A DNA stretch of 64,000 nt, from positions 186,001 to 250,000 of the IMG/VR virus record IMGVR_UViG_3300021137_000001; one strand, 5' to 3'. A program made the position numbers and the translations under genes. The notes under the pieces are model-generated. The model did not search any database, was not told the DNA's origin, and was given only the letters and a program-made list of their open reading frames with translations. Numbering within the stretch: the stretch's first letter is position 1; the number at the start of each line of letters is the position of its first letter. Positions 1 to 64,000 of the stretch are shown here, in pieces.

Positions 1-2
1 CA

Positions 3-152
3 TTAGAACTATTAGCAACAGACGAAGCTACACAGGCACGTATTGAGCAAATTGCTCGTACAATGCGTATGGACTTGTTTGCTGTTAGTTGCATGAACAC
101 AACAGCATTACCAGAAGCTGCAAAATTAATTGCTGACGCTTACGGCGCATAA
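3..152 (+). CDS. 3' end of a gene truncated by the window edge (helical, function unknown)
   Basis: Open frame LELLATDEATQARIEQ...DAYGA ends at TAA 150-152 and is followed by a terminator. Confidence 0.7.
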   Translation, partial: LELLATDEATQARIEQIARTMRMDLFAVSCMNTTALPEAAKLIADAYGA

Positions 153-171
153 TTAGTTATATAAGTTTCGC

Positions 172-196
172 AAAAGGGACTTTGGTCCCTTTTTTT
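172..196 (+). terminator. Rho-independent terminator
   Basis: AAAAGGGAC-TTTG-GTCCCTTTTTTT hairpin plus T tract. Confidence 0.85.
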
Positions 197-211
197 ACCT
201 CTAGGATTTCA

Positions 212-442
212 ATGAAAGATTATACAGTTATCATTAAATGGTGTTCAGCAACAATGATTTTATGTGCTATGCCATTGCATATATTAGGCATTACGCCATG
301 GAATAGCATACTACAAATTATCGGTGCTTGCGGTTGGGTATATGTAGGTTTTAAATGGAATGAGAAATCTCTTATTACTAATTTCTTGCCGCAGATTTTT
401 ATGATTATTGCTGGATTAATGTACTTCGCATACTTCAAATGA
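212..442 (+). CDS. Small membrane protein (about 3 TM)
   Basis: Hydrophobic ORF; ATG 212 follows AGGA. The track start at 182 lies inside the terminator. Confidence 0.7.
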   Translation: MKDYTVIIKWCSATMILCAMPLHILGITPWNSILQIIGACGWVYVGFKWNEKSLITNFLPQIFMIIAGLMYFAYFK

Positions 443-975
443 TTATAGCAATTTCGCAAACACAAACTAATATCAATGATACAATTTATGATTGTCTAGA
501 TCCTAGATGGTACAATTTCTTAGACAATCATAAATTGATTCCTATTCCGAATATTATAGATGTACATTTTAATGCAGATATGCTAATATTAACTGGTGGA
601 GAAGATACTCCGGAACGACTAGTAACAGAAACAGCTCTTTTTAATATAGCATTGACAAAAAATATACCTATCCTTGGTATATGCAGAGGTGCATTTATTT
701 TAAACAGTTATTACAATGGCATTAATAGAACAATCACAGGACATAGTAAAACGGAACATGTAATAGAGATGGAAGAAGAAACATTTATTGTTAATAGCTT
801 CCACAGTACATCCATTTACCTAGTAGGCGAGGATATCGAAATTATTGCAACAGCCGACGAATGTGTTGAAGCATATAAACATAAACAATTACCAATTTGG
901 GGACTTTCGTGGCACCCGGAACGAATGGAAGAACCTGTGTTACCAAAAGAGTTAAAGGAGTTATTACTTGTCTAA
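439..975 (+). CDS. Class I glutamine amidotransferase / peptidase C26 (PuuD-like)
   Basis: LTGGED, GICRG nucleophile, VNSFH, WHPE. Confidence 0.85.
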   Translation: MIIAISQTQTNINDTIYDCLDPRWYNFLDNHKLIPIPNIIDVHFNADMLILTGGEDTPERLVTETALFNIALTKNIPILGICRGAFILNSYYNGINRTITGHSKTEHVIEMEEETFIVNSFHSTSIYLVGEDIEIIATADECVEAYKHKQLPIWGLSWHPERMEEPVLPKELKELLLV

Positions 976-1594
976 AATGTTGATTTTAACTGGGCCTCAA
1001 GGTGCCGGAAATCATCTCTGGAGTAAAATATTCAGCTTGCATCCAGAAGTATACGGATGGAAAAGTCTATTAGACAATTACTGGGAAGCACATAGATTTG
1101 CAGAACCATTTTGCGAGCATTGGCGTGACCACAGTAAGTTAGCAGACTTTGATTGGGCGCAAAGCAAATATTTCTTTACAAGTATCAGTTGTCCATTAGG
1201 TATACAAGATAAGAAATGGATGCCTGATGTTGCTGGATTTGTACAGGCAATAGAGCAACAAGGAGTAGAAGTGCAGATTGTTGTGTGTGGGCGTGATCAA
1301 ACTATATTAACCAATCAGCAAACACGTATTAGAGATGAGCACACGTTTCCATTGTTTATGCAACAGCTACCTAAATTTAACAAACCAACATTCCTAAGTT
1401 ATGAATTGTTATATTTGTATAAAGAACAATACTTACACAGTTTATCTCTCAATATACCTATTGCGTGGAATGATCCAACTGTACATACTATTTTAGAAAA
1501 CGATAGTAATGCAAAATATATACACTATGTTGACGATTATATTTTAGATAACTGTAATAAGACGGGTATTCCGCTTAGTGAACTACCAAAATGA
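968..1594 (+). CDS. P-loop / sulfotransferase-like protein, paralog 1
   Basis: N-terminal ILTGPQGAGNH motif; similar to the next ORF; TTG start. Confidence 0.55.
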   Translation: MSKMLILTGPQGAGNHLWSKIFSLHPEVYGWKSLLDNYWEAHRFAEPFCEHWRDHSKLADFDWAQSKYFFTSISCPLGIQDKKWMPDVAGFVQAIEQQGVEVQIVVCGRDQTILTNQQTRIRDEHTFPLFMQQLPKFNKPTFLSYELLYLYKEQYLHSLSLNIPIAWNDPTVHTILENDSNAKYIHYVDDYILDNCNKTGIPLSELPK

Positions 1595-2241
1595 AGAAAC
1601 TATTAATTATTACAGGCCCACAAGGCTCGGGCAATCATTTGTTTAGTCGTGTGTTAAGCACACACCCACAAGTTGGCGGCTGGAAAGAATTGTTAAAACA
1701 ATATTGGGTACCTAGTGACGAAGAACCTTTTGCTAAGTTTTGGGTTAACCCAGACGAACTAACAGCAACACACTTTGAAGGCTATAACTATTGGCTTGCC
1801 AATGTAAGCTGCCCATTCTTTTATGACGGAGTGCGTCATGTACCAAAAATACTCGAAGTAGCAGAGCAAGCACGTGCGTTAGATATTGATGTACAGATTG
1901 CTATTATTGTACGTGATCAAAATATTAACGCAGAACAGCAACAACGTGTACGCAATGAAGTAACATTACCTATCGCACAAAATTACTATTATAATGTGTT
2001 ACTAAACAGCGATTTTCCTATTCATTTCCTCGATAATGAAGCACTTTTCTTACATAAAGAGCACTATTTGAAGTGGATAAGCAAACTCTTAGATTTTCCA
2101 GTGGACTATGCTAATCCTGAGATATTTAAGTTCATAACAGATGACCCAAACGCCAAATATGTTAAGTATGTCGACAAGTATTGGCTAGATGAGCAGGTGT
2201 GGCACGGTGTGCAATCAAAGCAAGCTCGCAGAATTGAATAA
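1591..2241 (+). CDS. P-loop / sulfotransferase-like protein, paralog 2
   Basis: IITGPQGSGNH, SCP, RDQxI..QQxRxR and NAKY shared with the upstream ORF. Confidence 0.55.
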   Translation: MKKLLIITGPQGSGNHLFSRVLSTHPQVGGWKELLKQYWVPSDEEPFAKFWVNPDELTATHFEGYNYWLANVSCPFFYDGVRHVPKILEVAEQARALDIDVQIAIIVRDQNINAEQQQRVRNEVTLPIAQNYYYNVLLNSDFPIHFLDNEALFLHKEHYLKWISKLLDFPVDYANPEIFKFITDDPNAKYVKYVDKYWLDEQVWHGVQSKQARRIE

Positions 2242-2263
2242 ATAACATAAAGAACCTAAACTT

Positions 2264-2797
2264 ATGACCAAAGCAATCTCAGACGTTATACAAAACACAA
2301 AAGAAATATTCATGACTGACAGCAGTTTGAATACTTTACTTGACTTTGAACGAGTATTAGACGAACTCGATCTATACGTGTTTAAACATTGGAAAGAAGG
2401 AGAGTTAGTACAAGGTCCACAATACGAAAAATATTTTGTAACTTGTACATTTATGTGGCCCGCTAAACGTATGCCAGATCCACGTGGCGGAGAGCGTTTA
2501 TTAAGTTATGACTGTGAAGTTTACTATAGTAAAGATATGCTATCATATCCAGTTAAAGTTAAAGACCCAGATGATTTTGAAGCTGGTACTAAAATGCCTA
2601 AATTGAAAAAAGTTCCAGTGTGGCTTGTTAAAATTGTTATGCCTAAAAAACTAATGCAAGAAATACAACAAGGTAGTTTGGAATTAGAAAGCGAAACATT
2701 AGACCTCGAAGATGTAAATCAAGCATATGAAGAAGGTGATGACGCTGCAGAGAATATTCAAGACGATACAACAGGTGAAGAACAAAATGTACAATAA
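2264..2797 (+). CDS. Hypothetical phage protein, acidic tail
   Basis: 177 aa ORF after an ATAAATA motif. Confidence 0.7.
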   Translation: MTKAISDVIQNTKEIFMTDSSLNTLLDFERVLDELDLYVFKHWKEGELVQGPQYEKYFVTCTFMWPAKRMPDPRGGERLLSYDCEVYYSKDMLSYPVKVKDPDDFEAGTKMPKLKKVPVWLVKIVMPKKLMQEIQQGSLELESETLDLEDVNQAYEEGDDAAENIQDDTTGEEQNVQ

Positions 2798-3365
2798 TCA
2801 GCTTAACGAAAACTTAGAAGGTGGCGATTTAAAACGTCTTGTTCACGATGAATTACACATTGATGAATATAAAAGTAAAATGGGCGATGATGCAGATGTC
2901 TGCGTTATTAGCTTTAAAGTATCAGGCAAAGAACCAGCAACAGACTTAGTTAGCTTTATTGAAAAGGGCTATGACTGGGTACTCGATGCTGATGTTAGCT
3001 CAGGTGAGAAAGAGGGTGGCGATTACTTAGTGTTTGTTGAAATCGATCGCACTCCAAATATGCCACAACAAATTTATGATATGATATCAGACCTTGTAAA
3101 CTTAACAGAACAAGATATTTCTGATTGGCGTGTGCTTTATTTTAAATCAAACAAAGAGCATGACTTAACTGTCGAAGCATTAAGTCAAATTATGCCACTG
3201 ACTCCAGCAAAATATCGTGCTAAGTACGAAAAAGATGCTGCAGAAGATGATGCACATGATAAAGAGTTAGATCAACTTAAAACAGCGGCTGGCGTTGATG
3301 TAACTACAACAGCACCAGTAAATGATTTTACAGAAAGTTTAAGACGGGCGGCGGGAATAAAATAA
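2787..3365 (+). CDS. Hypothetical phage protein with C-terminal LxxAAG helices
   Basis: Likely ATG 2787 overlaps the upstream gene; ends ESLRRAAGIK. Confidence 0.7.
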   Translation: MYNNQLNENLEGGDLKRLVHDELHIDEYKSKMGDDADVCVISFKVSGKEPATDLVSFIEKGYDWVLDADVSSGEKEGGDYLVFVEIDRTPNMPQQIYDMISDLVNLTEQDISDWRVLYFKSNKEHDLTVEALSQIMPLTPAKYRAKYEKDAAEDDAHDKELDQLKTAAGVDVTTTAPVNDFTESLRRAAGIK

Positions 3366-3382
3366 CAACGGGATTTTCAATT

Positions 3383-3994
3383 ATGCAAATTACAGCAGAT
3401 CAAATCAAGGTACTATATCCACAGAACAAATATCCAGACGATTTAGCAGAAGTGCTAAACGGAGCATTTGACAAATATCAAATTAATACAGTAAATCGAG
3501 CTGCAGGATTTTTAGCTCAATGTGGGCACGAAAGTAACGGCTTTACTGTATTAAAAGAAAACTTGAATTATAAAGCAGAAGGCTTAAACAAGATTTTTCA
3601 CAAATACTTTCCAACTGTAGAAAGTGCGCAACCATATGCTCACAACCCAGAAGCAATTGCTAATCGCATATATGCTGGACGTATGGGCAATGGTAATGAA
3701 CAATCAGGAGATGGTTATAAATTTCGTGGTCGTGGCGCTATTCAGCTTACTGGGCGTGATAGTTATACACAGTTTGCACAAAGCATGGGTGTAGACTTAG
3801 ATACTTGTATCGGCGATATGGAAACATTAGATGGTGCGTTGGAATCAGCTATGTGGTTTTGGAATACACACGGACTAAATGATATATGCGATCGTGATAA
3901 CATTGTTGCTATGACTAAACGTGTAAATGGCGGTACTATCGGGTTAGAAGAGCGTATTGCAAATTATAAAAAAGCCAAAGCGTTGCTATCATAA
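3383..3994 (+). CDS. GH19 (chitinase-like) endolysin
   Basis: FLAQCGHES, ENLNY, FRGRGAIQLTG, TKRVNGG motifs. Confidence 0.92.
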   Translation: MQITADQIKVLYPQNKYPDDLAEVLNGAFDKYQINTVNRAAGFLAQCGHESNGFTVLKENLNYKAEGLNKIFHKYFPTVESAQPYAHNPEAIANRIYAGRMGNGNEQSGDGYKFRGRGAIQLTGRDSYTQFAQSMGVDLDTCIGDMETLDGALESAMWFWNTHGLNDICDRDNIVAMTKRVNGGTIGLEERIANYKKAKALLS

Positions 3995-4473
3995 TGTGGA
4001 TACTACATTTCCTGCCCGACAGTTTAATACAGTTAGTTGTGATAGCAACTATGTGTACTGGTGCGGGCTTATACATATTAGGTTTATTCATTAACTTTGT
4101 GCCACCAGCACTTCCGTACAGAGAACCCATTCGCATTGTTGGCTCTGCATTATTAATAGCAGGCATATACTTTTATGGTGGTTACTCTGCTGAAATGCAG
4201 TGGCGTGGGCGAGTAGCTGAATTGCAGGCAAAAGTAGCAGTGGCAGAGGCGCAAAGTAAAGAAGCTAACGATGCAATAACAACTAAAGTAGTTGAAAAAA
4301 TCAAAGTCGTACATGATATCAAAGTTATAACCAAAGAAGTAATACATTCAATTGCTTCTCAAATCGATGCTGAATGTAGAATTACTCCAGAAGTAATTAC
4401 TATATTAAATGCATCAGCACATAATGTAGTACCTACAATAGACTTAACTATTCCAAAGGAGGAAGTAAAATGA
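3994..4473 (+). CDS. Inner-membrane spanin (Rz-like)
   Basis: N-terminal TMs then coiled coil; follows the endolysin and precedes a lipoprotein. Confidence 0.65.
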   Translation: MWILHFLPDSLIQLVVIATMCTGAGLYILGLFINFVPPALPYREPIRIVGSALLIAGIYFYGGYSAEMQWRGRVAELQAKVAVAEAQSKEANDAITTKVVEKIKVVHDIKVITKEVIHSIASQIDAECRITPEVITILNASAHNVVPTIDLTIPKEEVK

Positions 4474-4736
4474 AACGTTTACTAATTCTAATTCCTTTTC
4501 TATTTTTAATAGGTTGTGATGATGTGCCAGTCACAACAACATGGCCCGAGGTTCCAGCAGAGCTTAAAACTGCTTGTCCTGGATTACAAGATGTTAAGGA
4601 AGGTACAGTTAAATTAAGTGAAGTACTTGATATTGTTGTTGAAAACTATAGTCAATATCATACATGTCAGATTAAAGTTGATGCCTGGATTGAATGGTAT
4701 AATGCTCAGAAAAAAATACAAGAGGGATTAAAATGA
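4470..4736 (+). CDS. Outer-membrane spanin lipoprotein (Rz1-like)
   Basis: Lipobox FLIGC, Pro-rich WPEVP..CP, conserved-looking Cys. Confidence 0.7.
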   Translation: MKRLLILIPFLFLIGCDDVPVTTTWPEVPAELKTACPGLQDVKEGTVKLSEVLDIVVENYSQYHTCQIKVDAWIEWYNAQKKIQEGLK

Positions 4737-5134
4737 AAAAACTATTACTAATAGCGGTATTGACATCATTAAATGGGTGTGCATTAATTAGTGCATACAA
4801 TATGGCACATTTTGATAATAATGAATATGCACTAGTCAATAATGTTCGTACTACTGCTAATATCGGATTAACTAAATGCGGTACAGCAGACGAAATTGCG
4901 ATAGTAGATAGCTTGTACTATACAACAGAAGAATTAAAGAACTACTCAGCTGGTATTGGGAACAATGAGTTAACTGTAAAAATGACAACAAGTTTAGCTG
5001 TCATAGTAGCTGGGTTAGAAACTAGGTATCACGGTGATGAACCAGTTAGTCCAGCATATTGTAAAATTAAATTAGAAAGTATTGAAAAAGATGCAAAAGC
5101 AATTCAAACAGCGATAGGAGCTAAACCAAGATGA
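4733..5134 (+). CDS. Lipoprotein in lysis cassette
   Basis: Signal peptide with lipobox SLNGC. Confidence 0.7.
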   Translation: MKKLLLIAVLTSLNGCALISAYNMAHFDNNEYALVNNVRTTANIGLTKCGTADEIAIVDSLYYTTEELKNYSAGIGNNELTVKMTTSLAVIVAGLETRYHGDEPVSPAYCKIKLESIEKDAKAIQTAIGAKPR

Positions 5135-5373
5135 ACGATTTATTACAAGCATTAGCAGGTGTAGATCAACCTGATGTTGCAAACTTTACACAACAAGCAG
5201 TGCAACTTAAAAATTTATTAGAATCTAATTCACTTAATAGTGACGAGTACCAAGAACTTATGAGTGATTTAAGTCAAACAGCGCAAATTGCATCTGCAGC
5301 AGTTGATTTGCAAGTACAAGCTGCAATTAATCAAGTACTCAATGGATTGGTTGCTATCGCTGGAGCAGTATAA
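5131..5373 (+). CDS. Small helical hypothetical protein
   Basis: 80 aa, ATGA-coupled, SD GGAG. Confidence 0.7.
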   Translation: MNDLLQALAGVDQPDVANFTQQAVQLKNLLESNSLNSDEYQELMSDLSQTAQIASAAVDLQVQAAINQVLNGLVAIAGAV

Positions 5374-5378
5374 CCATC

Positions 5379-6179
5379 ATGGCAAGAACTACTAGAAGAA
5401 AAACAAAAAAAGTAGTCATTGACCAAACTGGAGCAGTAGATGAAGAACATTGGATGAACAGTAAATGGCGTCCGATGATGGGTTGGATGTACATGGCGAT
5501 ATGTTTATTTGATTTTATGATTGCTCCTATTTTATGGTCGTTAATACAGGCATATTTTCACGGTGGTATTGCTACTCAATGGCAACCATTGACATTGCAA
5601 GGTGCTGGATTATTCCATCTTGCTATGGGTGCAGTAATTGGCATTAGCGCATATGGTCGTACACAAGAAAAACTAAATGGCGCAGAAGGTGGTGGACTAG
5701 GTAGTGCGCCTGCTCCTAATTATGGCAGTTTTGGACCCAACGCCGGCACAACGTATGTTCCGCCAAATCAAATGAATAATAACAATGGCATGGGCAATAA
5801 TGGTATGAACGGCATGGGCAATAATGGTATGAACAGTAGCGGGTTTGGTGGAAGCACTGGCAGTTCGAATGGTTTTGGCAGTAGTGCTGGTGGATTTAAT
5901 AGCCCACTACCAGCAAGTACTGGCTTTGGTGGTGGCTTTGGAAGTACCACACCTCCTCCTGCAAGTGGATTTGGTAGTGGGTTCAATAGTCCGACACCTG
6001 CAAGCACTGGATTTAGTAGTCCGTCATCTGTGTCGACTCCGGCAGTTAATAGTACATTACCGCCAGCAGCAATTACTCCTGCTATGGCAGCTGCAAATGT
6101 CAATCCGGTAGATCCAAGTACAGTACCATTGGCAGATCCAACTGTAGACCCTAATAAACCACTACGTCGTGCAAAATAA
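5379..6179 (+). CDS. Holin (3-TM, GTA-type) with long low-complexity C-terminal tail
   Basis: WRPMMGW...GAVIGISAYGRTQEK signature; located in the lysis cassette. Confidence 0.75.
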   Translation: MARTTRRKTKKVVIDQTGAVDEEHWMNSKWRPMMGWMYMAICLFDFMIAPILWSLIQAYFHGGIATQWQPLTLQGAGLFHLAMGAVIGISAYGRTQEKLNGAEGGGLGSAPAPNYGSFGPNAGTTYVPPNQMNNNNGMGNNGMNGMGNNGMNSSGFGGSTGSSNGFGSSAGGFNSPLPASTGFGGGFGSTTPPPASGFGSGFNSPTPASTGFSSPSSVSTPAVNSTLPPAAITPAMAAANVNPVDPSTVPLADPTVDPNKPLRRAK

Positions 6180-6216
6180 TTAGTCACATTAAATAATCAT
6201 TAAATAAAAGGAGAGC

Positions 6217-6245
6217 TTGACAGTTTTCCTTTTTTCACATATAAT
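6217..6245 (+). promoter_or_regulatory. Sigma70-type promoter for dnaJ-clpA
   Basis: TTGACA-N17-TATAAT. Confidence 0.8.
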
Positions 6246-6252
6246 AACTACT

Positions 6253-7092
6253 ATGACAGATGCATATAAAACATTAGGCGTTGCTCGTGACGCAACAGAA
6301 GACGAGATTAAGAAAGCATATCGAGGCATGGCAAGTAAACATCACCCAGACAAGGGTGGCGATACTGCTAAGTTTCAAGAGGTGCAATCAGCTTACGAAA
6401 CGTTAACTGACCCAAACAAACGTCACGTACATGATAATCCACAACAATACAATCGTGGCCCACATGGTGGCGATAATAATTTCCATGAATTTAGCTTTAA
6501 TACAGGTGGCAACCCACATGATATTTTCAGTCAATTCTTTAGTCAACGTGGCGGGAATCCATTTCAACAACAAGCTCAACCCAGACGTAATAAAGATCTA
6601 CGCATAAACATCACAATTACATTAGCAGAAACACTAACGGGGCAGAAGAAAACAGTTAGCGTAACAACTACTAAGCAAGATAAGTTTAATGTTGATGTCA
6701 ATATCCCACAAGGTGTTGCGAATGGTACAACAATTAAGTACACACAGCTTGGGGATAACTTCTTTGAGTCATTGACACGCGGCGATTTGTATGTTATAAT
6801 TAATGTTATAGAGGATAGCAGATTTGAGATACACGGTATCAATTTAGTTGCTAACTTAGAAATTACTTCAATAGAAGCAATGACAGGTACAGAAAAAGAA
6901 GTACAAGGAATTGATGGTAACACGTTTTTAATTAAGATTCCAGTGGGATGTCAGTTTGGTACTAAGTTTGGTTTACAAGGTAAAGGCTTGTATCAAATGA
7001 ATACGCAACACAGAGGTGATTTAATTGTTAATACCGTAATTAAAACTCCAGTATTAACAGAAGCACAGATAGAAATACTTAAAACAATTTAA
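6253..7092 (+). CDS. dnaJ: DnaJ/CbpA-type co-chaperone (no zinc finger)
   Basis: J domain with HPD, G/F-rich linker, C-terminal GDLYV/GDLIV domains. Confidence 0.92.
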   Translation: MTDAYKTLGVARDATEDEIKKAYRGMASKHHPDKGGDTAKFQEVQSAYETLTDPNKRHVHDNPQQYNRGPHGGDNNFHEFSFNTGGNPHDIFSQFFSQRGGNPFQQQAQPRRNKDLRINITITLAETLTGQKKTVSVTTTKQDKFNVDVNIPQGVANGTTIKYTQLGDNFFESLTRGDLYVIINVIEDSRFEIHGINLVANLEITSIEAMTGTEKEVQGIDGNTFLIKIPVGCQFGTKFGLQGKGLYQMNTQHRGDLIVNTVIKTPVLTEAQIEILKTI

Positions 7093-7106
7093 TAAGTGAG
7101 GCACAC

Positions 7107-9419
7107 ATGGCAATTAATTCCAATCCTGAGATCGAAGAAATCATTGCGTCAGCTACAGAGTTAGCACGTGACTACAGGCATGAATACGTAACATTAGAGC
7201 ATTTGTTGATTGCATTAATTGAGTTTAGATCATTTAAAAAGTTACTAACTGAATACGGTGTTGATACTGCTCCGTTGCTAACAGACTTGTACGAGTATAC
7301 CGCACAGCAACATCACATTGTTGACTTAACAGACACAGAGAAAGAAATTGTTCCACAACGTACACACAGCTTAGAACGTGTGTTTAATCGTGCATTTACG
7401 CAGGTATTGTTTACAGCACGTGAGCAAATGGAGCCGGTTGATTTGTTCCTAAGCATCAGCCAAGAAACTAATAGTCACGCCGCTTACTTTATGCTTAAAT
7501 GGGGTATTGTTCGTAAAGACTTAGTTAAGTATTACGCTGAAAAATACATCGACAAAGGTGCTAAAGCGAAAGATCCAAAAATTAAGCAAGATTATGCAGA
7601 TGCAATTTTAGAAGAGTATTGCACAAACTTAAATGCAGTTGCTACTGATGGTAAGATTGATCCGGTTATTGGTCGCGAGTTCGAATTAGAAGAGATTGCG
7701 CAAGTACTTGCACGTCGACATAAATCAAACGTATTGATGATTGGTGATCCGGGTGTAGGTAAAACTGCTATTGCAGAAGGACTTGCATACAAAATCGTTA
7801 ACGGTGATGTACCAGCTTACTTGAAACCATACACAGTCTACAACTTAGAGATTGGTAGTTTACTTGCAGGTAGTAAATATCGCGGCGAGTTTGAAGAAAA
7901 ACTTAAAGATGTATTGGGTGCGCTTAATGAAAAGGGTAATGCAATTCTATTCATTGATGAAGCACATCAAATGCAAGGTGCTGGCGCAGGTAGTTCAAGC
8001 AGTGTAGACTTTGCTAATATGCTTAAACCAGCATTAGCCAAAGGTGGCATTAAAGTTATTGCAAGTACTACATACGAAGAATACACACAATCGTTTGAAA
8101 AAGATCGTGCATTAATGCGTCGTTTCTATAAACTAAACATTGATGAGCCAAGCCCAGAAGTAGCTAAAGATATTTTACTTGGACTTAAAGGACACTTTGA
8201 ACAATTTCATAATGGTGTAATTTTAGATGAAGCAATTGAACTTGCTGTTGATTTAAGTGTACGTTATCAAACAGACAAACGTTTACCTGATAAAGCCATT
8301 GACTTGATTGATATGAGTTGTGCTCGTCTTAAAATTAACAATCCAACTTGGGTTGTTGGTGCAGACGACATTATCGAAACACTTGCTAAAGCAACTAAGA
8401 TTCCAAAAGAGAACTTTGATAGCAAACATGCATCGACTTCATTGCCAAGTTTAGAAAGCAATATTAAAGATAAACTATACGGACAAGATAGTGCTGTTGA
8501 CGCAGTACTTGAGAAGATTTATGTTGCTAAGGCTGGTTTAAAAGCACACAACAAACCAATTGGTAACTTCTTATTCTTAGGCCCAACCGGTACAGGTAAA
8601 ACAGAGTTAGCTAAATTGCTTAGTGAAAACTTAGGTATGAAATTAATCCGCTTTGATATGAGTGAATACCAAGAGAAGCATGCAATGGCTAAACTTATTG
8701 GTGCTCCTCCGGGCTATGTTGGGTACGAAGATGGTAACTTAGGCGGCGGCTTGTTAATCAGTGAAGTCGAACGTAACCCACATTCAATTATCTTATTAGA
8801 TGAAATTGAAAAAGCTCACCCAGACATTAGTAACTTGTTGTTGCAAATTATGGACGAAGGCACAATTACTGGTAGTAACGGTAAGAAAGCGGATTGTCGC
8901 AATGCTATGCTAGTGCTAACAAGTAACTTAGGTTCAGCAGACAACGAGCAAAACAACATTGGCTTTGGGCGCGAGTTGCAAAAGTCAGGCGAAGATGATA
9001 GTGCTGTTAAAAAGTTCTTCAAACCAGAGTTTCGCAATCGTTTAGATGCAGTGGTTAAGTTTAACGGACTAGATAAGATTAGCATGAAGAAGATTGTTGT
9101 TAAATTCTTAAACGAGCTTAATGAATTACTAGCAGAGAAATCAATTAAACTACGTTCATCTGAAGCATTAGTCGATCACTTAGTCGAAGTTGGATTTGAC
9201 AGAGCAATGGGCGCACGTCCTTTAGCACGTAAGATTAGCGAGCTAATTAAAGTGCCATTAAGTAAAAAAATACTGTTTGAAAACATTAGTGTCGGTAGTA
9301 CAATTACGGCAGACTATAGCAACGAAGCAGTTGAGTTTATTGTTGTAGAACCAATTGATGAAATTGCATTATTGGAAAACAAAACAGTTGACGATAATGG
9401 CTTTATTATAGTAGAATAA
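7107..9419 (+). CDS. clpA: ClpA-type AAA+ chaperone
   Basis: Clp N-domain (HEYVTLEHLL), Walker A GDPGVGKT and GPTGTGKT, IGF ClpP-docking loop. Confidence 0.93.
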   Translation: MAINSNPEIEEIIASATELARDYRHEYVTLEHLLIALIEFRSFKKLLTEYGVDTAPLLTDLYEYTAQQHHIVDLTDTEKEIVPQRTHSLERVFNRAFTQVLFTAREQMEPVDLFLSISQETNSHAAYFMLKWGIVRKDLVKYYAEKYIDKGAKAKDPKIKQDYADAILEEYCTNLNAVATDGKIDPVIGREFELEEIAQVLARRHKSNVLMIGDPGVGKTAIAEGLAYKIVNGDVPAYLKPYTVYNLEIGSLLAGSKYRGEFEEKLKDVLGALNEKGNAILFIDEAHQMQGAGAGSSSSVDFANMLKPALAKGGIKVIASTTYEEYTQSFEKDRALMRRFYKLNIDEPSPEVAKDILLGLKGHFEQFHNGVILDEAIELAVDLSVRYQTDKRLPDKAIDLIDMSCARLKINNPTWVVGADDIIETLAKATKIPKENFDSKHASTSLPSLESNIKDKLYGQDSAVDAVLEKIYVAKAGLKAHNKPIGNFLFLGPTGTGKTELAKLLSENLGMKLIRFDMSEYQEKHAMAKLIGAPPGYVGYEDGNLGGGLLISEVERNPHSIILLDEIEKAHPDISNLLLQIMDEGTITGSNGKKADCRNAMLVLTSNLGSADNEQNNIGFGRELQKSGEDDSAVKKFFKPEFRNRLDAVVKFNGLDKISMKKIVVKFLNELNELLAEKSIKLRSSEALVDHLVEVGFDRAMGARPLARKISELIKVPLSKKILFENISVGSTITADYSNEAVEFIVVEPIDEIALLENKTVDDNGFIIVE

Positions 9420-9476
9420 TTTATGTGCATATTTGCCGTGATAAATAATTATATACAGTTATTATGAGGATATATC

Positions 9477-9641
9477 ATGGCAAAGTTACACGAAGAAGTA
9501 GTGATTATTAAAGTTAGTACGTTACTTAAAGATGATGCAGCTGCTTCAACTATCTTATCAGCTGACATATTAGCTAGTTTAGAAGCAGTAGTACAAGAAC
9601 TTGCTGGTGCAGGCGCACTAGTAGAAATTACAGTAGCATAA
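9477..9641 (+). CDS. Small hypothetical protein (54 aa, not in the ORF track)
   Basis: GAGGA SD, ATAAATA at 9441, MAKLHEEVVIIKVSTLLKD...VEITVA. Confidence 0.75.
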   Translation: MAKLHEEVVIIKVSTLLKDDAAASTILSADILASLEAVVQELAGAGALVEITVA

Positions 9642-9666
9642 TTCAATTTAAAAAGAGAGATTTTCA

Positions 9667-10515
9667 ATGGCAACTAAACCTAATTCAAAACGTATCAAAC
9701 CTAATCAGCCAGCAATGGTTAATGCCGCACTTCCGCAAGCACAACAAGCACAACCAGACTTTAGTAAGTATCATATTCACTTTGCAATCCCATGTTACGG
9801 TGGTATGGTAAACGAGCCAACTATGACTAGTTTCTTACGTTTTGTGCTTATGGCGCAACGTGCAGGACTACAATGGTCGCTTGATACTATGGTTAATGAG
9901 TCACTTGTAACACGTGCTCGTAACAACTTAGTTGCTAAGATGATGACTAATGAAAAAGCAACACATTTTATGTTTATTGACTCTGACATTAGATTCCAGC
10001 CAGAGTCGATCTTTCAAATGATCCTATGCGAAAAAGACATCATTGGTGGTTTGTATCCTAAAAAAGCATTACCAATTAGCTATGTAATTAATGTACAACC
10101 CGGTACTACAATTGAAAATGATATTTTTAAAGTAGACACAATGGGCACTGGCTTTATGATGTTTAAGAAAACAGTTGTTGAGAAGATGATTGAACATTAC
10201 GGCCCAACTACAAAATATGTAGATGATGTTGGTCTAGGTAAACAATACGAACCATATATGTACTCATTGTTTGATTGTGAAATTGATGAGAAAGGTCACT
10301 ATCTGTCAGAAGATTGGTTGTTCTGCAGACGCTGGCAGAAACTTGGTGGCGAGATTTATGCGCATAGTAAAGTGCTATTGAATCATTGTGGTCACTATGA
10401 GTTTGCAGGTGATTTAAGTGTATTGACTGGCGGTAAACCAACAATGCCAGATATTACGCCAGATCAAATAGCTGCAAAAGCTACAGCAGAACCAGTGCAA
10501 CACCAACCGGTATAA
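9667..10515 (+). CDS. GT-A-fold glycosyltransferase-like protein
   Basis: IPCYGG, SLVTRARN, FIDSDI (DxD), GTGFMM, LSEDWLFC. Confidence 0.75.
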   Translation: MATKPNSKRIKPNQPAMVNAALPQAQQAQPDFSKYHIHFAIPCYGGMVNEPTMTSFLRFVLMAQRAGLQWSLDTMVNESLVTRARNNLVAKMMTNEKATHFMFIDSDIRFQPESIFQMILCEKDIIGGLYPKKALPISYVINVQPGTTIENDIFKVDTMGTGFMMFKKTVVEKMIEHYGPTTKYVDDVGLGKQYEPYMYSLFDCEIDEKGHYLSEDWLFCRRWQKLGGEIYAHSKVLLNHCGHYEFAGDLSVLTGGKPTMPDITPDQIAAKATAEPVQHQPV

Positions 10516-10518
10516 ATT

Positions 10519-10965
10519 ATGGAACACGAATCACTAGAATTTGCGGTTACAGTTAGTGGAACATATTGGGATAGAAAACCACAGTTTTCTATCTGGTTAG
10601 ATGACCATGTTATTATCCAAACTTCAATTTCTAGTGAGTCGCAACAACCCCACAAGTTTACCCGCACAATAGATGAAGGTGAGCATACTCTCAAAATTCG
10701 TTTAGAAAACAAAACATCTAGTGATACACAAATAGTTAATGGTGAAGTAACTAACGATATGATACTTAACATTGATGATATCACAATTGATGATATATCG
10801 CTCGGGCAGTTGTTGTGGGACGCAGAATACAAATTAGATAAACCACAACAGTATAATGGCAAAGAGATAACTGAGTTAGATAATTGTGTCAATCTCGGGT
10901 GGAATGGCACGTATGTACTTAAATTCACAAGTCCTTTTTACATTTGGCTGCTCGAGAAACTTTAA
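10519..10965 (+). CDS. Hypothetical beta-rich protein
   Basis: 148 aa ORF in the operon. Confidence 0.7.
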   Translation: MEHESLEFAVTVSGTYWDRKPQFSIWLDDHVIIQTSISSESQQPHKFTRTIDEGEHTLKIRLENKTSSDTQIVNGEVTNDMILNIDDITIDDISLGQLLWDAEYKLDKPQQYNGKEITELDNCVNLGWNGTYVLKFTSPFYIWLLEKL

Positions 10966-11006
10966 AAAACTTTAAACTAAATATAGTAATAGCTACAGGA
11001 TTACTA

Positions 11007-12167
11007 ATGTTTTTATCACAACTTTTTGAATCAACAATTAAACATGCATCATTTTGCTTTGGTCGCATGAACCCACCTACTCTCGGGCACGGGCAATTAA
11101 TTGACACAGTAGCGCAAGCTGCACAAGGTGGAGATTACTTTGTGTTTGCAAGTGGTACACAAGATAAGAAAAAGAATCCGTTAGATTACGCTACAAAAAT
11201 TAAATTCCTCAGAGCTTTGTTTCCCGAACAAGCAAGTCACATTGTAAACGACCCAACACTAAAAACTATCATGCAAGTTGCTGAGTGGTTGTATGCACAG
11301 GGTTATAGATCAGTTACGTTTGTAGCTGGTAGCGATAGACTTGATAGCTTTAAACAATTATTAACTAGTTACAATGGTGTCGAAGGTAAAGATGTTTACT
11401 ACAAATTTGATGCTATTAACTTTGTAAGCAGTGGCGAACGTGACCCAGATGCTGATGGTATTGCTGGTATTAGTGCTAGTGGCGCACGTGAAGCGGCTGT
11501 TAATAGTGATATCAATGCATTTGCGCAAGCAACAGGCGCCGGTAAACTAACACAACCATTGTATGATGCAGTACGTAAGGGTATGTTGTTAGAAGGCTTA
11601 CATGAAAGTTTTCCGGAAGTCTACAGCAACATTGTTGATGCTGCTATTAATGCCAGACGAAAAGGTAAGAAAGTAGTTAAGTCAGCGGGCGGTTACTATA
11701 AAGTTACTGACAAGACTGATTTGGCGACCGAAATAGTTCCTAACGAAGAATACTTATTAAAACAAAGAACTATTATTGCTCGTGTTAAAACAATTGATTT
11801 TGAAATTATTAAAAATTTCGAAAGACCATTTGGACAAGAACGAGTAGAATTAGCACATAGTCTACCTATCGATCCAAAAACTAACAGGTTTATAAATGTT
11901 GACGACTGGGTCAATGGATTAGATAAGCTACGTCAAAAATATTTTGCCAAAGAATACGACGATCTTGAGACAGAAAAACGTAAACTTAGAACTGAACTTA
12001 AGATTCTAAGAAAAACTGAGAAAGCATATACAGAATTAGCAGAGTGCAGTGGCTACATTCCAAAGAATAAGAAAGAAGCAAAAGATCCACGCTGGAGTAA
12101 TTCTCTTACTGTAGATATTAAACCAGGTGCGATTAACAAAAATCTCAAAGCATTGCGCTTAATTTAA
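11007..12167 (+). CDS. Phage cytidyltransferase-like (HIGH superfamily) protein with appended modules
   Basis: FGRMNPPTLGH, KNPL, VAGSDR, ISAS..R; leader MFLSQLFE. Confidence 0.8.
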   Translation: MFLSQLFESTIKHASFCFGRMNPPTLGHGQLIDTVAQAAQGGDYFVFASGTQDKKKNPLDYATKIKFLRALFPEQASHIVNDPTLKTIMQVAEWLYAQGYRSVTFVAGSDRLDSFKQLLTSYNGVEGKDVYYKFDAINFVSSGERDPDADGIAGISASGAREAAVNSDINAFAQATGAGKLTQPLYDAVRKGMLLEGLHESFPEVYSNIVDAAINARRKGKKVVKSAGGYYKVTDKTDLATEIVPNEEYLLKQRTIIARVKTIDFEIIKNFERPFGQERVELAHSLPIDPKTNRFINVDDWVNGLDKLRQKYFAKEYDDLETEKRKLRTELKILRKTEKAYTELAECSGYIPKNKKEAKDPRWSNSLTVDIKPGAINKNLKALRLI

Positions 12168-12168
12168 T

Positions 12169-12480
12169 ATGAATGCAGTAAATCTTACAGTTGAAGTACA
12201 CTGTTTAAAGCCAAGCTGGGTCAATCACGAAAACAACAAATATCGCATATATGTCAATGATGATTTATTAACCGAACGCACATGGATATGGGAATTAAAT
12301 ACCTTAATCAATGAAAATATCTGGGTCATTATTCCCGCAAATAGTACTAATACTGTTAGACTCGAACAAATTCTACAAGATAAATCAGTAGCTCAATTCG
12401 CACTTCGTAATTTACAAGTTGCCGATGCGCCATTTACCTCAGAACAAATCAATGATCTAACCATAAGTTTTACATTGTAA
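12169..12480 (+). CDS. Hypothetical protein
   Basis: 103 aa, YRIYVNDDLLTERTW. Confidence 0.7.
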   Translation: MNAVNLTVEVHCLKPSWVNHENNKYRIYVNDDLLTERTWIWELNTLINENIWVIIPANSTNTVRLEQILQDKSVAQFALRNLQVADAPFTSEQINDLTISFTL

Positions 12481-12491
12481 TAAATACATAT

Positions 12492-12665
12492 ATGAAAATA
12501 AATGACATTATTCAACGACCAGACTTAACCGAAGATGCAACAGGCGGCGGTACAAGTGCCGGCGCAATTGCTACAATCCCAGGTGTTGGTACAGGTGCTA
12601 AAGTGGGCGCACTGTTCGGTGGCACTTATAAACAACCTAAAACTAAAAAGAGAAAAACGAAATGA
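12492..12665 (+). CDS. Small Gly-rich protein with basic tail (57 aa, not in the ORF track)
   Basis: Follows ATAAATA at 12480; MKINDIIQRPDLTE|DATGGGTSAGAIA...; stop overlaps the next ATG. Confidence 0.75.
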   Translation: MKINDIIQRPDLTEDATGGGTSAGAIATIPGVGTGAKVGALFGGTYKQPKTKKRKTK

Positions 12666-15544
12666 TGCGTAAACTATTAGAAGCTATGACTAAATTTGCT
12701 AACCCTGAACAAAAACCGGGTGAGCAGTGGAAGGGTACAGATAAGGGTACTCCGGGCAATAAATTAGTAGGTAGCGCAGATGAAAGTGTGCTTAAAGATT
12801 TAAGCAAAGGTCAAACTCCAAAAACTAAAGAAGAAGAATTAGCTGAAGCATTTGCTAACTTTAACGAAGATGACTTAGGTGTAGAAGAAAAACGCCCACA
12901 TCGCACTGGTTCACGTGCAGATAGAGTTGGCGAACGTGGACATAAAGAACAACCTCGTTACACAACAGTTAAAGACAATGTAGACGAAGCAACTGCTGCA
13001 GAACTTAAAGTAGGAGATCACGTTACAGCAAATACAAGTAAAGGTGAAAAGTGGAATGAATCTGCTGATATGTTTAAAGCTGGACAACGTGCTATTAAGA
13101 ATATAAAATCTACAGAGCAACAACGTAAAGCAGAAGCAAACAAAATGGCGCAAGCGCAATCACAGATTGATGTAGATAAAGAAAACGAGCGTGATAGATT
13201 TAGTCAAGAAGAATTATACCCATCAGATGACTCACATGATTTAGATGAAGGTGCTGCTGACGTTTACTCAATAACATCAGAAAGAAATGGTAGAGAGCGT
13301 AGTAAGTCTGGTACGTTAGCTGAACTTATTGAATACTATGGCTACACATTAGAAACTGGTAAATCATACGAACATGAACGTGGTAACAGCAAAATCAATC
13401 TTAACCCGAAAAATATTGAATCATTGGTGCAAAATTTAAACAATGCTAAAAGCAATGCAGCGGCTAATGGACAAAGTAACGAACGCTTTTACGTAGATAA
13501 TGGTAACATGGCAGAAGGTAAACACTTTAAAACAGCTTACGGTTGGGCAGGTGGACGTAATGAAAAGACTGGTAAAATGTACAAACATCCAGATCAAATC
13601 AAAGCAGACCGAGAAGCAAACAAAATGGCACAAGCTCAAGCACAAATTGATGCAGACAGAGAAAAAGAACGTGACAGATTTAGTCAAGAAGAACTATATC
13701 CATCAGATGACTCACACGATTTAGATGAAGCAGCTTATGATCCAACTATGGGATATTCTGGCAGCAAATGGAATTATACTCCATCTAAAATTGAGCGACA
13801 AAAAGAAAAAAGAGTGCCGCTACGAACATTCCAAGAATTGTGTGATATGTTAGGTATAAGCCGACACGCCATGGCAAATATTGCAAAAAAAGTATCCGAC
13901 TTTCCGAAACCAATCCCGGGTATTGGCGGTAAAAAAACATATTATGATCCACAAAAATTTATACAGTGGGCTAAACAAAACGATATAAAAAAATATCTAC
14001 CTAATCAATCTAACGCAGAAGTAGCGGAAGGATGGGGTGCTGATACACAGAAAGCTGAATCAAGTCGCAGTACTGCGGCATGGGATACGCTACGTGCTAA
14101 GTACGCCAATGATCCGGCAATTATCAAAAGATTAAACTATCTTGAGCGTATGAACTGGACAGCAGCCGCAGCAGAAAAGAAAGCTAACGCTGGTGAAATT
14201 AAAGGTGTTGCTGAAAGCAAAGCAGATACAACAGGTTCGTGGGTTGTACATAGTGGTAGCAAAGTAAAGAAATTTAAAACACGCGATGGTGCTAAAGCCT
14301 ATGCTGAAAAGAATGGCGGTAAAGTAGCATCAAGCGAATTCTATGCAGACAAAGTACAAAAAGATATTAACGAAGATGTATCTTCAACAGATCCATTAGA
14401 AGGTGCGTTACTTAATGCTATCCAAGAGTTAGTTAGTCAAGGTCATAAAGATGTAGACCCGATGGTGTTAACTAATATGGTGGTTGCGGCTACAAGTCAG
14501 CCATTCTTACTTAAAGACTTAGTTGATGCTAATAACAACAGTTTAGCAATACAGCATTATATTGATAGTATTAGCCCAAGCAAAGTTAAGTTCTCAACTG
14601 ATACATTAACAGTTAAGAATGAAGATCCAAGTAAAGACAAAGCTAAATCACAAGCTGGTGTAAGCAGTATGGCCAGCAGAGCTGCAAATCGTAGCAGACT
14701 TGGTGAAGGTACAGAAGGTTTGCCAGCTAAAGCAATTGATATGATTAAGAAAATTGCAATGTCAACAGCAACACCAGAACATAAAAAAGCCGCAATTGAT
14801 GCTATTGTTGCTAAGTTCAGTAGTGTGACAGAAATGCGCCCAGATGCTGTTCCTAGTGATAGCACTGCAAGTCCATTGACTTATGCAGAGGTAACTGAAG
14901 GTATCGAAACTCCTTTACAAAATAAAGAAGATTATACTGCTAAACGTAAAGCACTACAAGATATACAATTAGATCCAGATACCAACAAAGATCCACAACT
15001 TGCAGCTGAATTAGCACGTAGATTGGGTAGTTTGAATCAACAGTACACAGACTTGCAAAGCAAATTGCGTGAATTTAAAGAATCACGTGGGCATAAAGCT
15101 ATTGCTACTAAGTTAGGTAATATAGATCGTATGCAGAATGTGCAAATTCCTACACCAGCAGAACGTAGAGAACAATTACGTATTGCTAAAGCTAAGGAAG
15201 AAGTTGGTAAAAAGCAAGTTAAAGAATTTGCGGCTCCAGGTGCTAATCCTGCTCCAGTAACAAATGCTACTCAACCAGTTGTTGATCCAGCCGCAGCGCA
15301 AAAGGTGGCAACTGCAACAAGTACAATTAAAAGTGCAACTGGTTCTACTGTAGCGGCACCTGTATTAGCTACAGCACTCGATGCTGCAAGTCAAGGACAA
15401 GCAAATCCGGCGCAAGTAAAAGCAATTGCACCGATTGCTAATGTAGTTGATGCTGCAACTAAAGATCCTAAACTAGCTGGACAGTTTAAGACACTGGCGA
15501 CGCAAGCACAACAATCACTAAAAGCACAACAAAAACCGCAATAA
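12662..15544 (+). CDS. 960 aa modular protein, putative internal head polyprotein
   Basis: Short modules separated by hydrophobic-x-E|small-residue sites; internal 40 aa duplication; HTH-like module. Confidence 0.7.
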   Translation: MMRKLLEAMTKFANPEQKPGEQWKGTDKGTPGNKLVGSADESVLKDLSKGQTPKTKEEELAEAFANFNEDDLGVEEKRPHRTGSRADRVGERGHKEQPRYTTVKDNVDEATAAELKVGDHVTANTSKGEKWNESADMFKAGQRAIKNIKSTEQQRKAEANKMAQAQSQIDVDKENERDRFSQEELYPSDDSHDLDEGAADVYSITSERNGRERSKSGTLAELIEYYGYTLETGKSYEHERGNSKINLNPKNIESLVQNLNNAKSNAAANGQSNERFYVDNGNMAEGKHFKTAYGWAGGRNEKTGKMYKHPDQIKADREANKMAQAQAQIDADREKERDRFSQEELYPSDDSHDLDEAAYDPTMGYSGSKWNYTPSKIERQKEKRVPLRTFQELCDMLGISRHAMANIAKKVSDFPKPIPGIGGKKTYYDPQKFIQWAKQNDIKKYLPNQSNAEVAEGWGADTQKAESSRSTAAWDTLRAKYANDPAIIKRLNYLERMNWTAAAAEKKANAGEIKGVAESKADTTGSWVVHSGSKVKKFKTRDGAKAYAEKNGGKVASSEFYADKVQKDINEDVSSTDPLEGALLNAIQELVSQGHKDVDPMVLTNMVVAATSQPFLLKDLVDANNNSLAIQHYIDSISPSKVKFSTDTLTVKNEDPSKDKAKSQAGVSSMASRAANRSRLGEGTEGLPAKAIDMIKKIAMSTATPEHKKAAIDAIVAKFSSVTEMRPDAVPSDSTASPLTYAEVTEGIETPLQNKEDYTAKRKALQDIQLDPDTNKDPQLAAELARRLGSLNQQYTDLQSKLREFKESRGHKAIATKLGNIDRMQNVQIPTPAERREQLRIAKAKEEVGKKQVKEFAAPGANPAPVTNATQPVVDPAAAQKVATATSTIKSATGSTVAAPVLATALDAASQGQANPAQVKAIAPIANVVDAATKDPKLAGQFKTLATQAQQSLKAQQKPQ
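13132..13730 (+). repeat. Imperfect ~119 nt direct repeat (13132-13250 and 13612-13730)
   Basis: Both copies encode EANKMAQAQxQIDxDxExERDRFSQEELYPSDDSHDLDE. Confidence 0.95.
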
Positions 15545-15549
15545 GTAAA

Positions 15550-16008
15550 TTAATCGTCAATTTCCTCAGGTGCTGCAATTGCTGTACCATCTGAGGATAA
15601 TTCGTGATCTACTTTCTTCAAATATACTTTAACTGCTGATAGCTTAGTAAACATACGGGCAACACGTTTCTTGTTAAGATATACGCAAAACTTACCAGAC
15701 AAATCTTTCTTAACTTCGGCAAGTGTATCACGCTTATACCCAATGTTTGCTGTATATACTGGTTCAATGTCTGCAATTGTATCAAAGCCAAGTAATATAC
15801 TATCACCTTTGTTGCCCACTTTAACTAACTTTGTATCAAAGTAACCACTATTATTTGCCTGTCGCATAATCATTGCCGCGAGCTTAACATTGTTCTCGGC
15901 TACTTGAATTGTGCCATCCGTATCAATCCAATAATCTTCACCCTCGTATGGTCCGTCGATTGGATCACCAATAATGTTACTTAGTTGCTCGGATATAGTT
16001 TGCGTCAT
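15550..16008 (-). CDS. Hypothetical protein with its own sigma70 promoter
   Basis: 152 aa ORF, GAGA SD, promoter at 16039-16067 on the minus strand. Confidence 0.75.
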   Translation of the reverse strand: MTQTISEQLSNIIGDPIDGPYEGEDYWIDTDGTIQVAENNVKLAAMIMRQANNSGYFDTKLVKVGNKGDSILLGFDTIADIEPVYTANIGYKRDTLAEVKKDLSGKFCVYLNKKRVARMFTKLSAVKVYLKKVDHELSSDGTAIAAPEEIDD

Positions 16009-16038
16009 AGTTGTTCTCAGTTGTTGTAATATAAAGCT

Positions 16039-16067
16039 ATTATACTACCATTTGTGTCAAAAGTCAA
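16039..16067 (-). promoter_or_regulatory. Sigma70-type promoter
   Basis: Minus strand TTGACT-N17-TATAAT. Confidence 0.8.
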
Positions 16068-16137
16068 GTCTTTTCGTAAGTTTTACTTAGAATTAAATTA
16101 GCATAAATATCTTATATGAGTCAGTCTGAGAGAAACT

Positions 16138-16809
16138 ATGCGAATACAAGATTTTAATCCAGTAATTAAAGAAGATAACGAAATGTCCGATGTTGTTACA
16201 GCACACGGGCTAGTGGGCAAATCATTGCATAATCCTACTGCACGTCAAGAATACTTTGATTATATGACACACTTGCGCAACAAGCATGGTAAAGAATATA
16301 GCACACGTGTACATCAAAAAGCAACGGCACTTGCTAAACCAGTAGAAGAAACAATTGTAAAAGTGGGCAGTCAATATGAACTTAAATCACACACTGGTAA
16401 GAACTTGGGCAAGTACCCAACTCGAGCTGGTGCTGAGAAACGTGAACAACAGGTTAATTATTTTAAGCACGTTAAAGAAGATGCGTGGACTGGTGATAAT
16501 CCAGCATGGAACAATGGCACAGATCAATGGCATAGTGCAGATGATGGATCTGGCGGTGGAGTTAGTGGTGGTGCGCCAGCAGCTCCATTAACTGGGGCAT
16601 TACCAATTGAAGAAGATTTTAATCCACAAGATGTTGTTAGTGTTGATGTTCCACTATTAATACGTTTACTTGAATATGCTCGTGAAGATGCAAAAACAGA
16701 CATGGATTTACATAATGTAACAGAACGTTTAATTGCCTTAAGTCAAGAAGGCAATACACTAACAATGCAAGATTATGACACAATTTGCAACACCAAGGAA
16801 ACTGATTAA
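16138..16809 (+). CDS. Modular hypothetical protein, putative head-internal
   Basis: Leader MRIQDF..IKE|D; junctions VEE|T, VKE|D, IEE|D; ATAAATA at 16103. Confidence 0.7.
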   Translation: MRIQDFNPVIKEDNEMSDVVTAHGLVGKSLHNPTARQEYFDYMTHLRNKHGKEYSTRVHQKATALAKPVEETIVKVGSQYELKSHTGKNLGKYPTRAGAEKREQQVNYFKHVKEDAWTGDNPAWNNGTDQWHSADDGSGGGVSGGAPAAPLTGALPIEEDFNPQDVVSVDVPLLIRLLEYAREDAKTDMDLHNVTERLIALSQEGNTLTMQDYDTICNTKETD

Positions 16810-19142
16810 TGGCATCATTACTGTATACATATATTATTAATACATCAGGACCGCGAGCATTTACTATGCCCGATGGTTTTAAAGATACCGCAGTACTTCA
16901 TTTATGGGGTGCAGGCGGTGGAGCAGGTTCAAATGCCGTAGGCGGTGGCGGTGGTTATTCCAGAACAACAGTAACAATACAAAAAGGTGACATAGTCGAA
17001 CTTGGAGTCGGCTTACCAGGTAGTCCAGCAACTGGAAACACTCCCGGCACAGGTGGCGGCAGTTCAATCGGTCTACGTTATAGTGGAGGTCCTGGAGGTC
17101 CCGGTAGTACAATATCTGGCGATGATAATATCGGCGGAGCAGGTGGTGGTGGTGGCGGCGCAACTGTTGTTATGGTTAATGGCATTGCGGTCGGAGTTGC
17201 CGGCGGCGGAGGCGGTGGGGGCGGTGGAAGTGGTTACCAAACAGGTGCGGCTGGATTGGCCGGTGGAGTATACACTGCATTAACATTAAACACACAAGGC
17301 GGTGCTGGCGCTGCTGCGTATGCAGCTGGAGGCGGTGGTGGTGGTGGCTATTTTGGCGGCGCAGCTGGTGCAGGCAAAGGTGACGATGTTGGTGGTGGCA
17401 ATGGCGGGTCTGGCGGTGAAAATTACGGCACAATTGCTATTATAGGGTCGGGAACAATTAGTGGTGGCGTAGGACAAACTTACGCACCAACAGCAAACTT
17501 TGGACACGCTGGTTACGGCGGTTATGCAGTAATTGAGTTTACCCGTAAATTCCAAATATACACAAAAGATTCAGGTACATGGCATCAAATATTAAATGCG
17601 TGGGTTAAAACACCTGCACATCAAATTCCAGCCACAATAGTACATCAACCAGAAACAGTATCATTTACTACTAATTCAACTTTTACAGTACCGGCCGGAG
17701 TAACTGCACTTACTGTAACTGCTATCGGTGGTGGAGGTGGTGGTGGAGGTGCAGATGGTAATGCAAGTGGCGGATATTACTATGATGAAGCCGGTGTATT
17801 AAAAGGTGGCTACCCGGGTGAGAAAGTGTCAGGTACTATCGCAGTCGCCCCTGGCCAAATATATACAATAACTCCGGGTAATGGTGGTGAAGGTGGACAA
17901 GGTAGAGCTAGTAGTGCAGTCGGTGGTGCAGCAGGTACTGGTTATTTTCCGGGTGGTAGAGGCGGATATGCTGGTGCATCAGGATCATCGGGAGCAGGTG
18001 GTGGCGGTGGCGCAGCAACAGTAATATTACTTGCTGGCAATCCGTTATTAGTAGCCGGTGGTGGCGGAGGCGCTGGTGGATCAGGCAATGGTGCCTATGG
18101 TGTTGCTACAATCGGTACATATACATCTGGAACAACTGGTGCACAAGGACAAGACAAATCAGGCGATGGTGGTGGAGGCGGTGGCGGAGGTGGCGGTCAC
18201 ACACAAGGCGGTTCTGGTGGACCAACACGTGGTGGCGACAGTGGCGGATATTCAGGTCAAACTGGTAAATCATTAGCACCATCAGGAACAACAGTAGGTG
18301 TTGGAACTAACGGTGGTTTATATGCAAGTGGCAACGGTGGACGTGGATCTGTCACTGTAACATACACATTACCAACTGAATATATTACTATTGCAGACGG
18401 TGGCTGGAAAGAAATTGAACAAGTATATGAAAAATATAACGGTGTATGGAATCCAGTATTAAGCATAGAAACAGTAAATGATAAACGTGGTGCACGTTAT
18501 ACTACACCTGGTACGTATGTATGGGTATGCCCTAGTGACATTGTTAGAGTTAAAGCAATGGTATACGGTGCTGGTGGTTCAGGTACTGGGGGTGCTGGTG
18601 GAGCAGGTGGATTTACAACTGATTATACAACAGTAACTCCAGGTGCGCATTATGCAGTGGTAGTCGGTGCTGGTGCAGAACCAACAGGCTCGGCAGCTGG
18701 TCAAGATAGTAGTTTTAATGTAACAGTAGTTGCCCATGGTGGAGCACACGGCGCGGCACAATCAGCTGGAACAGATGCTGGTGGTGCAGGTGGTATATCA
18801 GCAGGTGGAGATATAAATCTAACTGGGGTGGCTGGTACAGCAGGAAACGCTCTTTATTCATACTACTACTATTGGTGGGGTGGCTGGAATAGCTACTACG
18901 GTTGGGGAGGTTATAACTATTATAACTACAATGGTATCGGTAATTACGCCAACGGGTATTATGGCTATAATTATAACTACGGTTATAACAACTATGGTTG
19001 GGGCGGATGGTATGGCTGGGGATGGCCGTACTCTTATCAATCTGGTTATAACTATGGTACGCCAGGAGTTGGTTATGATGGAATCGGTGGTGGGGCAGTT
19101 ACTACTACAGGCGCACCGGGTGCAGTACTTATTGTGTACTAG
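16809..19142 (+). CDS. Glycine-rich virion, tail-fibre or adhesin-like protein
   Basis: Three Gly-rich domains each opening with a xGxGG poly-Gly run; Tyr/Trp/Asn/Gly-rich C-terminal insert. Confidence 0.7.
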   Translation: MASLLYTYIINTSGPRAFTMPDGFKDTAVLHLWGAGGGAGSNAVGGGGGYSRTTVTIQKGDIVELGVGLPGSPATGNTPGTGGGSSIGLRYSGGPGGPGSTISGDDNIGGAGGGGGGATVVMVNGIAVGVAGGGGGGGGGSGYQTGAAGLAGGVYTALTLNTQGGAGAAAYAAGGGGGGGYFGGAAGAGKGDDVGGGNGGSGGENYGTIAIIGSGTISGGVGQTYAPTANFGHAGYGGYAVIEFTRKFQIYTKDSGTWHQILNAWVKTPAHQIPATIVHQPETVSFTTNSTFTVPAGVTALTVTAIGGGGGGGGADGNASGGYYYDEAGVLKGGYPGEKVSGTIAVAPGQIYTITPGNGGEGGQGRASSAVGGAAGTGYFPGGRGGYAGASGSSGAGGGGGAATVILLAGNPLLVAGGGGGAGGSGNGAYGVATIGTYTSGTTGAQGQDKSGDGGGGGGGGGGHTQGGSGGPTRGGDSGGYSGQTGKSLAPSGTTVGVGTNGGLYASGNGGRGSVTVTYTLPTEYITIADGGWKEIEQVYEKYNGVWNPVLSIETVNDKRGARYTTPGTYVWVCPSDIVRVKAMVYGAGGSGTGGAGGAGGFTTDYTTVTPGAHYAVVVGAGAEPTGSAAGQDSSFNVTVVAHGGAHGAAQSAGTDAGGAGGISAGGDINLTGVAGTAGNALYSYYYYWWGGWNSYYGWGGYNYYNYNGIGNYANGYYGYNYNYGYNNYGWGGWYGWGWPYSYQSGYNYGTPGVGYDGIGGGAVTTTGAPGAVLIVY

Positions 19143-19180
19143 ATTGTACACACTATAAATAAAACAAAAGGAGTAATTCA

Positions 19181-20005
19181 ATGAAAAGATTTCTAATAGC
19201 AATAGCATTAATCGCAGTAAGTTTTAACAGTTATGCATGGAATCAACGTGCGCCAGGTACAATACAACAATGTCAACAACATATTCCATATGGTGCCGAA
19301 TCATCAGCAATGCCATTACAACCAATATGCCGTCAAGCATATCTAGTTGAATACGATGTTGCAAATAAGATTCCAAACAATGTAAGTTGGACACTACAAC
19401 CACAAAATGCACTTGGTTGTGTTGCTCGTTCAAATGCATTTGCAGCAGATCAAAGTGTTCCGAATGGTGCATCACCTGCAGAGTATGCAGGTACAAACTA
19501 CGATAAAGGACATATGGCTCCAGATGGTGATCAATCGTGGGACCAACAAGTTGAATTTGAATCATTCTTAATGACTAACATGAATCCACAAGCAGGTTCG
19601 TTAAATCGTGGTATTTGGAAACTATTAGAAACATCATTTCGTGGCTGGGCATATCAATTAAACACACCATTTACAGCATACGCAGGTGCGTTATACAATG
19701 CACAAGATAAAACAATTGGTAAAGGCATACGGGTAAGTCATGCATATTATAAAATTGTAATCAATGATAAAACTGGTGAAGTAGCAGGTTGGTTATTTCC
19801 ACATGTTGCACCATATCCAAATCTTGGCAACGACTTAACTAAATTCCGCACACCAATTGCACAAATCGAACAACAAGCTGGTGTTAAGTTTGCATTTCCA
19901 GCAAATGCTAAAGAACTTGCTCCGGGACAAGAGTGGAAAGTTGACTTTGGTGCACTAACAAACCAAAAACGTAAGTTATGTGGTGCTAACGCAACAACTG
20001 ATTAA
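19181..20005 (+). CDS. Secreted DNA/RNA non-specific endonuclease (NucA/Serratia family)
   Basis: Signal peptide, YDKGHMAP, ESFLMTNMNPQ, LNRGIWKLLE. Confidence 0.9.
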   Translation: MKRFLIAIALIAVSFNSYAWNQRAPGTIQQCQQHIPYGAESSAMPLQPICRQAYLVEYDVANKIPNNVSWTLQPQNALGCVARSNAFAADQSVPNGASPAEYAGTNYDKGHMAPDGDQSWDQQVEFESFLMTNMNPQAGSLNRGIWKLLETSFRGWAYQLNTPFTAYAGALYNAQDKTIGKGIRVSHAYYKIVINDKTGEVAGWLFPHVAPYPNLGNDLTKFRTPIAQIEQQAGVKFAFPANAKELAPGQEWKVDFGALTNQKRKLCGANATTD

Positions 20006-20008
20006 TAG

Positions 20009-20054
20009 TTGACATAACATCAACGAAGTGCTACACTTAATAAAGTAGCACTTC
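20009..20054 (+). promoter_or_regulatory. Sigma70-type promoter overlapped by a 10-bp inverted repeat
   Basis: TTGACA-N17-TACACT; GAAGTGCTAC (20025-34) / GTAGCACTTC (20045-54). Confidence 0.55.
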
Positions 20055-20072
20055 ATTTTAAAGGATTCTTCA

Positions 20073-20462
20073 ATGGTAGACACAACAACTGCACCACCAA
20101 CAACAGATACACGCCCGTGGGGATTTCATGCAATCATGGATTGTGCTAACTGCAATTCAGCAAAAATTACAGATTTATCTAATATTTCTGCATGGTTAGT
20201 AGATGTATTACAAAAAACTAACTTAACATCAGTAGGTACTGCAACAGTGGTTGCTACAGATGCTGGTTATACCGCAGTGCAAATACTTACAACTGGCACA
20301 ATTACAGCACAGTTTGTAGACACACACAATCAAGTTTATATCGATGTGTTTAGTAATACCGAATATAACCCAGTCGAACTTGAAACTTCAATCAAAACAT
20401 TTTTTGATGTTATTGATACAGACATCAAAAAGATATTAATTCCTCGTAACGCCACAGTATAA
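20073..20462 (+). CDS. S-adenosylmethionine decarboxylase (SpeD)-fold protein, apparently catalytically degenerate
   Basis: WGFHAIMDC..C, GYTAVQ, YIDVFS present, but the self-cleavage Ser, His and Cys appear replaced. Confidence 0.65.
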   Translation: MVDTTTAPPTTDTRPWGFHAIMDCANCNSAKITDLSNISAWLVDVLQKTNLTSVGTATVVATDAGYTAVQILTTGTITAQFVDTHNQVYIDVFSNTEYNPVELETSIKTFFDVIDTDIKKILIPRNATV

Positions 20463-20494
20463 ACTCATTGTAGTATTTTAAATAAATACTTAAT

Positions 20495-21859
20495 ATGAGA
20501 ATAATTGACCTATTAACCGAAGCCGTGAGCAGTGTAGTATACCACTACACTAATCTCGATGCCGCCGCAAAGATACTTACAACAGGGCAGTTTGCACTTA
20601 GCTCGACTCTTGGAAGTATAGAAGAAAAGTTTGCTCCGAAAGGTCTGCCATACTTTCTAAGTACAACACGTACAAGACGCGGAGGATATCACTCTAACGC
20701 AATCGGTGATGGTGCCGCAATGTTTAACTTAGATGGCAACTATTACAATCAGCGTTACAAAGGTGGCCCAATTGATTATTGGGGCGACAGACATAATGAC
20801 TATGGTCGTACCGCAGAAGCCGAGGATAGAATATTTAGTAAAGAACCAACAATGCCTGCTGGTGGCATTACATCAGTACATATATTTGTTAAGCCATTAC
20901 CGGTTGCAGCAGTACCGGGTTCATCAGTTGACATACGTGCCCGTGAATCGATATCTAGTTATGCCGCACGTGCTCGTACTGCATTGTTAGCTGCTAAGAA
21001 AGCCGGCATACCTGCATACTTGTACGAAGATAGACTAGGTTGGGTAAATCAAGACCCTACTGCACGTATAGCAATCACTGGTTCACGTGATACATTACGT
21101 GGACAAATTCCAATGTACAATCCAAGTCACCCACCAAGACAGTATATGGCTAAGTGGTTAGAGTTAATGTACAAAGATAGCACTAAAGCACTTAGCACAC
21201 AAAACTTTGGCGATTTACATTCGTTAATATACAATGATCCATATTGGCTTAAAGAGATGGTTACAAGTTTATCATCCGATTTAAGTAATGCTCGCAAACC
21301 ATCAGCTGGGGCAGATAGAGAAGTTGCTGTTAAAATTATTTCGTATATGAATCGACATGGCTTACATACAGTAACAGACTTTATTATGGCATTGCGTAAA
21401 AAGTGGACGATAATTAAAAACAAAGAGCAAGAAGCAAAGTATGATGCTGAACAAGCCGACTACGCAAAGTTTCAAGCAAAAGAAAAAGCAGCACAGCCAG
21501 AGTTAGCAGAGTCAACCAATCCTAAGTCAGCATCACCTGATGAAATTTTTGATTATATAGAAAGCATACACACTGGTCCGGGTTTACACGATACTAACGA
21601 TGATGAACTAAGTACAGAAGAATGGGTACATCAGTTTGATTCATTTGAATTACAACCAGTCAACTTATCAACACTTGCGTTAAAAGCAGGTTCAAACAAA
21701 CAAGCAAAAATAGATCAATACGCACAAAGTCAAGAAGAGTTCCCACCAATTGTAATAGACGGTTCAAGTGATTGGATTATTGATGGGTATCATCGTGCTA
21801 ATGCAGCCGCACAACGTGGCGACACAACAATAATGGCATACGTAGGAGTAGGAAGATGA
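20495..21859 (+). CDS. Two-module protein with C-terminal ParB/Srx-like domain
   Basis: Leader MRIIDLLTE|A; junction LAE|S; PPIVID..IIDGYHRANAA. Confidence 0.7.
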   Translation: MRIIDLLTEAVSSVVYHYTNLDAAAKILTTGQFALSSTLGSIEEKFAPKGLPYFLSTTRTRRGGYHSNAIGDGAAMFNLDGNYYNQRYKGGPIDYWGDRHNDYGRTAEAEDRIFSKEPTMPAGGITSVHIFVKPLPVAAVPGSSVDIRARESISSYAARARTALLAAKKAGIPAYLYEDRLGWVNQDPTARIAITGSRDTLRGQIPMYNPSHPPRQYMAKWLELMYKDSTKALSTQNFGDLHSLIYNDPYWLKEMVTSLSSDLSNARKPSAGADREVAVKIISYMNRHGLHTVTDFIMALRKKWTIIKNKEQEAKYDAEQADYAKFQAKEKAAQPELAESTNPKSASPDEIFDYIESIHTGPGLHDTNDDELSTEEWVHQFDSFELQPVNLSTLALKAGSNKQAKIDQYAQSQEEFPPIVIDGSSDWIIDGYHRANAAAQRGDTTIMAYVGVGR

Positions 21860-22593
21860 AAATAACAGAAGGTGGAAATGTATTTAAGTTAGCTGACGGT
21901 TCTCCTGCAACACAACGAATAAACAAAGCCGATGTATTGCCTACTGTACAATGGTTAGAACAACTAACTGGACTTAATTTAGTCGATAATATGCTTGGGT
22001 CTACTGGATACAAAGAAACAAGTGGTGATTTGGATCTTGCTGTTGACGGAAGTAAAATTAGTAAAGATGTACTTGTACAACAATTATTAAAGAAAGGCAT
22101 CGAGCCAACTGATATTAAAAAGACTGGCGATAGTGTACATTTAAAAACTCCAATCAATGGCGAAGGAAAGTTCGGATTTGTACAGACCGACTTTATGATA
22201 GGAGATCCAAACTTCCAACGTTTTAGCATGACAGGTAGCCCAGAAGGTAGTCCATTCAAAGGTATGCATCGTCATGTATTACTTGCTAGTATTGCCAAAG
22301 CACAAGGCATGAAATGGTCATACAAAAATGGCCTAATGGATAGAGCAACTAACGAAGTTATTTCAAAAGATCCATCTGAAATAGCACACAAATTATTTAA
22401 TGGTAGTGCGGCTGATTTAGCATCAGTTGAAACTATACTTGCTAAGATTAAAAATCGTCCCGACTACAATGCACTAGTAGCAGACGCAAAAGAAACACTA
22501 GGTAAAGAAAATGTACAATTGCCAGAAACACAACAAGCAACAGTAAGCGAAGGTTCGGCAGCATGGTTTAAAAACTGGAAGGCAGTGCTGTGA
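21856..22593 (+). CDS. Pol-beta superfamily nucleotidyltransferase-like protein
   Basis: LGSTG..SGDLDLAVD, VQTDFM; leader MKITE|GG. Confidence 0.7.
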   Translation: MKITEGGNVFKLADGSPATQRINKADVLPTVQWLEQLTGLNLVDNMLGSTGYKETSGDLDLAVDGSKISKDVLVQQLLKKGIEPTDIKKTGDSVHLKTPINGEGKFGFVQTDFMIGDPNFQRFSMTGSPEGSPFKGMHRHVLLASIAKAQGMKWSYKNGLMDRATNEVISKDPSEIAHKLFNGSAADLASVETILAKIKNRPDYNALVADAKETLGKENVQLPETQQATVSEGSAAWFKNWKAVL

Positions 22594-23045
22594 GAGCAAG
22601 AGAGTTTATTATAGAAGGAAAGTTTAATTGGAATGAGTATGCAAGTATTCCAATTAAAGATCGGATTACTATAATCGAATCATTGTTAACAAATAAAAAT
22701 CTACTAGAATCTAATGATATTGAGTATGCAGATTTTTTTCAAGAATTGATCAATTCATCAATTCACGCAGTCAACGGAAATTCGTATATAGTATGTGTAA
22801 TAGCATTAGTAAGTAATACCGTTATCTTAGTAGAACCACCTGTAACCGGCGAGCTCGTTGACACCCTAAACGATGAATATAAAATCAAAACAAGTACTGG
22901 TATTAAAGATTTTCCAGACAATTATCACTGGAGGGAGATGTTAGCTCATACTTTCTTTTTTAATAATCGGGATGAATATAATAAATTTAGAACAGTAATA
23001 AAATTAAGATTTAATAAAGATTTACCGGATACAGGTATAAAATAA
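22590..23045 (+). CDS. Hypothetical protein, paralog of 24806-25309
   Basis: GTG start, leader MRAREFIIE|G; C-terminal FFFN..EYNKFRTVIKLRFNKDLP. Confidence 0.75.
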   Translation: MRAREFIIEGKFNWNEYASIPIKDRITIIESLLTNKNLLESNDIEYADFFQELINSSIHAVNGNSYIVCVIALVSNTVILVEPPVTGELVDTLNDEYKIKTSTGIKDFPDNYHWREMLAHTFFFNNRDEYNKFRTVIKLRFNKDLPDTGIK

Positions 23046-23047
23046 TT

Positions 23048-23878
23048 ATGAGAGCGATCGAATTCATTATCGAGGATTATAAAACTGCAAAAGTAGCTTT
23101 TGTCAATCAGGGTATAAATCCAGATGACGTAACACAAGCGTTAACTGATTATAAATCATTAGTAACTAGAAATCAATTTAAAGATCAAGAAAAGAATATT
23201 GATTGGTGGGTAAAAAATAAACCGTGGGCAGAATTTAAGCAGGCTGTTGAAAAGCAAATTATTACTCCATCTACTACGCAAATTAAACGAGCAACACTAA
23301 GCGGTAATGCAATCGATTTATCCAATGAGTTAGGCTTACAAGGCAAATGGCAAATTGTTGTCCCACTTGATATTGATGCTAGTTGTCATTATGGTAAAAA
23401 CACAGATTGGTGTACTGCTAAACGCACACCGTTGTATGGTTCGTATATTGCAAAAGGCACTATTTTAATATATTGCCAATATCTAAAAACTAATAAAAAA
23501 TGGGCAATTAGTGTAATTGGTAATAGAGCACAAGCATACACAGCAAATGATTATCCAATGGAAGATGGGCAATTTGATAAAGCAACTGGTCTTAATATTG
23601 ATACTATTGTATCTGCTGCAAAGAAACATTTAGGTGAGATTTTATCCGCCAGAGACAAATTAATAAAAATTGACCCGTGGGTTGCATATCCGTATGTGAG
23701 AGATATACTTAAACAACGTAGTCCAGAATTAGAAAAAGTAGTTATGCAAGATCCAATGGCAGCGGCAAGATATGCTCGTGATGTTATTAACGGTGAATGG
23801 CCCGAAGCTGAACAACTAATTAGTTCTGATCCAACCGCTGCTGCATTTTATAATAAGAATACAGGACGTAGCGAATGA
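23048..23878 (+). CDS. Hypothetical protein with CxYGxxTxWCT domain and C-terminal helical repeats
   Basis: Leader MRAIEFIIE|D; IVVP..ASCHYGKNTDWCTA; DP..A..YARDVI.G.WPEAE repeats. Confidence 0.75.
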   Translation: MRAIEFIIEDYKTAKVAFVNQGINPDDVTQALTDYKSLVTRNQFKDQEKNIDWWVKNKPWAEFKQAVEKQIITPSTTQIKRATLSGNAIDLSNELGLQGKWQIVVPLDIDASCHYGKNTDWCTAKRTPLYGSYIAKGTILIYCQYLKTNKKWAISVIGNRAQAYTANDYPMEDGQFDKATGLNIDTIVSAAKKHLGEILSARDKLIKIDPWVAYPYVRDILKQRSPELEKVVMQDPMAAARYARDVINGEWPEAEQLISSDPTAAAFYNKNTGRSE

Positions 23879-24816
23879 GAGCAAGAGAATTTATCTTAGA
23901 GGGTGGATGGGCAAGTACTTTAACACAAGGTACACACATTACACCTGCGTTAGTTGATGTTGTAGTACAATCAATGCCTGCGTTACAACAAGCACTAAAT
24001 GCCTTCTTAAAAACTAAAGACCTGGCACCTGTTAAGATTGGCACACCTGTTGGTAGTACAACATACTACAAGAGAGATCTTGCGCAAAATCCAACTCGTG
24101 AGTACGGCGATATTGATGTTAACTTCTTTGTGCCTCGTTTACCCAATATGTCAGACAATGCAAATGAACAAACATACAGTGCCGCAATTAAAGAGTTTTG
24201 CGATAGTAATCCAAACTATTCAACTAACAACGGTACGAATGTTATAATTAGAGTGGGCGATCAATATGTACAAGTTGACTTTGTTACTTCGTACTATGAA
24301 AATGAACAGTGGAGTCGTGCATTAGGTCCAGAATACAATGTCAAGGGTGTACTAAGCGCAAGTTTATATTCATCATTGGCAGAAGCATTAAATCTTAGTT
24401 TTGGCGGACGTGGTGTACAAGTTAAATTACAAAATGGCGTTCCGGTTAGTTTTAGACAAACTAAAGATACAGAGCTTAAAACCGTAACAAACAATCCCGA
24501 CACTTGGGCAATTGATATTGCTAAGTTTCTTGGCGCAAAAACTATTAGTCCACGTTTAGCCAAATATCCGGGCATGGGCGACGAAATAAAGACACTAAAC
24601 ACTATTAACAGTATTGTTGGCATTGCCGAAAGTTTAAACAAACCTGAGTTAATAGAACAGGTGAAAGCAATCTACATAAGTAAAATAAGCAAGGCAGTTA
24701 ATAGTAGTAAGTTTGACAAGGCGGCTACTCCAGAAGCAATTAAAAAAGCCGAAGATACTAAAGCATTATTGACTAGAGAAGCACAACGTATATTAGGACA
24801 GTTCGATGCGATTTAA
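23875..24816 (+). CDS. Pol-beta superfamily nucleotidyltransferase-like protein
   Basis: VGST...YGDIDV, VQVDFV; leader MRAREFILE|GG. Confidence 0.7.
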   Translation: MRAREFILEGGWASTLTQGTHITPALVDVVVQSMPALQQALNAFLKTKDLAPVKIGTPVGSTTYYKRDLAQNPTREYGDIDVNFFVPRLPNMSDNANEQTYSAAIKEFCDSNPNYSTNNGTNVIIRVGDQYVQVDFVTSYYENEQWSRALGPEYNVKGVLSASLYSSLAEALNLSFGGRGVQVKLQNGVPVSFRQTKDTELKTVTNNPDTWAIDIAKFLGAKTISPRLAKYPGMGDEIKTLNTINSIVGIAESLNKPELIEQVKAIYISKISKAVNSSKFDKAATPEAIKKAEDTKALLTREAQRILGQFDAI

Positions 24817-25320
24817 AGAGATATTAAACGAAGTTACAGTGTGTTGGGATGGGATATCAATATCATCAATGAGCGATAAACTGAAATTTTTTGAACAATA
24901 TTGCTCAAAAAAGTCATATCTTAGAGAATCAATTGATACATCCGATGTAGAAATATTTGAATCATTATCACATTATGCCACATCTCCTGTTGTAAATAAT
25001 TGGTATATCGGTGCGTTATTAATGTTATTAGAGAATAATAATGTTATTCCATTCAATGACGCACAAATTTTAAAATACACAGGCACAAGTACAGGAGCAG
25101 ACGGTATTATCATTATACATTTTCTTAAAGAAGATGGTACCAAAGGAACATGGCCGGATTCGGTCCTCTCAGAGAAAAGTTATTATAAATCATTTCTATT
25201 CGATTCAACCGCACAGTATGATATATTTAGATCAGCAGTAGCATTAAGATATAGTAAACCATTGCCAAAAATTGAGTCGGACAAATTAGGAAAGCAAGAT
25301 GCGATTTAAAGAGATATTAA
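24792..25320 (+). repeat. Direct repeat covering SD, start and leader codons (24792-24827 and 25285-25320)
   Basis: Identical 23-mer GATGCGATTTAAAGAGATATTAA at 24805 and 25298, each preceded by ATTAGGAxAG. Confidence 0.9.
24806..25309 (+). CDS. Hypothetical protein, paralog of 22590-23045
   Basis: Leader MRFKEILNE|V; FLFD..QYDIFRSAVALRYSKPLP. Confidence 0.75.
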   Translation: MRFKEILNEVTVCWDGISISSMSDKLKFFEQYCSKKSYLRESIDTSDVEIFESLSHYATSPVVNNWYIGALLMLLENNNVIPFNDAQILKYTGTSTGADGIIIIHFLKEDGTKGTWPDSVLSEKSYYKSFLFDSTAQYDIFRSAVALRYSKPLPKIESDKLGKQDAI

Positions 25321-26633
25321 GAGAGTATAGTAGAGAGAAAACTGCTAACGTGTTTGGCAAGAAACTTATTGCGGCACTACTAGCAGAAAAGGGATTGAAC
25401 TATGGTGGAGCGGGGTTTCATCAAATCTTATCTGACATTAGATTTAGAATACAACAAAAGTTAAAGATTGGCTCACCGCTTGATGCCGAACAAGAAGACT
25501 TAACTGCTAAACAAATACTACACGCCATCGAACAAGGCGATCCAACACCAAATAAAGAGTATGTACAGTGGCTGGCAAAATGCTATGCAAATGAAGGCGT
25601 AAAGCTGGAAGATATCGTCAGTAAAGGGGCAGATTGGCTCAAAACTTACGCTCAATTGAAGGTTAAACGTCTACTACCACCAAATGTCACAAACATAATG
25701 AATTTGAAGTTTGCACAGTTGCCAGACGTTGTATTCGACGAAGAGCTTGTTAGCAAACTACAAGCGGCGGAAGATAAGACAGCAGACAAAGGTAAGGCAA
25801 CTACAGTATTTGAGAATGGCGCAGTACGTATTATTGTACCACAAGATGAAACTTCAGCTTGCTACTATGGACAAGGTACACGTTGGTGTACTGCGGCACG
25901 TGCAAACAATATGTATGATAACTATGCTCGTGATGGCGACTTATATATAATGTTGCCAAAACAACCTAAGTATGATGGCGAGAAGTATCAATTGCATTTT
26001 GCTAGTGGACAGTTCATGGACGAGGGTGATAGTCCAGTGAGTGATATGATTGCGTTATTAACTGGTCGCTTTGGCGATGATGTCATGACGTTTTTCTTTA
26101 ATAAAGAGCCAATGATTAAACAATGGATTGTAGTTACTCCAGCAGAAATATTACAACCATTAATAGATCAAATTGCTGACATCGCTAGCGACTACATAAA
26201 CGATAAAATAAGTGATTGGGAAATGGAAGATGACTATTACTACAACGAGCTACGTGAAAAGGGCTATGTTGACGAAGATGGTGATGTTGACTGGACCAGA
26301 GTTGAAAAAGATGGCATGTCTTGGTTAGAAACTAATGATGAGGCGCAGGAATGGCTTAGTAGAGCACAAGATGCTGTTAGACCAAGTATTGATAGATTAC
26401 GCGATGCGGCACAAGAGTGGGCTGAAGACAATGGTGAGGAATGTACGCTACATCAGTTAGATAGTTTAGTGGCCAGTATTGTTATAGAAGAATTTACATC
26501 ACGTCGTGGCAATACTGAAGATGGTGGGCTATCTGAGTGGATGGAAAAACATATTCAAATACGTGCATCAACTCCATCACAACAAGCTGCGGGCGAGCCG
26601 CAGTGGAAAGCTGAATATACTAAAGGGCAATAA
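25299..26633 (+). CDS. Hypothetical protein with CxYGxxTxWCT domain, paralog of 23048-23878
   Basis: Leader MRFKEILRE|Y; IIVP..SACYYGQGTRWCTA; acidic C-terminus. Confidence 0.75.
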   Translation: MRFKEILREYSREKTANVFGKKLIAALLAEKGLNYGGAGFHQILSDIRFRIQQKLKIGSPLDAEQEDLTAKQILHAIEQGDPTPNKEYVQWLAKCYANEGVKLEDIVSKGADWLKTYAQLKVKRLLPPNVTNIMNLKFAQLPDVVFDEELVSKLQAAEDKTADKGKATTVFENGAVRIIVPQDETSACYYGQGTRWCTAARANNMYDNYARDGDLYIMLPKQPKYDGEKYQLHFASGQFMDEGDSPVSDMIALLTGRFGDDVMTFFFNKEPMIKQWIVVTPAEILQPLIDQIADIASDYINDKISDWEMEDDYYYNELREKGYVDEDGDVDWTRVEKDGMSWLETNDEAQEWLSRAQDAVRPSIDRLRDAAQEWAEDNGEECTLHQLDSLVASIVIEEFTSRRGNTEDGGLSEWMEKHIQIRASTPSQQAAGEPQWKAEYTKGQ

Positions 26634-27742
26634 TGAAATTATCAGACGTACATCGTAAAACAAACAGAGTTGACTGTACATTTGACGGCAGTTGGACAGC
26701 ACCATCTACGATTGTAGTTAAAGCAGTGCTTAAACAAGAACACAAAGATTGGACTAACGAGTGGGAAAAAGAAGTTATGCGTGGAGAAGCATTATTAAAT
26801 GTTTCATCACATACACTTTATGTTAGTCGCATCGACGCTCGACCATCGGGACAAGGCTTCGGTGGTGAAATGCTTAAATGTATTATTGAACATGCACGTG
26901 CGCATAAGATTCCCCGTATTGAAACATACGTTGAAAACAACAATGCTGATTCACGTAACTTATTTAGAAAAGCGGGCTTTGAAGAAATGCCCGGAACAGA
27001 TGGCGGAAGATGGCGTCTGGACTTAACAACTAACGAAGCACGTATACCTAAAGATGTTGTAAAGAATAATGTTGCTTATCACAATGAACTTAATCCAGCG
27101 GCATGGGATGGTGATCATTTAAATCCAGAAGTAAAAGATCGTTTACTAGAAATTGCTGAACGTTTTGTTAGTTATTTAGAAATCCCAGACTTTAAAGTAT
27201 TAGACATTGTACTAACTGGTAGTATGTCTAACTATAACTGGACTAAGTTTAGTGACTTTGACCTACACGTAATTACAAATTATAGTGATTTAAAATGCGA
27301 TAACATTGTAGCAGAGTTTTATCACGCTAAGAAAAAGATATGGAATGATGATCACGATATTACTATCTATGGTTATGATACTGAGTTGTATGTTGAAGAT
27401 TCTAAAAACCCACCAGTTAGTGAAGGTGTGTATAGTATACTAAATGACGAATGGGTTAAGACTCCTACATATAGTCCGCCAAGTATTAACAACAATGCTG
27501 TTAATGCCAAGGTTAGAGATTTAATTAATCAAATCGATACTGCTATTAGTACAGCAGATGACCCAGCAGACATTAAACGTATATCAGACAAACTTGCTAA
27601 AATGCGCAGAGCAGGCTTAGATGAAGCCGGTGAGTTTAGTACAGAGAACTTGGCGTTTAAAATATTACGTAACATGAAATACATTGATAGATTACACAAA
27701 GCATATCATCAGCAACAAGATGATGAACTTAGTTTGAAATAA
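26633..27742 (+). CDS. GNAT acetyltransferase fused to a nucleotidyltransferase
   Basis: SGQGFGGEML, NADSRNLFRKAGF (GNAT); LTGSMSNYNW..SDFDLH (NTase); junction TNE|A. Confidence 0.8.
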   Translation: MKLSDVHRKTNRVDCTFDGSWTAPSTIVVKAVLKQEHKDWTNEWEKEVMRGEALLNVSSHTLYVSRIDARPSGQGFGGEMLKCIIEHARAHKIPRIETYVENNNADSRNLFRKAGFEEMPGTDGGRWRLDLTTNEARIPKDVVKNNVAYHNELNPAAWDGDHLNPEVKDRLLEIAERFVSYLEIPDFKVLDIVLTGSMSNYNWTKFSDFDLHVITNYSDLKCDNIVAEFYHAKKKIWNDDHDITIYGYDTELYVEDSKNPPVSEGVYSILNDEWVKTPTYSPPSINNNAVNAKVRDLINQIDTAISTADDPADIKRISDKLAKMRRAGLDEAGEFSTENLAFKILRNMKYIDRLHKAYHQQQDDELSLK

Positions 27743-27747
27743 AATTA

Positions 27748-27834
27748 TCACCTTAGGACCGGTAATTCGTTACCGCAGGTGGGGCGGCTACTGCCCTGGG
27801 GAAACAATTCGCTACTGCGTACCCTAAAAGTAGC
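27748..27834 (+). ncRNA. Candidate structured ncRNA with rRNA-complementary segments
   Basis: GC-rich island in an AT-rich intergenic gap; CACCU/AGGUG stem, CGGUAA-UUCG-UUACCG hairpin, GGGC/GCCC hairpin, possible GCUACU/AGUAGC pseudoknot. Confidence 0.65.
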
Positions 27835-27849
27835 AACTTGATTTCTGTA

Positions 27850-27856
27850 ATAAATA
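27850..27856 (+). promoter_or_regulatory. T4-late-like (T)ATAAATA promoter motif, representative copy
   Basis: ATAAATA sits shortly upstream of starts at 2238, 9441, 12480, 16103, 19155, 20482, 27850, 55928 and 57429, and on the minus strand before all five endonuclease genes. Confidence 0.65.
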
Positions 27857-27877
27857 CACTATAATAAGAGAATCCTG

Positions 27878-30800
27878 ATGCGCTTTAAAGAAATCAAAAA
27901 ACTATTTGAAACTACACAACTTGATGAAGTTTCAATGAGTCCAACTAACTTACAAAAATTCCTTAATAGTCCAGAAGCTATTGGTATGTTAATTGGTATC
28001 GAGTTTGAAATGGCTGTGCCTAATGTAGACGGTAGCGATGATGAAGATTCGAACTACGAGCCAGATTATAGTTACAATGAAAGCTGTACTGACATTAGCG
28101 AGATTGTAAACTTCTTTCAGCATGGTGACTTTGCTAGCATGGGCCGAAGTGATGCAAATCGTGTACGTGATGATTTGTTTGAAGAATATATGAATTGGTC
28201 GTATGATGCCGCAGAAGATTATGTAAACGATCACGATGATGACTTAACCAGTAACATCCGTAGTCGCTTATTTGACAATGAAGTTGATCGTGATGATACC
28301 GCAGAAGAAGCACACACACGCTGGGTAGAGGAAAATCCAGACGGCGACACAGCATCAGAAGAAGCCAGCGAAGAAATACGTAATCTAACATTGCAAATGA
28401 TGGAAGATAAATTAGATGCTATGATGGAAGATATTGAAAGTAGTGAATATCAAAATGCGTACGATGAAGCAAAACAAGAAATGGAATATGACTTTCGTAA
28501 TAGTGGCGACGGAGACATGGAAGCATGGCTAAGTGATATAGGCGTCAACGATATGCAAGATGCTGCTGGACAATGGGGACTTGATTGGCCGCACATGGAA
28601 GACACTAACTATAACAATGGTGGTGCTTCTATAGAAACTGTAGCAGACGAGTTTGCCGAATGGATGGGATTAAGTAATGTAAACAGTTCAAGTAAATATC
28701 ACGGTGCTAGAAGAGATGGCAAATCTTGGTGTATTGAACCGGATGGCAGTATCGATCACGATGAAAACGAAGCTGGGTTAGAGTTTATTAGTCCACCACT
28801 ACCATTGAAAGATGGCTTAGAGCAAATGACTAAAATCATTGCGTGGGCAAATGATAAAGGTTGTAGAACTAATAGTTCAACTGGTCTACACATGAACATT
28901 AGTGTGCCTGATTATAATTTCGACCATTTAGACTTTGTTAAACTTGCATTGTTTATGGGCGATGAACATATATTAGAACAGTTTGGCCGTACTTACAATA
29001 ATTTTTGTAAGAGTGCGTTAAAAATTGTTAAAGAAAAAATTGATAAAGAAGGTGTTGCTGGGCCATTACTACAAGCAATGCGTGACCATTTGAACGTTGC
29101 CGCAAGTAAAGCAGTACACAATGGTACAACACAAAAGTATACAAGTATCAACACACAAACTGGTTATGTGGAATTTCGCGGCCCGGGTGGTGATTATTTA
29201 AATCAAGACATTACGCAACTAATTTCAACAGCATTACGTTTAGCACAAAGTTTACGTATAGCTACAGATCCGTTAGCACATAAACAAGAGTATGCTAAAA
29301 AATTATACAAACTTGTAGTACCAACCGATAAAGATACAGACGATGATAACAGTGTTGCTATGTTTACTCGTTATGCAATGGGTCAGATTAAGAAAGATGA
29401 CTTGTTAAACAGTTTACGTCAGGCGCAATCAACTCGTAAAGCTAAAAAATTCCCACATGGTCCGAAACGTGAATGGACAGTTGTACGTAAGAGCAATCCA
29501 GGATACAAAGTATCATTCAACGCATCATCTGCAGCAGAAGCATTACAGTTAGCTAAGAATCAAATTGGTGGTTGGCAAGGTGTAGCAGATGAACACTTTA
29601 AAGTAACAGCAGATGCTAGTGGTGATTCTGCATACAATAAAGCAAGAGAGGAACATTATCTATCTACAATGAATCCGGTGTGGCAGAAGTTTATTCGTGA
29701 TATCGCAACTATAGATACTGATAGATTGAAAAAACGAAAAGCTGAATTTGAAACGAAATCTGAAAGTACACCGTTAGAAGAGTGGGAAAAAATAGCACTT
29801 ACTAAAATCAATAATGAATTAGCAACACGTAAAGACGATGTTGCAGCTACTGGTGCAATAGATGATTTAGAAGAATTACCACAACAACATCGCGAGTATG
29901 CGCAAGATATACAAAATAAATCAGAAGATACATTAAACCGTATTAAAGCCGAGATAGAAGCTGGCGACTTTAGAAATGCGTTAACAAACATACAAGCATC
30001 AATTTTCCTCGGCGTTGTTGTAAATGAACTTGCTCGTCGTGCTGGATTAACTGCTGATATGGCTGACTTAGATGGCTTTGTTAATACGCTTGGACAAACA
30101 AGCACGTGGCAGTTGTATAATCCTGCAACAGACGAAGTATTAGCTACATACACTGGATTAACACAAGGGCAAGCAATAGACAGACGTTCAGCAATGCGTT
30201 CGAATCAAGGCAATGAAAATATTGAAATGCGCAACTTAGGTAGTGCAGAACAATCAACAGCGCAAGCCAATGCTACTCCCTCAACACTATGGGATAACTG
30301 GATACGTACACTTCCAACTAGAAATACAGACTCTATTAATAGCTTTAGAGATCAAATACGTGGCGGTGAGCACAATAATACATTGCCATCAGAACATGAA
30401 AGAGATGTTGTTATTATTGCTATTGATGATGAACTACGTAGCAGAATGGCACGAGGCGAAGGTTCGGGCACAAGAACTTATACAATATACGATGGTACAG
30501 GCAGAATTGTAAATACTATTCGCTCAACATCAGTGGCAAGGGCATTAGATGACTTTGGTGAGAATAATGATATCGATACAACTCATTACACCGCTCGCGA
30601 ACTTGGAGTTACATATAATAATTATGGCGATGCGCAAGCGGCTGCGGATACACAAAATTCAGCACAACGTCTGGGACCGGGTCAATCAACATACAGTGTT
30701 GAACATATTCCAACCGGACAAGTTACTAGTCAGATAGGCAACGATGCTGCAGATGCTATACAACGTGTTGCTAGACTAACTGGCAGCACTCCTAATAATT

Positions 30801-31075
30801 TTAGAATTGCACAAGCAGCACCAGCCAACAACTTAAAACGATATAGAGTGGGCAATCATACATACGGTCGTGAAATTATACATGCAGCAAATCGTGAAGA
30901 AGCTATTCGTTTGTTTGCTTTCAACAATAACATATCAGTTGATGACGTTACTTCGGGACCGAGCTTTGTAGCAGATTTAGTAGATGACGAACAGTCACAA
31001 GATGCAGCCGCACAGTTAGCAACTCAAGTAGCAGAATCACTCAACCGTATGCGTAAACTAGCAGGGCTGAAGTAA
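27878..31075 (+). CDS. Putative amidoligase (COOH-NH2 ligase type 2) with long C-terminal extension
   Basis: IGIEFE, IEPDGSI, LEFISPP, TNSSTGLHMNIS, KYTSIN, VEFRGPGG; leader MRFKEIKKLFE..LDE|V; ends ESLNRMRKLAGLK. Confidence 0.8.
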   Translation: MRFKEIKKLFETTQLDEVSMSPTNLQKFLNSPEAIGMLIGIEFEMAVPNVDGSDDEDSNYEPDYSYNESCTDISEIVNFFQHGDFASMGRSDANRVRDDLFEEYMNWSYDAAEDYVNDHDDDLTSNIRSRLFDNEVDRDDTAEEAHTRWVEENPDGDTASEEASEEIRNLTLQMMEDKLDAMMEDIESSEYQNAYDEAKQEMEYDFRNSGDGDMEAWLSDIGVNDMQDAAGQWGLDWPHMEDTNYNNGGASIETVADEFAEWMGLSNVNSSSKYHGARRDGKSWCIEPDGSIDHDENEAGLEFISPPLPLKDGLEQMTKIIAWANDKGCRTNSSTGLHMNISVPDYNFDHLDFVKLALFMGDEHILEQFGRTYNNFCKSALKIVKEKIDKEGVAGPLLQAMRDHLNVAASKAVHNGTTQKYTSINTQTGYVEFRGPGGDYLNQDITQLISTALRLAQSLRIATDPLAHKQEYAKKLYKLVVPTDKDTDDDNSVAMFTRYAMGQIKKDDLLNSLRQAQSTRKAKKFPHGPKREWTVVRKSNPGYKVSFNASSAAEALQLAKNQIGGWQGVADEHFKVTADASGDSAYNKAREEHYLSTMNPVWQKFIRDIATIDTDRLKKRKAEFETKSESTPLEEWEKIALTKINNELATRKDDVAATGAIDDLEELPQQHREYAQDIQNKSEDTLNRIKAEIEAGDFRNALTNIQASIFLGVVVNELARRAGLTADMADLDGFVNTLGQTSTWQLYNPATDEVLATYTGLTQGQAIDRRSAMRSNQGNENIEMRNLGSAEQSTAQANATPSTLWDNWIRTLPTRNTDSINSFRDQIRGGEHNNTLPSEHERDVVIIAIDDELRSRMARGEGSGTRTYTIYDGTGRIVNTIRSTSVARALDDFGENNDIDTTHYTARELGVTYNNYGDAQAAADTQNSAQRLGPGQSTYSVEHIPTGQVTSQIGNDAADAIQRVARLTGSTPNNFRIAQAAPANNLKRYRVGNHTYGREIIHAANREEAIRLFAFNNNISVDDVTSGPSFVADLVDDEQSQDAAAQLATQVAESLNRMRKLAGLK

Positions 31076-31716
31076 TGAACATATTTGAAATGTTCGACGA
31101 GCCAAAGCAACTAACGCTGATTGATGCGTTACGTGACTTTTTACCTATCGCTATTGCATACTTAGAGTTAGATCACATTCCTAAAATTAAGTTAGTTAAA
31201 TCATTAGACGATACAACATTTGGGCATTTCAATAGCGAAGAACAAGTAATATATGCTGTAGTTGCTAATCGTAACCCAGTTGATATTTTACGTACTATTG
31301 CACACGAAATGACACACTACAAGCAAGGACAGGAACATCAACTTACTAACGACTCTGGTGAAACAGGTAGCACAGTTGAAGACGAAGCAAACGCAGAAGG
31401 TGGTGTTATTATGCGTGAGTTCAATGAGCAATTCCCACAATACTTACAATCTAGTTCAGTACAGTTAGCAGAAAGTGTTAAGTATGAAATTAAAAGTACA
31501 AAAGAAAATGGGCAACTTGAATTCTTCGGTACTACTGTAGACTTTCGCGGGTCAGCAATGAATAGAGCAATTAACGCATTAGATAGAACTAGCCGTCCAG
31601 TACAAGTATCTACTATAGAATACAGCAGTGAAAAGAAACGTTTTGTACCTATTAAAACAGTAATTATTAATCCGGGCGAGAATGTTAAGACTAAAATACT
31701 AAGTCTAGATGACTAA
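31075..31716 (+). CDS. Zincin-like metallopeptidase (HExxH) plus a C-terminal module
   Basis: LRTIAHEMTHYKQ..EDEANA; junction LAE|S. Confidence 0.75.
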   Translation: MNIFEMFDEPKQLTLIDALRDFLPIAIAYLELDHIPKIKLVKSLDDTTFGHFNSEEQVIYAVVANRNPVDILRTIAHEMTHYKQGQEHQLTNDSGETGSTVEDEANAEGGVIMREFNEQFPQYLQSSSVQLAESVKYEIKSTKENGQLEFFGTTVDFRGSAMNRAINALDRTSRPVQVSTIEYSSEKKRFVPIKTVIINPGENVKTKILSLDD

Positions 31717-31719
31717 CTC

Positions 31720-32043
31720 ATGAGAGCAACTGAATTTATAATCGAAACAAAAGTCGGCACGTTACATATCAACGGGTTAATTATTGATGTTGATGATCAT
31801 TCATTTGAACGTACAGCAGGGCGCAGAGTAAATACTGCAATGATTGACAGAGTTGTGCGCAGACTAGTTAACATACAAGATCAAATAATCAAAATAGAAG
31901 CTGGTCAGAAGTTTTGGGTTTATAGTCAGGCATTTGATATAGGACTTGGCTTAAGAAAACAATCAGATTCAAATCGTATATTACTAAAAACTGTAGTAGG
32001 TGATCGCCCATGGGATAGTGATATTCCAGTCTTAGAACTATAA
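31720..32043 (+). CDS. Hypothetical protein with CTS-like leader
   Basis: MRATEFIIE|T. Confidence 0.7.
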   Translation: MRATEFIIETKVGTLHINGLIIDVDDHSFERTAGRRVNTAMIDRVVRRLVNIQDQIIKIEAGQKFWVYSQAFDIGLGLRKQSDSNRILLKTVVGDRPWDSDIPVLEL

Positions 32044-32044
32044 C

Positions 32045-32464
32045 ATGACTAACTGGGAAACTTACGTTAAAGAATCCTATTCGCTAATCAAAGAAGCAGA
32101 GCAAGCACTATCAATTACATTAGAACATAATGTCGAAGCATATCTTGTGCATTTGTTTGCACACTTTATGGATAAACCCAACATCAACACAGAACCCGTT
32201 TGCATTAAATTAATGGCAAGTGCTAATCTACCTATTGCGCAACGTAAAGTATTACTCAAAGATGTAGGTGATGAGTGCTTGTTAATTAACGCAATGGAAT
32301 GGAACAAACGTCGTTGGCCAAGCAATAACTACTATGCAGAGATGGGGCAGATGGCTTACATGAATCGTGCGTTTGTAGTAAGACCTATTGAAGATATCTA
32401 CGATGATTTGTCAATGGAATTTACAACAGTTACCCAAGTTCTACGCAAGTGTAGAATATCTTAG
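32045..32464 (+). CDS. Hypothetical helical protein
   Basis: 139 aa; VEAYLVHL, LKDVGDECLL, YYAEMGQMAY. Confidence 0.7.
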   Translation: MTNWETYVKESYSLIKEAEQALSITLEHNVEAYLVHLFAHFMDKPNINTEPVCIKLMASANLPIAQRKVLLKDVGDECLLINAMEWNKRRWPSNNYYAEMGQMAYMNRAFVVRPIEDIYDDLSMEFTTVTQVLRKCRIS

Positions 32465-32473
32465 CCATACCGC

Positions 32474-32502
32474 TTGACTCCGATAAGTAATTCGTATATA
32501 AT
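32474..32502 (+). promoter_or_regulatory. Sigma70-type promoter opening the replication block
   Basis: TTGACT-N17-TATAAT. Confidence 0.8.
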
Positions 32503-32528
32503 ATATTTTTAACTAAAGGAATGACATC

Positions 32529-32786
32529 ATGGCATTAATGTTTTCAGCTGAGCAAAAGGCAAAACTTATTCAAATCGTTAACGAAGGCGTACAAGTACTA
32601 CAAGAAGTAGAAGATTTAAGTGCTGGCCTTAGTGACACAATTAAAGCAGTGGCAGAAGAATTAGAAATCAAACCGGGCTTACTTAAAAAAGCAATTAAGA
32701 TTGCACAAAAATCTAAATTTGGTGAAACAAATGAAGATCACGAAACTGTTACTGACATTTTAGAAACTGTTGGTCGTACACTATAA
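32529..32786 (+). CDS. T4 DsbA-like dsDNA-binding protein
   Basis: 85 aa helical protein, ..DTIKAVAEELEIKPGLLKKAIKIA.. pattern; close to the polymerase gene. Confidence 0.6.
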   Translation: MALMFSAEQKAKLIQIVNEGVQVLQEVEDLSAGLSDTIKAVAEELEIKPGLLKKAIKIAQKSKFGETNEDHETVTDILETVGRTL

Positions 32787-33076
32787 TGAAAGCAAATTGG
32801 CACAAAACTGTTAAGTTTATTCAGGACGATTGGTATAGCCACCCTGGCAGATTGTGTATAGAAACAGTTAATTGGGTACTGAATATTGTAATTGCTTCGG
32901 CGGTTTCATTTACAGTGCCTGATACTAATTGGTTGATAGTATATCCGTTATTTTTTACTGCGTTAGGCATTAGTATATATTCTGCTATTAGTCGAGGCAG
33001 TTTCGGCATACTAATAACAAGTATAACTATATTGTTAATCGATATAGTAGGATATATACGAATAATAATGTTATAA
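32786..33076 (+). CDS. Small membrane protein
   Basis: Three hydrophobic segments. Confidence 0.7.
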   Translation: MKANWHKTVKFIQDDWYSHPGRLCIETVNWVLNIVIASAVSFTVPDTNWLIVYPLFFTALGISIYSAISRGSFGILITSITILLIDIVGYIRIIML

Positions 33077-33143
33077 TAAAGAATCGTACACTTTACGTAC
33101 AAGTACAAGGTTAACCGGCCATAAGCGGTAAAAGGAGTTTCAA

Positions 33144-35834
33144 ATTTCATACGTCGACGCATTATTCGATAGAGCAAAAGATCGCATCTATGTCGTAGAA
33201 AGAAAAGAAGGCATACGTGAGTATGTCGAGTATCCAGCAAATTATGTTATGTACACAGATGATCCAAAAGGCAAGTATCGCACAGTATATGACACACCTG
33301 TAAGTCGTTTTAGCACTCGCATTGGTAAGGAATTCCATAAAGAAACGCGAGTCAATTCAAATAAGAAGATATGGGAAAGCGATATCAATCCTGTATTCCG
33401 TTGTTTATCAGACAACTATCTCGGAGCAACATCCCCTAAGTTACAAACTGCGTTTTGGGATATTGAAACAGACTTTGACCCAGCACGTGGATATGCGCCA
33501 ACTAGCGACCCGTTTAATCCTATTACTGCTATTTCAGTATACTTGGATTGGCTAGACAAGATGGTTACACTTGTTATTCCACCTAAGAGCTATTCATGGG
33601 AAACTGCACAAGAGATTTGTGACCAGTATGAGAACTGCTTTTTGTTTGAGCGTGAAGCAGATATGCTGGATACGTTTCTTAATTTAATCGATGATGCAGA
33701 CGTATTAAGTGGATGGAACAGTGAGGGTTATGATATTCCATACACAGTTGGACGTATTGTACGTGTATTAAGCAAAGATGACACACGACGTCTTTGTCTA
33801 TGGGGTCAGTATCCAAAACAGCGTGAATTTGAACGTTTTGGTGCCACAAGTGTCACCTTTGACCTCATTGGACGTGTCCATTTAGACTACATGCAGTTAT
33901 ACCGCAAATACACATACGAAGAACGACATAGCTATGCGTTAGATGCAATTGGCGAGTATGAGTTAGATGAGCGTAAAGTTGCATACGAAGGTACATTAGA
34001 TCAATTGTATAACAAAGACTTTCCAAAGTTTATTGATTACAACAGACAAGATACTATGTTGCTGGCTAAGTTAGATAAGAAGTTACGCTTCTTAGATTTA
34101 GCTAACGAACTTGCGCATGATAATACTGTATTGCTGCAAACAACAATGGGCGCGGTAGCAGTTACCGAGCAAGCTATCATTAACGAAGCACATCAACAAG
34201 GTCTGATTGTTCCAAATCGCAAGGGCAGAGATGACATGGGCGATACGCAAGCGGCTGGTGCGTATGTCGCAACTCCAAAAGCAGGCATGCATGATTGGAT
34301 TGGGTCAGTCGATATTAACTCACTGTATCCAAGTGCAATTCGTGCGCTTAACATGGGACCAGAATCAATCATTGGACAGATTCGTCCAATTATGACAGAC
34401 CATTATATTACTGAGAAAATGGCAGACAAAATAGTTAATGGCAAAAAATCTAAAGGCTCAAGTTTTGCAGATGCGTGGGACGGACTATTTGCTACATTAG
34501 AATACACCGCAGTCATGGAAGGTAAGACAGGTATTGAGCTTACTATCGATTGGGAAAGCTCAGGCGAGAGTACTGTACACACTGCGGCAGAAGTATGGAC
34601 CTTAATCTTTGATAGTAATCAACCGTGGATACTTAGTGCAAACGGTACTATCTTTAGTTTTGAGAAAGAAGCAGTTATCCCAGGTTTGCTAAAACGTTGG
34701 TATGCTGAACGTAAAGAACTACAGGCTAAAATGCGTTCATGTACAGATCCGGAAGAGATTGCATTTTGGGATAAGCGTCAGTTAGTTAAGAAGATTAACT
34801 TGAACAGTTTGTATGGTGCCTTACTTAATCCGGGCTGTCGTTTCTTTGATAAGCGTATCGGACAGAGTACTACCTTAACAGGCAGAACTATTGCTAAACA
34901 TATGGATGCGTATATTAACGAATGTATTACTGGCACGTACGATCACGTTGGTGATGCAATTATTTACGGTGATACCGACTCATGTTACTTTAGTGCATGG
35001 CCATTAATTAAAGATGAAGTCGAATCCGGTAAGATGGAATGGAGTCCCGAGATTGCAATTCAATTGTATGATGGTATCTCAGACCAAGTTAACGAAAGTT
35101 TTCCAGCAATGATGGAACGTGCATTTCACGTGCCACGCAATATGGGTAATGTAATTAAAGGTGGGCGTGAACTTGTTGCAAGTAAAGGACTATTCATTAA
35201 GAAGAAACGTTATGCTGTATTAATTACAGACTTAGATGGTAAACGTTTAGATACACACGGCAAGCCCGGCAAAGTTAAAGCAATGGGCTTAGACTTAAAA
35301 CGTTCAGATACTCCGAAGATTGTACAAGACTTCTTAAGTGACATCTTACTCGATGTGCTAACAGGTGTAGATAAGACAGATATTATTGATAAGGTGCGTG
35401 AGTTTAAAATTGCATTCCAAGATAGACCTGCATGGGAGAAAGGTACGCCGAAACGTGTAAACAATCTTACTAACTACACAGCGGCTGAAGTTAGAGAAGG
35501 TAGAGCTAATATGCCCGGGCATGTACGTGCGGCAATGAACTGGAATAACTTAAAGCGTATGCATGGTGATAACTATTCAATTAACATTGTTGATGGTATG
35601 AAAACTATTGTGTGTAAACTTAAAGATAATCCAATCGGGTTTACTAGTGTGGGCTATCCAACAGATGGGACACATATTCCGCAATGGTTTAAAGATTTGC
35701 CGTTTGATAATGACTTAATGGAGTCAACAATTGTTAATCAGAAAGTAGAGAACTTATTAGGTGTGCTTAACTGGGATATTGCCGGAAGCACAGACATTAA
35801 GACTACATTTGATGCATTGTTTAGTTTTGACTAA
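33144..35834 (+). CDS. Family B DNA polymerase (gp43-like), probable ATT start
   Basis: ExoI WDIETD, DINSLYPS, KINLNSLYG, YGDTDS, KKRYA; frame open to ATT 33144, which is 6 nt after AAGGAG; the track starts at ATG 33249. Confidence 0.93.
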   Translation: MSYVDALFDRAKDRIYVVERKEGIREYVEYPANYVMYTDDPKGKYRTVYDTPVSRFSTRIGKEFHKETRVNSNKKIWESDINPVFRCLSDNYLGATSPKLQTAFWDIETDFDPARGYAPTSDPFNPITAISVYLDWLDKMVTLVIPPKSYSWETAQEICDQYENCFLFEREADMLDTFLNLIDDADVLSGWNSEGYDIPYTVGRIVRVLSKDDTRRLCLWGQYPKQREFERFGATSVTFDLIGRVHLDYMQLYRKYTYEERHSYALDAIGEYELDERKVAYEGTLDQLYNKDFPKFIDYNRQDTMLLAKLDKKLRFLDLANELAHDNTVLLQTTMGAVAVTEQAIINEAHQQGLIVPNRKGRDDMGDTQAAGAYVATPKAGMHDWIGSVDINSLYPSAIRALNMGPESIIGQIRPIMTDHYITEKMADKIVNGKKSKGSSFADAWDGLFATLEYTAVMEGKTGIELTIDWESSGESTVHTAAEVWTLIFDSNQPWILSANGTIFSFEKEAVIPGLLKRWYAERKELQAKMRSCTDPEEIAFWDKRQLVKKINLNSLYGALLNPGCRFFDKRIGQSTTLTGRTIAKHMDAYINECITGTYDHVGDAIIYGDTDSCYFSAWPLIKDEVESGKMEWSPEIAIQLYDGISDQVNESFPAMMERAFHVPRNMGNVIKGGRELVASKGLFIKKKRYAVLITDLDGKRLDTHGKPGKVKAMGLDLKRSDTPKIVQDFLSDILLDVLTGVDKTDIIDKVREFKIAFQDRPAWEKGTPKRVNNLTNYTAAEVREGRANMPGHVRAAMNWNNLKRMHGDNYSINIVDGMKTIVCKLKDNPIGFTSVGYPTDGTHIPQWFKDLPFDNDLMESTIVNQKVENLLGVLNWDIAGSTDIKTTFDALFSFD

Positions 35835-36760
35835 TGGGTAAATTAGCAGACTTAGTTAAGTATAGAAACGAGTTAACCAGTGCAGTCAACTCGTTAAATC
35901 TGCAGAAAGCAATCACTAAGAAAATTACGTTATTAGACCAAGTACAAGGAAATAATGCCGTAGCGTATAATGTCGATCATATTACTAACAATTATAAACA
36001 ACTAATACTAGATAACGATAGTAATATCAATCAGCTAAATGAATTAATAGAATTAGTTAATTTGGATATTACTATCCTAGCAACAACATTATTTGCGAAT
36101 AGAGAATTATTAGCATATACTGGCCGAATCGACTTGCCGTTTGAGTCGGATCTCAGACTACTTGTTAAAACTAAAATTAAACAATATTGTGATTGGCATT
36201 ATCCAGGTTTACAAATTAATTCCGACAAAAAAGAATGGGTCGATTGTATGGTAACTTCTGATCCGCTGTATCTCGCTAATTCGAATGAGGCTACGGCAGT
36301 TAGAGAATTAACGGATATAATTAGTGAATATCCAGATCAATATCAAAATCGGTTACGATTATATCCAATCGATGGTCGAGATTTTTCTATACTACCACAA
36401 GAACAGTTTAGTGTTATAGTGTGTTGGAACTTCTTAGATTATATTGAACTCAAAGGTATTACAGAATATATGCAACAAATGTTTAAATTGCTACGAGCAG
36501 GCGGTGTGTTTATGTTTAGCTATAACAACTGCGATATAGTTGAATCTGCTAGATTAGCAGAAGAGAATGGTATGAGTTGGGTAAGCTCACGTGCAATCAA
36601 ACAACTATGCAATGATATTGGGTTCGAAGTTATTACATTTGAGGATCACGAAACTGGCGATGCGTACATTACACAGATTAGTTGGGCAGAAATACGCAAA
36701 CCGGGCGTGTTAACAACAGTAAAGGCGCATCAAGTCGCTGGAAAAATACTTGAAAAATAA
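35834..36760 (+). CDS. Coiled coil plus SAM-dependent methyltransferase-like domain
   Basis: LPQEQFSVIVCWNFLDY..LLRAGGVFMFSY. Confidence 0.6.
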   Translation: MGKLADLVKYRNELTSAVNSLNLQKAITKKITLLDQVQGNNAVAYNVDHITNNYKQLILDNDSNINQLNELIELVNLDITILATTLFANRELLAYTGRIDLPFESDLRLLVKTKIKQYCDWHYPGLQINSDKKEWVDCMVTSDPLYLANSNEATAVRELTDIISEYPDQYQNRLRLYPIDGRDFSILPQEQFSVIVCWNFLDYIELKGITEYMQQMFKLLRAGGVFMFSYNNCDIVESARLAEENGMSWVSSRAIKQLCNDIGFEVITFEDHETGDAYITQISWAEIRKPGVLTTVKAHQVAGKILEK

Positions 36761-36832
36761 TTACCATATGACTTGCATTTTCTAAATACATCATATACAC
36801 TATACATTACATTACTTTATTAGGAGAACTAC

Positions 36833-37564
36833 ATGCGTGATCAATTATTAGACATCGTTAAAAATACTTACGGACTGGGTATTATCGATTTAGTTAAAGT
36901 AACAGGAACAGATTCAGAAACAACAATCGAAGCAATTGCAGAAGATCGTAGTGTTATAGTGCAGGCAAAAGTAAACAATCCAGTACCGGAGTTCATCGGT
37001 ACATTTGGTATGCCAAACTTAGGTAAACTAAGTACAATTCTCGGTATTCCAGAGTACAAGGAAGATGCTAAGATTAGCTTAACTAAACAAGATCGTAATG
37101 GCGAATCAGTTCCGTCGGGCTTACATTTTGAAAACAAATCAGGTGACTTTAAAAATGATTATCGTTTTATGACATCTGAAATTGTTAACGACAAACTTAA
37201 AACAGTTAAGTTCAAAGGTGTTAAATGGAATGTTGAATTTCAACCAACAGTTGCTAACATTCAACGTTTGAAATTCCAAGCAAGTGCAAACAGTGACGAA
37301 ACTACGTTCACTGCTAAAACAGAAGGTACTGACTTAAAACTATTCTTCGGTGATCATAGTTCACATGCTGGTAACTTTGTGTTTCAAGCAGATGTTGTTG
37401 GTACGTTAACTAAAGGTTGGTCATGGCCAGTAGCGGCAGTTATTAGTATCCTTAGTTTGCCAGGTGATAAAACATTCCGTATTAGTGACGAGGGTGCGGC
37501 ACAAATTACTGTTGATAGCGGTATGGCAACTTATAACTACATTTTACCTGCACAAAGCAAATAA
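36833..37564 (+). CDS. Probable sliding clamp (gp45-like processivity factor)
   Basis: 243 aa, two-lobed beta/alpha pattern, FGMPNL, ends YNYILPA; located beside PolB. Confidence 0.6.
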   Translation: MRDQLLDIVKNTYGLGIIDLVKVTGTDSETTIEAIAEDRSVIVQAKVNNPVPEFIGTFGMPNLGKLSTILGIPEYKEDAKISLTKQDRNGESVPSGLHFENKSGDFKNDYRFMTSEIVNDKLKTVKFKGVKWNVEFQPTVANIQRLKFQASANSDETTFTAKTEGTDLKLFFGDHSSHAGNFVFQADVVGTLTKGWSWPVAAVISILSLPGDKTFRISDEGAAQITVDSGMATYNYILPAQSK

Positions 37565-37906
37565 ATGATCAAGTCAATCCAATCATTGTCGCCACATGTA
37601 ACTGTTGACCATTATAGTCCACCATATGTTGGTGGTAATTCTCAGTCAGCTGGGCAGATGCGGTTTAATACTAATACGCAACAAGTAGACGTATACGATG
37701 GCAATAGTTGGATTAGCATGAGTCAAAATGTTAATGTTAGAATGAGTTACACTGCCGAAGAAGCTATTCGGTGGGCTACTATTAAGATGCAGGAAGAGAA
37801 CGAACTTAAAGCTAAAATGGAAAAATACCCAACGTTAAAATCAGCTTATGAACAATATAAGCTAGTTGAGGCGTTGGTTTATGAGGATGATAAAGTTGGA
37901 ACGTGA
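37565..37906 (+). CDS. Hypothetical protein
   Basis: GQMRFNTNTQQVDVYDGNSW motif plus a helical tail. Confidence 0.65.
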   Translation: MIKSIQSLSPHVTVDHYSPPYVGGNSQSAGQMRFNTNTQQVDVYDGNSWISMSQNVNVRMSYTAEEAIRWATIKMQEENELKAKMEKYPTLKSAYEQYKLVEALVYEDDKVGT

Positions 37907-39590
37907 TAATTTAACAGCAAAACAACTCGGAGAAAACAATACATCGGGGTTGAGTCAGTGGAGTGTCTTTTTACCAGCACTGTCTGGCTTTTATGCAACG
38001 TATGTGGGAAAGCAACGCTTCCCTGATCCAGTAAAAGGATTGTATGTTGATGCAACTCGTATGCCGCCAGACTTTGAAAATGGTATGGAAGGGCTCAACT
38101 GGCTTAATCCAGAACAAGCATACTTTCCGTATCATTGGTCATTATATTCTGCAGGTCATGCTGAATTAGATGTTAACAAGTTTAGTCCAAAAGAAGATAT
38201 GGTTCGTAACAGAGATCGTAGTAAATCGTTTATTCTCGGTGACAGTGGTGGGTTCCAGATTGGTAAAGGTGTATGGGAAGGTGATTGGAAGAATCCTAAC
38301 TGTCCTAAAGCACAAAAGAAACGTGAGCTAGTGTTAACTTGGATGGATGCATATATGGATTATGGTATGTGTTTGGATATTCCAGCGTGGGTTGCTCGTA
38401 GTCCAAACGGTGCTAAAGCTACAGGTATTAGCACATACGAAGAAGCTGTACAAGGCACATACATTAATAATGATTGGTTTATTAATAATCGTACAGGTGC
38501 TTGTAAGTTTCTAAACGTATTGCAGGGCGAAAACCATACAGATGCAGACGATTGGTATGATCGTATGAAGAAGTATTGCGACCCTGTACAATATCCAGGC
38601 CGCCATTTTAATGGATGGGCAATGGGCGGGCAAAATATGTGTGATGTACATTTAGTACTTCGCAGACTTGTTGCATTACGCTTTGATGGCTTGTTAGAAA
38701 AAGGTTTGCATGATTGGATGCACTTTTTGGGTACAAGTAAACTAGAGTGGGCAGTGCTATTAACTGACATTCAACGTGCTGTCCGTAAATATCACAACCC
38801 TAACTTTACAATATCATTTGATTGTGCTAGTCCGTTCTTAGCAAGTGCTAACGGACAGATTTATACTCAAACAGAAGTTGAAGATGGTAAGAAATGGGTA
38901 TATCGTATGGTACCAAGTGTAGACAATAAGAAATATGCACTAGATACACGTAGATTCCGTGATGCAGTATTACAAGATGGTAAATTTAAAACGTTTACTG
39001 AAAGCCCAATTAGCGCACGTATTCAAATTAATGATGTGTGTGTATATCACGATGGTGTGCGTAAAACTAAAGCAGAATTAAACGGTGAAGAGTTTGATGT
39101 AACTAATCAAAATCATTATAGCACACCGCCAGCACTTAATAAGATTAATAAGGTTGGCAAAACATCATGGGATAGCTTTGCGTATGCTATTCAAATGGGT
39201 CATAATGTTTGGAGTCATCTTACTTCTGTACAAGAAGCAAACAGACAATATGATAAAGGTATTCGTCCTGCAATGATGTCAGCAATTACAGCAGATAAGA
39301 AATCACATAGAGCATATGATTTAATCTATTTTAGAGACATTGTTGATGCTATATTTGCAATCGACAATAGAGCCGATGCAGAAGCACTAATCGAACACTA
39401 TAATCAATATTGGATGGCTATTCCTGGTTCGCGTGGCGCAATTGGTAAGAAAACAATGAATGCCAGTACTACGTTTAATAGCTTGTTTGATGAAGTTGCA
39501 GTACCAGAAACAGAAGAAGAGCATCACATAGATGACAGTGGATTTGACGAAACTAATCTTAATAACTTAGAAGCAGGTTTGGAGGAATAA
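37887..39590 (+). CDS. dpdA: TGT-family transglycosylase, DpdA-like (7-deazaguanine insertion into DNA)
   Basis: LGDSGGFQ, LDIP, NVLQG, GWAMGG, HFLG, SFDCAS; clustered with folE/queD/queE; start may be TTG 37896. Confidence 0.75.
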   Translation: MIKLERDNLTAKQLGENNTSGLSQWSVFLPALSGFYATYVGKQRFPDPVKGLYVDATRMPPDFENGMEGLNWLNPEQAYFPYHWSLYSAGHAELDVNKFSPKEDMVRNRDRSKSFILGDSGGFQIGKGVWEGDWKNPNCPKAQKKRELVLTWMDAYMDYGMCLDIPAWVARSPNGAKATGISTYEEAVQGTYINNDWFINNRTGACKFLNVLQGENHTDADDWYDRMKKYCDPVQYPGRHFNGWAMGGQNMCDVHLVLRRLVALRFDGLLEKGLHDWMHFLGTSKLEWAVLLTDIQRAVRKYHNPNFTISFDCASPFLASANGQIYTQTEVEDGKKWVYRMVPSVDNKKYALDTRRFRDAVLQDGKFKTFTESPISARIQINDVCVYHDGVRKTKAELNGEEFDVTNQNHYSTPPALNKINKVGKTSWDSFAYAIQMGHNVWSHLTSVQEANRQYDKGIRPAMMSAITADKKSHRAYDLIYFRDIVDAIFAIDNRADAEALIEHYNQYWMAIPGSRGAIGKKTMNASTTFNSLFDEVAVPETEEEHHIDDSGFDETNLNNLEAGLEE

Positions 39591-39591
39591 C

Positions 39592-39777
39592 ATGGATAAA
39601 GGCAAACTCGAAAGTCATATCGAACGCTTAGTACAGCACCACGCAGATCTCGAACTGCAAATTAAAGAAGGGCGTAGTAACTATGTTGGCGATGCTAAAC
39701 TTAGCAAAGTTAAGCAAGAAAGATTAATTGTTAAGCGTCAAATTGAAGAATCTAAAACAAAATTAAAGGCACTATAA
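39592..39777 (+). CDS. Small coiled-coil protein (YdcH/DUF465-like)
   Basis: L..H..LE..I...K.ERL.VK..IE pattern; GGAGG SD. Confidence 0.6.
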   Translation: MDKGKLESHIERLVQHHADLELQIKEGRSNYVGDAKLSKVKQERLIVKRQIEESKTKLKAL

Positions 39778-40658
39778 TGAAAAGTTTAGTTATTGGTATG
39801 GGTATTGGTAATTTGTATCATGAAGTACTTACAAATTTAGGATATGAAATCGTAACCGTAGATCAAGATGCAACAAAAAATGCAGACTTTACCAGTGTTG
39901 CACTTGCACTAGCATCACATGAATATTTTGACACAGTGCATATCTGCACACCAAACTTTACACACGAAGCTATCGCGAGAGAAGTTGCTACCCATGCTAA
40001 ACTTGTATTCATCGAAAAGCCAGGAGTTAAAACTTCGGCAATTTGGCAACAGCTAGTCAAAGACTTTCCATATACACGTTTTATGATGGTTAAGAACAAT
40101 CAATGGCGTGAAAATATTGCAGAGTTACAAGCACTTGCGCAACGTAGTGTTAAAGTGGAACTTAATTGGATTAATCGTAATCGTGTTCCTGGTCCAGGTA
40201 CTTGGTTTACTACTAAAGAGTTAGCATATGGCGGTGTTAGCCGTGATTTGATGACACACTTGTTAAGTCTTTATATAGCACTTAGCGAAGATTATACTAA
40301 GCCAGCATTAACTCATTATAACGTAGCACAACGTTATACATTGGCAGAAGTGTCTGATACAGAATACGGTACGGTTAAGGCAGATGGTATATATGACGTA
40401 GATGATTTATGTGAATTTATATTTGAATCTCCCGAGCGTAAGTGGCGTTTAGTAGCAGACTGGCGCAATTTAACTGACGATGACCGCGGTATTAACTTTC
40501 ATATGGCAGACGGTAAAGTCGAACGTTTTGAATTAGGATTGTGCCCAGCAGAAGCATACCAAGCAATGATTAAAGATGCTGTTGAAAACATTGACAACGA
40601 TGCTTGGTTTAGTGTACAATTAGACTATGACTTATGGATTCATGGAAAGGTAGAATAG
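39777..40658 (+). CDS. Gfo/Idh/MocA-family NAD-dependent oxidoreductase
   Basis: IGMGIG, ICTPNFTH, IEKPG, GGVSRDLMTH. Confidence 0.85.
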   Translation: MKSLVIGMGIGNLYHEVLTNLGYEIVTVDQDATKNADFTSVALALASHEYFDTVHICTPNFTHEAIAREVATHAKLVFIEKPGVKTSAIWQQLVKDFPYTRFMMVKNNQWRENIAELQALAQRSVKVELNWINRNRVPGPGTWFTTKELAYGGVSRDLMTHLLSLYIALSEDYTKPALTHYNVAQRYTLAEVSDTEYGTVKADGIYDVDDLCEFIFESPERKWRLVADWRNLTDDDRGINFHMADGKVERFELGLCPAEAYQAMIKDAVENIDNDAWFSVQLDYDLWIHGKVE

Positions 40659-40659
40659 C

Positions 40660-41556
40660 TTGAGAGTTAAATTATTATGCACAGATGGCCTAGGCACATT
40701 CCAAGAAATTGCGTGGGATAAGCCAGCAATTAACAACAACGAAATTGAAGTTAAAGCAGTAATGACGGGTGTTTGTCGTAGTGACATCGATATGATGAAT
40801 GGCGAGTTTGGCCCATTGCCTATTCATATGCACGGACACGAAGGATTAGGCATTGTAACTAAAGTGGGTGCTAACATAACTGATGTAGAAGTAGGCAATT
40901 ATGTTGCTACCCGTGGTGAACCTGCTTATGCGGATTATTACAATGTACGCAAAGACGAATATGTCGGGGTACCCACATCAGAACCTAAATACATATTAGA
41001 ACCTGTTGCTTGTGGTATCAACGTAGTAAATCAAAATTTACGTGATGTTGCCGAACGTGCTGGCGAAGGTCGACGCTTGTTGATATTAGGCAGTGGCTTC
41101 CTTGCGTGGGTTGCGTATAATACATTGTTGATTAACCATTTAGAATTCGATATTACAGTGATTGGTCGTAGTAATCAAGACTTATGGCAAGGTAAGCTAT
41201 CTCATGAAATTACTGGTGTTTATGATGTTATTATTGACTTAACTGAACGCACTGATTACTTACAGGGCGATTGTGTTGCAAATAATGGCTTAATCATTAT
41301 TGGTACAGACAAGCACATTAATCAAACGTTCGGACAGTTAATTTGGAAAGCAGTTACTATTAGTTTTCCAAGTCCACGTACACCACGCTTTTATGAAGCA
41401 ATGGTAATGGCACGTGACTGGGTCGCTAGTGGTCAATTAAATGTTGACAAATTCTGGACAAAGTCGTATAATCGTAATACAGAGTGGCAATCTGCATTTG
41501 CAGATGGCCAAAACAGACCAGTAGGCTACAGCAGAGGATATATTAAGTGGGATTAA
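40660..41556 (+). CDS. Zn-dependent MDR alcohol/sugar dehydrogenase
   Basis: GVCRSD, GHEG.G.V..VG, LEPVAC, ILGSG; TTG start. Confidence 0.85.
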   Translation: MRVKLLCTDGLGTFQEIAWDKPAINNNEIEVKAVMTGVCRSDIDMMNGEFGPLPIHMHGHEGLGIVTKVGANITDVEVGNYVATRGEPAYADYYNVRKDEYVGVPTSEPKYILEPVACGINVVNQNLRDVAERAGEGRRLLILGSGFLAWVAYNTLLINHLEFDITVIGRSNQDLWQGKLSHEITGVYDVIIDLTERTDYLQGDCVANNGLIIIGTDKHINQTFGQLIWKAVTISFPSPRTPRFYEAMVMARDWVASGQLNVDKFWTKSYNRNTEWQSAFADGQNRPVGYSRGYIKWD

Positions 41557-42068
41557 ACACAGAAGAAAGACAGGAGGTAGTTTACTTTACAGGATTTGAA
41601 GTAGAGCATACTATTTGCTATGGTATGAAAACTTTGTTTGTTGTAGGTACTCCGCCAGTGGCAGAAATTATAGAAAAAGCTGAAACAAACGAATGTAAGC
41701 ATATTTACTTTGGCACAAGTCAAAGTTTCAATCCTACAGCAATGACACAGGAAGAATATAAACCATGGGATGATGTCATTATTGAATGTTTAAAGAATGA
41801 CTATTGGGTTAGCTTAGACTTTGGTGTTGAACATATCGAAGGTGTTATCGAAAGTGGCTATTCAGAATACGCTAGATTTGTTCCTATGATTAGTGTTAAA
41901 TTGCCGTATATCAGCTTACTTAATTATAATGCAACACTTAAACTTGATGACATTACTTGGGGCAAAACAAACCCTGGTGTATGGACACATCATTTACAAA
42001 CGCTAATGGGTAAAGATAAATTTACCCATTGGGATCAATATACACAAGATACTTCAATCGATCTATAA
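41547..42068 (+). CDS. Hypothetical protein in the modification cluster
   Basis: GTG start; EVEHT, HIYFG, KLDD..NPGVW. Confidence 0.7.
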   Translation: MGLNTEERQEVVYFTGFEVEHTICYGMKTLFVVGTPPVAEIIEKAETNECKHIYFGTSQSFNPTAMTQEEYKPWDDVIIECLKNDYWVSLDFGVEHIEGVIESGYSEYARFVPMISVKLPYISLLNYNATLKLDDITWGKTNPGVWTHHLQTLMGKDKFTHWDQYTQDTSIDL

Positions 42069-42079
42069 AGGATTGCAAA

Positions 42080-42592
42080 ATGAATAAAAGTTTCTTTTTA
42101 TATTTACATAATGATTTAAGCGGAAACCCGGCTTGGAAAAAGGTGGGAATAGGAATGACTCCGTATTCCGTTGTGAGATCTAGACAAAAATTTTGTTCTG
42201 ACAGATTTGGATTAACTCATTTATTTTTCGGTGATCCTAGCCATATTGCTTTTTTAGAAAAAGAATTTAAAGATAAATTTTTTCATAATTCGGGTACATA
42301 CATTAATAAAATAAGTGCGCAAACAGAATTATTTAATATGGCAGAAGAAGATATTTTGTTAGCAATTAACAATATCATTAAAATTAATGAATTACATATA
42401 AAGAAATTAGATTTAGCAGTACCGTATTCTGCTGCAAATAGTGGCGAATGTCCGTACAATATACCTTCAGAAGCCGAGTCTCATAATCATTTACGAGATT
42501 TGATTATCGAAGAATGGGATACTATAGTAGTAAGAGGTAAAACATCAAAGGCATCTATTAGATTTTCAAAATTATTCGAGGAAGTAGAATGA
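42080..42592 (+). CDS. GIY-YIG/T5orf172-like hypothetical protein
   Basis: FLYL..WKKVGI..R, TELF; AAGGA SD before ATG 42080. Confidence 0.5.
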   Translation: MNKSFFLYLHNDLSGNPAWKKVGIGMTPYSVVRSRQKFCSDRFGLTHLFFGDPSHIAFLEKEFKDKFFHNSGTYINKISAQTELFNMAEEDILLAINNIIKINELHIKKLDLAVPYSAANSGECPYNIPSEAESHNHLRDLIIEEWDTIVVRGKTSKASIRFSKLFEEVE

Positions 42593-42993
42593 TACAAGCA
42601 GAACGTGAAAAGATAGAACGTATTAAGTCTAATGGAATACGTACAACTTATATTAAAGTTAGAACTGAATTTGAGGGATTTCATTACTACCCTAACGCAG
42701 GTACTATTGATTCGCGTATCAAATTTCTTGAGAATGAACATCGACATATATTCAAAGTTGAAGTGAAAATATCAGTTACGCACCTCGACCGTGAGTTAGA
42801 ATTTTTCTTAGTTAAATGGGCGTTACAAGAATTTATTAAAGCAGGTAATCAAAATCACAAATCGTGTGAGATGATTGCTGTTAACATTTTAGAAAATCAT
42901 TTAATACCATTGTATGGTAATAGATCGTATACTGTAATAGTGTCCGAGGATGGGGAATCAGATGGTATCATTGAATTTGATCCACAGATTTGA
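42589..42993 (+). CDS. Divergent QueD/PTPS-like T-fold protein
   Basis: FEGFH, HRHIF, RELEF, SCEMIA, VSEDGE. Confidence 0.6.
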   Translation: MIQAEREKIERIKSNGIRTTYIKVRTEFEGFHYYPNAGTIDSRIKFLENEHRHIFKVEVKISVTHLDRELEFFLVKWALQEFIKAGNQNHKSCEMIAVNILENHLIPLYGNRSYTVIVSEDGESDGIIEFDPQI

Positions 42994-43705
42994 TTAATGC
43001 ATCTAGAGTAATAGAACATTGTGTGCGTTTAGACCTATTGTCTAATTTCGGAAGTAATTCTAAATTAACATAATGACCTATAATCTCCGGAGAAATATTT
43101 TGTTTAAATCCTTCTGTAATGCTAAATTTGTGATCTAATTCAAATTTTGTACCTCTTTCTAAATTTTGAGGATTAATTTTATTTTGATGATGCGTCCAAC
43201 TCTTATAAGTATGATTAAGGACTTGTTCTCTATATAATTCCCATTCACTTTTTTGTTCTTTAGGAATAGCAATGCCATTTTTAATTTTTGTATTAGTTGC
43301 TTCTGAATAACATACAGGATCTCGACCATTGGCTTTAGCAGATTGTTTTTGTTTAGTTTCGATGCTATGAGTTTTTCCGTACATTGGATTATTAACTCCG
43401 CTGTGCCCGCCACGAAACCTAACTGCTTTAGAGATAGTACTTCCTTTATTCGCAAGCCAGTCGCTATCAGTATGGAGTTGTTTAAGAACAGCATTGCCTT
43501 TCTCGCTCATCTGTTTCATATGAGCTTTCCGTTGTTCAGGAGTAGTATTTTTATCCCGAGATGCTTGCGCTTTTTTAATAAATCCCGGGCATTGGGTAAT
43601 TTTTTCAACACATCTCATTTTTTTGGAGTTATAACTTATGTAAAAGGCTTGACATTCACACAAATAACATGTATTATTAACATTAACAGTAGTAAGTTTA
43701 GGCAT
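42968..43705 (-). mobile_element. Free-standing HNH homing endonuclease with NUMOD3
   Basis: N-terminal Cys cluster, NNPMYGKTHSIETK, ELDHKFS..NLELL..DNRSK; overlaps the 3' end of the neighbouring gene. Confidence 0.75.
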
Positions 43706-43764
43706 AGTTCTATCTCTCTATTGTTATTATTTATCAGTCTGTCACTATTTAAGGAGATTTTTCC

Positions 43765-43992
43765 GTGGCAAATCCAGTTTGGCTTAAGAAGTACCTAGTA
43801 ATGAAACCAGATGTAAGACAAATTTTTAACGATTTAGATGCATGGTGCAACTATTGTCGCTTCCATATGATTAAGTATGATGAAGCAGACTTGTACACGT
43901 CACAAGCGTACAAGGAATGGCAAGAGAAGCGCAAACGCCGTGAGCAATGGCGTCAGCAACAAGGGCATCCAGGTTACCAAGGACGTAAATAG
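43765..43992 (+). CDS. Hypothetical protein
   Basis: AAGGAG SD, GTG start, IFNDLDAWCNYCR..YDEADLY. Confidence 0.75.
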   Translation: MANPVWLKKYLVMKPDVRQIFNDLDAWCNYCRFHMIKYDEADLYTSQAYKEWQEKRKRREQWRQQQGHPGYQGRK

Positions 43993-43993
43993 T

Positions 43994-45085
43994 ATGACCG
44001 TTTACATCGTTGATTTAGAGGCGGTGGACAGTAGGTACACGGGTCAATGGAAAACTCATGTGCCTACTTTGCTTGAAGAACATGGTCATGAAGTATATGT
44101 GATTAATGGTCCTCACGATATTCCGGCTGCAACAACTCCTGGTGCATTCCTTAACTTTGGTGGTACTAACATTTACAAGGCCGCACAGGTTGAGAAAATG
44201 GCTAGACTATTTACTGAAGGACAAATTCATAAAGGTGATCACTTCATCTTTACAGATGCATGGCATCCTGGCATTATCAACTTGAAGTATATGAGTGAGC
44301 TATTACAGATTCCTGTAACTATTCACGCACTATGGCATGCTGGCAGTTACGACCCGCAAGACTTTTTAGGTCGTTTGATTGGTAATAAATCGTGGGTAAG
44401 ACATGCAGAGAAAAGTTTCTTTGCGGCAATTGATCATAACTACTTTGCAACAGACTTTCATATTGATATGTTCTGTGCTAACTTACTTAATGATGGCTTA
44501 TGTGAAAATCCGTGGGCGGCTGAAGATCGAGCAGATATGATTGCTGAAGGTAAGATTGTGCGTAGCGGTTGGCCTATGGAATATATGCCAACAGTACTTG
44601 CGCCATTTAAGAATTTAGAGAAACGTGACTTAATTCTGTTTCCGCATCGTATAGCACCAGAGAAGCAAGTAGAAATCTTTAAGAATCTTGCAAAAACATT
44701 ACCGCAATATGAATGGATTGTCTGTCAGGAAGAACAACTCACTAAAGATGAGTATCATACATTGTTAGGTGAAGCTAAGTTAGTGTTTAGCGCAAACTTA
44801 CAAGAAACACTTGGTATTAGTATGTATGAAGGTGCGTTAGTAAGTGCTATACCGATGGTGCCCGATAGACTCAGCTATCGTGAAATGTTCGATGATACGT
44901 GGAGGTATCCAAGCAAGTGGACTGAATCGTTTGAAAGTTACTTACATCATAAAGAATGTGTGTGTAATTTGATTAATGAATATATGAATAATTACAGTGA
45001 ATATGCTCCGTTAATTCCACAGCAAGCACACAATTTGCATACTAATTTCTTCTCAGCAACTGAAATAATAAAGAATGTCATTTAA
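43994..45085 (+). CDS. GT-B (GT4-like) glycosyltransferase
   Basis: FPHRIAPEKQ, QETLGISMYEG, PDRLSY; ATG 43994 preferred as start. Confidence 0.8.
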   Translation: MTVYIVDLEAVDSRYTGQWKTHVPTLLEEHGHEVYVINGPHDIPAATTPGAFLNFGGTNIYKAAQVEKMARLFTEGQIHKGDHFIFTDAWHPGIINLKYMSELLQIPVTIHALWHAGSYDPQDFLGRLIGNKSWVRHAEKSFFAAIDHNYFATDFHIDMFCANLLNDGLCENPWAAEDRADMIAEGKIVRSGWPMEYMPTVLAPFKNLEKRDLILFPHRIAPEKQVEIFKNLAKTLPQYEWIVCQEEQLTKDEYHTLLGEAKLVFSANLQETLGISMYEGALVSAIPMVPDRLSYREMFDDTWRYPSKWTESFESYLHHKECVCNLINEYMNNYSEYAPLIPQQAHNLHTNFFSATEIIKNVI

Positions 45086-45656
45086 TGCAATAGCAAAGTT
45101 TGAACAGGCTTTAGGTGAACTTACAGGCGCACCTTTTGTTGTTATGACAGATTGTTGCACACATGCACTAGAACTGTGTCTACGTTACGAGAAGGTAAAA
45201 CGATGTCGTTTTAGTGCATTTACCTACCTTTCTGTGCCAATGACCATGCATAAACTGAACATTTCGTATGGTTTAACAGCCGATAATGAATGGGTCGGAG
45301 AATATCCTATACTTGGTACACGGATATGGGATAGTGCAAGATTGTTGCGTATGGGTATGTATCGTGCGGGACAAATGCAGTGCTTGAGCTTTGGATATAG
45401 CAAACCGTTAGACATTGGGCGTGGTGGTGCAATACTCCTAGACGATGAAGTTGCGTATAACAAACTTATACAGCAACGCAGTGATGGCCGAGACCTGCGT
45501 ATTGCTCCGTGGCAAGATCAAAAAGTATTTGAAGTGGGTTATCATTATAGACCAACTATAGAAGAAGCAGTAAGAGCATTAGAAAAATTACTAACCATCA
45601 ATCAAGAACCTAAATACATTAAGTATCCAGACTTACGTGAAATTATTATCAAATAA
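45075..45656 (+). CDS. Short DegT/DnrJ-family PLP aminotransferase
   Basis: CTHALEL, TYLS, IWDSA, LSFGYSKPL..GRGGAI. Confidence 0.8.
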   Translation: MSFNAIAKFEQALGELTGAPFVVMTDCCTHALELCLRYEKVKRCRFSAFTYLSVPMTMHKLNISYGLTADNEWVGEYPILGTRIWDSARLLRMGMYRAGQMQCLSFGYSKPLDIGRGGAILLDDEVAYNKLIQQRSDGRDLRIAPWQDQKVFEVGYHYRPTIEEAVRALEKLLTINQEPKYIKYPDLREIIIK

Positions 45657-45733
45657 CTTGACGTGACCTAAATAATAGTGTTATACTAATTTATCAATCG
45701 CCAATATCCACTGGCTTAACATAGGAGCAGTAC

Positions 45734-46435
45734 ATGTCAGACATAAAATATTCAGTAAGTCAATCAGTTCGCGAAAACTTAAAAGCACACAATAAACGTT
45801 TTTGGGCAGGTGACAACATCTCAGAATTCATCAGTGAATCTACTAAAGAAATGCTTATAGACGAAGCCACCGTAGCGTTTGAAGGTGTATTAGATGCATT
45901 GCTAATTGATCGCGAGAATGATCCAAACAGTAAAGGTACAGCACGTAGACTTGCTAAGATGTACTACACAGAGATTATGGCTGGACGTTACGAATTAGCA
46001 CCAGATGCAACAGCGTTTCCAAATGATTCAGAAGATCGTTACGAAGGTATGCTAGTTGTACGTAGCGAACTTAAAAGCATGTGCAGTCATCATCACCAAC
46101 CAGTTTCCGGAGTCGCATACATTGGTATTATTGCTGCGCACAAACTAATCGGACTTAGTAAGTATACACGTATTGCACAATGGTGCGCCACCCGTGGTAC
46201 ATTACAAGAAGAACTATGTAATGATATCTCAAAAGAAATTATGAATGCAACAGCAAGTGAGAATGTAGCAGTTTATATCCAAGCGACACACGGTTGCTGT
46301 GAGAATCGCGGCATTATGGCACATAGTTCATTGACTCAAACTACAGTACTCAAAGGTGCGTTTAATACTGATCCTGGTACTAAGCAAGAATTCTTTGATA
46401 ATGTAAAACTACAACAGCAGTTTGCTCCAAGATAA
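45734..46435 (+). CDS. folE: GTP cyclohydrolase I
   Basis: SMCSHH, IGLSKY.R, LQE, HGCCENRG. Confidence 0.95.
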   Translation: MSDIKYSVSQSVRENLKAHNKRFWAGDNISEFISESTKEMLIDEATVAFEGVLDALLIDRENDPNSKGTARRLAKMYYTEIMAGRYELAPDATAFPNDSEDRYEGMLVVRSELKSMCSHHHQPVSGVAYIGIIAAHKLIGLSKYTRIAQWCATRGTLQEELCNDISKEIMNATASENVAVYIQATHGCCENRGIMAHSSLTQTTVLKGAFNTDPGTKQEFFDNVKLQQQFAPR

Positions 46436-46444
46436 GGAATAAGT

Positions 46445-46804
46445 ATGTTTAAGAGATGGTTAATACGTTTAGCAGATAAATGGCGCATAAATGACTGGGA
46501 AGATACTGTGCCAGAACCCAAACAAGTCTGGGGCGGTGGGCGTAAACAGCGTAAGCAGACACTTAGTAGTGGGATGAATAGTTCAACACTAACATCTAAG
46601 TCACATCACCGGGTATCACACAACTACGACGACGATGGAGTAATTACATTTAAAGTGTATAGTGCAAATGGTGGCAAGATAGTTGAGGCATCACGTTACG
46701 ATAACAATCGAGACAACGAAGTTATTAAACTGTATATTATTGAAGAAAATGCAGACTTTACAGAATCGTTGGCTAAAATTGTTACAATGGAGTATTTACG
46801 ATGA
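46445..46804 (+). CDS. Hypothetical protein
   Basis: FKVYSANGGKIVE..YD. Confidence 0.7.
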   Translation: MFKRWLIRLADKWRINDWEDTVPEPKQVWGGGRKQRKQTLSSGMNSSTLTSKSHHRVSHNYDDDGVITFKVYSANGGKIVEASRYDNNRDNEVIKLYIIEENADFTESLAKIVTMEYLR

Positions 46805-47295
46805 ATAAGATTGAAAAAGTATATTATGGTGATGTACACGTTAGAGATATGATTAGCGATATCTCTATGAAAATGCATCGTGACAATTGGAAACCCGATT
46901 ACATTGTTGGGTTAACACGTGGCGGATTGATTCCAGCAGTGTATCTAAGTCACTATCTTGATGTTCCAATGGAAACATTAAAAGTAAGTTTGCGTGATAA
47001 TGCAGATACCGAAAGTAACTTATGGATGGCAGAAGATGCGTTTAATGGTAAAAACATTCTTATCGTAGACGACATTAATGACACCGGTGCTACGTTAGAT
47101 TGGATTATCAATGATTGGCAAAGCAGTTGCTTACCAGATGACCCACATTGGGAACATGTGTGGGGAGATAATGTTAGAATAGCGGTATTAGTTGATAATT
47201 TAAGTAGTAACTTTAGTTGTCAAGTAGACTATTGTGCTGTTGAGATTAACAAAGCAGAAAAAGATGTATGGATTGTTTACCCATGGGAAAGATAG
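46801..47295 (+). CDS. Type I phosphoribosyltransferase (Gpt-like)
   Basis: GLTRGGLIP, LIVDDINDTGAT, WIVYPWE. Confidence 0.92.
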   Translation: MNKIEKVYYGDVHVRDMISDISMKMHRDNWKPDYIVGLTRGGLIPAVYLSHYLDVPMETLKVSLRDNADTESNLWMAEDAFNGKNILIVDDINDTGATLDWIINDWQSSCLPDDPHWEHVWGDNVRIAVLVDNLSSNFSCQVDYCAVEINKAEKDVWIVYPWER

Positions 47296-49368
47296 ATGTC
47301 TGCAGCATATAAAATAAGATTAATTAATAAAACAGGTGCTATCCGTTATCCTCTTTCACTACTATGGGCCACAGCAAAAACATATTACGAAGAAAATAGC
47401 AAACATGCCGACTTATGGGATTGGGGCGAAGCCGATTACGATTATTCAGACATCGACGCACTGATTAATCGATTGATAGATGAACAGCCAACTATTGTTG
47501 GATTTAGTGTGTACCTTTGGAATGAATCTGTTGTTTTACTTATGTCGGAAAAATTAAAAGATGCAATGCCCAATCTCATTATTGTATATGGTGGGCCACA
47601 GCAAGATATAAAATTCAATGGTGATTATTTCAAAGATCGTCCTTATACTGATTTGATTGTTCCTAGTGATGCATACGGCGAAGGATCTATATATGATATA
47701 TTAGAAAACATCGTTAATAATAATGGTATACTAGATGCACCGTTAGTTCCGTATTCGTATTGGCCAAACCAATCTCGCGAAGTACAGTTCAACAGTTTGT
47801 CTCCGAAGAAAAGAGATTTTAAATGGCCAAAAAATGCACTCAGGGCACAAGAGAAACATATAATTCCGTTAATTAAAAAAGCCAAAGATGCAAACATAGG
47901 CAATATTTGGATACAGATGGAAACCAGTCGAGGATGTCCATATAAATGTAGTTTTTGTGACTGGGGTGGCGGAACATTTACTAAAACAGTTAAGAAAGAT
48001 TTTGGTTTTGTCATGGATGAAATAACATGGGCAGGCGAAAACCAAATTGATGGGTTATTCTTTTGTGATGCAAATTTTGGTCTTTTTTCTATAGATATAG
48101 AATATATTAAACATTGCATAAAAATGAAAGAAAAATACGGGTATCCTAAGTTTGTAAATATACAACCTACTAAGACTAAAATTGACAATTTATATCAAGT
48201 ATACTTACTATTATCAAATGCAGATATGCTAGCGTATTATAGTATCTCAATTCAAGACCTGAATGACGATGTTAAAAAGAATGTAGATCGAATTGACTTT
48301 AGTTTCGAAGATCAGGTACAGATGTTTAGAAAATTACAAACAAATGCAGACAGATATTTGCCAGTTTGGATCGAAACTATTATGGGTTTGCCGGGATCTT
48401 CAATCAATACCATAAAAGAAAGTATACATCGTATTAATTTAGAAAAATTACCATTTCCGATTGGCTATGTATGGGCTCTGCTGCCTGCGGCGCCCGCATA
48501 TGATCCCGAATACAGAAAACAATATAAAATAAAAACAATCAAAGGTAAAACATCAGCCGGTATGGGCAGCGGAACACCGTTGAGGGAGAAACCAAATAGG
48601 ACTATGGACCCTGGTGTTAATAAAACAGTAGCCGATACTGCTGATACAATGACAGAATATGTAGTAGAAACTATGTCGTATAATTCCAACGACTGGGTCA
48701 ACATGAATATGCTGTCAATATTTACTGCATCTACTCAATCATCTGAAATTTTAGATCTAGTATCACATTATATGTGGCAAGAACATAAAGTTAACTACGG
48801 TGATCTTTTTCATGAAATAATGAATACAGTACTTTATGACGAGCGAGTAGATTATGAATTTAGAAAGGAAATGTCTAATTTAAAACTAGCATACGATACT
48901 TGGTTAACTGATAGTAAAAGTGATGTCTTTTGTGATTTTAAAGATGAATTTGCATTTACTATTTCTCCAGTTATCTATTATATTTTTATTATTCTTATTA
49001 ATACTGATAAGTTTTTTGACGGAGTAATACTTGCTATTAGTAAATTTGTCGAAGTAGATGATCGTATCTTAGATCTATGTCATTTTTCAAAAAATAGATT
49101 ATTGGATATCACTTATCGTCCAGGAAGAATTTTTAGTACACAATACGATTGGCCTAAATATAATAAAGAAGGTATATTAGATCATACACCAAAAACTTAT
49201 CAAATTACTGATACAGAAGTATTTACTGGGAAGGTGTGGTTTCCAATTGATTGGGAATTATATGAAGGTACCCTTAATTATTATTCACATTATATCTACA
49301 GAGTATGTTATGATATGCGATCCAAAAAAACTTCAGTCAATATGAATGAACTTGACTTAACAGTTTAA
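47296..49368 (+). CDS. Radical SAM enzyme with N-terminal B12-binding-like domain
   Basis: GFSVYLWN, YGGP, ETSRGCPYKCSFCDW, DANFG, IMGLPG. Confidence 0.85.
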   Translation: MSAAYKIRLINKTGAIRYPLSLLWATAKTYYEENSKHADLWDWGEADYDYSDIDALINRLIDEQPTIVGFSVYLWNESVVLLMSEKLKDAMPNLIIVYGGPQQDIKFNGDYFKDRPYTDLIVPSDAYGEGSIYDILENIVNNNGILDAPLVPYSYWPNQSREVQFNSLSPKKRDFKWPKNALRAQEKHIIPLIKKAKDANIGNIWIQMETSRGCPYKCSFCDWGGGTFTKTVKKDFGFVMDEITWAGENQIDGLFFCDANFGLFSIDIEYIKHCIKMKEKYGYPKFVNIQPTKTKIDNLYQVYLLLSNADMLAYYSISIQDLNDDVKKNVDRIDFSFEDQVQMFRKLQTNADRYLPVWIETIMGLPGSSINTIKESIHRINLEKLPFPIGYVWALLPAAPAYDPEYRKQYKIKTIKGKTSAGMGSGTPLREKPNRTMDPGVNKTVADTADTMTEYVVETMSYNSNDWVNMNMLSIFTASTQSSEILDLVSHYMWQEHKVNYGDLFHEIMNTVLYDERVDYEFRKEMSNLKLAYDTWLTDSKSDVFCDFKDEFAFTISPVIYYIFIILINTDKFFDGVILAISKFVEVDDRILDLCHFSKNRLLDITYRPGRIFSTQYDWPKYNKEGILDHTPKTYQITDTEVFTGKVWFPIDWELYEGTLNYYSHYIYRVCYDMRSKKTSVNMNELDLTV

Positions 49369-49380
49369 TTATAGTATAAT
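49352..49380 (+). promoter_or_regulatory. Sigma70-type promoter for queE
   Basis: TTGACT-N17-TATAAT. Confidence 0.8.
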
Positions 49381-49408
49381 TAATTATCAATAAGAAAGAG
49401 ATACAATT

Positions 49409-50257
49409 ATGAAATTAAAAGTTAGTGAGATATTTTATTCAGCGCAAGGTGAAGGACGCTTTATTGGCGTTCCGTCGTTATTTCTGCGTACATTTGGCTG
49501 TAACTTTACCTGCGGTGGCTTTGGTATGCCACGCGGCACAGTTAGTGCAGAGCGCAATGTAATTAAAGTCGAACAATACAAGTCGTACAATGACCTACCA
49601 CTTGTTAATACAGGGTGCGATAGTTACGCAAGCTGGGATCCGAAATTTAAAAGTTTAAGTCCGTTATTATCTATAGACGAAACAGTTAAGCAAATGCTTG
49701 ATGTTATTCCCAATAACAATTGGCAACAAACAAATGGTAATAACGTGCATTTAGTTATTACAGGCGGTGAGCCGTTATTAGGATGGCAACGTGCGTTTCC
49801 TAAGTTGTTAGATCATGCTGATATGGCAAACTTACAGAATCTTACGTTTGAAACAAACGGCACACAGGCGTTACATGCAGACTTTGCTAGATATTTACAA
49901 GTATGGTCTGCTACACGTGGAGAAGTTACATTTAGTGTAAGCCCTAAACTATCAGCAAGTGGGGAAACTTGGGAAGATGCTATTAAACCCGAGATTGTAA
50001 ACAGTTACGAGTTTGCTGGTACAACGTATCTCAAGTTTGTTATCGAAACACCAAATGACTTCGATGAAGTTGATCGCGCTGTAGTTGCATATAGAACAGC
50101 AGGCTTTACTGGTATGGTTTATGTTATGCCTGTTGGTGGTGTTGTTAGCGTATATGATGGTAACAAGTTCCATATTGCAGACGAAGCAATGAAACGCGGT
50201 TATTATTACAGTCCACGACTTCATATCGAACTTTGGGGCAATTCTTGGGGAAAATGA
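49409..50257 (+). CDS. queE: 7-carboxy-7-deazaguanine synthase
   Basis: EIFYSAQGEG..G.P.LFLRTFGCN..C, GCDS, VITGGEP, FETNG, SVSPKL, PRLH. Confidence 0.9.
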   Translation: MKLKVSEIFYSAQGEGRFIGVPSLFLRTFGCNFTCGGFGMPRGTVSAERNVIKVEQYKSYNDLPLVNTGCDSYASWDPKFKSLSPLLSIDETVKQMLDVIPNNNWQQTNGNNVHLVITGGEPLLGWQRAFPKLLDHADMANLQNLTFETNGTQALHADFARYLQVWSATRGEVTFSVSPKLSASGETWEDAIKPEIVNSYEFAGTTYLKFVIETPNDFDEVDRAVVAYRTAGFTGMVYVMPVGGVVSVYDGNKFHIADEAMKRGYYYSPRLHIELWGNSWGK

Positions 50258-50379
50258 TGTTTAAACGATTTATAGCATGGGTTAAAGAATGGCACGAGAC
50301 GTTAAGTGATCCAACAAATTGGGATGATAGCAACGATCCTTGCCCGTATAAATGTAATTGTGATAAGGACAACAAATAA
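50254..50379 (+). CDS. Small hypothetical protein (41 aa, not in the ORF track)
   Basis: Exactly fills the gap with ATGA and TAATG coupling at the two ends. Confidence 0.55.
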   Translation: MMFKRFIAWVKEWHETLSDPTNWDDSNDPCPYKCNCDKDNK

Positions 50380-50828
50380 TGTGGAAAAAAATTAAAGCAA
50401 CACTAGGTTTAAACAAAGCAGAGCTAGCAGAAGCCGAAGCCAAAGCGATGGCCGCGAGCGAAGCACGAACTAAACGTGCAGAAGCAAAAGCCGAAGCTAA
50501 AGCAGAGAAAGCCAAAGTTAAAGTGCTATCGGCTAAAGACGAAGCAACTGCAAACGGTCAGCCGTGGGTAGAAGTACTTGGCATTGAAGTAGACGAAGCT
50601 GATCCAGGACAAGGTGCGTTTGAACTTGACTGGAATGATGTGTTTATCACTAAATTGGTACGTGCAGGCTTCCAAGGTAAAACAGATCAAGACTTAGTCG
50701 ACAACTGGTTTAAAGCAGTATGTCGCAATGTAGTAACAGAAACATACGAACAAGATCAAGCCGACCCAGAAAAACGTGCAGAATCACGTAGACGTGACTT
50801 AGGTAACGGCAGAACAGAAGTATCTTGA
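50379..50828 (+). CDS. Hypothetical protein with Ala/Glu/Lys-rich N-terminus
   Basis: PWVEVL..GAFELDWN..VDNWF..VCRN. Confidence 0.75.
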   Translation: MWKKIKATLGLNKAELAEAEAKAMAASEARTKRAEAKAEAKAEKAKVKVLSAKDEATANGQPWVEVLGIEVDEADPGQGAFELDWNDVFITKLVRAGFQGKTDQDLVDNWFKAVCRNVVTETYEQDQADPEKRAESRRRDLGNGRTEVS

Positions 50829-50831
50829 CAT

Positions 50832-51413
50832 TTAACTGGCGTTGTTTATTAGGAAATTCTTATATTGTTCGTGTGTTCCAGCAAATCTTAAAATCATTTG
50901 ATAGTTAAGTTTATGCTCCGTGCACCAAAGTTTTAATTTAGAAGTAATGATAGTATTTCCACTGATAGTATCAACTATATTCCATGTTTGACTGTTTGAT
51001 CTACTTATGTTCTGTTTGTGAGTATTAGTTTTAGGCTTTGATACGGCTTCAATCACTGTTTGTGGGCGCGGTTTTCCTTTTTTGGACTCTGAAATTCGTT
51101 TACGTCCTTGCCAAGTAATTCCAGTGTCTCCGCCGGTTTCTCCGTTCTCTAACATTAGATTAGCCCACTCAGATGATTCTACAATTTTATTCTTTTCCGA
51201 AAAGTTTATAGCAAATTCTGTTAATTCTTTTTTGTTGTTAAATAGTTTGCACCAAATAGTTTCTATATTATATCCGTGCTTTTTTAAGTGATTATTCCAA
51301 TACACACCTGATCCGGTATATTTATATGGGTCTTGTTTTGTTTTACCAAAGTACTTTAATCCTGTTGCGGTATGTTGTTTAATATACAACCAAGTTGGGG
51401 TATAAATAGTCAT
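50832..51413 (-). mobile_element. Free-standing GIY-YIG (Seg-like) endonuclease
   Basis: WLYIKQH..GLKYFGKT, YTGSG, WANL..E.G..GG. Confidence 0.75.
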
Positions 51414-51480
51414 GCTGACATAGTTCCTTTATGTTAGAGTAGTTGGATGTTGTCGCATCGCGAACTACACTTCTATTTAT
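51411..51480 (-). promoter_or_regulatory. Conserved 5' leader element of GIY-YIG genes, copy 1
   Basis: ATAAATA, then GUAGUU-CGC-GAUG-N6-CAUC-C-AACUAC hairpin, then SD/AUG hairpin. Confidence 0.8.
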
Positions 51481-51555
51481 CCAAAATACTAGTTGACTTA
51501 ACCATAGTAATGTGCTATTATATACTATAATTAAGTGTTAAGGAAGTAATAAATC

Positions 51556-52578
51556 ATGCGTTATTTAATCGTAGATGCAGCAAACACATTCTTCAGAGCC
51601 AGACATAGTGCGCACAGACAAAGTGACACGTGGGATAAGCTGGGCTTTGCCATTCATGTTACCTTAGCTAGTATTAACAAAGCGTGGCGGGATCAAAAAG
51701 CTGACCATGTTATTATTTGTTTAGAAGGGCGTAGCTGGCGTAAAACTTTCTACACTCCTTACAAAGCGAATCGTGCTGTTGCCCGTGCCGCTAAGACAGA
51801 AGCAGAGCAAGAAGAAGAACAAATGTTTTGGGACGCTTTTGACGCTATGAAAACATTCCTAAGCGAAAAGACTAACTGCACAGTATTACAACATGGCGAG
51901 TTAGAAGCAGATGACTTAGTTGCTGGCTGGATACAAACACACCCAAATGACCATCACACTATTGTTTCTAGTGACACAGACTTCTATCAGTTACTAAGTG
52001 AAAATGTTAATCAGTATAATGGTATTAGTGATGAATTACATACTCTTACTGGTATTTTAGATAAACGTGGTAAACTTGTTATAGATAAGAAAACTAAATT
52101 ACCTAAAGTTATTCCAGATCCTAAGTATATTCTATTTGAAAAATGTGTACGCGGTGATCCAACTGACAACATCTTTAGTGCATATCCTGGTGTGCGGTCT
52201 AAGGGTACTAAGAACAAAGTTGGGTTAGAAGAAGCATATGGAGATAAAGATAAACAAGGATATGCGTGGAATAACTTAATGCTACAACGCTGGACTGATC
52301 ATAACGGTGTAGAACATAGAGTATTAGATGATTATAATCGCAATGTTACCCTAGTTGATTTAAATGCACAGCCTGCACAGTACAGAGTATTCATAGAAGA
52401 AACTATTAAGTCCAATGCAGTTGCATTAAATCGTCCAATGATTGGTGCACAGTTTCTTAAGTTCTGTGGCAAATATGATCTTGTTAAACTTAGCGATAAT
52501 GCAAGTGCAATGGCGCAATGGATGGGCGCAGGTTATCCACCAGAAGCAGTTACAATGTATCACTTAATTAATACGTAG
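51556..52578 (+). CDS. rnh: T4 RNase H-like 5'-3' exonuclease / flap nuclease
   Basis: LIVDAAN, YKANR, LEADD, SSDTDF, GDPTDNI..PGV. Confidence 0.9.
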   Translation: MRYLIVDAANTFFRARHSAHRQSDTWDKLGFAIHVTLASINKAWRDQKADHVIICLEGRSWRKTFYTPYKANRAVARAAKTEAEQEEEQMFWDAFDAMKTFLSEKTNCTVLQHGELEADDLVAGWIQTHPNDHHTIVSSDTDFYQLLSENVNQYNGISDELHTLTGILDKRGKLVIDKKTKLPKVIPDPKYILFEKCVRGDPTDNIFSAYPGVRSKGTKNKVGLEEAYGDKDKQGYAWNNLMLQRWTDHNGVEHRVLDDYNRNVTLVDLNAQPAQYRVFIEETIKSNAVALNRPMIGAQFLKFCGKYDLVKLSDNASAMAQWMGAGYPPEAVTMYHLINT

Positions 52579-52579
52579 A

Positions 52580-52744
52580 ATGAGCCAAGATACAGATTTT
52601 TCAGGATTCGGTGGATGGACGTGGATAGCATTAGCGGCACTCGATGGGTATTTTTTTCATTTTACGTATACTATAATGATAGTAAAGTTAGCATGGGCAC
52701 TTCTGTCTATAGGGTGGATGTTTTTTAGTTGGTTTTGGTTTTAA
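52580..52744 (+). CDS. Small membrane protein (54 aa, not in the ORF track)
   Basis: Trp/Phe-rich ORF filling the gap. Confidence 0.55.
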   Translation: MSQDTDFSGFGGWTWIALAALDGYFFHFTYTIMIVKLAWALLSIGWMFFSWFWF

Positions 52745-52757
52745 TGAAAGAAAATAA

Positions 52758-53348
52758 ATGATAGAAAAGTCACAAAAGTTTTTAGCGTTAGACTTAGAAT
52801 TAAACCAACCGAGTGGTAAGATCATTCAGGTTGGTATTGCCATTGGCAGTGCAAATGATAAGTTTGAAAATTACATTGTTAAGAAGTGGTATATCGATCC
52901 AAAAGAACCAATTAGTGACTTTATTATTGGCTTAACTGGCATTACCGACCACGATATTAGATTAAATTGCGTAAGTCACGAAACAGTTGCACGTGAGCTT
53001 AGTGAGCTAATTAAACAACATAACACTTGGATTAACCCAATTACTTGGGGTGGTGGAGATAGTAGAGAACTATTAGATGAGTTCTGCAAAAACTATGCCG
53101 ACTTCCCACACTTTGGCCGTCGTTGGATCGATACAAAGACTTGGTATACGTTTATGATGTTTGCACGTGGCAAGAATCCAAGCGGTGGACTTGCAAGTGC
53201 TATGGGTGCGTTTAAAATGCATTTTAAGGGCACTGCACACAGAGCAGATATCGACGCAGTTAATACACTTGCATTATTCTTCAAGCTAATTGATCGTCAA
53301 CGCAAGATGGAATATCTACTATCTGCCGCACATGATATTAAATCTTAG
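52758..53348 (+). CDS. DEDDh 3'-5' exonuclease (DnaQ-like)
   Basis: ALDLE, LTGIT, WG..D, IDTK, AHRADIDA. Confidence 0.88.
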   Translation: MIEKSQKFLALDLELNQPSGKIIQVGIAIGSANDKFENYIVKKWYIDPKEPISDFIIGLTGITDHDIRLNCVSHETVARELSELIKQHNTWINPITWGGGDSRELLDEFCKNYADFPHFGRRWIDTKTWYTFMMFARGKNPSGGLASAMGAFKMHFKGTAHRADIDAVNTLALFFKLIDRQRKMEYLLSAAHDIKS

Positions 53349-54015
53349 TGCGGCCCAATACAAAACCGTCAGCGGGACATTCTTTAGAAAATTTTTGAAT
53401 GTCCCCATTAGTCCACCATCGCTTTTCTTTGTTTACGGCAGCACCTAATGCGGCACCCACATTGTTGAATTTTAATCTACCTCGTATATACGAACTATCT
53501 GGAGCAGTCGGAGTAAAACATTGTTCCACGCCGTTGTTCCACCATTTATTATTCTTACGCTGTATACCCATTTCTATTTTTTGTTCTTCTGTGAACTTTT
53601 GTAAACCTTTATGTGCTCGTCCTATTTTTAATTTAGTAGCATCTGTCATCGGTAGACGCTGTAGATGTGCTGCCACTAACTTTGCTCGCTTACTGTCGGT
53701 GATTTTAACATTCGGTGCTCCGTCACCTCCATCTGTTAAATTAAGCAATATACCAGTGCCCAAATCCTTACGTCCATACCACGCAATTATTCTACGCTCA
53801 ATAGCAAACGCACCGATTTCAGTTAAATTAGTTTCAAGTATTGTGATATTCGATTTATCAGCAGGCACAGCAACACCTCGGGGGCCGTTACGATGCTGTT
53901 GATATGCTCTATTGTTCTTACCTTTGCCTATATAGTAAGGAGTGCCTGCTTTGGCTGTAGTGGAATCTTTATCTCGCAGGTATGCGTAGACGTAATAAAT
54001 AGTATTGCTGAACAT
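53338..54015 (-). mobile_element. Free-standing GIY-YIG endonuclease
   Basis: YYVYAYLR..PYYIGKG..R, E..II..YGRKD..LLNLTDGGDG, two WWxNG repeats. Confidence 0.8.
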
Positions 54016-54080
54016 ATAACCCTCCCAGGTTGTTTAGAGTAGTTGGATATTTCCGTATCGCGAACTACACTATTATTTAT
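54013..54080 (-). promoter_or_regulatory. Conserved 5' leader element of GIY-YIG genes, copy 2
   Basis: ATAAATA, then GUAGUU-CGC-GAUA-N6-UAUC-C-AACUAC hairpin. Confidence 0.8.
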
Positions 54081-54151
54081 CAAAAATACTTGCTCTTCTT
54101 CTTTTTTTCGTATATACTAACAGTTAAATCAACTAATAAAGGACATCAAAT

Positions 54152-54703
54152 ATGTTATGGACAATAGACAAAGAATTTCACTTCGAAATGGGGCATCGGG
54201 TATGGGCACAGAAATTAGATCGCCCAGATTTAAGTATTGAAACAGACTGCCAGTGCCGCCACCTCCACGGTCATTCCTATTCTATTAAGGTATTCCTAGG
54301 AGCAGATACCTTAGACCAAAGTGCTATGGTTACAGACTTTAAGAACTTAAACTTTATGAAAGAGTTTGTGGATAATGTATTAGATCATAAGTTTATGATT
54401 GATATTAATGATCCAAACTTTGAAATTATTACAAGTGTTAGCCCAAAGTTTACTGATAATATTGGAGAGTTTAAGAACTTTATAAACTTAGGTGAAGTAT
54501 TTGGCGTAGGTATTCCTGGTTTAGTAGACGCAGATAGACAATTACATATGAACAGCTTCGTATTAGTAGACTTTGTTCCTACAAGCGAAAACATCTGTAA
54601 GTATTTGAAACTGTATGCTCAAGAGCGTATTGGCGATTTTGCCACAGTAACAGCCGTTGAACTTTGGGAAACTAAAAAATCACATTGTAGATACGAGGAT
54701 TAA
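54152..54703 (+). CDS. queD: 6-carboxytetrahydropterin synthase
   Basis: FEMGHR, CRHLHGHSY, VTDF, LDH, PTSEN, WET. Confidence 0.9.
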   Translation: MLWTIDKEFHFEMGHRVWAQKLDRPDLSIETDCQCRHLHGHSYSIKVFLGADTLDQSAMVTDFKNLNFMKEFVDNVLDHKFMIDINDPNFEIITSVSPKFTDNIGEFKNFINLGEVFGVGIPGLVDADRQLHMNSFVLVDFVPTSENICKYLKLYAQERIGDFATVTAVELWETKKSHCRYED

Positions 54704-54786
54704 AATGTCAGCATTAAATGTTAGAGTAGATCGTATTGACTGGTGGGAAACTCCCAAGTCACGTAGTACTTTTATTAGGGGTTAAT

Positions 54787-55149
54787 ATGAACACAACTGC
54801 CTTTATCTTACTAGCATTATTTGGCGTTAAGCACTTTATTGCCGACTTCTTAATGCAATCTGAATACATGCTACGTGAGAAGGGTACATATGGTGCTGAT
54901 GGTGGTATTCATCATGCAGCGGTACATGCGGCATTTACTTTCTTAATTCTTGTGTTCTTTGCGCATAGTGCTAACGATATTATTATGCTTGCACTAGCAG
55001 ATGGTGTTATACATTATCACATCGACTGGGTTAAGCAAAAACTAAATAAAGGCCTCAGCCCTGCTGATCGCATGTTTTGGGTATGGATGGGCGCAGATCA
55101 AGGGTTACATTACTTAACATATATTGGAATTATCTATGCAGTTGCTTAA
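54787..55149 (+). CDS. DUF3307-like membrane protein
   Basis: KHFIADF..Q, H...H, HYHID..K, DQGLH. Confidence 0.75.
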   Translation: MNTTAFILLALFGVKHFIADFLMQSEYMLREKGTYGADGGIHHAAVHAAFTFLILVFFAHSANDIIMLALADGVIHYHIDWVKQKLNKGLSPADRMFWVWMGADQGLHYLTYIGIIYAVA

Positions 55150-55216
55150 ACAAAAAACAAAAGAATGCCCACTTACAGCTACTTGCCCTGAAGTGGCTAC
55201 TTGCGGAGGACCAGTT

Positions 55217-55723
55217 ATGACATTACTAGCAAGATCAGTGGTTAAGAATAAGTGCTGGATTGTTGAACAAGATGGTACTAAGATTGCAACTATTCATGCA
55301 AACGAACAAGGTGTAACTTTAGTACAGAATACTACCCGTGAACAGTTTCCTAATCTTAAAACACTTAGTGATAGATATAATATCATTATTGACAAATCCA
55401 AGCCAGCTAAAGTAGCAAAAGAAACGCATAACGTTCATGGATATCCTTGCGATAATAAACCACAGAATGAACTATGGGATTTGCATCATAAACTACCAGT
55501 GTTTACCAAAGGTAGTAAAAGCAAAAGTTTCTTCTGTGCTGGATATTATATTGTACAGTTTAACAACGGATGGGTTAAAAGTTATTGTCCTAAGTTTATT
55601 ACACTTAATAGATATCCGTATCAAGGACCATTTAAAACAGTCGAAGAACGAAATGCACAGTTAAAAATAGCAAACGGAGGTTACGATGGAGAATCAACTA
55701 AGTCTACACTTAAAGGCATTTAA
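55217..55723 (+). CDS. Hypothetical protein
   Basis: GGAGGA SD before ATG 55217; SKSFFCAGYY..CPK. Confidence 0.7.
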   Translation: MTLLARSVVKNKCWIVEQDGTKIATIHANEQGVTLVQNTTREQFPNLKTLSDRYNIIIDKSKPAKVAKETHNVHGYPCDNKPQNELWDLHHKLPVFTKGSKSKSFFCAGYYIVQFNNGWVKSYCPKFITLNRYPYQGPFKTVEERNAQLKIANGGYDGESTKSTLKGI

Positions 55724-55904
55724 CAATCGGGTTAAAGTAATGAATCAAACTAACAGCAAGGACTTAACATTATCTGCGCTGGATGCACGTAATCTACATA
55801 ATGATTTGTTTGAATTGCTTACACAGATTGCGGCGCTGACTGCAATTAAAGAAGCAGAAGAAAGTACAGTAGTAAACGTAGAGATGGATGGTGGTGGATT
55901 TTAG
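55686..55904 (+). CDS. Hypothetical protein
   Basis: GGAGG SD; ends MDGGGF. Confidence 0.75.
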   Translation: MENQLSLHLKAFNNRVKVMNQTNSKDLTLSALDARNLHNDLFELLTQIAALTAIKEAEESTVVNVEMDGGGF

Positions 55905-55954
55905 TATAAAGTATGTAGTTAATTGGCATAAATAACTGTAAGTAGGAATTATTA

Positions 55955-56242
55955 ATGTCACGCCCAAAACCAACAGTTCTATTAGAGCATGTAAACAAAA
56001 CAAACTATAAAAGCGACCAGATACTAGATTCAGAAGGTATCTGGGCTGTATTCTTTGATGCACAACCAATCAATCTAAAAACACAAAACATACTTGTGGC
56101 ATATCCTGGACCAAAGTATAAGAAAGTTTCATTTAGTAACAAAGGACATGCAATCAACCTTGCTAAGAAACTCAATGCACTGTTTAAGTCAGATAAGTTT
56201 TCAGTTGTGCTATTAACCGGTGGAACCCAAATCTACCCGTAA
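55955..56242 (+). CDS. Hypothetical protein
   Basis: Follows ATAAATA; MSRPKP, YPGPKYKK. Confidence 0.75.
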   Translation: MSRPKPTVLLEHVNKTNYKSDQILDSEGIWAVFFDAQPINLKTQNILVAYPGPKYKKVSFSNKGHAINLAKKLNALFKSDKFSVVLLTGGTQIYP

Positions 56243-56959
56243 TTTACAATTGTTACCATGCCATCTAGTATACATAGCAATAGCACAATCTCTCCCACAA
56301 TACTCGCATATCTTCCTAGGATGTACTATTCCTAATTTTGCTCGACGCATCTTTTCTTTAGTGTCAGTCGATCGCTGTATATTAGCAGATAGCATAGTTT
56401 CAGAAGTTTTCTTTTTTGTAGACATCGACGGGGTTCTAGTTTTGCCAAACTCTGATAATCTTTTTCTAGTTTCTAGCGAATGAGTTTTGCCAAGCATAGG
56501 GCCTATTCTTCCTTTAAGTTTTTGTTTTTGCTCATCGGTTAATTTTGTTCCTTTTTTCTGTAAAGACATTTTGGCCCGAGTCTCGTCGGAATGTTTCTTA
56601 CCATAAAAGTGATTTCCGTGTCCGATCATTTTATTTTTCAGATACTTACTACGTTCTTGTTTTATAATCGTATAAATTCTAGAATTTATACATCTACCAT
56701 TATGATCATTTGCTAATCTTAAGGCAGCATTTACCATTTTTGCTTTATTTTCGCCTGTTAACATTTTAGTTAGTAATAAGTGACATACAAAATGTTCGCG
56801 TGGCATTAGTTTAACAATATTATCTTTCTTATTTGTGCCGCCTAAACTTTTAGGAAGAATATGATGTTTTTCTATATAAATCGATGATTCGAGTTCTCTT
56901 ATTTGTGCCGCTTCTATAATATTAAAATAATATCGAGTATATTTATTGTGTAAATACAT
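56213..56959 (-). mobile_element. Free-standing HNH homing endonuclease with NUMOD3 repeats
   Basis: EKHHILPKSLGG..N...L..REHFVCH; GKKHSDET and GKTHSLET repeats; C-terminal CEYC. Confidence 0.85.
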
Positions 56960-57012
56960 TATGTTTAATCAACCTTTAATTAGTAATACATACTTATTTA
57001 TACAAAATAATC

Positions 57013-57369
57013 ATGGCACTCATTAAGTCACGTGCCGAATCTCCGCAGTCAATTTGGCAAGATAAGTTTTATCAAATAATCCCATACGCAGTAAATCCAA
57101 GTATGTGGTGGTATAATCCAACTAATCACAATAGTCTACGTCTTACGCAAAATGCGTATCTCACAATGCGTAAGCACATTAGATTTTATAAATTCAAATT
57201 ATTACACGAAATACGACCCAAGACCTTTGTACAGTTAGAACGCTACTTTGCAGAGCCTTACTATGTACAAAATCGTTCCACTATCCATATTGTCAGTGAC
57301 CGTGATGCTATGATGTTAGGGTTACATGCCAACGATTTACAACAATATTTAGATAACCAAAGTCTGTAA
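57013..57369 (+). CDS. Hypothetical protein
   Basis: WWYNP..SLRLT, PYY. Confidence 0.7.
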   Translation: MALIKSRAESPQSIWQDKFYQIIPYAVNPSMWWYNPTNHNSLRLTQNAYLTMRKHIRFYKFKLLHEIRPKTFVQLERYFAEPYYVQNRSTIHIVSDRDAMMLGLHANDLQQYLDNQSL

Positions 57370-57469
57370 AGTTTTGTAGGAATTTGTAACAAGCATTGAC
57401 TTTTTGGTATATTTCATGTATAGTTACTATAAATACTGCTTTATACAGTATACAACGGGGTAGGAAATT

Positions 57470-57805
57470 ATGAAGAATATTTTATTAGTAGCATTGATTG
57501 CAAGTATCGGTATTTCATCTTTTGCTAATGCTGAAGGACGTGAAGGTGGACGAGGCGGTTATTATCGCGGTGGTTATTATCGCGGGGGCAGTGGTATGGA
57601 ATGGATCGCTCCATTGGCAATTGGTGGATTGATTGGTTATGAACTTAATCGTCAACCAACTGTAACTGCACAGCGACCACCTATAATTTATCAACAAGCA
57701 CCAGCAATAGTGAATGTTCAACCTAACCAACCAATCTATCAATACCAGAACATTTATGACACGAATTGTGCTTGTTATCATCAAGTTTTAGTTCAAATCA
57801 ATTAA
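57470..57805 (+). CDS. Small secreted or membrane protein with GGYYR repeat
   Basis: Signal peptide, GGYYRGGYYRGG, hydrophobic segment. Confidence 0.7.
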   Translation: MKNILLVALIASIGISSFANAEGREGGRGGYYRGGYYRGGSGMEWIAPLAIGGLIGYELNRQPTVTAQRPPIIYQQAPAIVNVQPNQPIYQYQNIYDTNCACYHQVLVQIN

Positions 57806-57817
57806 TAAAATGATTGG

Positions 57818-57846
57818 TTGACTTTTCCTTGTTTTGACTGTATAAT
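57818..57846 (+). promoter_or_regulatory. Sigma70-type early promoter
   Basis: TTGACT-N17-TATAAT. Confidence 0.8.
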
Positions 57847-57879
57847 GTTACACATACACTAACAACAAGGAAGAAATAA

Positions 57880-58272
57880 ATGGCTTATATTAGCGCACAA
57901 GATGTAAAAGCAATACGCGACGAACTTAAAGTAACTTTTCCTAACTTCAAGTTTGGTGTACGTAAAGGTTATAGTGGCAGTTCAGTTGATGTTACTATTA
58001 AGCAGGGTCCAGTTGACTTTGCTGAAGTATTTAAAGGTGAACGTAATGCTTATGCACAAATTAATGAATTTCATTTGTACTTTTACGGTAAGCACGAAGC
58101 GTTCTTTGAACAAGTATTAAACATTATCAAGACTGCTCCAGCTAATGCAGGTGGACGTGCTTGGTTTGATAAAAGCGATGCGCAAACAGATTATTTCTCA
58201 ATTGCGTATTACATTCATTTAAACGTGGGCGAATGGAATGCTCCATACGCTTGCACCAAGGAGTTTGCATAA
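57880..58272 (+). CDS. LPD29-like early protein
   Basis: IRDELK..FP..KFGVR...DKSDAQTDYF...YY pattern. Confidence 0.55.
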   Translation: MAYISAQDVKAIRDELKVTFPNFKFGVRKGYSGSSVDVTIKQGPVDFAEVFKGERNAYAQINEFHLYFYGKHEAFFEQVLNIIKTAPANAGGRAWFDKSDAQTDYFSIAYYIHLNVGEWNAPYACTKEFA

Positions 58273-58448
58273 TGTCATCAGCTTATTTCGTAAATTATCA
58301 CAAGAGTCGTATTTCTATTTTGTCAGATGACGATTTAGAAGTTGCATTTGAAACATATAAAACATTACAGGCACGTTCAGTTAACGATGAGATTGTTACT
58401 GAATTGCTTGCCCAAGAATTAGACAACAGAGAAAAGGAATTAGTATAA
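58272..58448 (+). CDS. Small hypothetical protein
   Basis: TAATG coupling, AAGGAG SD. Confidence 0.65.
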   Translation: MSSAYFVNYHKSRISILSDDDLEVAFETYKTLQARSVNDEIVTELLAQELDNREKELV

Positions 58449-58612
58449 TGAATACAAGAATACAACGGTTGGTACTTGCAGTCTTATTAATCATCGGTTA
58501 CGTAGCAATTGGTTACTGTGGTGAGGTTGGTAAGGTGATTAATGGTCTACTTGGTAACTTTGCAGTAGGTTGGTTGGTTATGGACATTGCAAAAGCAATC
58601 ATTAAAGATTAA
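58448..58612 (+). CDS. Small membrane protein (54 aa, not in the ORF track)
   Basis: TAATG coupling, AAGGA SD, two hydrophobic segments. Confidence 0.6.
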   Translation: MNTRIQRLVLAVLLIIGYVAIGYCGEVGKVINGLLGNFAVGWLVMDIAKAIIKD

Positions 58613-58619
58613 ACAGTAC

Positions 58620-58648
58620 TTGACAAGAACATAGTTTGGTAGTATAAT
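58620..58648 (+). promoter_or_regulatory. Consensus sigma70 promoter
   Basis: TTGACA-N17-TATAAT. Confidence 0.85.
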
Positions 58649-58690
58649 ATGTTTTGTTACGTTAAGTTAATAATTAATTAGGAGTTACAA

Positions 58691-59788
58691 ATGGCAACAA
58701 TTACTGAAAATAGAACTGTTACTGCAACAGAAGCAAAGGCGGCAATTTTACGTTGCTTTACAAAACAACGCCCACTATTTTTATGGGGTCCCCCAGGCAT
58801 TGGTAAGAGTGAATTAGTAGAAGGCATTACTAAAGATATGGGCGGGTTGATGATTGACTTGCGCTTGGCGCAGATGGACCCGACGGATATACGTGGTATT
58901 CCTTACTTTAATAAAGACTTGGGTGTGATGGATTGGGCTCCCCCAATTGACTTGCCCGATGAAGCAACAGCGGCGCAATATCCGATTGTTGTATTGTTTT
59001 TAGATGAGATGAACAGTGCGGCGCCAAGTGTGCAAGCAGTTGCGTATCAACTTATTTTAAACAGACGTGTTGGTAAGTATAAACTTCCCGACAACGTTGT
59101 AATGGTTGCGGCAGGTAACAGAGAAGGTGACAAGGGTGTTAGCTACAGAATGCCTGCTCCTTTAGCAAACAGATTTGTGCATTTGGAAATGCGTGTTGAC
59201 TTTCAAAGCTGGTTACAATGGGCTACTGAAAATCGCATTCACAAAGATGTGATTGGTTACTGTTCTTTTGCTAAACAAGATTTGTACGACTTTGATCCGA
59301 AAAGTTCAAGTCGTAGTTTTGCAACACCTCGTAGCTGGACTTTTGTTAGCGAGTTGTTAGACGATGGCATTGCTGATAGTACAACTACTGATATGGTAGC
59401 TGGTACAATTGGTGAAGGTACTGCTGTTAAGTTTATGGCGCATAGAAAGATTGCAGGACAAATGCCGTTGCCAGAAGACATTTTAAGCGGTAAGATTACA
59501 GAGCTTAAGATTAAAGAAATTAGTGCAATGTATTCTTTAACTATTAGTATGTGTTACGAGTTGAAAGATGCGTATGCTAAGTTTGGCAAAGAAGATAATG
59601 CTAAATGGCACACTATGGCAGATTACTTCTTTAAGTTTATGATGGAGAACTTTACTACTGAAGTAACGGTAATGGGGGCCAGGGTCGCACTTACGACATA
59701 CAACCTTCCGTTTATTCCTAACAAGTTGAAAAACTTTGATGAGTTTCACAAAAAGTTTGGTCGTTACGTGGTTGCAGCTGTAGCATAG
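58691..59788 (+). CDS. MoxR-like AAA+ ATPase
   Basis: WGPPGIGKS, DIRGIP, LFLDEMN, AAGNR, LANRF, TPRSW. Confidence 0.88.
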   Translation: MATITENRTVTATEAKAAILRCFTKQRPLFLWGPPGIGKSELVEGITKDMGGLMIDLRLAQMDPTDIRGIPYFNKDLGVMDWAPPIDLPDEATAAQYPIVVLFLDEMNSAAPSVQAVAYQLILNRRVGKYKLPDNVVMVAAGNREGDKGVSYRMPAPLANRFVHLEMRVDFQSWLQWATENRIHKDVIGYCSFAKQDLYDFDPKSSSRSFATPRSWTFVSELLDDGIADSTTTDMVAGTIGEGTAVKFMAHRKIAGQMPLPEDILSGKITELKIKEISAMYSLTISMCYELKDAYAKFGKEDNAKWHTMADYFFKFMMENFTTEVTVMGARVALTTYNLPFIPNKLKNFDEFHKKFGRYVVAAVA

Positions 59789-59798
59789 TAGCATAAAG

Positions 59799-59823
59799 AT
59801 AATAGGGGCTTAGGTCCCTATTA
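59799..59823. terminator. Probable bidirectional terminator hairpin
   Basis: AATAGGGGC-TTAG-GTCCCTATT between convergent genes. Confidence 0.65.
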
Positions 59824-60477
59824 TTTTGGCTCACGTTTCTTATATGGTCCAACAATTTTACCCTTACGATGCGACACACGACCTTTTAATGTAGCGGAAC
59901 GTTTAGCATTAGATTCAGCTGTTTGTGCTTTACCAGTAAGTGCGTCACTAATCTTTTTACATGTTTCATCGGAACGATTATTGTGTATTGCCACCATCTT
60001 TAACTTCTGTTCATCCGACATTGGCTTGCCTTTATTGTGTGCTTCTCTCCCAACTAATTTAGCCGAGGCCGTTGCCATACTTGCATTAGTATCTTTAGTT
60101 AATCCTTTATTCCAAGATGGATAATTGCGAGGTTGGTTTAATCCTTTATTCCACGGAGCAACACCGGCGGTGCTAAACTTACCATCACCATTGTGTTGAT
60201 TGTAGCTTAAAGGGTCGTTTTTAGCGTCTACAAGCGTTAGTAATGCGGTCTCTAATGCTAACATATCAACAGCGTGGCCAATGCACAGCACAGTTCGAAT
60301 CCAGTTGGTTTGGTTGGATTCAACCAACGGTTTGACTATACGACTACTACAAATATAACCATCTGCGGGGTTACATCCGTGCTTAGTGCGAGATCCGATA
60401 TACCAACGTCCGGTCGATAATTCTGTCCACTTATAAACATAAGCATAGGTAGGTGAGGTTAAATACATTGCTGACAT
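59821..60477 (-). mobile_element. Free-standing GIY-YIG endonuclease with NUMOD3-like repeats
   Basis: YVYKW...WYIGSR, YICSS, SYNQHNG, PWNKG/SWNKG/HNKG repeats. Confidence 0.8.
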
Positions 60478-60535
60478 AGTCCTTTATGTTAGAGTAGTCG
60501 GATAGTGAGATATCGTGGACTACACTTCTATTTAT
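60466..60535 (-). promoter_or_regulatory. Conserved 5' leader element of GIY-YIG genes, copy 3
   Basis: ATAAATA, then GUAGUC-CAC-GAUA-N6-UAUC-C-GACUAC hairpin, then ACAUA-AAGGAC-UAUGU hairpin. Confidence 0.8.
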
Positions 60536-60546
60536 CATTTCTCCAA

Positions 60547-60575
60547 TTGACTTCCCCAAACTTCTATGTTATAAT
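60547..60575 (+). promoter_or_regulatory. Sigma70-type promoter
   Basis: TTGACT-N17-TATAAT. Confidence 0.8.
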
Positions 60576-60601
60576 ATGCTTTACAATAATACGGTAACGA
60601 T

Positions 60602-60919
60602 ATGGCAGAATTTAAAATTAAGAAGACGGATAGTCGATACAATGGACATAGACACTTTAAGTACATTATTGATTATGGCGGCAAGTATGGTGATAGCCTA
60701 ACCTTCCAACTACATCGAAATTGGTGGTGGGAAGGGTTTGGTTCAAGTTGTGAGATTGAGGCTTGGAAACGATTATATGAACGTAACGCTGTTGCACTTG
60801 CACTCGATGATACTATTATTGCTAAGACGTGGGCATGGAACACAGAGTTTGGTAACAGAAAGATTTATGTTAAAGACGACGACACACTTAGTTTCTTTGT
60901 ACTTAAATTTTCTGCGTAG
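60602..60919 (+). CDS. Hypothetical protein
   Basis: 105 aa, Trp-rich. Confidence 0.7.
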   Translation: MAEFKIKKTDSRYNGHRHFKYIIDYGGKYGDSLTFQLHRNWWWEGFGSSCEIEAWKRLYERNAVALALDDTIIAKTWAWNTEFGNRKIYVKDDDTLSFFVLKFSA

Positions 60920-60953
60920 TAATATAACACGTAAATATTAATTTAGGAACAAT

Positions 60954-61937
60954 ATGATATTACTTGTCGGTACTGCTAATGAATATTTAGTTAATATTGC
61001 TAAATCATATTCGGCCGATGCAGTATTAATTACCGAGGATAACTGGAACAAGCTGTCGCGTCTACCACTCGTCGGTTACACAGGTATAGAAGAGTTTAAT
61101 GATAAATTATTATTATTAAATGTATTACTTTCGGCAACTGAGATAATATATTACTCAAATAACACATTAACTAAATTTGATTTAAGTTTCCCTACCGAAA
61201 GTTCACGTGGATGGTTAGAAAATATCTTATTAACTGTTAATCAACATATTCCTGTTACTAATTTAAAATCACAATTGTTAGGCACAGAAAAAGTTAAGTC
61301 TGATAGTAGAATGTTTTTAGAATTAGCAGATTGTAGACAAACAGAAAAGCCACAATTATGGGGAGTCGGCTGTAGCTTTACATACGGAACAGGAGTAGAA
61401 TCACACCAACGATATATCAATTTAATCGAATCAGCAATACATAAACCTATAAGTTGCCTTGCGGCACCCGGCGGATCAATTTCGTGGGCTGCAGATCAAA
61501 TTTTGAGATCCGATATCAGAAAAAATGATATTGTAATATGGGGAGTAACAACTAAAGAAAGATTGACATGGTGTTATCGAGATACTATATATAATATTAC
61601 AGTAAATGCATACACTAAGTATAAATGGTTAGAAAAACTTGTACCTCAAAAAATAATAGTCAATGAAGAAAATGCATTATATCAATCATTGATACATATA
61701 CATCAGGTTATAAATTTTTGTGATAAGATTGGTGCAAAATTATTATTAGTTGGATTATTGACTAACTCAACAGACTTGTTATATTTGCATAATCTTCCAA
61801 ATTTTTATCAATACTACAATAAAAATAGCAATGATTACATCGATCTCGGGCACGATAACGAACACCCAGGATCATTGCAACATCAACTGTATGCAGATGC
61901 TATTATCGAACAGTTGCAAAAACGCAACTGGATTTAA
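60954..61937 (+). CDS. SGNH/GDSL-like hydrolase domain protein
   Basis: GCSFTYG, APGGS, D.GHDNEHPG..QH. Confidence 0.65.
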   Translation: MILLVGTANEYLVNIAKSYSADAVLITEDNWNKLSRLPLVGYTGIEEFNDKLLLLNVLLSATEIIYYSNNTLTKFDLSFPTESSRGWLENILLTVNQHIPVTNLKSQLLGTEKVKSDSRMFLELADCRQTEKPQLWGVGCSFTYGTGVESHQRYINLIESAIHKPISCLAAPGGSISWAADQILRSDIRKNDIVIWGVTTKERLTWCYRDTIYNITVNAYTKYKWLEKLVPQKIIVNEENALYQSLIHIHQVINFCDKIGAKLLLVGLLTNSTDLLYLHNLPNFYQYYNKNSNDYIDLGHDNEHPGSLQHQLYADAIIEQLQKRNWI

Positions 61938-61946
61938 ATTCTCCGC

Positions 61947-61975
61947 TTGACAACGACAGAAAATGGTAGTATAAT
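61947..61975 (+). promoter_or_regulatory. Consensus sigma70 promoter
   Basis: TTGACA-N17-TATAAT. Confidence 0.85.
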
Positions 61976-62006
61976 AGTCTTTATAGTAAACGATTAGGAG
62001 CAGGCA

Positions 62007-63290
62007 ATGGCAACAGCAACTACAACAGCAGAAAAGAAAAAAACAGTTACAGTAACTGATGCACGTATTGATGGTATAGTACGTGAAAAACTTATTACGG
62101 CACGTATTGCGCTGTTACTTAAAGCGCCGTTTTTCGGTAACTTAGCGACACGTTTAAAACTTGTTAATGCTGATGAGTGGCTAGGTACTGCGGCTACAGA
62201 CGGGCGTAACTTTTATTACAATAGTGAATTTGTAAACAGACTGCCGCAAAAGCAATTGGAGTTTTTGGTTGGGCATGAAGTGTTACACGTAGTTTACGAT
62301 CACATGGGACGTAGACAAGATAGAGATGGGCAGTTGTATAACATTGCGGCAGATTACTGTGTTAACGCTGACTTAATTGATAGCAAGATTGGTGAGAAAA
62401 TTACAGTTGTGCCTGTGTTGTATGATAGAAAATATGCGGGTATGAGTAGTGAGCAAGTGTACGATTTGCTGTTTGAAAACGCAGACAAAATTGATATGGC
62501 TGAACTAATGAAACAAGTGCTTGATGAGCATTTGGATGAAGATGGTGACGGCGATGATGAAGGTGAGGGCGGCGAAGGAAACAAAGAAGGTAAAGGTGGT
62601 AGCGGTCCGGACAAAATGACTAAGGAAGAACGCAAAGCATTGCGTGATGAAGTACGCGAAGCTATTTTAAATGCGGCAGAAGCGGCAGGTGCAGGTGGCG
62701 TTCCGGCTGGTGTTAAACGTTTGATTAAAGACTTAACAAACCCACAATTAAACTGGCGTGAGTTGATTAGACAACAAGTGCAAAGTTTAGTTAAAAGTGA
62801 CTTTACTTGGGCACGTCCAAATCGCAAGGGTCAACACATGGATGCAATTTTGCCGGGCAATAGCTTTGCAGAAACAATTGACGTTAGCGTTAGTATTGAT
62901 GCGTCGGGTAGTATGAGTAGCGAAATGTTACATGATATCTTAAGTGAAGTTAAAGGTATTATGGAAGCGTTTGATGACTTTAAACTTGATGTATGGACAT
63001 TTGATACTAAAGTATACGGTTACGAAAAGTACACTCCAGATAACATTGATGATATCGATGATTATGAATTACAAGGTGGTGGCGGTACAGACTTTGAATG
63101 TAATTGGGACTTTATGCGTGAAAATGAACTTACGCCAAAATTGTTTATTATGTTTACAGATGGTTACCCGAATGGTGGTTGGGGCGATGCAGACTTTGTA
63201 GATACATTGTTTGTTATACATGGCACTACAAGTATCGAAGCTCCGTTCGGAATGACTGCTTATTATGATTTGTCTAAAGGAACTGACTAA
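62007..63290 (+). CDS. DUF2201-type metallopeptidase plus vWA domain (MoxR partner)
   Basis: TAATDG, HEVLH, NIAAD; MIDAS DASGSM, GGGGTDF, FTDGY. Confidence 0.88.
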   Translation: MATATTTAEKKKTVTVTDARIDGIVREKLITARIALLLKAPFFGNLATRLKLVNADEWLGTAATDGRNFYYNSEFVNRLPQKQLEFLVGHEVLHVVYDHMGRRQDRDGQLYNIAADYCVNADLIDSKIGEKITVVPVLYDRKYAGMSSEQVYDLLFENADKIDMAELMKQVLDEHLDEDGDGDDEGEGGEGNKEGKGGSGPDKMTKEERKALRDEVREAILNAAEAAGAGGVPAGVKRLIKDLTNPQLNWRELIRQQVQSLVKSDFTWARPNRKGQHMDAILPGNSFAETIDVSVSIDASGSMSSEMLHDILSEVKGIMEAFDDFKLDVWTFDTKVYGYEKYTPDNIDDIDDYELQGGGGTDFECNWDFMRENELTPKLFIMFTDGYPNGGWGDADFVDTLFVIHGTTSIEAPFGMTAYYDLSKGTD

Positions 63291-63595
63291 TGGCAATATA
63301 CGAAAGTTTTACACATACTCCGGCTGAGTATGCAGGTGCGCTAACCAATCAAACTCATGCCACACTTGATTGGTTAGTGAATAACAAGTATATCACCTCA
63401 GAACAATGGAATAAGTTAACTGGTACACTTGTAGTTACTGCGATTCAAAATAATAAAACTTGGGGCACAAAGCTATTGGAACGCTTCTTTAAAGAGGCTG
63501 AAACTAACACTTATGTATTTCCGCTTGCACAGTTAGATGAGTATGTTGCTCCGACTAAAGCCAAACCAACCAAACCAAAGTTAGAGATTGTATAA
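63290..63595 (+). CDS. Hypothetical protein
   Basis: TAATG coupling, AAGGA SD. Confidence 0.7.
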   Translation: MAIYESFTHTPAEYAGALTNQTHATLDWLVNNKYITSEQWNKLTGTLVVTAIQNNKTWGTKLLERFFKEAETNTYVFPLAQLDEYVAPTKAKPTKPKLEIV

Positions 63596-63753
63596 TGATT
63601 AGACTATTTGAATTTTTATGGCATGGTTGTTGGCATCGCTGGGAAGAAACAAAACAATATAAAGTTGTAGACAATGATGGCATTGATATTGGATTTGCAA
63701 TGATTCAACAATGTACAAAGTGTGGGTATGCTAAACGTACTGATTTATATTAG
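63595..63753 (+). CDS. Small Cys/His protein (52 aa, not in the ORF track)
   Basis: TAATG coupling; CWHRW...CTKCG. Confidence 0.6.
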   Translation: MIRLFEFLWHGCWHRWEETKQYKVVDNDGIDIGFAMIQQCTKCGYAKRTDLY

Positions 63754-63782
63754 TTGACTTTTAGTTAAAGTTCATGTATAAT
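63754..63782 (+). promoter_or_regulatory. Sigma70-type promoter
   Basis: TTGACT-N17-TATAAT. Confidence 0.8.
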
Positions 63783-63810
63783 AGCTATATTGAAATTAGG
63801 AAAGCTGTAT

Positions 63811-64000
63811 ATGACAATTAACGCTTACATTTTTGCATGGGACAATACGGGCATTGACAGCATTATCCCAATTACGCAATATGAGCAACATGACCGCGAT
63901 AACACAATGCGCATACTAAACGATGAGCCAGTTGTACGTAATCCGTTGAATAGTATTGTGCAAGGGGTAATGCTTCGCGCTCGTTACAATGCACAACGTT
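63811..64000 (+). CDS. Hypothetical protein running off the window
   Basis: MTINAYIFAWDNTGIDSIIPIT..., open to the end of the window. Confidence 0.7.
   Translation, partial: MTINAYIFAWDNTGIDSIIPITQYEQHDRDNTMRILNDEPVVRNPLNSIVQGVMLRARYNAQR

What the first reader, a model, noticed from the sequence alone, without database searches (positions are those of the whole stretch)
27748..27834. Structured intergenic RNA with segments antisense to the ribosome's functional core (23S H69-H71, 16S 530 loop)
Seen: an ~87-nt GC-rich island folds by eye into P1 CACCU/AGGUG enclosing UAGGAC and a CGGUAA-UUCG-UUACCG hairpin, then GGGC/GCCC with loop GGCUACU, a weaker GGG/CCC arm holding UUCGCUAC, and a 3' AGUAGC able to pair with either GCUACU. 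The UUCG loop and G-U pairs favour the + strand. Established (rRNA sequence and E. coli numbering from memory): 23S 1920-1937 is CGGUCCUAAGGUAGCGAA, part of the I-CeuI site; 16S 515-533 is GUGCCAGCAGCCGCGGUAA. Matches: ACCTTAGGACCG (27750-61) is a 12/12 complement of 23S 1920-1931; TTCGCTAC (27808-15) is 8/8 to the adjoining 1930-1937; GCGGCTACTG (27784-93) is 9/10 to 16S 519-528; TTACCGC (27770-76) is 7/7 to 16S 527-533. Four matches to two decoding-centre or bridge elements in under 90 nt, centred largely on predicted loops, look unlikely by chance. Inference: a phage RNA that binds rRNA (ribosome hijack, assembly block, or guide for neighbouring enzymes), or an rRNA decoy if read from the minus strand.
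Basis: partly seen in the sequence, partly recalled or inferred. Interest (0 to 1): 0.9.

Follow-up and report, generated by a model that had tools for sequence, protein, structure and literature searches.

The report
Phage small RNA antisense to 23S rRNA
The GC-rich island is one copy of a previously undescribed, widespread, single-copy structured RNA of uncultured jumbo phages. Its conserved loops are complementary to helices 69-70 of the large-subunit ribosomal RNA, which suggests, but does not prove, that a phage RNA base-pairs with the ribosome's own RNA.

Summary
The island (window 27742-27835, + strand) is real and not an isolated oddity. It belongs to an RNA family found once per contig in more than 200 IMG/VR phage contigs. 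The family is absent from Rfam 15, from cultured phages and from bacterial genomes.

Covariation supports three hairpins plus a pseudoknot between the P3 loop and the 3' tail. The element is non-coding and lies on the gene strand. It starts at the stop codon of the upstream ORF and sits upstream of a conserved module of an 87-aa protein and a family-B DNA polymerase. A short subfamily has its own late-type promoter and terminator, so it is a free-standing small-RNA gene.

The two 16S matches are incidental. One lies in a covarying stem; the other lies in the loop that forms the intramolecular pseudoknot.

The 23S matches fall on the two conserved unpaired blocks, which together cover 23S 1920-1937. 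In many members the match runs on through H69. A separate subfamily replaces the second loop with a 9-mer antisense to 23S 1968-1976, the opposite strand of H70.

Best reading, about 45%: a phage small RNA that pairs with 23S H69-H70. The function itself is untested.

The parts
27742..27835 (+). Whole RNA element, about 94 nt. It is the only copy in the 64-kb window.
   Evidence: Covariance model R1 scores 80.3 bits, E = 1.7e-18; the next best hit in the window scores 12.6 bits.
27740..27742 (+). TAA stop codon of the upstream ORF (26633-27742, a GNAT plus nucleotidyltransferase-like protein). The element starts directly after it.
   Evidence: Across the family the stop ends between -6 and +17 nt from CCTTAGG in about 90% of members that have a clear upstream ORF.
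27749..27753 (+). P1 5' strand, CACCU. It pairs with 27777-27781.
   Evidence: Direct reading. In the family, 65% of members form a contiguous helix of 5 bp or more, against 38% when the 3' strands are swapped between members.
27751..27761 (+). Block A, CCUUAGGACCG. It is the conserved junction or loop of hairpin 1 and is antisense to 23S 1920-1930.
   Evidence: Kept exactly in 100 of 114 unique members retrieved without constraining this block; the variants are CCCUAGGACC, CCUUAGGGCC, CCUUGGGACC and (A/U)CUUAGGACC.
27760..27775 (+). P2 hairpin, CGGUAA-UUCG-UUACCG. It is the counterpart of the antisense of H69.
   Evidence: Five covarying pairs, 93% paired. It is optional: 'minimal' members lack it. 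Similarity to the H69 antisense is shown.
27777..27781 (+). P1 3' strand, AGGUG. It abuts P3.
27782..27796 (+). P3 hairpin: GGGC / GGCUACU / GCCC.
   Evidence: Four pairs, all with double changes, 99% paired.
27787..27792 (+). P3 loop GCUACU, the 5' strand of the pseudoknot.
   Evidence: Pairs with 27829-27834. The loop and tail variants covary.
27798..27824 (+). P4 hairpin: outer GGG/CCC, inner CA/UG, loop AUUCGCUAC.
   Evidence: The inner stem covaries. The outer stem varies in geometry between members.
27807..27815 (+). Block B, AUUCGCUAC, the P4 loop. UUCGCUAC is antisense to 23S 1930-1937.
   Evidence: Present in 69 of 114 members retrieved without constraining it. The others keep only (N)NCGCUAC or carry a different loop, including ACGCCAUUC, which is antisense to 23S 1968-1976.
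27829..27834 (+). 3' tail AGUAGC, the 3' strand of the pseudoknot.
27838..27865 (+). Sigma-70-like promoter, TTGATT-16-TATAAT, for the next gene (amidoligase, 27878-31075). It marks the 3' boundary of the element.
   Evidence: 10 of 12 matches. Promoter-like sequences follow the element in most family members.
32541..35597 (+). Context, not part of the RNA: the conserved downstream module of an 87-aa protein (32541-32783) and a family-B DNA polymerase (33144-35597).
   Evidence: Found downstream on the same strand in 116 and 132 of 195 loci respectively. Located in the window by tblastn.

Best explanation
The island encodes a small structured RNA of about 95 nt, read from the + strand and present once per genome in a clade of uncultured jumbo phages related to the Rak2/Atu_ph07-like group.

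Its scaffold has three hairpins. P1 encloses block A, with or without P2. P3 and P4 follow. A pseudoknot between the P3 loop and the 3' tail locks the fold. The scaffold displays two conserved single-stranded blocks: CCUUAGGACC(G) in hairpin 1 and AUUCGCUAC in the P4 loop.

In most phages the RNA is made as the 3' end of the transcript of the preceding gene. In a short subfamily it is made from its own late-type promoter and ends at a terminator whose loop is block B.

Inferred mechanism: the two blocks act as a split guide that base-pairs side by side with 23S rRNA nucleotides 1920-1937, that is the 3' strand of H69, the linker, and the 5' strand and loop of H70. In many members the hairpin-1 sequence continues the pairing into H69. 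These helices are closed in the mature 50S subunit, so the likely substrate is nascent or late-assembly pre-50S, or free 50S. The outcome would be interference with or reprogramming of large-subunit maturation or subunit joining during infection.

Shown: the family, the fold, the strand, the copy number, the synteny and the complementarity. Inferred: binding to rRNA and its consequence.
For: Family and fold:
- More than 200 distinct members, each from a different contig.
- Covariation in P2, P3, P4 and the pseudoknot.
- Not coding: no frame is open in more than 18% of members, and length mod 3 is evenly spread.

Single copy: one hit in the 64-kb window and one hit in each of 91 loci, never two.

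Small-RNA-like organisation: in the short subfamily (L035, L131, L135) GATAAATA lies 16-17 nt upstream, and P4 is a GC-rich stem followed by U5-7 with block B as its loop.

Complementarity to 23S:
- Block A is 11/11 and block B is 8/8 to adjacent 23S segments, 1920-1930 and 1930-1937. My estimate of the chance of an 11-mer match anywhere in the rRNAs together with an abutting 8-mer is about 1e-6 to 1e-7.
- When each block was left free in the search, A stayed exact in 88% of members and B in 61%. B variants change only at the end of the helix away from the junction and keep CGCUAC.
- An independent subfamily of 18 unique members from 26 contigs has covarying P4 stems and an invariant loop ACGCCAUUC, antisense to 23S 1968-1976. 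That segment is the strand that pairs with 1933-1941 to form H70 (fold of the 23S fragment). Two different loops therefore address the two strands of the same rRNA helix.
- In that subfamily the sequence after block A reads CCUUAGGACCGUUA...UUACGG, which follows the antisense of 23S 1908-1930. L216 matches 17 nt without interruption.

The E. coli target sequence is identical to the one used for the comparison. This region is among the most conserved in bacterial 23S rRNA (established knowledge).
Against: - No experiment or transcript data exist. No natural trans-acting antisense RNA against bacterial rRNA is known, so the prior is low.
- H69 and H70 are base-paired and buried at the subunit interface in mature ribosomes.
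- About 39% of members retrieved without constraining B lack the exact 8-mer. Some P4 loops (AGUCGUG, CCGGGAAU) have at most a 6-7-nt match to 23S.
- The P2 stem covaries away from the H69 antisense in several subfamilies. In a 7-mer histogram the H69 peak is no higher than chance peaks elsewhere in 23S.
- The variants of block A do not show a significant excess of wobble-preserving changes: 3 of 5 types.
- In one subfamily CCUUAGG is paired in cis with CCUAAGG.
- The benefit to the phage of attacking the 50S subunits it depends on is unclear.
- Conserved blocks would stay complementary to rRNA even if the element merely descended from a captured antisense rDNA fragment.
Confidence: 0.45

Rival explanations
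1. Exapted antisense-rDNA relic. The element descends from a captured and rearranged antisense fragment of a 23S gene. It now works through something other than rRNA pairing, for example as a protein-binding RNA, or as a cis-acting 3'-end, stability, processing or insulator element between the upstream genes and the replication module. The conserved blocks remain complementary to rRNA only because both sequences are conserved.
For: - It starts at the stop codon and is followed by promoters, so it sits at a boundary between transcription units.
- At the homologous position a relative (L003) has an ordinary hairpin plus U-run terminator.
- In the short subfamily P4 is itself a terminator.
- The hairpin-1 sequence is colinear with the H69 antisense.
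Against: - It is single copy per genome, which is unlike a generic terminator or insulator.
- Block B and the alternative loop ACGCCAUUC are permuted relative to the antisense strand. They correspond to two different rRNA segments, which would need separate captures or rearrangements.
- The window copy has no terminator-like feature.
- The upstream genes differ between phages, so it is not an operator for one particular gene.
Confidence: 0.2
2. The rRNA complementarity is coincidental. The element is an orphan structured RNA of another kind, such as a self-cleaving ribozyme, a ligand-binding RNA, or an RNA that dimerises through the quasi-palindromic CCUUAGG and GGACC loop. The conserved loops would then serve tertiary contacts.
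For: - Conserved unpaired nucleotides plus a pseudoknot are typical of ribozymes and riboswitches.
- CCUUAGG can self-pair in 6 of 7 positions.
- 8-mer matches to rRNA are common: 16 matches of 8 nt or more in the island against a mean of 9.7 in shuffles, including AGGACCGG in the same sense as the sarcin-ricin loop.
Against: - The joint probability of the abutting 11-mer and 8-mer is very low.
- Independent extensions into H69, and the loop matching the opposite strand of H70, point to the same rRNA region.
- No Rfam ribozyme or riboswitch model matches 14 representative copies, even at E up to 5-10.
Confidence: 0.12
3. The functional transcript is the minus strand. It would be a mimic or decoy of H69-H70 that titrates a factor or a toxin acting on that part of 23S rRNA.
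For: On the minus strand the element reads ...GUAGCGAAU...CCGUAA..UAACGGUCCUAAGG, that is an H70-loop-like hairpin and an H69-like hairpin. Toxins and enzymes that act on H69 and H70 are known; this is from memory and serves only as a lead.
Against: - G-U to A-C is 122:24, and the pseudoknot would carry a C-A mismatch in 71 of 91 members.
- All flanking genes are on the + strand.
- The late-promoter and terminator signals of the short subfamily are on the + strand.
- The alternative loop ACGCCAUUC would not fit a simple mimic.
Confidence: 0.06
4. A DNA-level or replication function. The element would be part of an origin of replication or a primer-RNA locus at the head of the replication module.
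For: It is single copy and in conserved synteny upstream of the 87-aa DNA-binding-like protein and the DNA polymerase. Promoters lie adjacent to it.
Against: - Compensatory changes with G-U pairs and a pseudoknot point to a folded RNA.
- Several kb of variable cargo genes separate it from the polymerase in many phages, 4.7 kb in the window.
- Cultured relatives with the same module lack it.
Confidence: 0.05

Closest known systems
Eukaryotic pre-rRNA chaperone snoRNAs (U3, snR30/U17), which pair with pre-rRNA through split guide elements
   Same: A structured small RNA presents two short conserved single-stranded elements that pair with neighbouring rRNA segments and would keep a helix from forming. 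The likely substrate is a ribosome assembly intermediate.
   Different: The window copy has no C/D or H/ACA box motifs. The element is phage-encoded and acts in a bacterial host. The guide topology is 'crossed': the 5' block pairs with the 5' part of the target. No protein partners are known and the function is not shown.
Bacterial and phage trans-acting small RNAs, including small RNAs derived from 3' UTRs
   Same: It is about 75-95 nt, lies at the 3' end of an ORF or has its own promoter and terminator, and carries invariant exposed 'seed' blocks on a covarying scaffold.
   Different: The conserved complementarity is to rRNA, not to an mRNA, and no convincing target was found in the window. 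It has a pseudoknot. Most members lack a U-tract terminator. Dependence on Hfq or ProQ is unknown.
Viral RNA elements that engage ribosomal RNA or ribosomal subunits next to a stop codon (calicivirus TURBS, plant-virus 3' translation enhancers such as the BTE and the tRNA-shaped TSS)
   Same: It is a virus-encoded structured RNA placed beside the end of an ORF. It has several hairpins plus a pseudoknot and complementarity to rRNA.
   Different: Those elements are eukaryotic, engage 18S rRNA or the 60S subunit, and promote reinitiation or cap-independent translation. Here a promoter usually separates the element from the next gene, and the target would be 23S H69-H70.
EBS1/EBS2 of group II introns
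   Same: The same crossed bipartite topology: two loops of one RNA pair with adjacent segments of one target strand.
   Different: There are no intron domains, no reverse transcriptase and no splice sites. The whole element is only about 95 nt.
phi29 pRNA
   Same: A single-copy structured phage RNA with loop-to-strand pairing that is supported by covariation.
   Different: There is no Rfam match. The genomic context is different and there is no link to the packaging genes. The pairing here is most simply intramolecular.

Membership tests
Any Rfam 15 family (4227 models, including riboswitches, small ribozymes and known phage RNAs) | Covariance-model score at or above the family's gathering threshold | tested here: not met
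   No hit in the whole window at gathering thresholds. Nothing on the element at E up to 10. Nothing on the element in 13 representative loci at E up to 5.
tRNA / tmRNA | Cloverleaf or tRNA-like domain recognised by ARAGORN | tested here: not met
   No tRNA or tmRNA genes in the window.
Intrinsic (Rho-independent) terminator | GC-rich hairpin followed directly by a U-tract | tested here: not met
   None in window 27300-28100. Only the short subfamily (L035, L131, L135) has a GC stem of about 10 bp plus U5-7, read directly. The scanner misses it because the loop is 9 nt.
Dispersed repeat / mobile regulatory cassette (REP, MITE or PeSL type) | Many copies per genome | tested here: not met
   One copy in 64 kb. 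One copy per locus in 91 loci. Every locus comes from a different contig, including contigs of 300-350 kb.
Small protein-coding gene | A conserved open reading frame, with insertions and deletions in multiples of three | tested here: not met
   The best frame is open in 16 of 91 members. Length mod 3 is 28/34/29.
Trans-acting small RNA (functional class) | Conserved single-stranded seed on a structured scaffold | tested here: met
   Blocks A and B lie in loops or junctions and are near-invariant while the stems covary.
Trans-acting small RNA (functional class) | Discrete transcript with its own ends (promoter or processing site, and terminator) | tested here: inconclusive
   Promoter-like GATAAATA plus a terminator appear only in the short subfamily. 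Most copies directly follow an ORF. No expression data are available.
Trans-acting small RNA (functional class) | Demonstrated pairing with a target RNA | not testable with these tools
   Only complementarity to 23S 1908-1937 and 1968-1976 can be shown.
Box C/D or H/ACA guide RNA | C (RUGAUGA) and D (CUGA) boxes, or H (ANANNA) and ACA boxes flanking a guide pocket | tested here: not met
   There is no UGAUGA or CUGA in the window copy (direct reading). The architecture is different.
Small self-cleaving ribozymes (hammerhead, twister, twister-sister, pistol, hatchet, HDV-like) | Family-specific conserved core and fold; self-cleavage | tested here: not met
   No Rfam model matches. Catalysis itself cannot be tested here.

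The most novel reading that the evidence does not exclude
A clade of jumbo phages encodes a dedicated small RNA that base-pairs with host 23S rRNA at H69-H70, the intersubunit bridge B2a region next to the decoding centre. It would be a natural, snoRNA-like or antisense regulator of bacterial ribosome assembly or subunit joining, and the first trans-acting RNA known to target bacterial rRNA.
Probability: 0.4. Interest if true: 0.95.

Novelty: categorically new. Interest (0 to 1): 0.82.

Why it matters
If the pairing is real, this would be a new way for a virus to act on the translation machinery: an RNA directed against rRNA itself, rather than a protein that modifies ribosomal proteins or factors. 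It would be the first bacterial-world counterpart of snoRNA-like pre-rRNA pairing. It would also be a naturally evolved antisense design against H69-H70, a site already explored for synthetic antibacterials.

Even if the rRNA link proves to be historical, the result stands as a well-supported new RNA family. The family has more than 200 members, a pseudoknotted three-hairpin fold, one copy per genome and a fixed genomic position in an uncultured jumbo-phage lineage. It is short enough for direct biochemical and structural study. The hypothesis can be tested in ordinary laboratory E. coli, because the 23S target sequence there is identical.

Tried and rejected
- Single-sequence folding is uninformative: z = -0.7 on both strands.
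- Rfam gave nothing on the element, at gathering thresholds or at permissive E-values, in the window or in 13 loci. ARAGORN found nothing.
- blastn of the island and of a typical family member against 50,697 cultured phage records found no homologue.
- A covariance-model search of the DNA-polymerase neighbourhoods of Phosso, Atu_ph07 and Vibrio phage 2.275.O found nothing. The GAP32 locus was fetched but not searched, because the request exceeded the size limit.
- A scan of bacterial genomes gave only two hits. One (L238) carries a phage-type family-B DNA polymerase; the other (L237) was not examined further. Both sit on contigs binned into Bacteroidota MAGs.
- The coding hypothesis arose because the window copy and L022 share an open frame with a 3-nt indel. 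It is rejected.
- The readthrough or frameshift-stimulator idea is rejected. The distance from the stop codon to the motif takes all three phases.
- The generic terminator or repeat idea is rejected by copy number.
- The operator idea, for either the upstream or the immediately downstream gene, is rejected because the neighbours vary.
- A search for mRNA-type targets of blocks A and B in the window found only weak G-U-rich sites for A and one isolated 9-mer for B.
- RNAduplex of the whole motif against rRNA windows gave meaningless long duplexes that did not differ from shuffles.
- A 7-mer histogram of the P2 region over 23S showed an H69 peak no higher than chance peaks. The H69 extension therefore rests on contiguity with block A and on the ACGCCAUUC subfamily.
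- Literature searches for the sequences and for the concept found nothing relevant. The catalogue of more than 10,000 candidate viral structured RNAs (PMC10690425) may contain the motif, but its supplements are not held, so this could not be checked.

Full report
**What is at the coordinates.** The window is part of IMGVR_UViG_3300021137_000001, a 329-kb phage contig. The island lies in the 135-nt gap between a GNAT plus nucleotidyltransferase-like ORF (26633-27742) and an amidoligase ORF (27878-31075), both on the + strand. On its own the sequence is unremarkable. Its fold is no more stable than shuffles on either strand. A 12-mer or longer match to some rRNA in either sense occurs in 3.9% of shuffles. 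About 15 other places in the window carry 12- to 15-mer rRNA matches. Rfam and ARAGORN find nothing.

**It is a member of a large family.**
- Almost all hits share one architecture.
- Two further scans, each leaving one of the two blocks unconstrained, and a fourth scan for a variant loop brought the total to about 205 distinct copies.
- Every copy comes from a different contig, ranging from 4 kb to 353 kb.
- No cultured phage has the element.
- Among 185,579 species genomes only two contigs match, both binned into Bacteroidota MAGs. One of them (L238) carries a phage-type family-B DNA polymerase; the other was not examined further.

**Structure.** MAFFT plus RNAalifold already showed strong covariation in P3 and P4. 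I built a covariance model from 28 members. It finds exactly one copy in the window (27742-27835, 80 bits; next best 12.6 bits). It also finds one copy in each of 91 loci and never two.

On that alignment I counted P2, P3, the inner P4 stem and the pseudoknot between the P3 loop and the 3' tail.

| Measure | Observed | Control |
|---|---|---|
| Cells paired | 92.3% | 72.2% in shuffles; at most 41% when partners are slid |
| Pairs with double changes | 17 of 19 | 11.6 (shuffle mean) |
| Double-change cells | 317 | 100 in shuffles |

- The pseudoknot is shown by loop and tail pairs that change together: GGCUGCU with AGUGAGC, GGGUGCU with AGUGACC, GGCUACU with AGUAGC (the window), GGCCACU with AGUGUGGC, GUUCUCCCUG with CAGGGAGA, and UGCCCCCA with UGGGGG.
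- P1 slides by a few nucleotides between subfamilies but is supported. 65% of members have a contiguous helix of 5 bp or more, against 38% with swapped partners.
- P2 is optional. Minimal members have CCUUAGGAC as the loop of a simple hairpin.
- G-U pairs outnumber A-C pairs 122:24, or 51:24 without the one conserved pseudoknot G-U. This, together with the gene orientation, places the RNA on the + strand.
- It is not coding.
The ambiguous 3' AGUAGC pairs with the P3 loop.

**Genomic setting.**
- In about 90% of members with a clear upstream ORF, the element begins within a few nucleotides of that ORF's stop codon. In 26% the UAG inside CCUUAGG is the stop codon.
- It is followed within 5-60 nt by sigma-70-like or T4-late-like promoter sequences. 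In the window this is TTGATT-16-TATAAT at 27838-27865.
- The immediate neighbours vary. Further downstream on the same strand, 116 and 132 of 195 loci carry a conserved 87-aa protein (phrog_12534/639) and a family-B DNA polymerase.
- The window has these at 32541-32783 and 33144-35597.
- The polymerase places the lineage near the Rak2/GAP32/Atu_ph07-like jumbo phages. The three of those cultured phages that were searched lack the RNA.
- A short subfamily (L035, L131, L135) has GATAAATA 16-17 nt upstream, a plain tetraloop hairpin in place of P3, and a P4 formed by a GC stem followed by U5-7, with block B as the loop. That is a free-standing small-RNA gene.

**The rRNA complementarity, part by part.**

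*16S.*
- TTACCG(C) is the 3' strand of P2, which covaries (UUGCG, CUGUG and others).
- The P3 loop, which in the family consensus is an 8/8 complement of 16S 519-526, changes together with the tail in about a quarter of members.
- These matches are best explained by intramolecular constraints and chance. An 8-mer match to some rRNA has a probability of about 0.1.

*23S.*
- Blocks A and B are the conserved unpaired blocks of the family. They are antisense to abutting segments, 1920-1930 and 1930-1937.
- Left unconstrained, A stays exact in 100 of 114 members and B in 69 of 114.
- Twelve further members keep CGCUAC and vary only at the end away from the junction.
- A distinct subfamily of 18 unique copies from 26 contigs has highly covarying P4 stems and an invariant loop ACGCCAUUC, antisense to 23S 1968-1976.
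- Folding the 23S fragment 1905-1982 shows that 1968-1976 is the strand that pairs with 1933-1941 to form H70. The two loop types therefore address the two strands of one rRNA helix.
- In the same subfamily the sequence after block A (CCUUAGGACCGUUA...UUACGG) follows the antisense of H69. L216 matches 17 nt without interruption.

*Caveats.*
- Two other loop classes have at most 6-7-nt matches.
- The H69 similarity of P2 is not outstanding in a 7-mer histogram.
- One subfamily pairs CCUUAGG in cis with CCUAAGG.
- The E. coli sequence was used as a proxy for unknown hosts. One phage carries a beta-proteobacterial-type tmRNA.

**Interpretation.** The existence, fold, strand, copy number and synteny of a new RNA family are shown. 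A real relation to 23S H69-H70 is very likely. Whether it reflects function (pairing) or history (a captured antisense rDNA piece) cannot be settled here. I favour pairing for two reasons. Block B and the alternative loop are permuted relative to the antisense strand. They also correspond to two different rRNA strands of the same helix. Selection for a target explains that more easily than descent does. The two blocks would bind side by side on the target. P1 and P4 would leave the junction at G1930/U1931, and the roughly 47-nt scaffold would span the two helices. H69 and H70 are closed in mature 50S and belong to the last parts of domain IV to fold (established knowledge). The plausible substrate is therefore nascent or late pre-50S, or free 50S. 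The consequence for the phage is unknown. The rivals are listed with their weights in the Rival explanations section.

**Novelty.** No Rfam family, no cultured-phage homologue and no paper found describes the element. It may be an unnamed entry in the catalogue of PMC10690425, which could not be checked. No natural trans-acting RNA directed against bacterial rRNA is known to me; that statement rests on memory.

Noticed in passing
window 24806-25309, 25299-26633, 27878-31075; related loci (cluster 0): Many proteins of this phage lineage, 64-1499 aa long, share an N-terminal module that starts MRFKEI... or MRAxEF.... It is fused to different enzyme domains, including an amidoligase and a deaminase-like HAE..PCxxC domain. 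The 36-nt repeat D12 marks two of the starts in the window.
   Followed up: partly
window 51434-51490, 54034-54090, 60489-60545; 58619-58649 and 61946-61976: A 57-nt repeat with an internal hairpin occurs three times. Two near-identical promoter-like repeats, CTTGACAA...TAGTATAATA, are also present. These are probably regulatory cassettes.
   Followed up: no
window ~16500-18800: A long gene region is full of GGTGGTGG-type glycine-rich repeats (families D1-D3).
   Followed up: no
L067:1884-2294: A phage contig that carries the motif also encodes a two-piece (permuted) tmRNA of the beta-proteobacterial type (RF01850 at 118 bits, RF04321 at 130 bits). This hints at the host range.
   Followed up: no
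L035, L131, L135 (e.g. L135:7105-7215): A short subfamily of the RNA lacks the pseudoknot. It has a T4-late-like GATAAATA upstream, and its P4 hairpin doubles as an intrinsic terminator.
   Followed up: partly
family-wide; e.g. L026, L038, L041, L045: In about a quarter of members the UAG inside the conserved CCUUAGG is used as the stop codon of the upstream ORF, so ribosomes terminate inside hairpin 1.
   Followed up: partly
window 26633-27742 versus L003-L021: The upstream ORF is a fusion. Residues of about 60-118 match GNAT acetyltransferases, and residues of about 146-368 match phrog_36119 with a nucleotidyltransferase motif. Most relatives match only residues of about 120-369 and so may lack the GNAT part. 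In several of them a variant copy of the RNA lies 2-3 kb downstream rather than adjacent.
   Followed up: partly
L239, L240, L241, L242 (Phosso, Atu_ph07, Vibrio phage 2.275.O, GAP32): Cultured jumbo-phage relatives keep a small ORF of about 85-100 aa directly upstream of the DNA polymerase; Phosso has a further 85-aa ORF just upstream annotated 'DNA binding protein'. The three of these that were searched (Phosso, Atu_ph07, Vibrio phage 2.275.O) have no copy of the RNA within 12 kb.
   Followed up: yes

What the first reader, a model, noticed from the sequence alone, without database searches (positions are those of the whole stretch)
35802..42592. DpdA-like enzyme shares PolB's C-terminal TTFxxLF motif: possible clamp-tethered DNA modification
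Seen: PolB ends KTTFDALFSFD (35802-35834). The TGT-like protein has STTFNSLFDE (about 39465-39494) before an acidic tail. ORF 42080-42592 ends IRFSKLFEEVE. The probable clamp gene lies between PolB and dpdA. Established: T4/RB69 gp43, gp33 and gp55 dock on the gp45 clamp through a C-terminal SLDFLF-like peptide. Inference: base exchange is coupled to the replication fork via the clamp, which also argues for a DNA rather than tRNA substrate.
Basis: partly seen in the sequence, partly recalled or inferred. Interest (0 to 1): 0.65.

Follow-up and report, generated by a model that had tools for sequence, protein, structure and literature searches.

The report
Clamp-docking tail on phage DNA-modifying enzyme
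In this 329-kb jumbo phage, a very divergent guanine-swapping (TGT/DpdA-like) enzyme carries the same short tail motif that its DNA polymerase uses to grip the sliding clamp. This suggests the phage attaches its DNA-modifying enzyme to the replication machinery.

Summary
PolB (33249-35834) ends TTFDALFSFD. The 574-aa protein (37866-39590) has TTFNSLFDE 33 residues before its end. ORF 42080-42592 ends FSKLFEEVE.

- **Conservation.** Each motif is kept in that protein's relatives: PolB 71/71 loci, the 574-aa family 115/120 close kin plus many 30-60%-identical representatives, and about 28/35 for the third ORF. It recurs in cultured phages PA5oct and Phosso.
- **Clamp.** The 243-aa protein (36833-37564) folds as a PCNA/gp45-type clamp. 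A gp44/RFC-like clamp loader is encoded elsewhere in the genome.
- **Enzyme.** The 574-aa protein has no Pfam, NCBIfam, PHROG or PADLOC hit. It folds as a TGT barrel (Z 17-18) and keeps both catalytic aspartates, but lacks the TGT zinc site.
- **Docking.** The motif lies in a disordered stretch. A complex prediction places it in the canonical clamp pocket (0.72 versus best control 0.01).
- **Context.** FolE, QueD-like and QueE-like genes are nearby, and QueC is absent.

Best reading: a new DpdA-like clade tethered to the clamp. Binding and the DNA substrate are inferred, not shown. A conserved phosphoribosyltransferase and phage GUN-anticodon tRNAs keep rival readings open.

The parts
33249..35834 (+). 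Family B DNA polymerase of the T4/RB69 gp43 type, 861 aa
   Evidence: Pfam DNA_pol_B 1.9e-34 and the exonuclease domain; PHROG 262 at 7.6e-183. The nearest solved structures are RB69 and T4 gp43, E 5e-59.
35802..35831 (+). PolB C-terminal motif TTFDALFSFD, a hydrophobic-acidic clamp-binding type
   Evidence: Read directly. Invariant F..LF.F in 71 PolB orthologues. PA5oct PolB ends HFDSLFGW and Phosso PolB ends TTFNDLFTF.
35834..36760 (+). SAM-methyltransferase-like protein, 308 aa; role unknown
   Evidence: Pfam Methyltransf_23 at 1.5e-9. Present in 20 of the related loci.
36833..37564 (+). Two-domain PCNA/gp45-type sliding clamp, 243 aa
   Evidence: AF2 pLDDT 83, pTM 0.82. The 50 Foldseek matches printed are all sliding clamps (PCNA, ASFV clamp, DnaN), best E 7e-11, TM about 0.66. 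No sequence-level family hit except PHROG 12062, function unknown. 37% identical to the PA5oct homologue, with the interdomain loop and YILPA C-terminus conserved. The Phosso homologue is annotated as a sliding clamp.
37565..37906 (+). 113-aa ORF of unknown function between the clamp and the TGT-like gene
   Evidence: A small ORF sits at the same position in PA5oct.
37866..39590 (+). Divergent TGT-superfamily (DpdA-like) base-exchange enzyme. 574 aa from the longest ORF; the true start is probably 10-25 codons downstream.
   Evidence: AF2 pLDDT 89.9. Foldseek top hits are all TGT, E 4e-6. VIA Z 17-18 over about 300 residues against bacterial, archaeal and eukaryotic TGT. hhalign to E. coli Tgt aligns DSGGFQ, LDxP, QG, GG and FDC. 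D126, S127, G129, Q131, H286, G289 and D319 are invariant in 59 diverse members. No Pfam, NCBIfam, PHROG, PADLOC or PDB-sequence hit.
39468..39494 (+). TTFNSLFDE motif in a disordered stretch (residues 535-543): the proposed clamp-docking peptide
   Evidence: pLDDT below 50 for residues 526-550. Conservation. The predicted interface is partner residues 533-546 against clamp residues 39-42, 119, 123-130, 196, 220-222 and 237-242.
39495..39587 (+). Optional acidic tail with a second conserved element (EEHH.DDSG[LF]DE..L..LE)
   Evidence: Conserved in many kin and in PA5oct, but absent where the protein ends just after the motif. Function unexplained.
42080..42592 (+). 170-aa GIY-YIG/T5orf172-like protein (a lead only) ending FSKLFEEVE
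   Evidence: About 28 of 35 homologues at 41-79% identity keep a C-terminal [FYW]xx[LF]F. The family lead comes from Atlas features, 0.92-0.93. No Pfam hit. Absent from the 80 syntenic loci.
42589..42993 (+). QueD/PTPS-like protein, 134 aa
   Evidence: PHROG 17812. Conserved in 62 related loci. The QueD/PTPS assignment rests on sequence reading and on the PTPS gene reported for PA5oct.
45734..46435 (+). GTP cyclohydrolase I (FolE)
   Evidence: NCBIfam FolE models, 6e-38, below the curated cut-offs.
46801..47295 (+). Phosphoribosyltransferase, 164 aa, a conserved member of the module
   Evidence: Pfam Pribosyltran 9e-16. Found in 39 related loci, including PA5oct.
49409..50257 (+). QueE-like (7-carboxy-7-deazaguanine synthase) homologue
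   Evidence: 33% identical to the annotated PA5oct QueE, E 2.8e-27. ORF.

Best explanation
The 574-aa protein is a member of a large, previously unannotated clade of the tRNA-guanine-transglycosylase superfamily found in jumbo phages. It most likely exchanges guanine in phage DNA for a 7-deazaguanine base made by the neighbouring FolE, QueD-like and QueE-like genes. Because QueC is absent, that base is probably at the 7-carboxy-7-deazaguanine (CDG) stage or a derivative of it. After the catalytic domain comes a flexible stretch carrying [ST]-x-[FY]-x-x-L-F-[DE], the same hydrophobic-acidic peptide that ends the phage's gp43-type polymerase. This peptide docks in the pocket between the two clamp domains, under the interdomain loop and beside the clamp's C-terminus. 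The enzyme would then ride on clamps loaded during replication and scan new duplex processively.

Shown here: the motifs and their conservation, the clamp fold, the TGT fold and catalytic residues, and the synteny.

Predicted in silico: the docking.

Inferred: the DNA substrate, the identity of the base, and the timing relative to the fork.
For: - Motif conservation in PolB and the TGT-like family across 60-92% identity loci and across 30-60% identity representatives.
- PA5oct has the pair HFDSLF (PolB) and SFNSLFDV (TGT-like). Phosso has TTFNDLFTF and a terminal IVEGLF.
- The motif sits in a disordered stretch, survives insertions before it, and survives loss of the acidic tail.
- Clamp fold. 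Clamp loader in the genome.
- Complex prediction gave 0.72 against a best control of 0.01. That mark was reached by 58 of 80 solved complexes and 2 of 110 mismatched pairs. Runs agreed in at least 52% of contacts, and partner pLDDT was at least 45. The interface is exactly the motif and the canonical clamp pocket.
- TGT fold and aligned catalytic Asp residues.
- Synteny of PolB, clamp and TGT-like: 80 of 82 loci carry the clamp and 73 carry PolB within 10 kb.
- Deazapurine genes are nearby, QueC is absent, and no canonical TGT is encoded.
- PA5oct DNA resists enzymes whose sites contain G, and no transglycosylase has been named for it (PMC12191111).
- In T4, gp43, gp55 and gp33 share interchangeable hydrophobic-acidic clamp-binding C-termini on variable linkers (PMC2988020).
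- Two motif-less distant relatives lie in bacterial islands without a phage replisome.
Against: - No physical binding data exist. The complex model may score well from memory of PCNA-peptide complexes, and the partner's own pLDDT is only 45-48.
- Only the TGT-like tail was modelled. PolB and the third ORF were not.
- No family model recognises the enzyme, and the canonical TGT zinc site is absent in 0 of 59 members, so activity is an inference.
- The phage encodes GUN-anticodon tRNAs (Tyr, His, Asp) that a tRNA-TGT could use.
- A conserved phosphoribosyltransferase in the module allows a nucleotide-level, pre-replicative route.
- The only phage precedent, T4 alpha-glucosyltransferase with gp45, was not reproduced in a 2025 preprint.
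- The PA5oct clamp homologue is annotated 'structural protein' from virion mass spectrometry. That list also includes non-virion enzymes.
Confidence: 0.6

Rival explanations
1. The enzyme is a tRNA-guanine transglycosylase acting on phage or host GUN-anticodon tRNAs. Its C-terminal motif would then serve some other purpose.
For: The fold and catalytic residues are those of tRNA-TGTs. The genome encodes tRNA-Tyr(GTA), tRNA-His(GTG) and tRNA-Asp(GTC).
Against: The motif equals the polymerase's clamp peptide and is predicted to dock on the clamp. The gene is syntenic with PolB and the clamp, and in Phosso with primase and DnaB. PA5oct DNA itself has modified G. The zinc site of tRNA-TGTs is missing.
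Confidence: 0.12
2. The modified base enters DNA before replication. The conserved phosphoribosyltransferase would turn the free deazapurine into a nucleotide that PolB incorporates. The clamp-tethered TGT-like enzyme would then have a secondary role, such as editing, topping up, or removing unmodified G.
For: The PRTase at 46801-47295 lies between FolE and QueE and is conserved in 39 loci including PA5oct. From my own knowledge, toyocamycin-type pathways use a PRTase after CDG/preQ0 synthesis.
Against: The published view is that every deazaguanine phage carries a DpdA and that insertion follows replication (PMC10516641). The PRTase could equally salvage the guanine released by base exchange. 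No kinase or reductase steps were looked for.
Confidence: 0.15
3. The shared F-x-x-L-F peptide binds another common partner, such as the clamp loader, SSB or a helicase, and not the clamp.
For: No binding assay exists. T4 replisome proteins also use short acidic or hydrophobic tails for other contacts (my own knowledge).
Against: PolB is of the gp43 type, whose C-terminus is the known clamp peptide. The complex model places the motif in the canonical clamp pocket, with controls at 0.00-0.01. The pocket residues are conserved in PA5oct.
Confidence: 0.08
4. The resemblance is a chance match between unrelated tails.
For: Five-residue motifs are short, and the finding was made post hoc.
Against: The motif is independently conserved in three protein families and in three distant cultured phage lineages. 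It stays put while the linker and tail vary.
Confidence: 0.03

Closest known systems
T4/RB69 gp45 clamp with the C-terminal peptides of gp43, gp55 and gp33
   Same: A trimer-type two-domain clamp and a gp43-type polymerase. Several proteins share a short hydrophobic-acidic C-terminal peptide on a variable, unstructured linker, and the peptide sits in the hydrophobic pocket on the clamp's C-face (PMC2988020).
   Different: The clamp has no detectable sequence similarity to gp45. The clients here are a base-exchange enzyme and a GIY-YIG-like protein, not transcription factors. In many members the motif is internal and followed by an acidic tail.
Phage DpdA DNA transglycosylases (DpdA1-4), especially DpdA3 of Cellulophaga phage phiST and Campylobacter phages
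   Same: TGT-superfamily enzymes beside FolE, QueD and QueE. QueC is missing, as in DpdA3 phages, and the gene lies near the polymerase gene (PMC10516641).
   Different: Twice the size of DpdA3 (574 versus 259 aa), with only marginal profile similarity (87.8%, 86 columns). No DpdA or TGT model hits it. The phiST DpdA3 has no such tail motif. No clamp link is reported for any DpdA in the searched literature.
Bacterial and archaeal tRNA-guanine transglycosylase (Tgt, ArcTGT)
   Same: A (beta/alpha)8 barrel at Z 17-18. DSGGFQ, the substrate-binding Asp and the FDC nucleophile Asp all align.
   Different: 14-16% identity. No CxCxxC zinc site. Extra insertions and a C-terminal docking tail. The context is replisome genes.
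Clamp-tethered DNA-modifying or repair enzymes (DNMT1-PCNA and UNG2-PCNA from my own knowledge; T4 alpha-glucosyltransferase-gp45)
   Same: The concept of a DNA-modifying enzyme recruited to newly replicated DNA through a clamp-binding peptide.
   Different: The chemistry differs: base exchange rather than methylation, excision or glucosylation. The T4 case was not reproduced in a recent preprint (bioRxiv 10.64898/2025.12.06.692756).

Membership tests
TGT superfamily (Pfam PF01702) | (beta/alpha)8 TGT barrel fold | tested here: met
   AF2 pLDDT 89.9. The Foldseek top 50 are all TGT, E 4e-6. VIA Z 17-18, about 300 residues aligned.
TGT superfamily (Pfam PF01702) | Catalytic Asp in DSGGFQ and nucleophile Asp in the FDC motif, plus the substrate-binding Asp | tested here: met
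   hhalign to E. coli Tgt aligns all three. D126 and D319 are invariant and D171 is present in 58 of 59 diverse members.
TGT superfamily (Pfam PF01702) | Structural zinc site CxCxxC...H | tested here: not met
   No CxCxxC in any of 59 members. Only one Cys (39/59) and the His (53/59) are kept.
TGT superfamily (Pfam PF01702) | Score above the curated family threshold | tested here: not met
   No hit for the window protein. Two of 59 relatives reach only E 0.043. No PF01702 match anywhere in the genome.
DpdA (DNA 7-deazaguanine transglycosylase) | Inserts a 7-deazaguanine base into DNA | not testable with these tools
   Indirect only: PA5oct, which carries the orthologue, has restriction-resistant G-modified DNA (PMC12191111).
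DpdA (DNA 7-deazaguanine transglycosylase) | Encoded with 7-deazaguanine synthesis genes | tested here: met
   FolE, QueD-like and QueE-like are in the window, and QueC is absent. The same module occurs in related loci and PA5oct.
DpdA (DNA 7-deazaguanine transglycosylase) | Sequence kinship with a described DpdA subfamily | tested here: inconclusive
   hhalign to phiST DpdA3 gives 87.8% and E 3e-6 over only 86 columns. No DpdA model of PADLOC matched any of the 59 members.
PCNA/gp45-type sliding clamp | Two topologically repeated domains with the clamp fold | tested here: met
   the 50 Foldseek matches printed are all sliding clamps, and at least 500 matches passed E 0.001.
PCNA/gp45-type sliding clamp | A cognate AAA+ clamp loader is encoded | tested here: met
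   A 309-aa protein at genome 179419-180348 hits AAA, DNA_pol3_delta2, Rad17 and the RFC1 lid.
PCNA/gp45-type sliding clamp | Forms a closed trimeric ring on DNA | not tested
Clamp-binding peptide (T4 gp43/gp55/gp33 type, PIP-like) | Short hydrophobic-acidic motif at or near the C-terminus, on a variable unstructured linker, shared with the replicative polymerase | tested here: met
Clamp-binding peptide (T4 gp43/gp55/gp33 type, PIP-like) | Docks in the hydrophobic pocket under the interdomain loop | tested here: inconclusive
   In silico only: 0.72 against a best control of 0.01, with contacts at clamp 123-130 and 237-242 and partner 533-546. No measurement.

The most novel reading that the evidence does not exclude
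A whole clade of jumbo-phage guanine transglycosylases is wired into the replisome through the polymerase's own clamp peptide. The clade has more than 900 clusters at 50% identity and includes the missing enzyme behind PA5oct's modified G. Base exchange would then happen on clamp-marked nascent DNA. The same 'toolbelt' would also carry a GIY-YIG-like nuclease. This would be the first clear case of clamp-coupled DNA hypermodification in a phage, and a route to high-level G replacement by a post-replicative enzyme.
Probability: 0.45. Interest if true: 0.8.

Novelty: new variant of a known kind. Interest (0 to 1): 0.68.

Why it matters
Deazaguanine DNA modification is held to be post-replicative. 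How a base-exchange enzyme can modify a large share of the G's in a huge genome within one infection cycle is unexplained. A clamp tether gives a testable mechanism.

The finding also supplies a candidate for the unnamed transglycosylase of PA5oct-like phages, which are cultured, used in phage-therapy work, and targeted by END nucleases. It defines a very large unannotated TGT clade in marine viromes. It extends the phage clamp 'toolbelt' beyond polymerase and transcription factors, at a time when the one earlier phage example (T4 alpha-GT with gp45) has been questioned.

Tried and rejected
- **Sequence annotation of the 574-aa protein.** Pfam, NCBIfam, PHROGs, PADLOC and PDB searches (single sequence and profile) gave nothing usable. 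Only fold and profile-profile comparisons worked.
- **Nucleotide search.** Megablast of the region against the phage collection found nothing.
- **A third motif carrier.** The 99-aa ORF after the clamp loader has NTFEELF, but this drifts in more distant homologues and looks like part of a helix. I do not count it as a clamp peptide.
- **Other C-terminal matches.** Other [FY]xx[LMF]F matches in the genome are unconvincing; one of them is in a ClpP protease.
- **DpdA3 tail.** The phiST DpdA3 has no such motif. The Vibrio phage GR11A TGT-like protein has only an ambiguous TLF followed by an acidic run.
- **Context of distant motif-bearing kin.** Look-ups for P0312, P0279, P0252 and P0378 returned contigs too short to be informative.
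- **Phosso beta-clamp idea.** I considered that Phosso might use a beta-type clamp, which could explain its variant tail. It has the same clamp family and no credible DnaN, so I dropped the idea.
- **Not used.** No alternative genetic code was used. No read mapping was done.
- **Big protein search.** It was used once, because the family scans left the protein open.

Full report
**What the window is.**
The window is bases 186001-250000 of a single 329,321-bp contig. IMG/VR classes it as a complete virus with direct terminal repeats. Its nearest cultured relatives are distant: the Pseudomonas jumbo phage PA5oct group (34% identity for the protein in question), Sinorhizobium phage Phosso, and a Vibrio jumbo phage. 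Thousands of close relatives occur in marine and other metagenomes.

**Checking the observation.**
All three peptides are present as described.
- PolB (33249-35834) ends TTFDALFSFD.
- The 574-aa ORF (37866-39590) has TTFNSLFDE at residues 535-543, followed by 31 mostly acidic residues.
- ORF 42080-42592 ends FSKLFEEVE.

In a crude 435-gene proteome of the whole genome, F..LF occurs nine times. Six are within the last 45 residues of a protein. TF..LF occurs three times, always C-terminal.

Conservation is the real test, and it holds.
- Among 120 close homologues of the 574-aa protein, 115 keep F..[LF]F in the tail. The five exceptions keep aromatic-x-x-x-F.
- Among representatives at 30-60% identity, many end in [FY]xx[LM]F or xxLF. 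This is either the very C-terminus or is followed by an acidic run.
- In 80 IMG/VR loci, PolB ends [TN]-T-F-x-x-L-F-x-F with F, L and F essentially invariant. The TGT-like protein of the same genomes carries [ST]-x-[FY]-x-x-L-F-[DE].
- In about twenty loci the enzyme stops two to four residues after the motif.
- In others a 20-residue insertion precedes the motif, and it is still kept. This is how a short linear docking motif behaves, not part of a fold.
- PA5oct shows the same pairing: PolB ..HFDSLFGW and enzyme ..SFNSLFDV...
- So does Phosso: PolB ..TTFNDLFTF and enzyme ending ..IVEGLF.
- The third ORF was absent from the syntenic loci. It has 35 homologues elsewhere, and about 28 of them end in [FYW]xx[LF]F.

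**The clamp.**
The 243-aa protein has no Pfam, NCBIfam or PDB-sequence match. It folds with pLDDT 83 into two repeated beta-alpha-beta-beta-beta domains. Foldseek returned at least 500 matches at E 0.001 or better; the 50 printed are all sliding clamps, mostly PCNA, with best E 7e-11 and TM about 0.66.

A gp44/RFC-like AAA+ clamp loader lies at genome 179419-180348. Phosso's annotators had already called the homologue a sliding clamp. PA5oct's is labelled 'structural protein' only because it was seen by mass spectrometry of virions. That list also contains non-virion enzymes.

**The enzyme.**
No family library recognises it. The exhaustive search found 922 clusters at 50% identity. With 59 diverse members, the AF2 model reaches pLDDT 89.9.
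- Foldseek's top 50 are all tRNA-guanine transglycosylase.
- VIA-align gives Z 17-18 over about 300 residues to bacterial, archaeal and eukaryotic TGTs.
- Profile comparison with E. coli Tgt (E 5e-6) aligns DSGGFQ, the LDxP aspartate, QG, GG, the H/Y-x-[LM]-G strand and the FDC aspartate.
- D126, S127, G129, Q131, H286, G289 and D319 are invariant in the family.
- A Vibrio phage 'TGT domain-containing protein' bridges at E 2.5e-12.

Differences from known enzymes:
- The TGT zinc motif is absent in all 59 members.
- Similarity to the phiST DpdA3 is marginal: 86 columns, 87.8% probability.

The protein is therefore a TGT-superfamily enzyme of a new clade. It is not demonstrably a member of any named DpdA subfamily.

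**Docking.**
Residues 526-550 are disordered in the monomer model. I folded the clamp with residues 515-574.
- The score was 0.72 (three runs: 0.73, 0.72, 0.51) against a best control of 0.01.
- That mark was reached by 58 of 80 solved complexes and 2 of 110 mismatched pairs.
- Runs agreed in at least 52% of contacts, and partner pLDDT was 45-48.
- My own alignments were used, so the calibration counts hold only roughly.
- The confident contacts are partner residues 533-546 (the motif) with clamp residues 39-42, 119, 123-130, 196, 220-222 and 237-242. These are the interdomain connector and the C-terminal tail, which is the canonical pocket for clamp ligands.
- Those clamp segments are conserved in the 37%-identical PA5oct protein.

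The tool warns that such a pass can reflect memory of PCNA-peptide complexes. It supports likeness of mode but does not show binding.

**Context and substrate.**
The conserved module is PolB, clamp, TGT-like gene, a 402-aa protein (a candidate glycosyltransferase), QueD-like, FolE, phosphoribosyltransferase, QueE-like. QueC is absent and there is no other TGT. This resembles DpdA3 phages, which stop at 7-carboxy-7-deazaguanine (PMC10516641).

PA5oct DNA resists enzymes cutting at G-containing sites. That paper named QueE and PTPS genes, but no transglycosylase (PMC12191111). This favours DNA as the substrate.

Two points weigh against certainty:
- The phage encodes tRNA-Tyr, tRNA-His and tRNA-Asp with GUN anticodons.
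- The conserved phosphoribosyltransferase could feed a nucleotide-level route. It could equally just salvage the guanine released by base exchange.

**Comparison with what is known.**
In T4, the polymerase, gp55 and gp33 share interchangeable hydrophobic-acidic clamp-binding C-termini on variable linkers (PMC2988020). PolB here is of that type, with RB69 and T4 gp43 as the nearest structures.

A clamp-linked DNA-modifying enzyme in phage was proposed for T4 alpha-glucosyltransferase, but a 2025 preprint found no interaction. I found no paper linking DpdA or deazaguanine insertion to a clamp. That library is incomplete, so this is absence of evidence only.

**Verdict.**
I put 0.6 on 'clamp-tethered DNA guanine transglycosylase'. 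It is a new variant of known kinds: a TGT/DpdA-type enzyme combined with a clamp-toolbelt peptide.

Two motif-less distant relatives sit in bacterial islands beside a 500-aa partner, one also next to an OGG-like gene. This fits the motif being a phage-replisome adaptation, but two cases are too few to lean on.

Noticed in passing
window 42080-42592: A 170-aa ORF, apparently a mobile insertion between conserved genes and next to a NUMOD3 homing endonuclease at 42968-43705 (minus strand). It looks GIY-YIG/T5orf172-like by Atlas features and by an FLY..(10)..VGIG pattern. Its family keeps a C-terminal FxxLF. It may be a clamp-tethered nuclease.
   Followed up: partly
genome 180348-180647 (L086:4348-4647), 5.3 kb upstream of the window: A 99-aa ORF directly after the gp44/RFC-like clamp loader, at the position of T4 gp62, contains NTFEELF. 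This is the only other TF..LF in the proteome. The motif drifts in distant homologues and is probably helical.
   Followed up: partly
window 46801-47295 and 47296-49368: A phosphoribosyltransferase (conserved in 39 related loci and in PA5oct) and a 690-aa B12-binding radical-SAM protein (found in 3 loci) lie between FolE and QueE. They hint at a nucleotide-level step, guanine salvage, or further tailoring of the deazapurine.
   Followed up: partly
whole genome: There is no QueC (PF06508) although FolE, QueD-like and QueE-like genes are present. The pathway seems to stop at 7-carboxy-7-deazaguanine, as in DpdA3 phages.
   Followed up: partly
window 39495-39587: A second conserved tail element follows the motif (EEHH.DDSG[LF]DE..L..LE), with a counterpart in PA5oct. 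It is absent in a subset of kin. The AF2 model gives it a short strand and a helix at pLDDT 55-77. Its function is unexplained.
   Followed up: partly
L167:6678-10360 and L170:7689-11389: Motif-less distant relatives of the TGT-like protein lie in bacterial islands. Each is paired divergently with a protein of about 500 aa plus a further gene of 222 or 257 aa, and the 257-aa one is OGG-like. Integrase genes lie in L167. This may be a bacterial DNA-modification or defence cassette.
   Followed up: partly
window 39777-41556, 43877-45085, 45075-45656: Sugar-chemistry-like genes sit among the deazapurine genes: a GFO/IDH/MocA oxidoreductase, a zinc-ADH-like protein, a 402-aa protein conserved in 54 loci (Phosso annotates a glycosyltransferase in the corresponding region), and a short DegT-type aminotransferase fragment. 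The base may be decorated further.
   Followed up: no
genome 117294-123356: A cluster of 13 tRNA genes, including Tyr(GTA), His(GTG) and Asp(GTC), which are potential queuosine-type substrates.
   Followed up: partly
L001:2620-7846 (PA5oct): The PA5oct PolB is split by a Hef-like homing endonuclease gene. Its clamp homologue is annotated 'structural protein', and PA5oct's own paper never mentions a clamp.
   Followed up: partly
L086:2880-3236 and genome 143009-143629: The phage encodes a GroES/Cpn10-like protein and a ClpP protease.
   Followed up: no
window 37866-37920: The TGT-like ORF's TTG start overlaps the preceding ORF, and homologues align only from residue 10-25. The true start is probably a downstream ATG, so residue numbers used here may be 5-20 too high.
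   Followed up: no

Follow-up and report, generated by a model that had tools for sequence, protein, structure and literature searches.

A freshwater jumbo phage carries the genes of a known QueC-less pathway for putting 7-deazaguanine into its DNA, and these genes sit next to a conserved glycosyltransferase (GT) and swappable sugar-tailoring genes, suggesting that its DNA may hold a sugar-bearing guanine analogue that has not yet been described. We analyzed a 64,000-nucleotide stretch (the window) of the 329,321-bp genome, in which the cluster occupies positions 37887-54703. An earlier note, made from the sequence alone, had described this region as a 7-deazaguanine DNA-modification cluster mixed with amino-sugar-type genes and had inferred a glycosylated or otherwise elaborated deazaguanine in the phage DNA.

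Gene content of the 7-deazaguanine island

To test whether the genes listed in the earlier note were present, the predicted proteins were compared with Pfam, PHROG and NCBIfam profiles, and selected proteins were modeled and used in structural searches. The observation made in the note was confirmed, as every gene it listed was found on the + strand and in the order it gave. The features of the island are as follows.

37887..39590 (+), DpdA-like DNA guanine transglycosylase with a predicted TGT fold and an acidic C-terminal tail; the ORF opens at 37866, and relatives start near 37887.
39777..40658 (+), Gfo/Idh/MocA-family NAD(P) oxidoreductase, accessory (Pfam PF01408 and PF22725; weak NCBIfam sugar-dehydrogenase hits).
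40660..41556 (+), Zn-dependent MDR alcohol dehydrogenase-like oxidoreductase (ADH), accessory and always found together with Gfo (Pfam ADH_N; NCBIfam).
41547..42068 (+), u173, a conserved core protein with no assigned fold or function, always between DpdA and DpdL.
42029..42592 (+), u187, a sporadic ORF, possibly a selfish-element gene and probably not part of the pathway (no family hit).
42589..42993 (+), DpdL, a QueD paralog proposed to decarboxylate 7-carboxy-7-deazaguanine (CDG) to 7-deazaguanine.
42968..43705 (-), NUMOD3 homing endonuclease (Pfam NUMOD3) that travels with this DpdL allele.
43994..45085 (+), GT-B, GT4-like (retaining-type) glycosyltransferase; the ORF opens at 43877 with a basic 39-aa extension shared only with the closest relatives.
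45075..45656 (+), mini DegT-like PLP enzyme (193 aa), overlapping the GT stop codon.
45734..46435 (+), FolE, GTP cyclohydrolase I (Pfam, 130 bits; NCBIfam).
46445..46804 (+), u119, a small variable protein with no family hit, weakly conserved in 22 loci.
46801..47295 (+), 6-oxopurine-type phosphoribosyltransferase (PRTase; Pfam Pribosyltran; best NCBIfam hits xanthine PRT and HGPRT), with homologs PA5oct gp163 and BUCT-ZZ01 UTS52039.
47296..49368 (+), cobalamin-dependent radical SAM methyltransferase, TokK/CysS/KedN5-like, accessory (Pfam B12-binding plus Radical_SAM; NF033712, E 5e-43; PDB TokK 7kdx, E 2e-41, and CysS, E 7e-31).
49409..50257 (+), QueE-like radical SAM CDG synthase (phrog_2076, E 4e-53; partial NCBIfam QueE hits), homologous to PA5oct gp162.
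54152..54703 (+), QueD, 6-carboxytetrahydropterin synthase (Pfam PTPS, E 5e-26; TIGR03367), with the canonical CxxxHGH motif (CRHLHGH).

In addition to the NUMOD3 gene, the interval contains a virion-protein homolog (50379-50828), a 5'-3' exonuclease and an RNase T exonuclease that are not pathway genes. Start and stop codons overlap or abut at ADH/u173, GT/DegT, u119/PRT and PRT/B12 radical SAM. QueC and QueF were absent when the whole genome was searched, and the controls for both searches were positive.

The DpdA-like protein had no Pfam, PHROG or NCBIfam hit. When its AlphaFold model was used as a query, only tRNA-guanine transglycosylases were found among the top 50 PDB hits (prob 1.0, E 3e-6, TM by target about 0.45), and phage TGT/DpdA proteins were matched in BFVD. 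The motifs DSGGFQ and FDCASP are invariant in 20 relatives. Its homologs include PA5oct gp168 (34% identity) and Phosso XYS97597, but the protein is sequence-distinct from the Pfam TGT model and from the ACP17/X1/phiST DpdA3 set; a DpdA3 profile gave no hit, and by sequence it is not linked to any named DpdA subfamily.

The small T-fold gene that the earlier note called QueD-like is DpdL. It contains LENEHRHIF, which matches the LxxxHRHxF signature (PMC10516641), it matches phrog_17812, and homologs are found in phiST, ACP17, PA5oct (gp166) and BUCT-ZZ01. The predicted base core is therefore the known 7-deazaguanine (dDG), as in Cellulophaga phage phiST, and not CDG.

The window copy of the GT had no Pfam hit, but 11 of 20 family members hit Glycos_transf_1 (PF00534). 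Its model (pLDDT 83) is a GT-B/GT4 fold, for which Foldseek matched BshA, glycogen synthase, MshA, PimA and BH4 glucosyltransferase, with tRNA-queuosine mannosyltransferase at rank 5 in Swiss-Prot. The EX7E motif, R219 and K224 are invariant, and more than 8000 metagenomic relatives were found. These structural matches are generic GT4 matches, so nothing in them points to DNA as the acceptor.

The DegT-like protein is half the normal size, and its length is conserved (192-195 aa in relatives). It hit Pfam DegT (E 5e-10) in two pieces, the PLP-lysine motif is kept, and the Lys of SFGYSK aligns to the catalytic Lys of PDB 9bgp. Protein u173 is probably an enzyme, given its invariant E18, E20, H52, K132, D134 and D135. 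It had no Pfam or PDB hit and only a weak Atlas lead to GH-like fragments, but its ACP17 homolog (gp122) scores E 4e-52, and metagenomes contain 785 cluster representatives.

Distribution of the island in related phages

The earlier note had named independent assortment of the sugar genes and dpdA as an outcome that would count against its reading, so we asked how these genes are distributed. The arrangement is more than chance, as the same gene order recurs in 46 of 46 informative related loci, all of which have u173 and the GT. The GT is adjacent to DpdL and the dpdA-like gene in at least eight divergent lineages. It lies within 0-4 kb of DpdL in PA5oct, where it is gp167, and in Phosso, ACP17, X1, BUDD, BCSR5, BUCT-ZZ01, the distant contigs L095/L097 and this clade, and thus the sugar genes do not assort independently of the cluster. 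QueC and QueF were also lacking in PA5oct, Phosso, ACP17 and BUCT-ZZ01. ACP17 and BUCT-ZZ01 have the GT but no ThyA-family enzyme, showing that the GT is not tied to hydroxymethyl-pyrimidines. The GT is absent from phiST, where plain dDG is proven, and from D479, Bakedbeans and RHph_I1_18, indicating that it is an add-on and not part of the base pathway.

The conserved core is DpdA-u173-DpdL-GT-FolE-PRT-QueE, with the PRTase present in 28 of 32 loci. Gfo and ADH (3 of 32 relatives) and the B12 radical SAM (6 of 32) are accessory, and the mini-DegT is present in 22 of 32 loci. Among 80 loci, Gfo was present in 9 and u187 had a homolog only in the locus L025, whereas NUMOD3 co-occurs with the 92-96% identical DpdL allele in loci L014-16 and L025. 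Gfo-ADH-GT-u173-DpdL are contiguous in distant contigs, including L095 and L097, whose DpdA is only 32-35% identical to that of the window, indicating that Gfo and ADH are old partners of this block. At the same spot other relatives carry different NDP-sugar genes, namely GDP-mannose 4,6-dehydratase (391 bits), full-length DegT (263 bits), NAD epimerase and UDP-sugar dehydrogenase, and some carry a different B12 radical SAM between GT and DegT. The island is also a hotspot for unrelated cargo (homing endonucleases, a sulfate permease, a subtilase and a peptide deformylase), so some sugar genes could be morons.

Proposed pathway and alternatives

Based on these results, the interpretation in the earlier note was partly supported: this is a QueC-less 7-deazaguanine cluster with a TGT-fold exchanger and associated sugar genes, but the note missed DpdL, and some of the sugar genes it grouped together are accessory. 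In the pathway we propose, FolE, QueD and QueE make CDG from GTP, a step that is established, and the identities of these genes are shown here. DpdL would then remove the carboxyl group to give 7-deazaguanine, as proposed by Cui et al. 2023; this decarboxylase activity has never been shown, and co-expression of dpdL and dpdA from ACP17 gave no dDG. The DpdA-like enzyme would swap this base for guanine in the phage's own DNA after replication; its fold and catalytic motifs are shown here, whereas its substrate is inferred. It is also inferred that the PRTase most likely recycles the released guanine to GMP, which would pull the exchange forward and refeed FolE, or alternatively that it ribosylates CDG, as TubE does in tubercidin biosynthesis. 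The GT would then place a sugar on the deazaguanine, on the DNA or on the free base.

In this phage, the donor sugar would be tailored by Gfo/Idh/MocA and Zn-ADH (oxidation to a keto sugar), the mini-DegT (transamination) and the TokK-like B12 radical SAM enzyme (C-methylation), and relatives use other NDP-sugar cassettes. We consider a DpdL-type 7-deazaguanine DNA-modification system to be very likely and a functional role of the GT in that system to be probable. The sugar itself is inferred from gene content alone, and whether the final DNA base carries one is at best an even proposition, as is the pathway as a whole. No report of a sugar on any deazaguanine in DNA was found in the literature library searched. 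In addition, dDG offers no obvious hydroxyl acceptor, an N2 sugar would sit in the minor groove and touch Watson-Crick pairing, and retaining GT4 enzymes are not known to C-glycosylate.

It is possible, but less likely, that the DNA carries only plain dDG, which is already known, and that the GT and sugar genes act on a small molecule, making a transient glycosylated intermediate or carrier form of the base, or a huimycin/dapiramicin/tubercidin-like 7-deazapurine glycoside or nucleoside that is never incorporated into DNA. Consistent with this, actinomycetes have natural 7-deazapurine glycosides made by a glycosyltransferase and CDG + PRTase + decarboxylase routes without QueC, a purine PRTase is in the conserved core, phiST makes dDG without the GT, and the free base is chemically the easier acceptor. 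However, the TGT-fold exchanger is strictly conserved beside the GT, a diffusible metabolite gives no obvious benefit to a lytic jumbo phage, and the pattern of sugar diversification fits an arms race over a DNA mark. PA5oct DNA also behaves as "hypermodified" towards END nucleases (PMC12191111), although plain dDG might be enough for that.

It is similarly doubtful that the GT and sugar-tailoring genes are unrelated cargo that glycosylate virion proteins, the host envelope or another target and sit here only because this stretch of the replication module is an insertion hotspot. The unrelated cargo and several homing endonucleases in the island, and the patchy distribution of Gfo/ADH, the B12 radical SAM and the mini-DegT, are consistent with this possibility. 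Against it are the recurrence of GT-DpdL adjacency in phage families with different flanking genes (T4-like ACP17, the cyanophage BUCT-ZZ01, X1, BCSR5, Phosso and PA5oct), its presence in all 46 informative relatives, the translational coupling within the block and the contiguous Gfo-ADH-GT-u173-DpdL genes of distant contigs.

Modification of phage or host tRNA at G34 is not excluded, given the tRNA-guanine transglycosylase fold, the tRNA-Tyr(GTA), His(GTG) and Asp(GTC) genes of this genome and the structural similarity of the GT to tRNA-queuosine mannosyltransferase, but it is very unlikely because the gene lies between the DNA polymerase/clamp-like genes and the exonucleases, all characterised phage TGT homologs act on DNA (PMC10516641), the PA5oct homolog-bearing phage has restriction-resistant DNA (PMC12191111), and there is no QueC or QueF to make preQ1.

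Comparison with known systems

The base pathway predicted here is the one known from phiST, and what is new is the GT next to DpdL in at least eight divergent lineages. The DNA of one of these phages, PA5oct, is reported to carry a modified G, the chemistry of which was not determined (PMC12191111). Precedents exist for glycosyltransferases that act on 7-deazaguanines. The gene-cluster family of the huimycin pathway carries a PF13439 (GT4-type) glycosyltransferase, and HuiG glycosylates the exocyclic N2 of a 7-deazaguanine scaffold, which makes this nitrogen the best precedent for the acceptor atom. The second precedent, tRNA-queuosine mannosyltransferase, is a close structural match to the GT4-like model of the window. 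If the proposed pathway is correct, the outcome would be a clade-wide glycosyl-7-deazaguanine whose sugar diversifies, much as the sugars on hydroxymethylcytosine do in T-even phages.

Gene content of the island and its predicted base-modifying enzymes

The window corresponds to bases 186001-250000 of a 329,321-bp IMG/VR virus record with direct terminal repeats, that is, a complete jumbo phage genome, and is about 37% G+C. Near-identical DNA occurs, as assembled contigs only, in many freshwater and lake-sediment metagenomes from 2012 to 2016, whereas a search of the phage collection for near-identical DNA returned no match, and no cultured phage is close at the DNA level. By protein similarity and synteny, this phage is a distant relative of Pseudomonas jumbo phage PA5oct (Arenbergviridae) and of Sinorhizobium phage Phosso. 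The observation made in the earlier note holds, as every gene that it listed is present on the plus strand and in the order it gave. The genes of the island are as follows.

37887-39590, plus strand: DpdA-like protein with a predicted TGT fold
39777-40658, plus strand: Gfo/Idh/MocA oxidoreductase (PF01408)
40660-41556, plus strand: Zn-ADH-like oxidoreductase (ADH_N)
41547-42068, plus strand: u173, a protein without a family hit
42029-42592, plus strand: u187, a sporadic protein without a family hit
42589-42993, plus strand: DpdL, called QueD-like in the earlier note
42968-43705, minus strand: NUMOD3 homing endonuclease (Pfam)
43994-45085, plus strand: glycosyltransferase (GT)
45075-45656, plus strand: 193-aa DegT-like protein (mini-DegT)
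45734-46435, plus strand: FolE (130 bits)
46445-46804, plus strand: u119, a protein without a family hit
46801-47295, plus strand: PRTase (Pfam Pribosyltran)
47296-49368, plus strand: B12 radical SAM enzyme
49409-50257, plus strand: QueE (phrog_2076, E 4e-53)
54152-54703, plus strand: QueD, with the canonical CRHLHGH motif

Between QueE and QueD lie a virion-protein homolog, a 5'-3' exonuclease, and an RNase T-type exonuclease, which are replication or structural genes and not pathway genes. To test whether the missing pathway steps are encoded outside the window, as the earlier note had proposed, we searched the entire genome for QueC and QueF; both are absent, and both searches had positive controls. 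A scan for promoters and terminators gave counts at the shuffled expectation and was not used further.

The 567-aa DpdA-like protein has no Pfam, PHROG, NCBIfam, or PDB-sequence hit, even when a profile of 20 relatives was used to search the PDB sequences, and the Pfam TGT model PF01702 gave no hit at E <= 1 in the window genome, PA5oct, or Phosso. Its AlphaFold model is of moderate quality (pLDDT 66, pTM 0.71), but the top 50 PDB matches to this model are all Zymomonas mobilis tRNA-guanine transglycosylase (probability 1.0, E 3e-6 to 6e-5, TM by target only about 0.45), and its matches among viral models in BFVD include annotated phage TGTs, a Vibrio phage nt-1 protein, and phiST DpdA3. The motifs GDSGGFQ and SFDCASP are invariant in 20 relatives and correspond, as motifs, to the two catalytic-aspartate motifs of TGT (D102 and D280 of the Z. 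mobilis enzyme). Based on fold and motifs, this protein is a TGT-superfamily enzyme. By sequence, however, it is not a member of the DpdA3 set (ACP17, X1, BUCT-ZZ01, and phiST) or of the DpdA3 subfamily, which includes phiST, ACP17, and Campylobacter phages, as hhalign gave a probability of 0.4%, reciprocal HMM searches found nothing, and BLASTP against ACP17 gp123 gave E 0.32. We therefore treat it, together with PA5oct gp168 and the Phosso homolog, as an unclassified DpdA-like lineage. Its C terminus (39440-39590) is a conserved acidic tail (consensus EEHHxDDSGLDExxLDxLE) of low model confidence that is reminiscent of the acidic tails that dock replication proteins. In the T4-like cyanophage BUCT-ZZ01 (a Synechococcus phage; locus L008), two tandem paralogous DpdA3-like genes (L008:9388-10731 and L008:10724-11974; 447 and 416 aa), both annotated as hypothetical, lie upstream of DpdL and the GT homolog.

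The gene described as QueD-like in the earlier note is DpdL. DpdL was defined by Cui, Hutinet et al. (NAR 2023) as a QueD paralog in which CxxxHGH has become LxxxHRHxF and which occurs in phages that have DpdA, FolE, QueD, and QueE but no QueC; it was proposed to be the CDG decarboxylase that yields 7-deazaguanine, and dDG replaces all G in Cellulophaga phage phiST (PMC10516641). The window protein reads LENEHRHIF, occurs in this same genomic context, is 34% identical to phiST CGPG_00067, and is also homologous to ACP17 gp125, PA5oct gp166, and others. The predicted base core is therefore the already known dDG, not CDG, with the caveat that decarboxylation by DpdL has never been demonstrated. 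This DpdL allele is 96% identical to the copy at the IMG/VR relative locus L014, 92% to that at locus L025, and 63% to the BUCT-ZZ01 copy, but only about 40% identical to the DpdL of most clade relatives. It always sits beside the same minus-strand NUMOD3 homing endonuclease, which looks like allele replacement by homing. Three NUMOD3/HNH homing endonuclease genes (42968-43705, 56213-56959, and 59821-60477), all on the opposite strand to the surrounding genes, lie within 17 kb, and relatives have further ones in the island (DUF723 and NUMOD3). A MoxR-type AAA ATPase and a DUF2201 metallopeptidase/VWA protein lie downstream of the island (58691-59788 and 62007-63290).

A predicted glycosyltransferase accompanies DpdL

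By fold and motif, the GT is a genuine GT4-type enzyme. Its model is good (pLDDT 83, pTM 0.83) and shows a two-Rossmann GT-B/GT4 fold, with best matches to BshA, glycogen synthase, PglA, MshA, and PimA (TM 0.5-0.65, probability 1.0); GlgM and tetrahydrobiopterin glucosyltransferase are also among the best PDB matches. In Swiss-Prot, the tRNA-queuosine alpha-mannosyltransferase ranks fifth among otherwise generic GT4 enzymes. The EX7E motif (E271-x7-E279) and the basic residues R219 and K224, of the kind that bind the NDP phosphate, are invariant across 20 sequences that reach down to 22% identity. In a Pfam scan for Glycos_transf_1 (PF00534), the window copy scored only E 0.24, and 11 of 20 family members matched, the best at 8e-12. 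The GT ORF can be read 39 codons further upstream (43877-43993), giving a Lys/Arg-rich extension that is also open and partly conserved in the closest relatives (loci L014, L063, and L078) but absent from all others, so the true start is uncertain.

To ask whether the GT belongs to the module, we examined its neighborhood in other phages. The GT sits within 0-4 kb of DpdL in PA5oct (gp167/gp166), Phosso (gene numbers 224/223 in the record's notes), the T4-like Acidovorax phage ACP17 (gp124/gp125), Xanthomonas phages X1 and BUDD, Burkholderia phage BCSR5, BUCT-ZZ01, and two distant metagenomic contigs (L095 and L097). We also obtained 80 of more than 600 IMG/VR relatives, and all 46 with at least 4.5 kb downstream of dpdA have u173, DpdL, and the GT, in the order pol, methyltransferase, clamp-like, DpdA, u173, DpdL, GT, (mini-DegT), FolE, (u119), PRTase, QueE, virion protein, exonuclease. 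In one further relative, L067 (IMGVR_UViG_3300017949_001012), on a contig of only 6.9 kb, the dpdA homolog (68% identity) is followed within 3 kb by the 5'-3' exonuclease, with u173, DpdL, the GT, FolE, the PRTase, and QueE missing in between; in that genome the module is either elsewhere or lost. In contrast, a GT profile found nothing in phiST, Vibrio phages D479 and Bakedbeans, or Rhizobium phage RHph_I1_18, all of which have DpdL. The GT is thus an optional extension of the dDG pathway, and the one phage with proven plain dDG lacks it. The methyltransferase in this gene order (35834-36760; class I SAM, Methyltransf_23), which lies between the family B DNA polymerase and the clamp-like gene, is only 30-40% identical among relatives whose polymerase is 75-90% identical, so it evolves fast or has been replaced.

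The sugar-tailoring genes are patchier. Among the 32 fully covered loci of this clade, Gfo and ADH occur in only 3, the B12 radical SAM in 6, and the mini-DegT in 22, and on a DpdA tree the Gfo/ADH carriers form two separate subclades. They are not a one-off insertion, however, as Gfo-ADH-GT-u173-DpdL form one contiguous block in contigs whose DpdA is only 32-35% identical to that of the window (the PA5oct level of divergence), with identities there of 37-39% for Gfo, 45% for ADH, and 47-51% for the GT. Other relatives carry different cargo at the same position between dpdA and queE: GDP-mannose 4,6-dehydratase (391 bits) next to a second dehydratase/epimerase-family gene and a full-length DegT (263 bits), an NAD-dependent epimerase/dehydratase, a UDP-glucose/GDP-mannose dehydrogenase-like protein, three further radical SAM families, a SulP sulfate permease, and a subtilase. 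The closest relatives (loci L013-L016 and L063) have the SulP-family gene (167 bits) inserted between the Gfo and ADH homologs (e.g. L014:4621-5802), whereas the window lacks it; it could hint at sulfated sugars or be an unrelated auxiliary gene. This pattern looks like one constant glycosyltransferase served by interchangeable NDP-sugar cassettes.

The mini-DegT lacks about half of the fold-type-I architecture of about 360-400 aa, matching only profile positions 25-76 and about 168-244, and its short length is conserved in relatives. It nevertheless keeps the PLP Schiff-base lysine, as the K of SFGYSK aligns with the catalytic Lys in SFHPRK of PDB 9bgp, whose sister entry 9bgr has Ala at that position. 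The PRTase is closest to xanthine and hypoxanthine-guanine PRTs and is conserved in PA5oct (gp163) and BUCT-ZZ01.

The u173 protein is strictly conserved in the core and founds a large uncharacterized family, with 785 metagenomic cluster representatives at E <= 0.001. Outside this clade it is found in ACP17 (gp122, next to DpdA3) but was not detected in PA5oct, phiST, or BCSR5. Pfam searches with the single protein and with 19 members, and a profile search of the PDB, returned no hit, and two Atlas searches gave at best a weak GH-like lead of 0.87. Some members are fused to a C-terminal domain of 100-180 aa; these long forms (259-352 aa) contain neither DpdL nor any other window protein and have no Pfam domain. 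A predicted complex of the DpdA-like protein (residues 1-520) with u173 scored 0.00, with a pLDDT of 38 for the partner, and does not count as evidence either way.

Proposed pathway and its significance

The gene identities, folds, motifs, synteny, and co-occurrence are results of this analysis, whereas the synthesis of CDG by FolE, QueD, and QueE, the exchange of 7-deazaguanines into DNA after replication by phage DpdA proteins, and the existence of dDG in DpdL phages are established elsewhere (PMC10516641). What we infer is that DpdL yields 7-deazaguanine, that the DpdA-like enzyme inserts it into DNA, that the PRTase salvages the expelled guanine, which would drive the exchange and refeed FolE, or alternatively ribosylates CDG as in the tubercidin pathway, and that the GT attaches a sugar whose donor would be tailored by Gfo and ADH (keto-sugar formation), the mini-DegT (amination), and the TokK-like radical SAM enzyme (C-methylation). 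For base insertion by this DpdA-like lineage, the evidence is only indirect, namely the restriction resistance at G sites of DNA from PA5oct, which bears a homolog.

The interpretation offered in the earlier note, a glycosylated or otherwise elaborated deazaguanine, is partly supported: it remains the best single reading, but we regard it as about as likely as not, and the base core is expected to be the known dDG. No chemical data support a sugar on this base, dDG lacks a hydroxyl, so the acceptor would be unusual, and the structural matches of the GT are generic. Two glycosyltransferases provide precedents for action on 7-deazaguanines: HuiG, which glycosylates a nitrogen of 2-amino-6-methoxy-7-cyano-7-deazapurine with UDP-GlcNAc, and tRNA-queuosine mannosyltransferase, a close structural match to the GT4-like model of the window. 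An independent hint comes from an END-nuclease preprint (PMC12191111), in which PA5oct is restricted by nucleases that target hypermodified or G-modified phages; its authors noted only QueE and PTPS in the PA5oct genome, and no mass spectrometry of PA5oct DNA is reported. A GA/GG motif dependence has been reported for PA5oct.

A tRNA target for the TGT-fold enzyme is not strictly excluded, as a cluster of 13 tRNA genes outside the window (G000:C1:117294-123356) includes Tyr(GTA), His(GTG), and Asp(GTC), the tRNA classes with GUN anticodons that tRNA-guanine transglycosylases normally modify. The island is also an insertion hotspot, with homing endonucleases and unrelated cargo. Conversion of CDG to hydroxymethyl- or aminomethyl-deazaguanine by Gfo, ADH, and the mini-DegT is chemically attractive but was set aside, as no carboxylate-activating enzyme is present and most GT-bearing relatives lack Gfo and ADH. 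About 7 kb upstream of dpdA (26633-31075), a 1065-aa protein with an Amidoligase_2 domain, which could in principle act on a carboxylate such as CDG, sits next to a 369-aa GNAT acetyltransferase; PA5oct has nothing comparable at this position. Action of the GT on hydroxymethyl-pyrimidines was set aside because the only ThyA-family hit in the window genome scores like an ordinary thymidylate synthase, and ACP17 and BUCT-ZZ01 have the GT but no ThyA-family enzyme at all. A pterin glycoside pathway was also set aside, as BH4 glucosyltransferase is only one of many GT4 matches and such a pathway would not need QueE or DpdA.

Based on these results, the island is a real, conserved, and very widespread variant of the phage 7-deazaguanine DNA-modification system. 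Its base-making part, the dDG route with DpdL, is already known. The tight and ancient coupling to a GT4-type glycosyltransferase, a new core protein (u173), a purine PRTase, and interchangeable sugar-tailoring cassettes is not described in the literature that we could search, in which no paper links a glycosyltransferase to DpdA or DpdL or reports a glycosylated deazaguanine in DNA. The family is large, with more than 8000 GT relatives and more than 600 related viral contigs. It is possible, although we consider it somewhat less likely than not, that a very abundant clade of freshwater and soil jumbo phages, together with PA5oct, ACP17, X1, BCSR5, and a cyanophage, replaces guanine with a glycosylated 7-deazaguanine whose sugar is diversified between close relatives by interchangeable NDP-sugar cassettes (amino, deoxy, uronic, and C-methyl sugars), and that u173 is a new enzyme needed for the step that heterologous expression of dpdA and dpdL failed to reproduce. 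Such a base would be the first sugar-bearing purine in any DNA and the first purine counterpart of glucosyl-hydroxymethylcytosine, and would form a new chemical class, as all eight known DNA 7-deazaguanines are small C7 variants. The analysis also names candidate genes (gp168, gp167, gp166, and gp163) for the modified G of PA5oct, a phage being considered for therapy, and makes the GT and u173/gp122 candidates for the missing partners in the co-expression of dpdL and dpdA that did not give dDG. The swappable sugar cassettes look like a record of conflict with modification-dependent nucleases and glycosylases (END, Dag, and Brig-type). The reading is directly testable in cultivable phages (PA5oct, ACP17, X1, and BUCT-ZZ01).

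Comparison with known systems

The 690-aa B12 radical SAM enzyme has an N-terminal B12-binding domain and a radical SAM core (PF02310 plus PF04055) and aligns over 420 residues to TokK (7kdx, E 2e-41, residues 10-431) and to CysS (E 7e-31), but its score of 147 bits is far below the NCBIfam KedN5 cut-off of 700. TokK and CysS are iterative cobalamin-dependent C-methylases, and the TokK/ThnK/CysS enzymes methylate carbapenem or cystobactamid side chains, whereas the substrate here may be a sugar carbon or the deazapurine C7/C8.

The T-even phage glucosyl/arabinosyl-hydroxymethylcytosine systems follow the same logic, in which a GT-B enzyme decorates a non-canonical DNA base with sugars that diversify between relatives. 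In those systems, however, the base is a pyrimidine made at the nucleotide level with a hydroxymethyl acceptor, the T4 alpha- and beta-glucosyltransferases did not appear among the top 50 structural matches of the GT, and ACP17 and BUCT-ZZ01 have no ThyA-type hydroxymethylase.

In the huimycin/dapiramicin and tubercidin pathways of actinomycetes (bioRxiv 10.64898/2026.04.15.718813), HuiG, a glycosyltransferase of a gene-cluster family annotated with PF13439 (GT4 type), glycosylates a nitrogen of a 7-deazaguanine scaffold using UDP-GlcNAc, the dapiramicin pathway adds deoxysugar tailoring, and tubercidin biosynthesis uses CDG with a PRTase and a decarboxylase and has no QueC. Those clusters lack any TGT or DpdA and make free metabolites, and the tubercidin decarboxylase is UbiD-type, not a T-fold protein.

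The PA5oct (Wroclawvirus) gp168-gp162 region is syntenic with the window, with pol, clamp-like, DpdA-like (34% identity), GT (41%), DpdL, PRTase, QueE, virion protein, and exonuclease genes, and with FolE and PTPS elsewhere in its genome. Its DNA is experimentally resistant at G-containing sites, and the chemistry of its modified G is unpublished in the literature searched. PA5oct has no Gfo, ADH, mini-DegT, or B12 radical SAM and no detectable u173.

The dDG pathway of phiST (FolE, QueD, QueE, DpdL, and DpdA3; PMC10516641) has no GT, u173, PRTase, or sugar genes, and its DpdA3 is 259 aa, whereas the 567-aa window protein is not detected by a DpdA3 profile, although it matches phiST DpdA3 structurally (rank 19). 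Like the window phage, phiST has FolE, QueD, and QueE, a DpdL with the LxxxHRHxF motif, no QueC or QueF, and, as exchanger, a distant TGT-fold protein next to replication genes.
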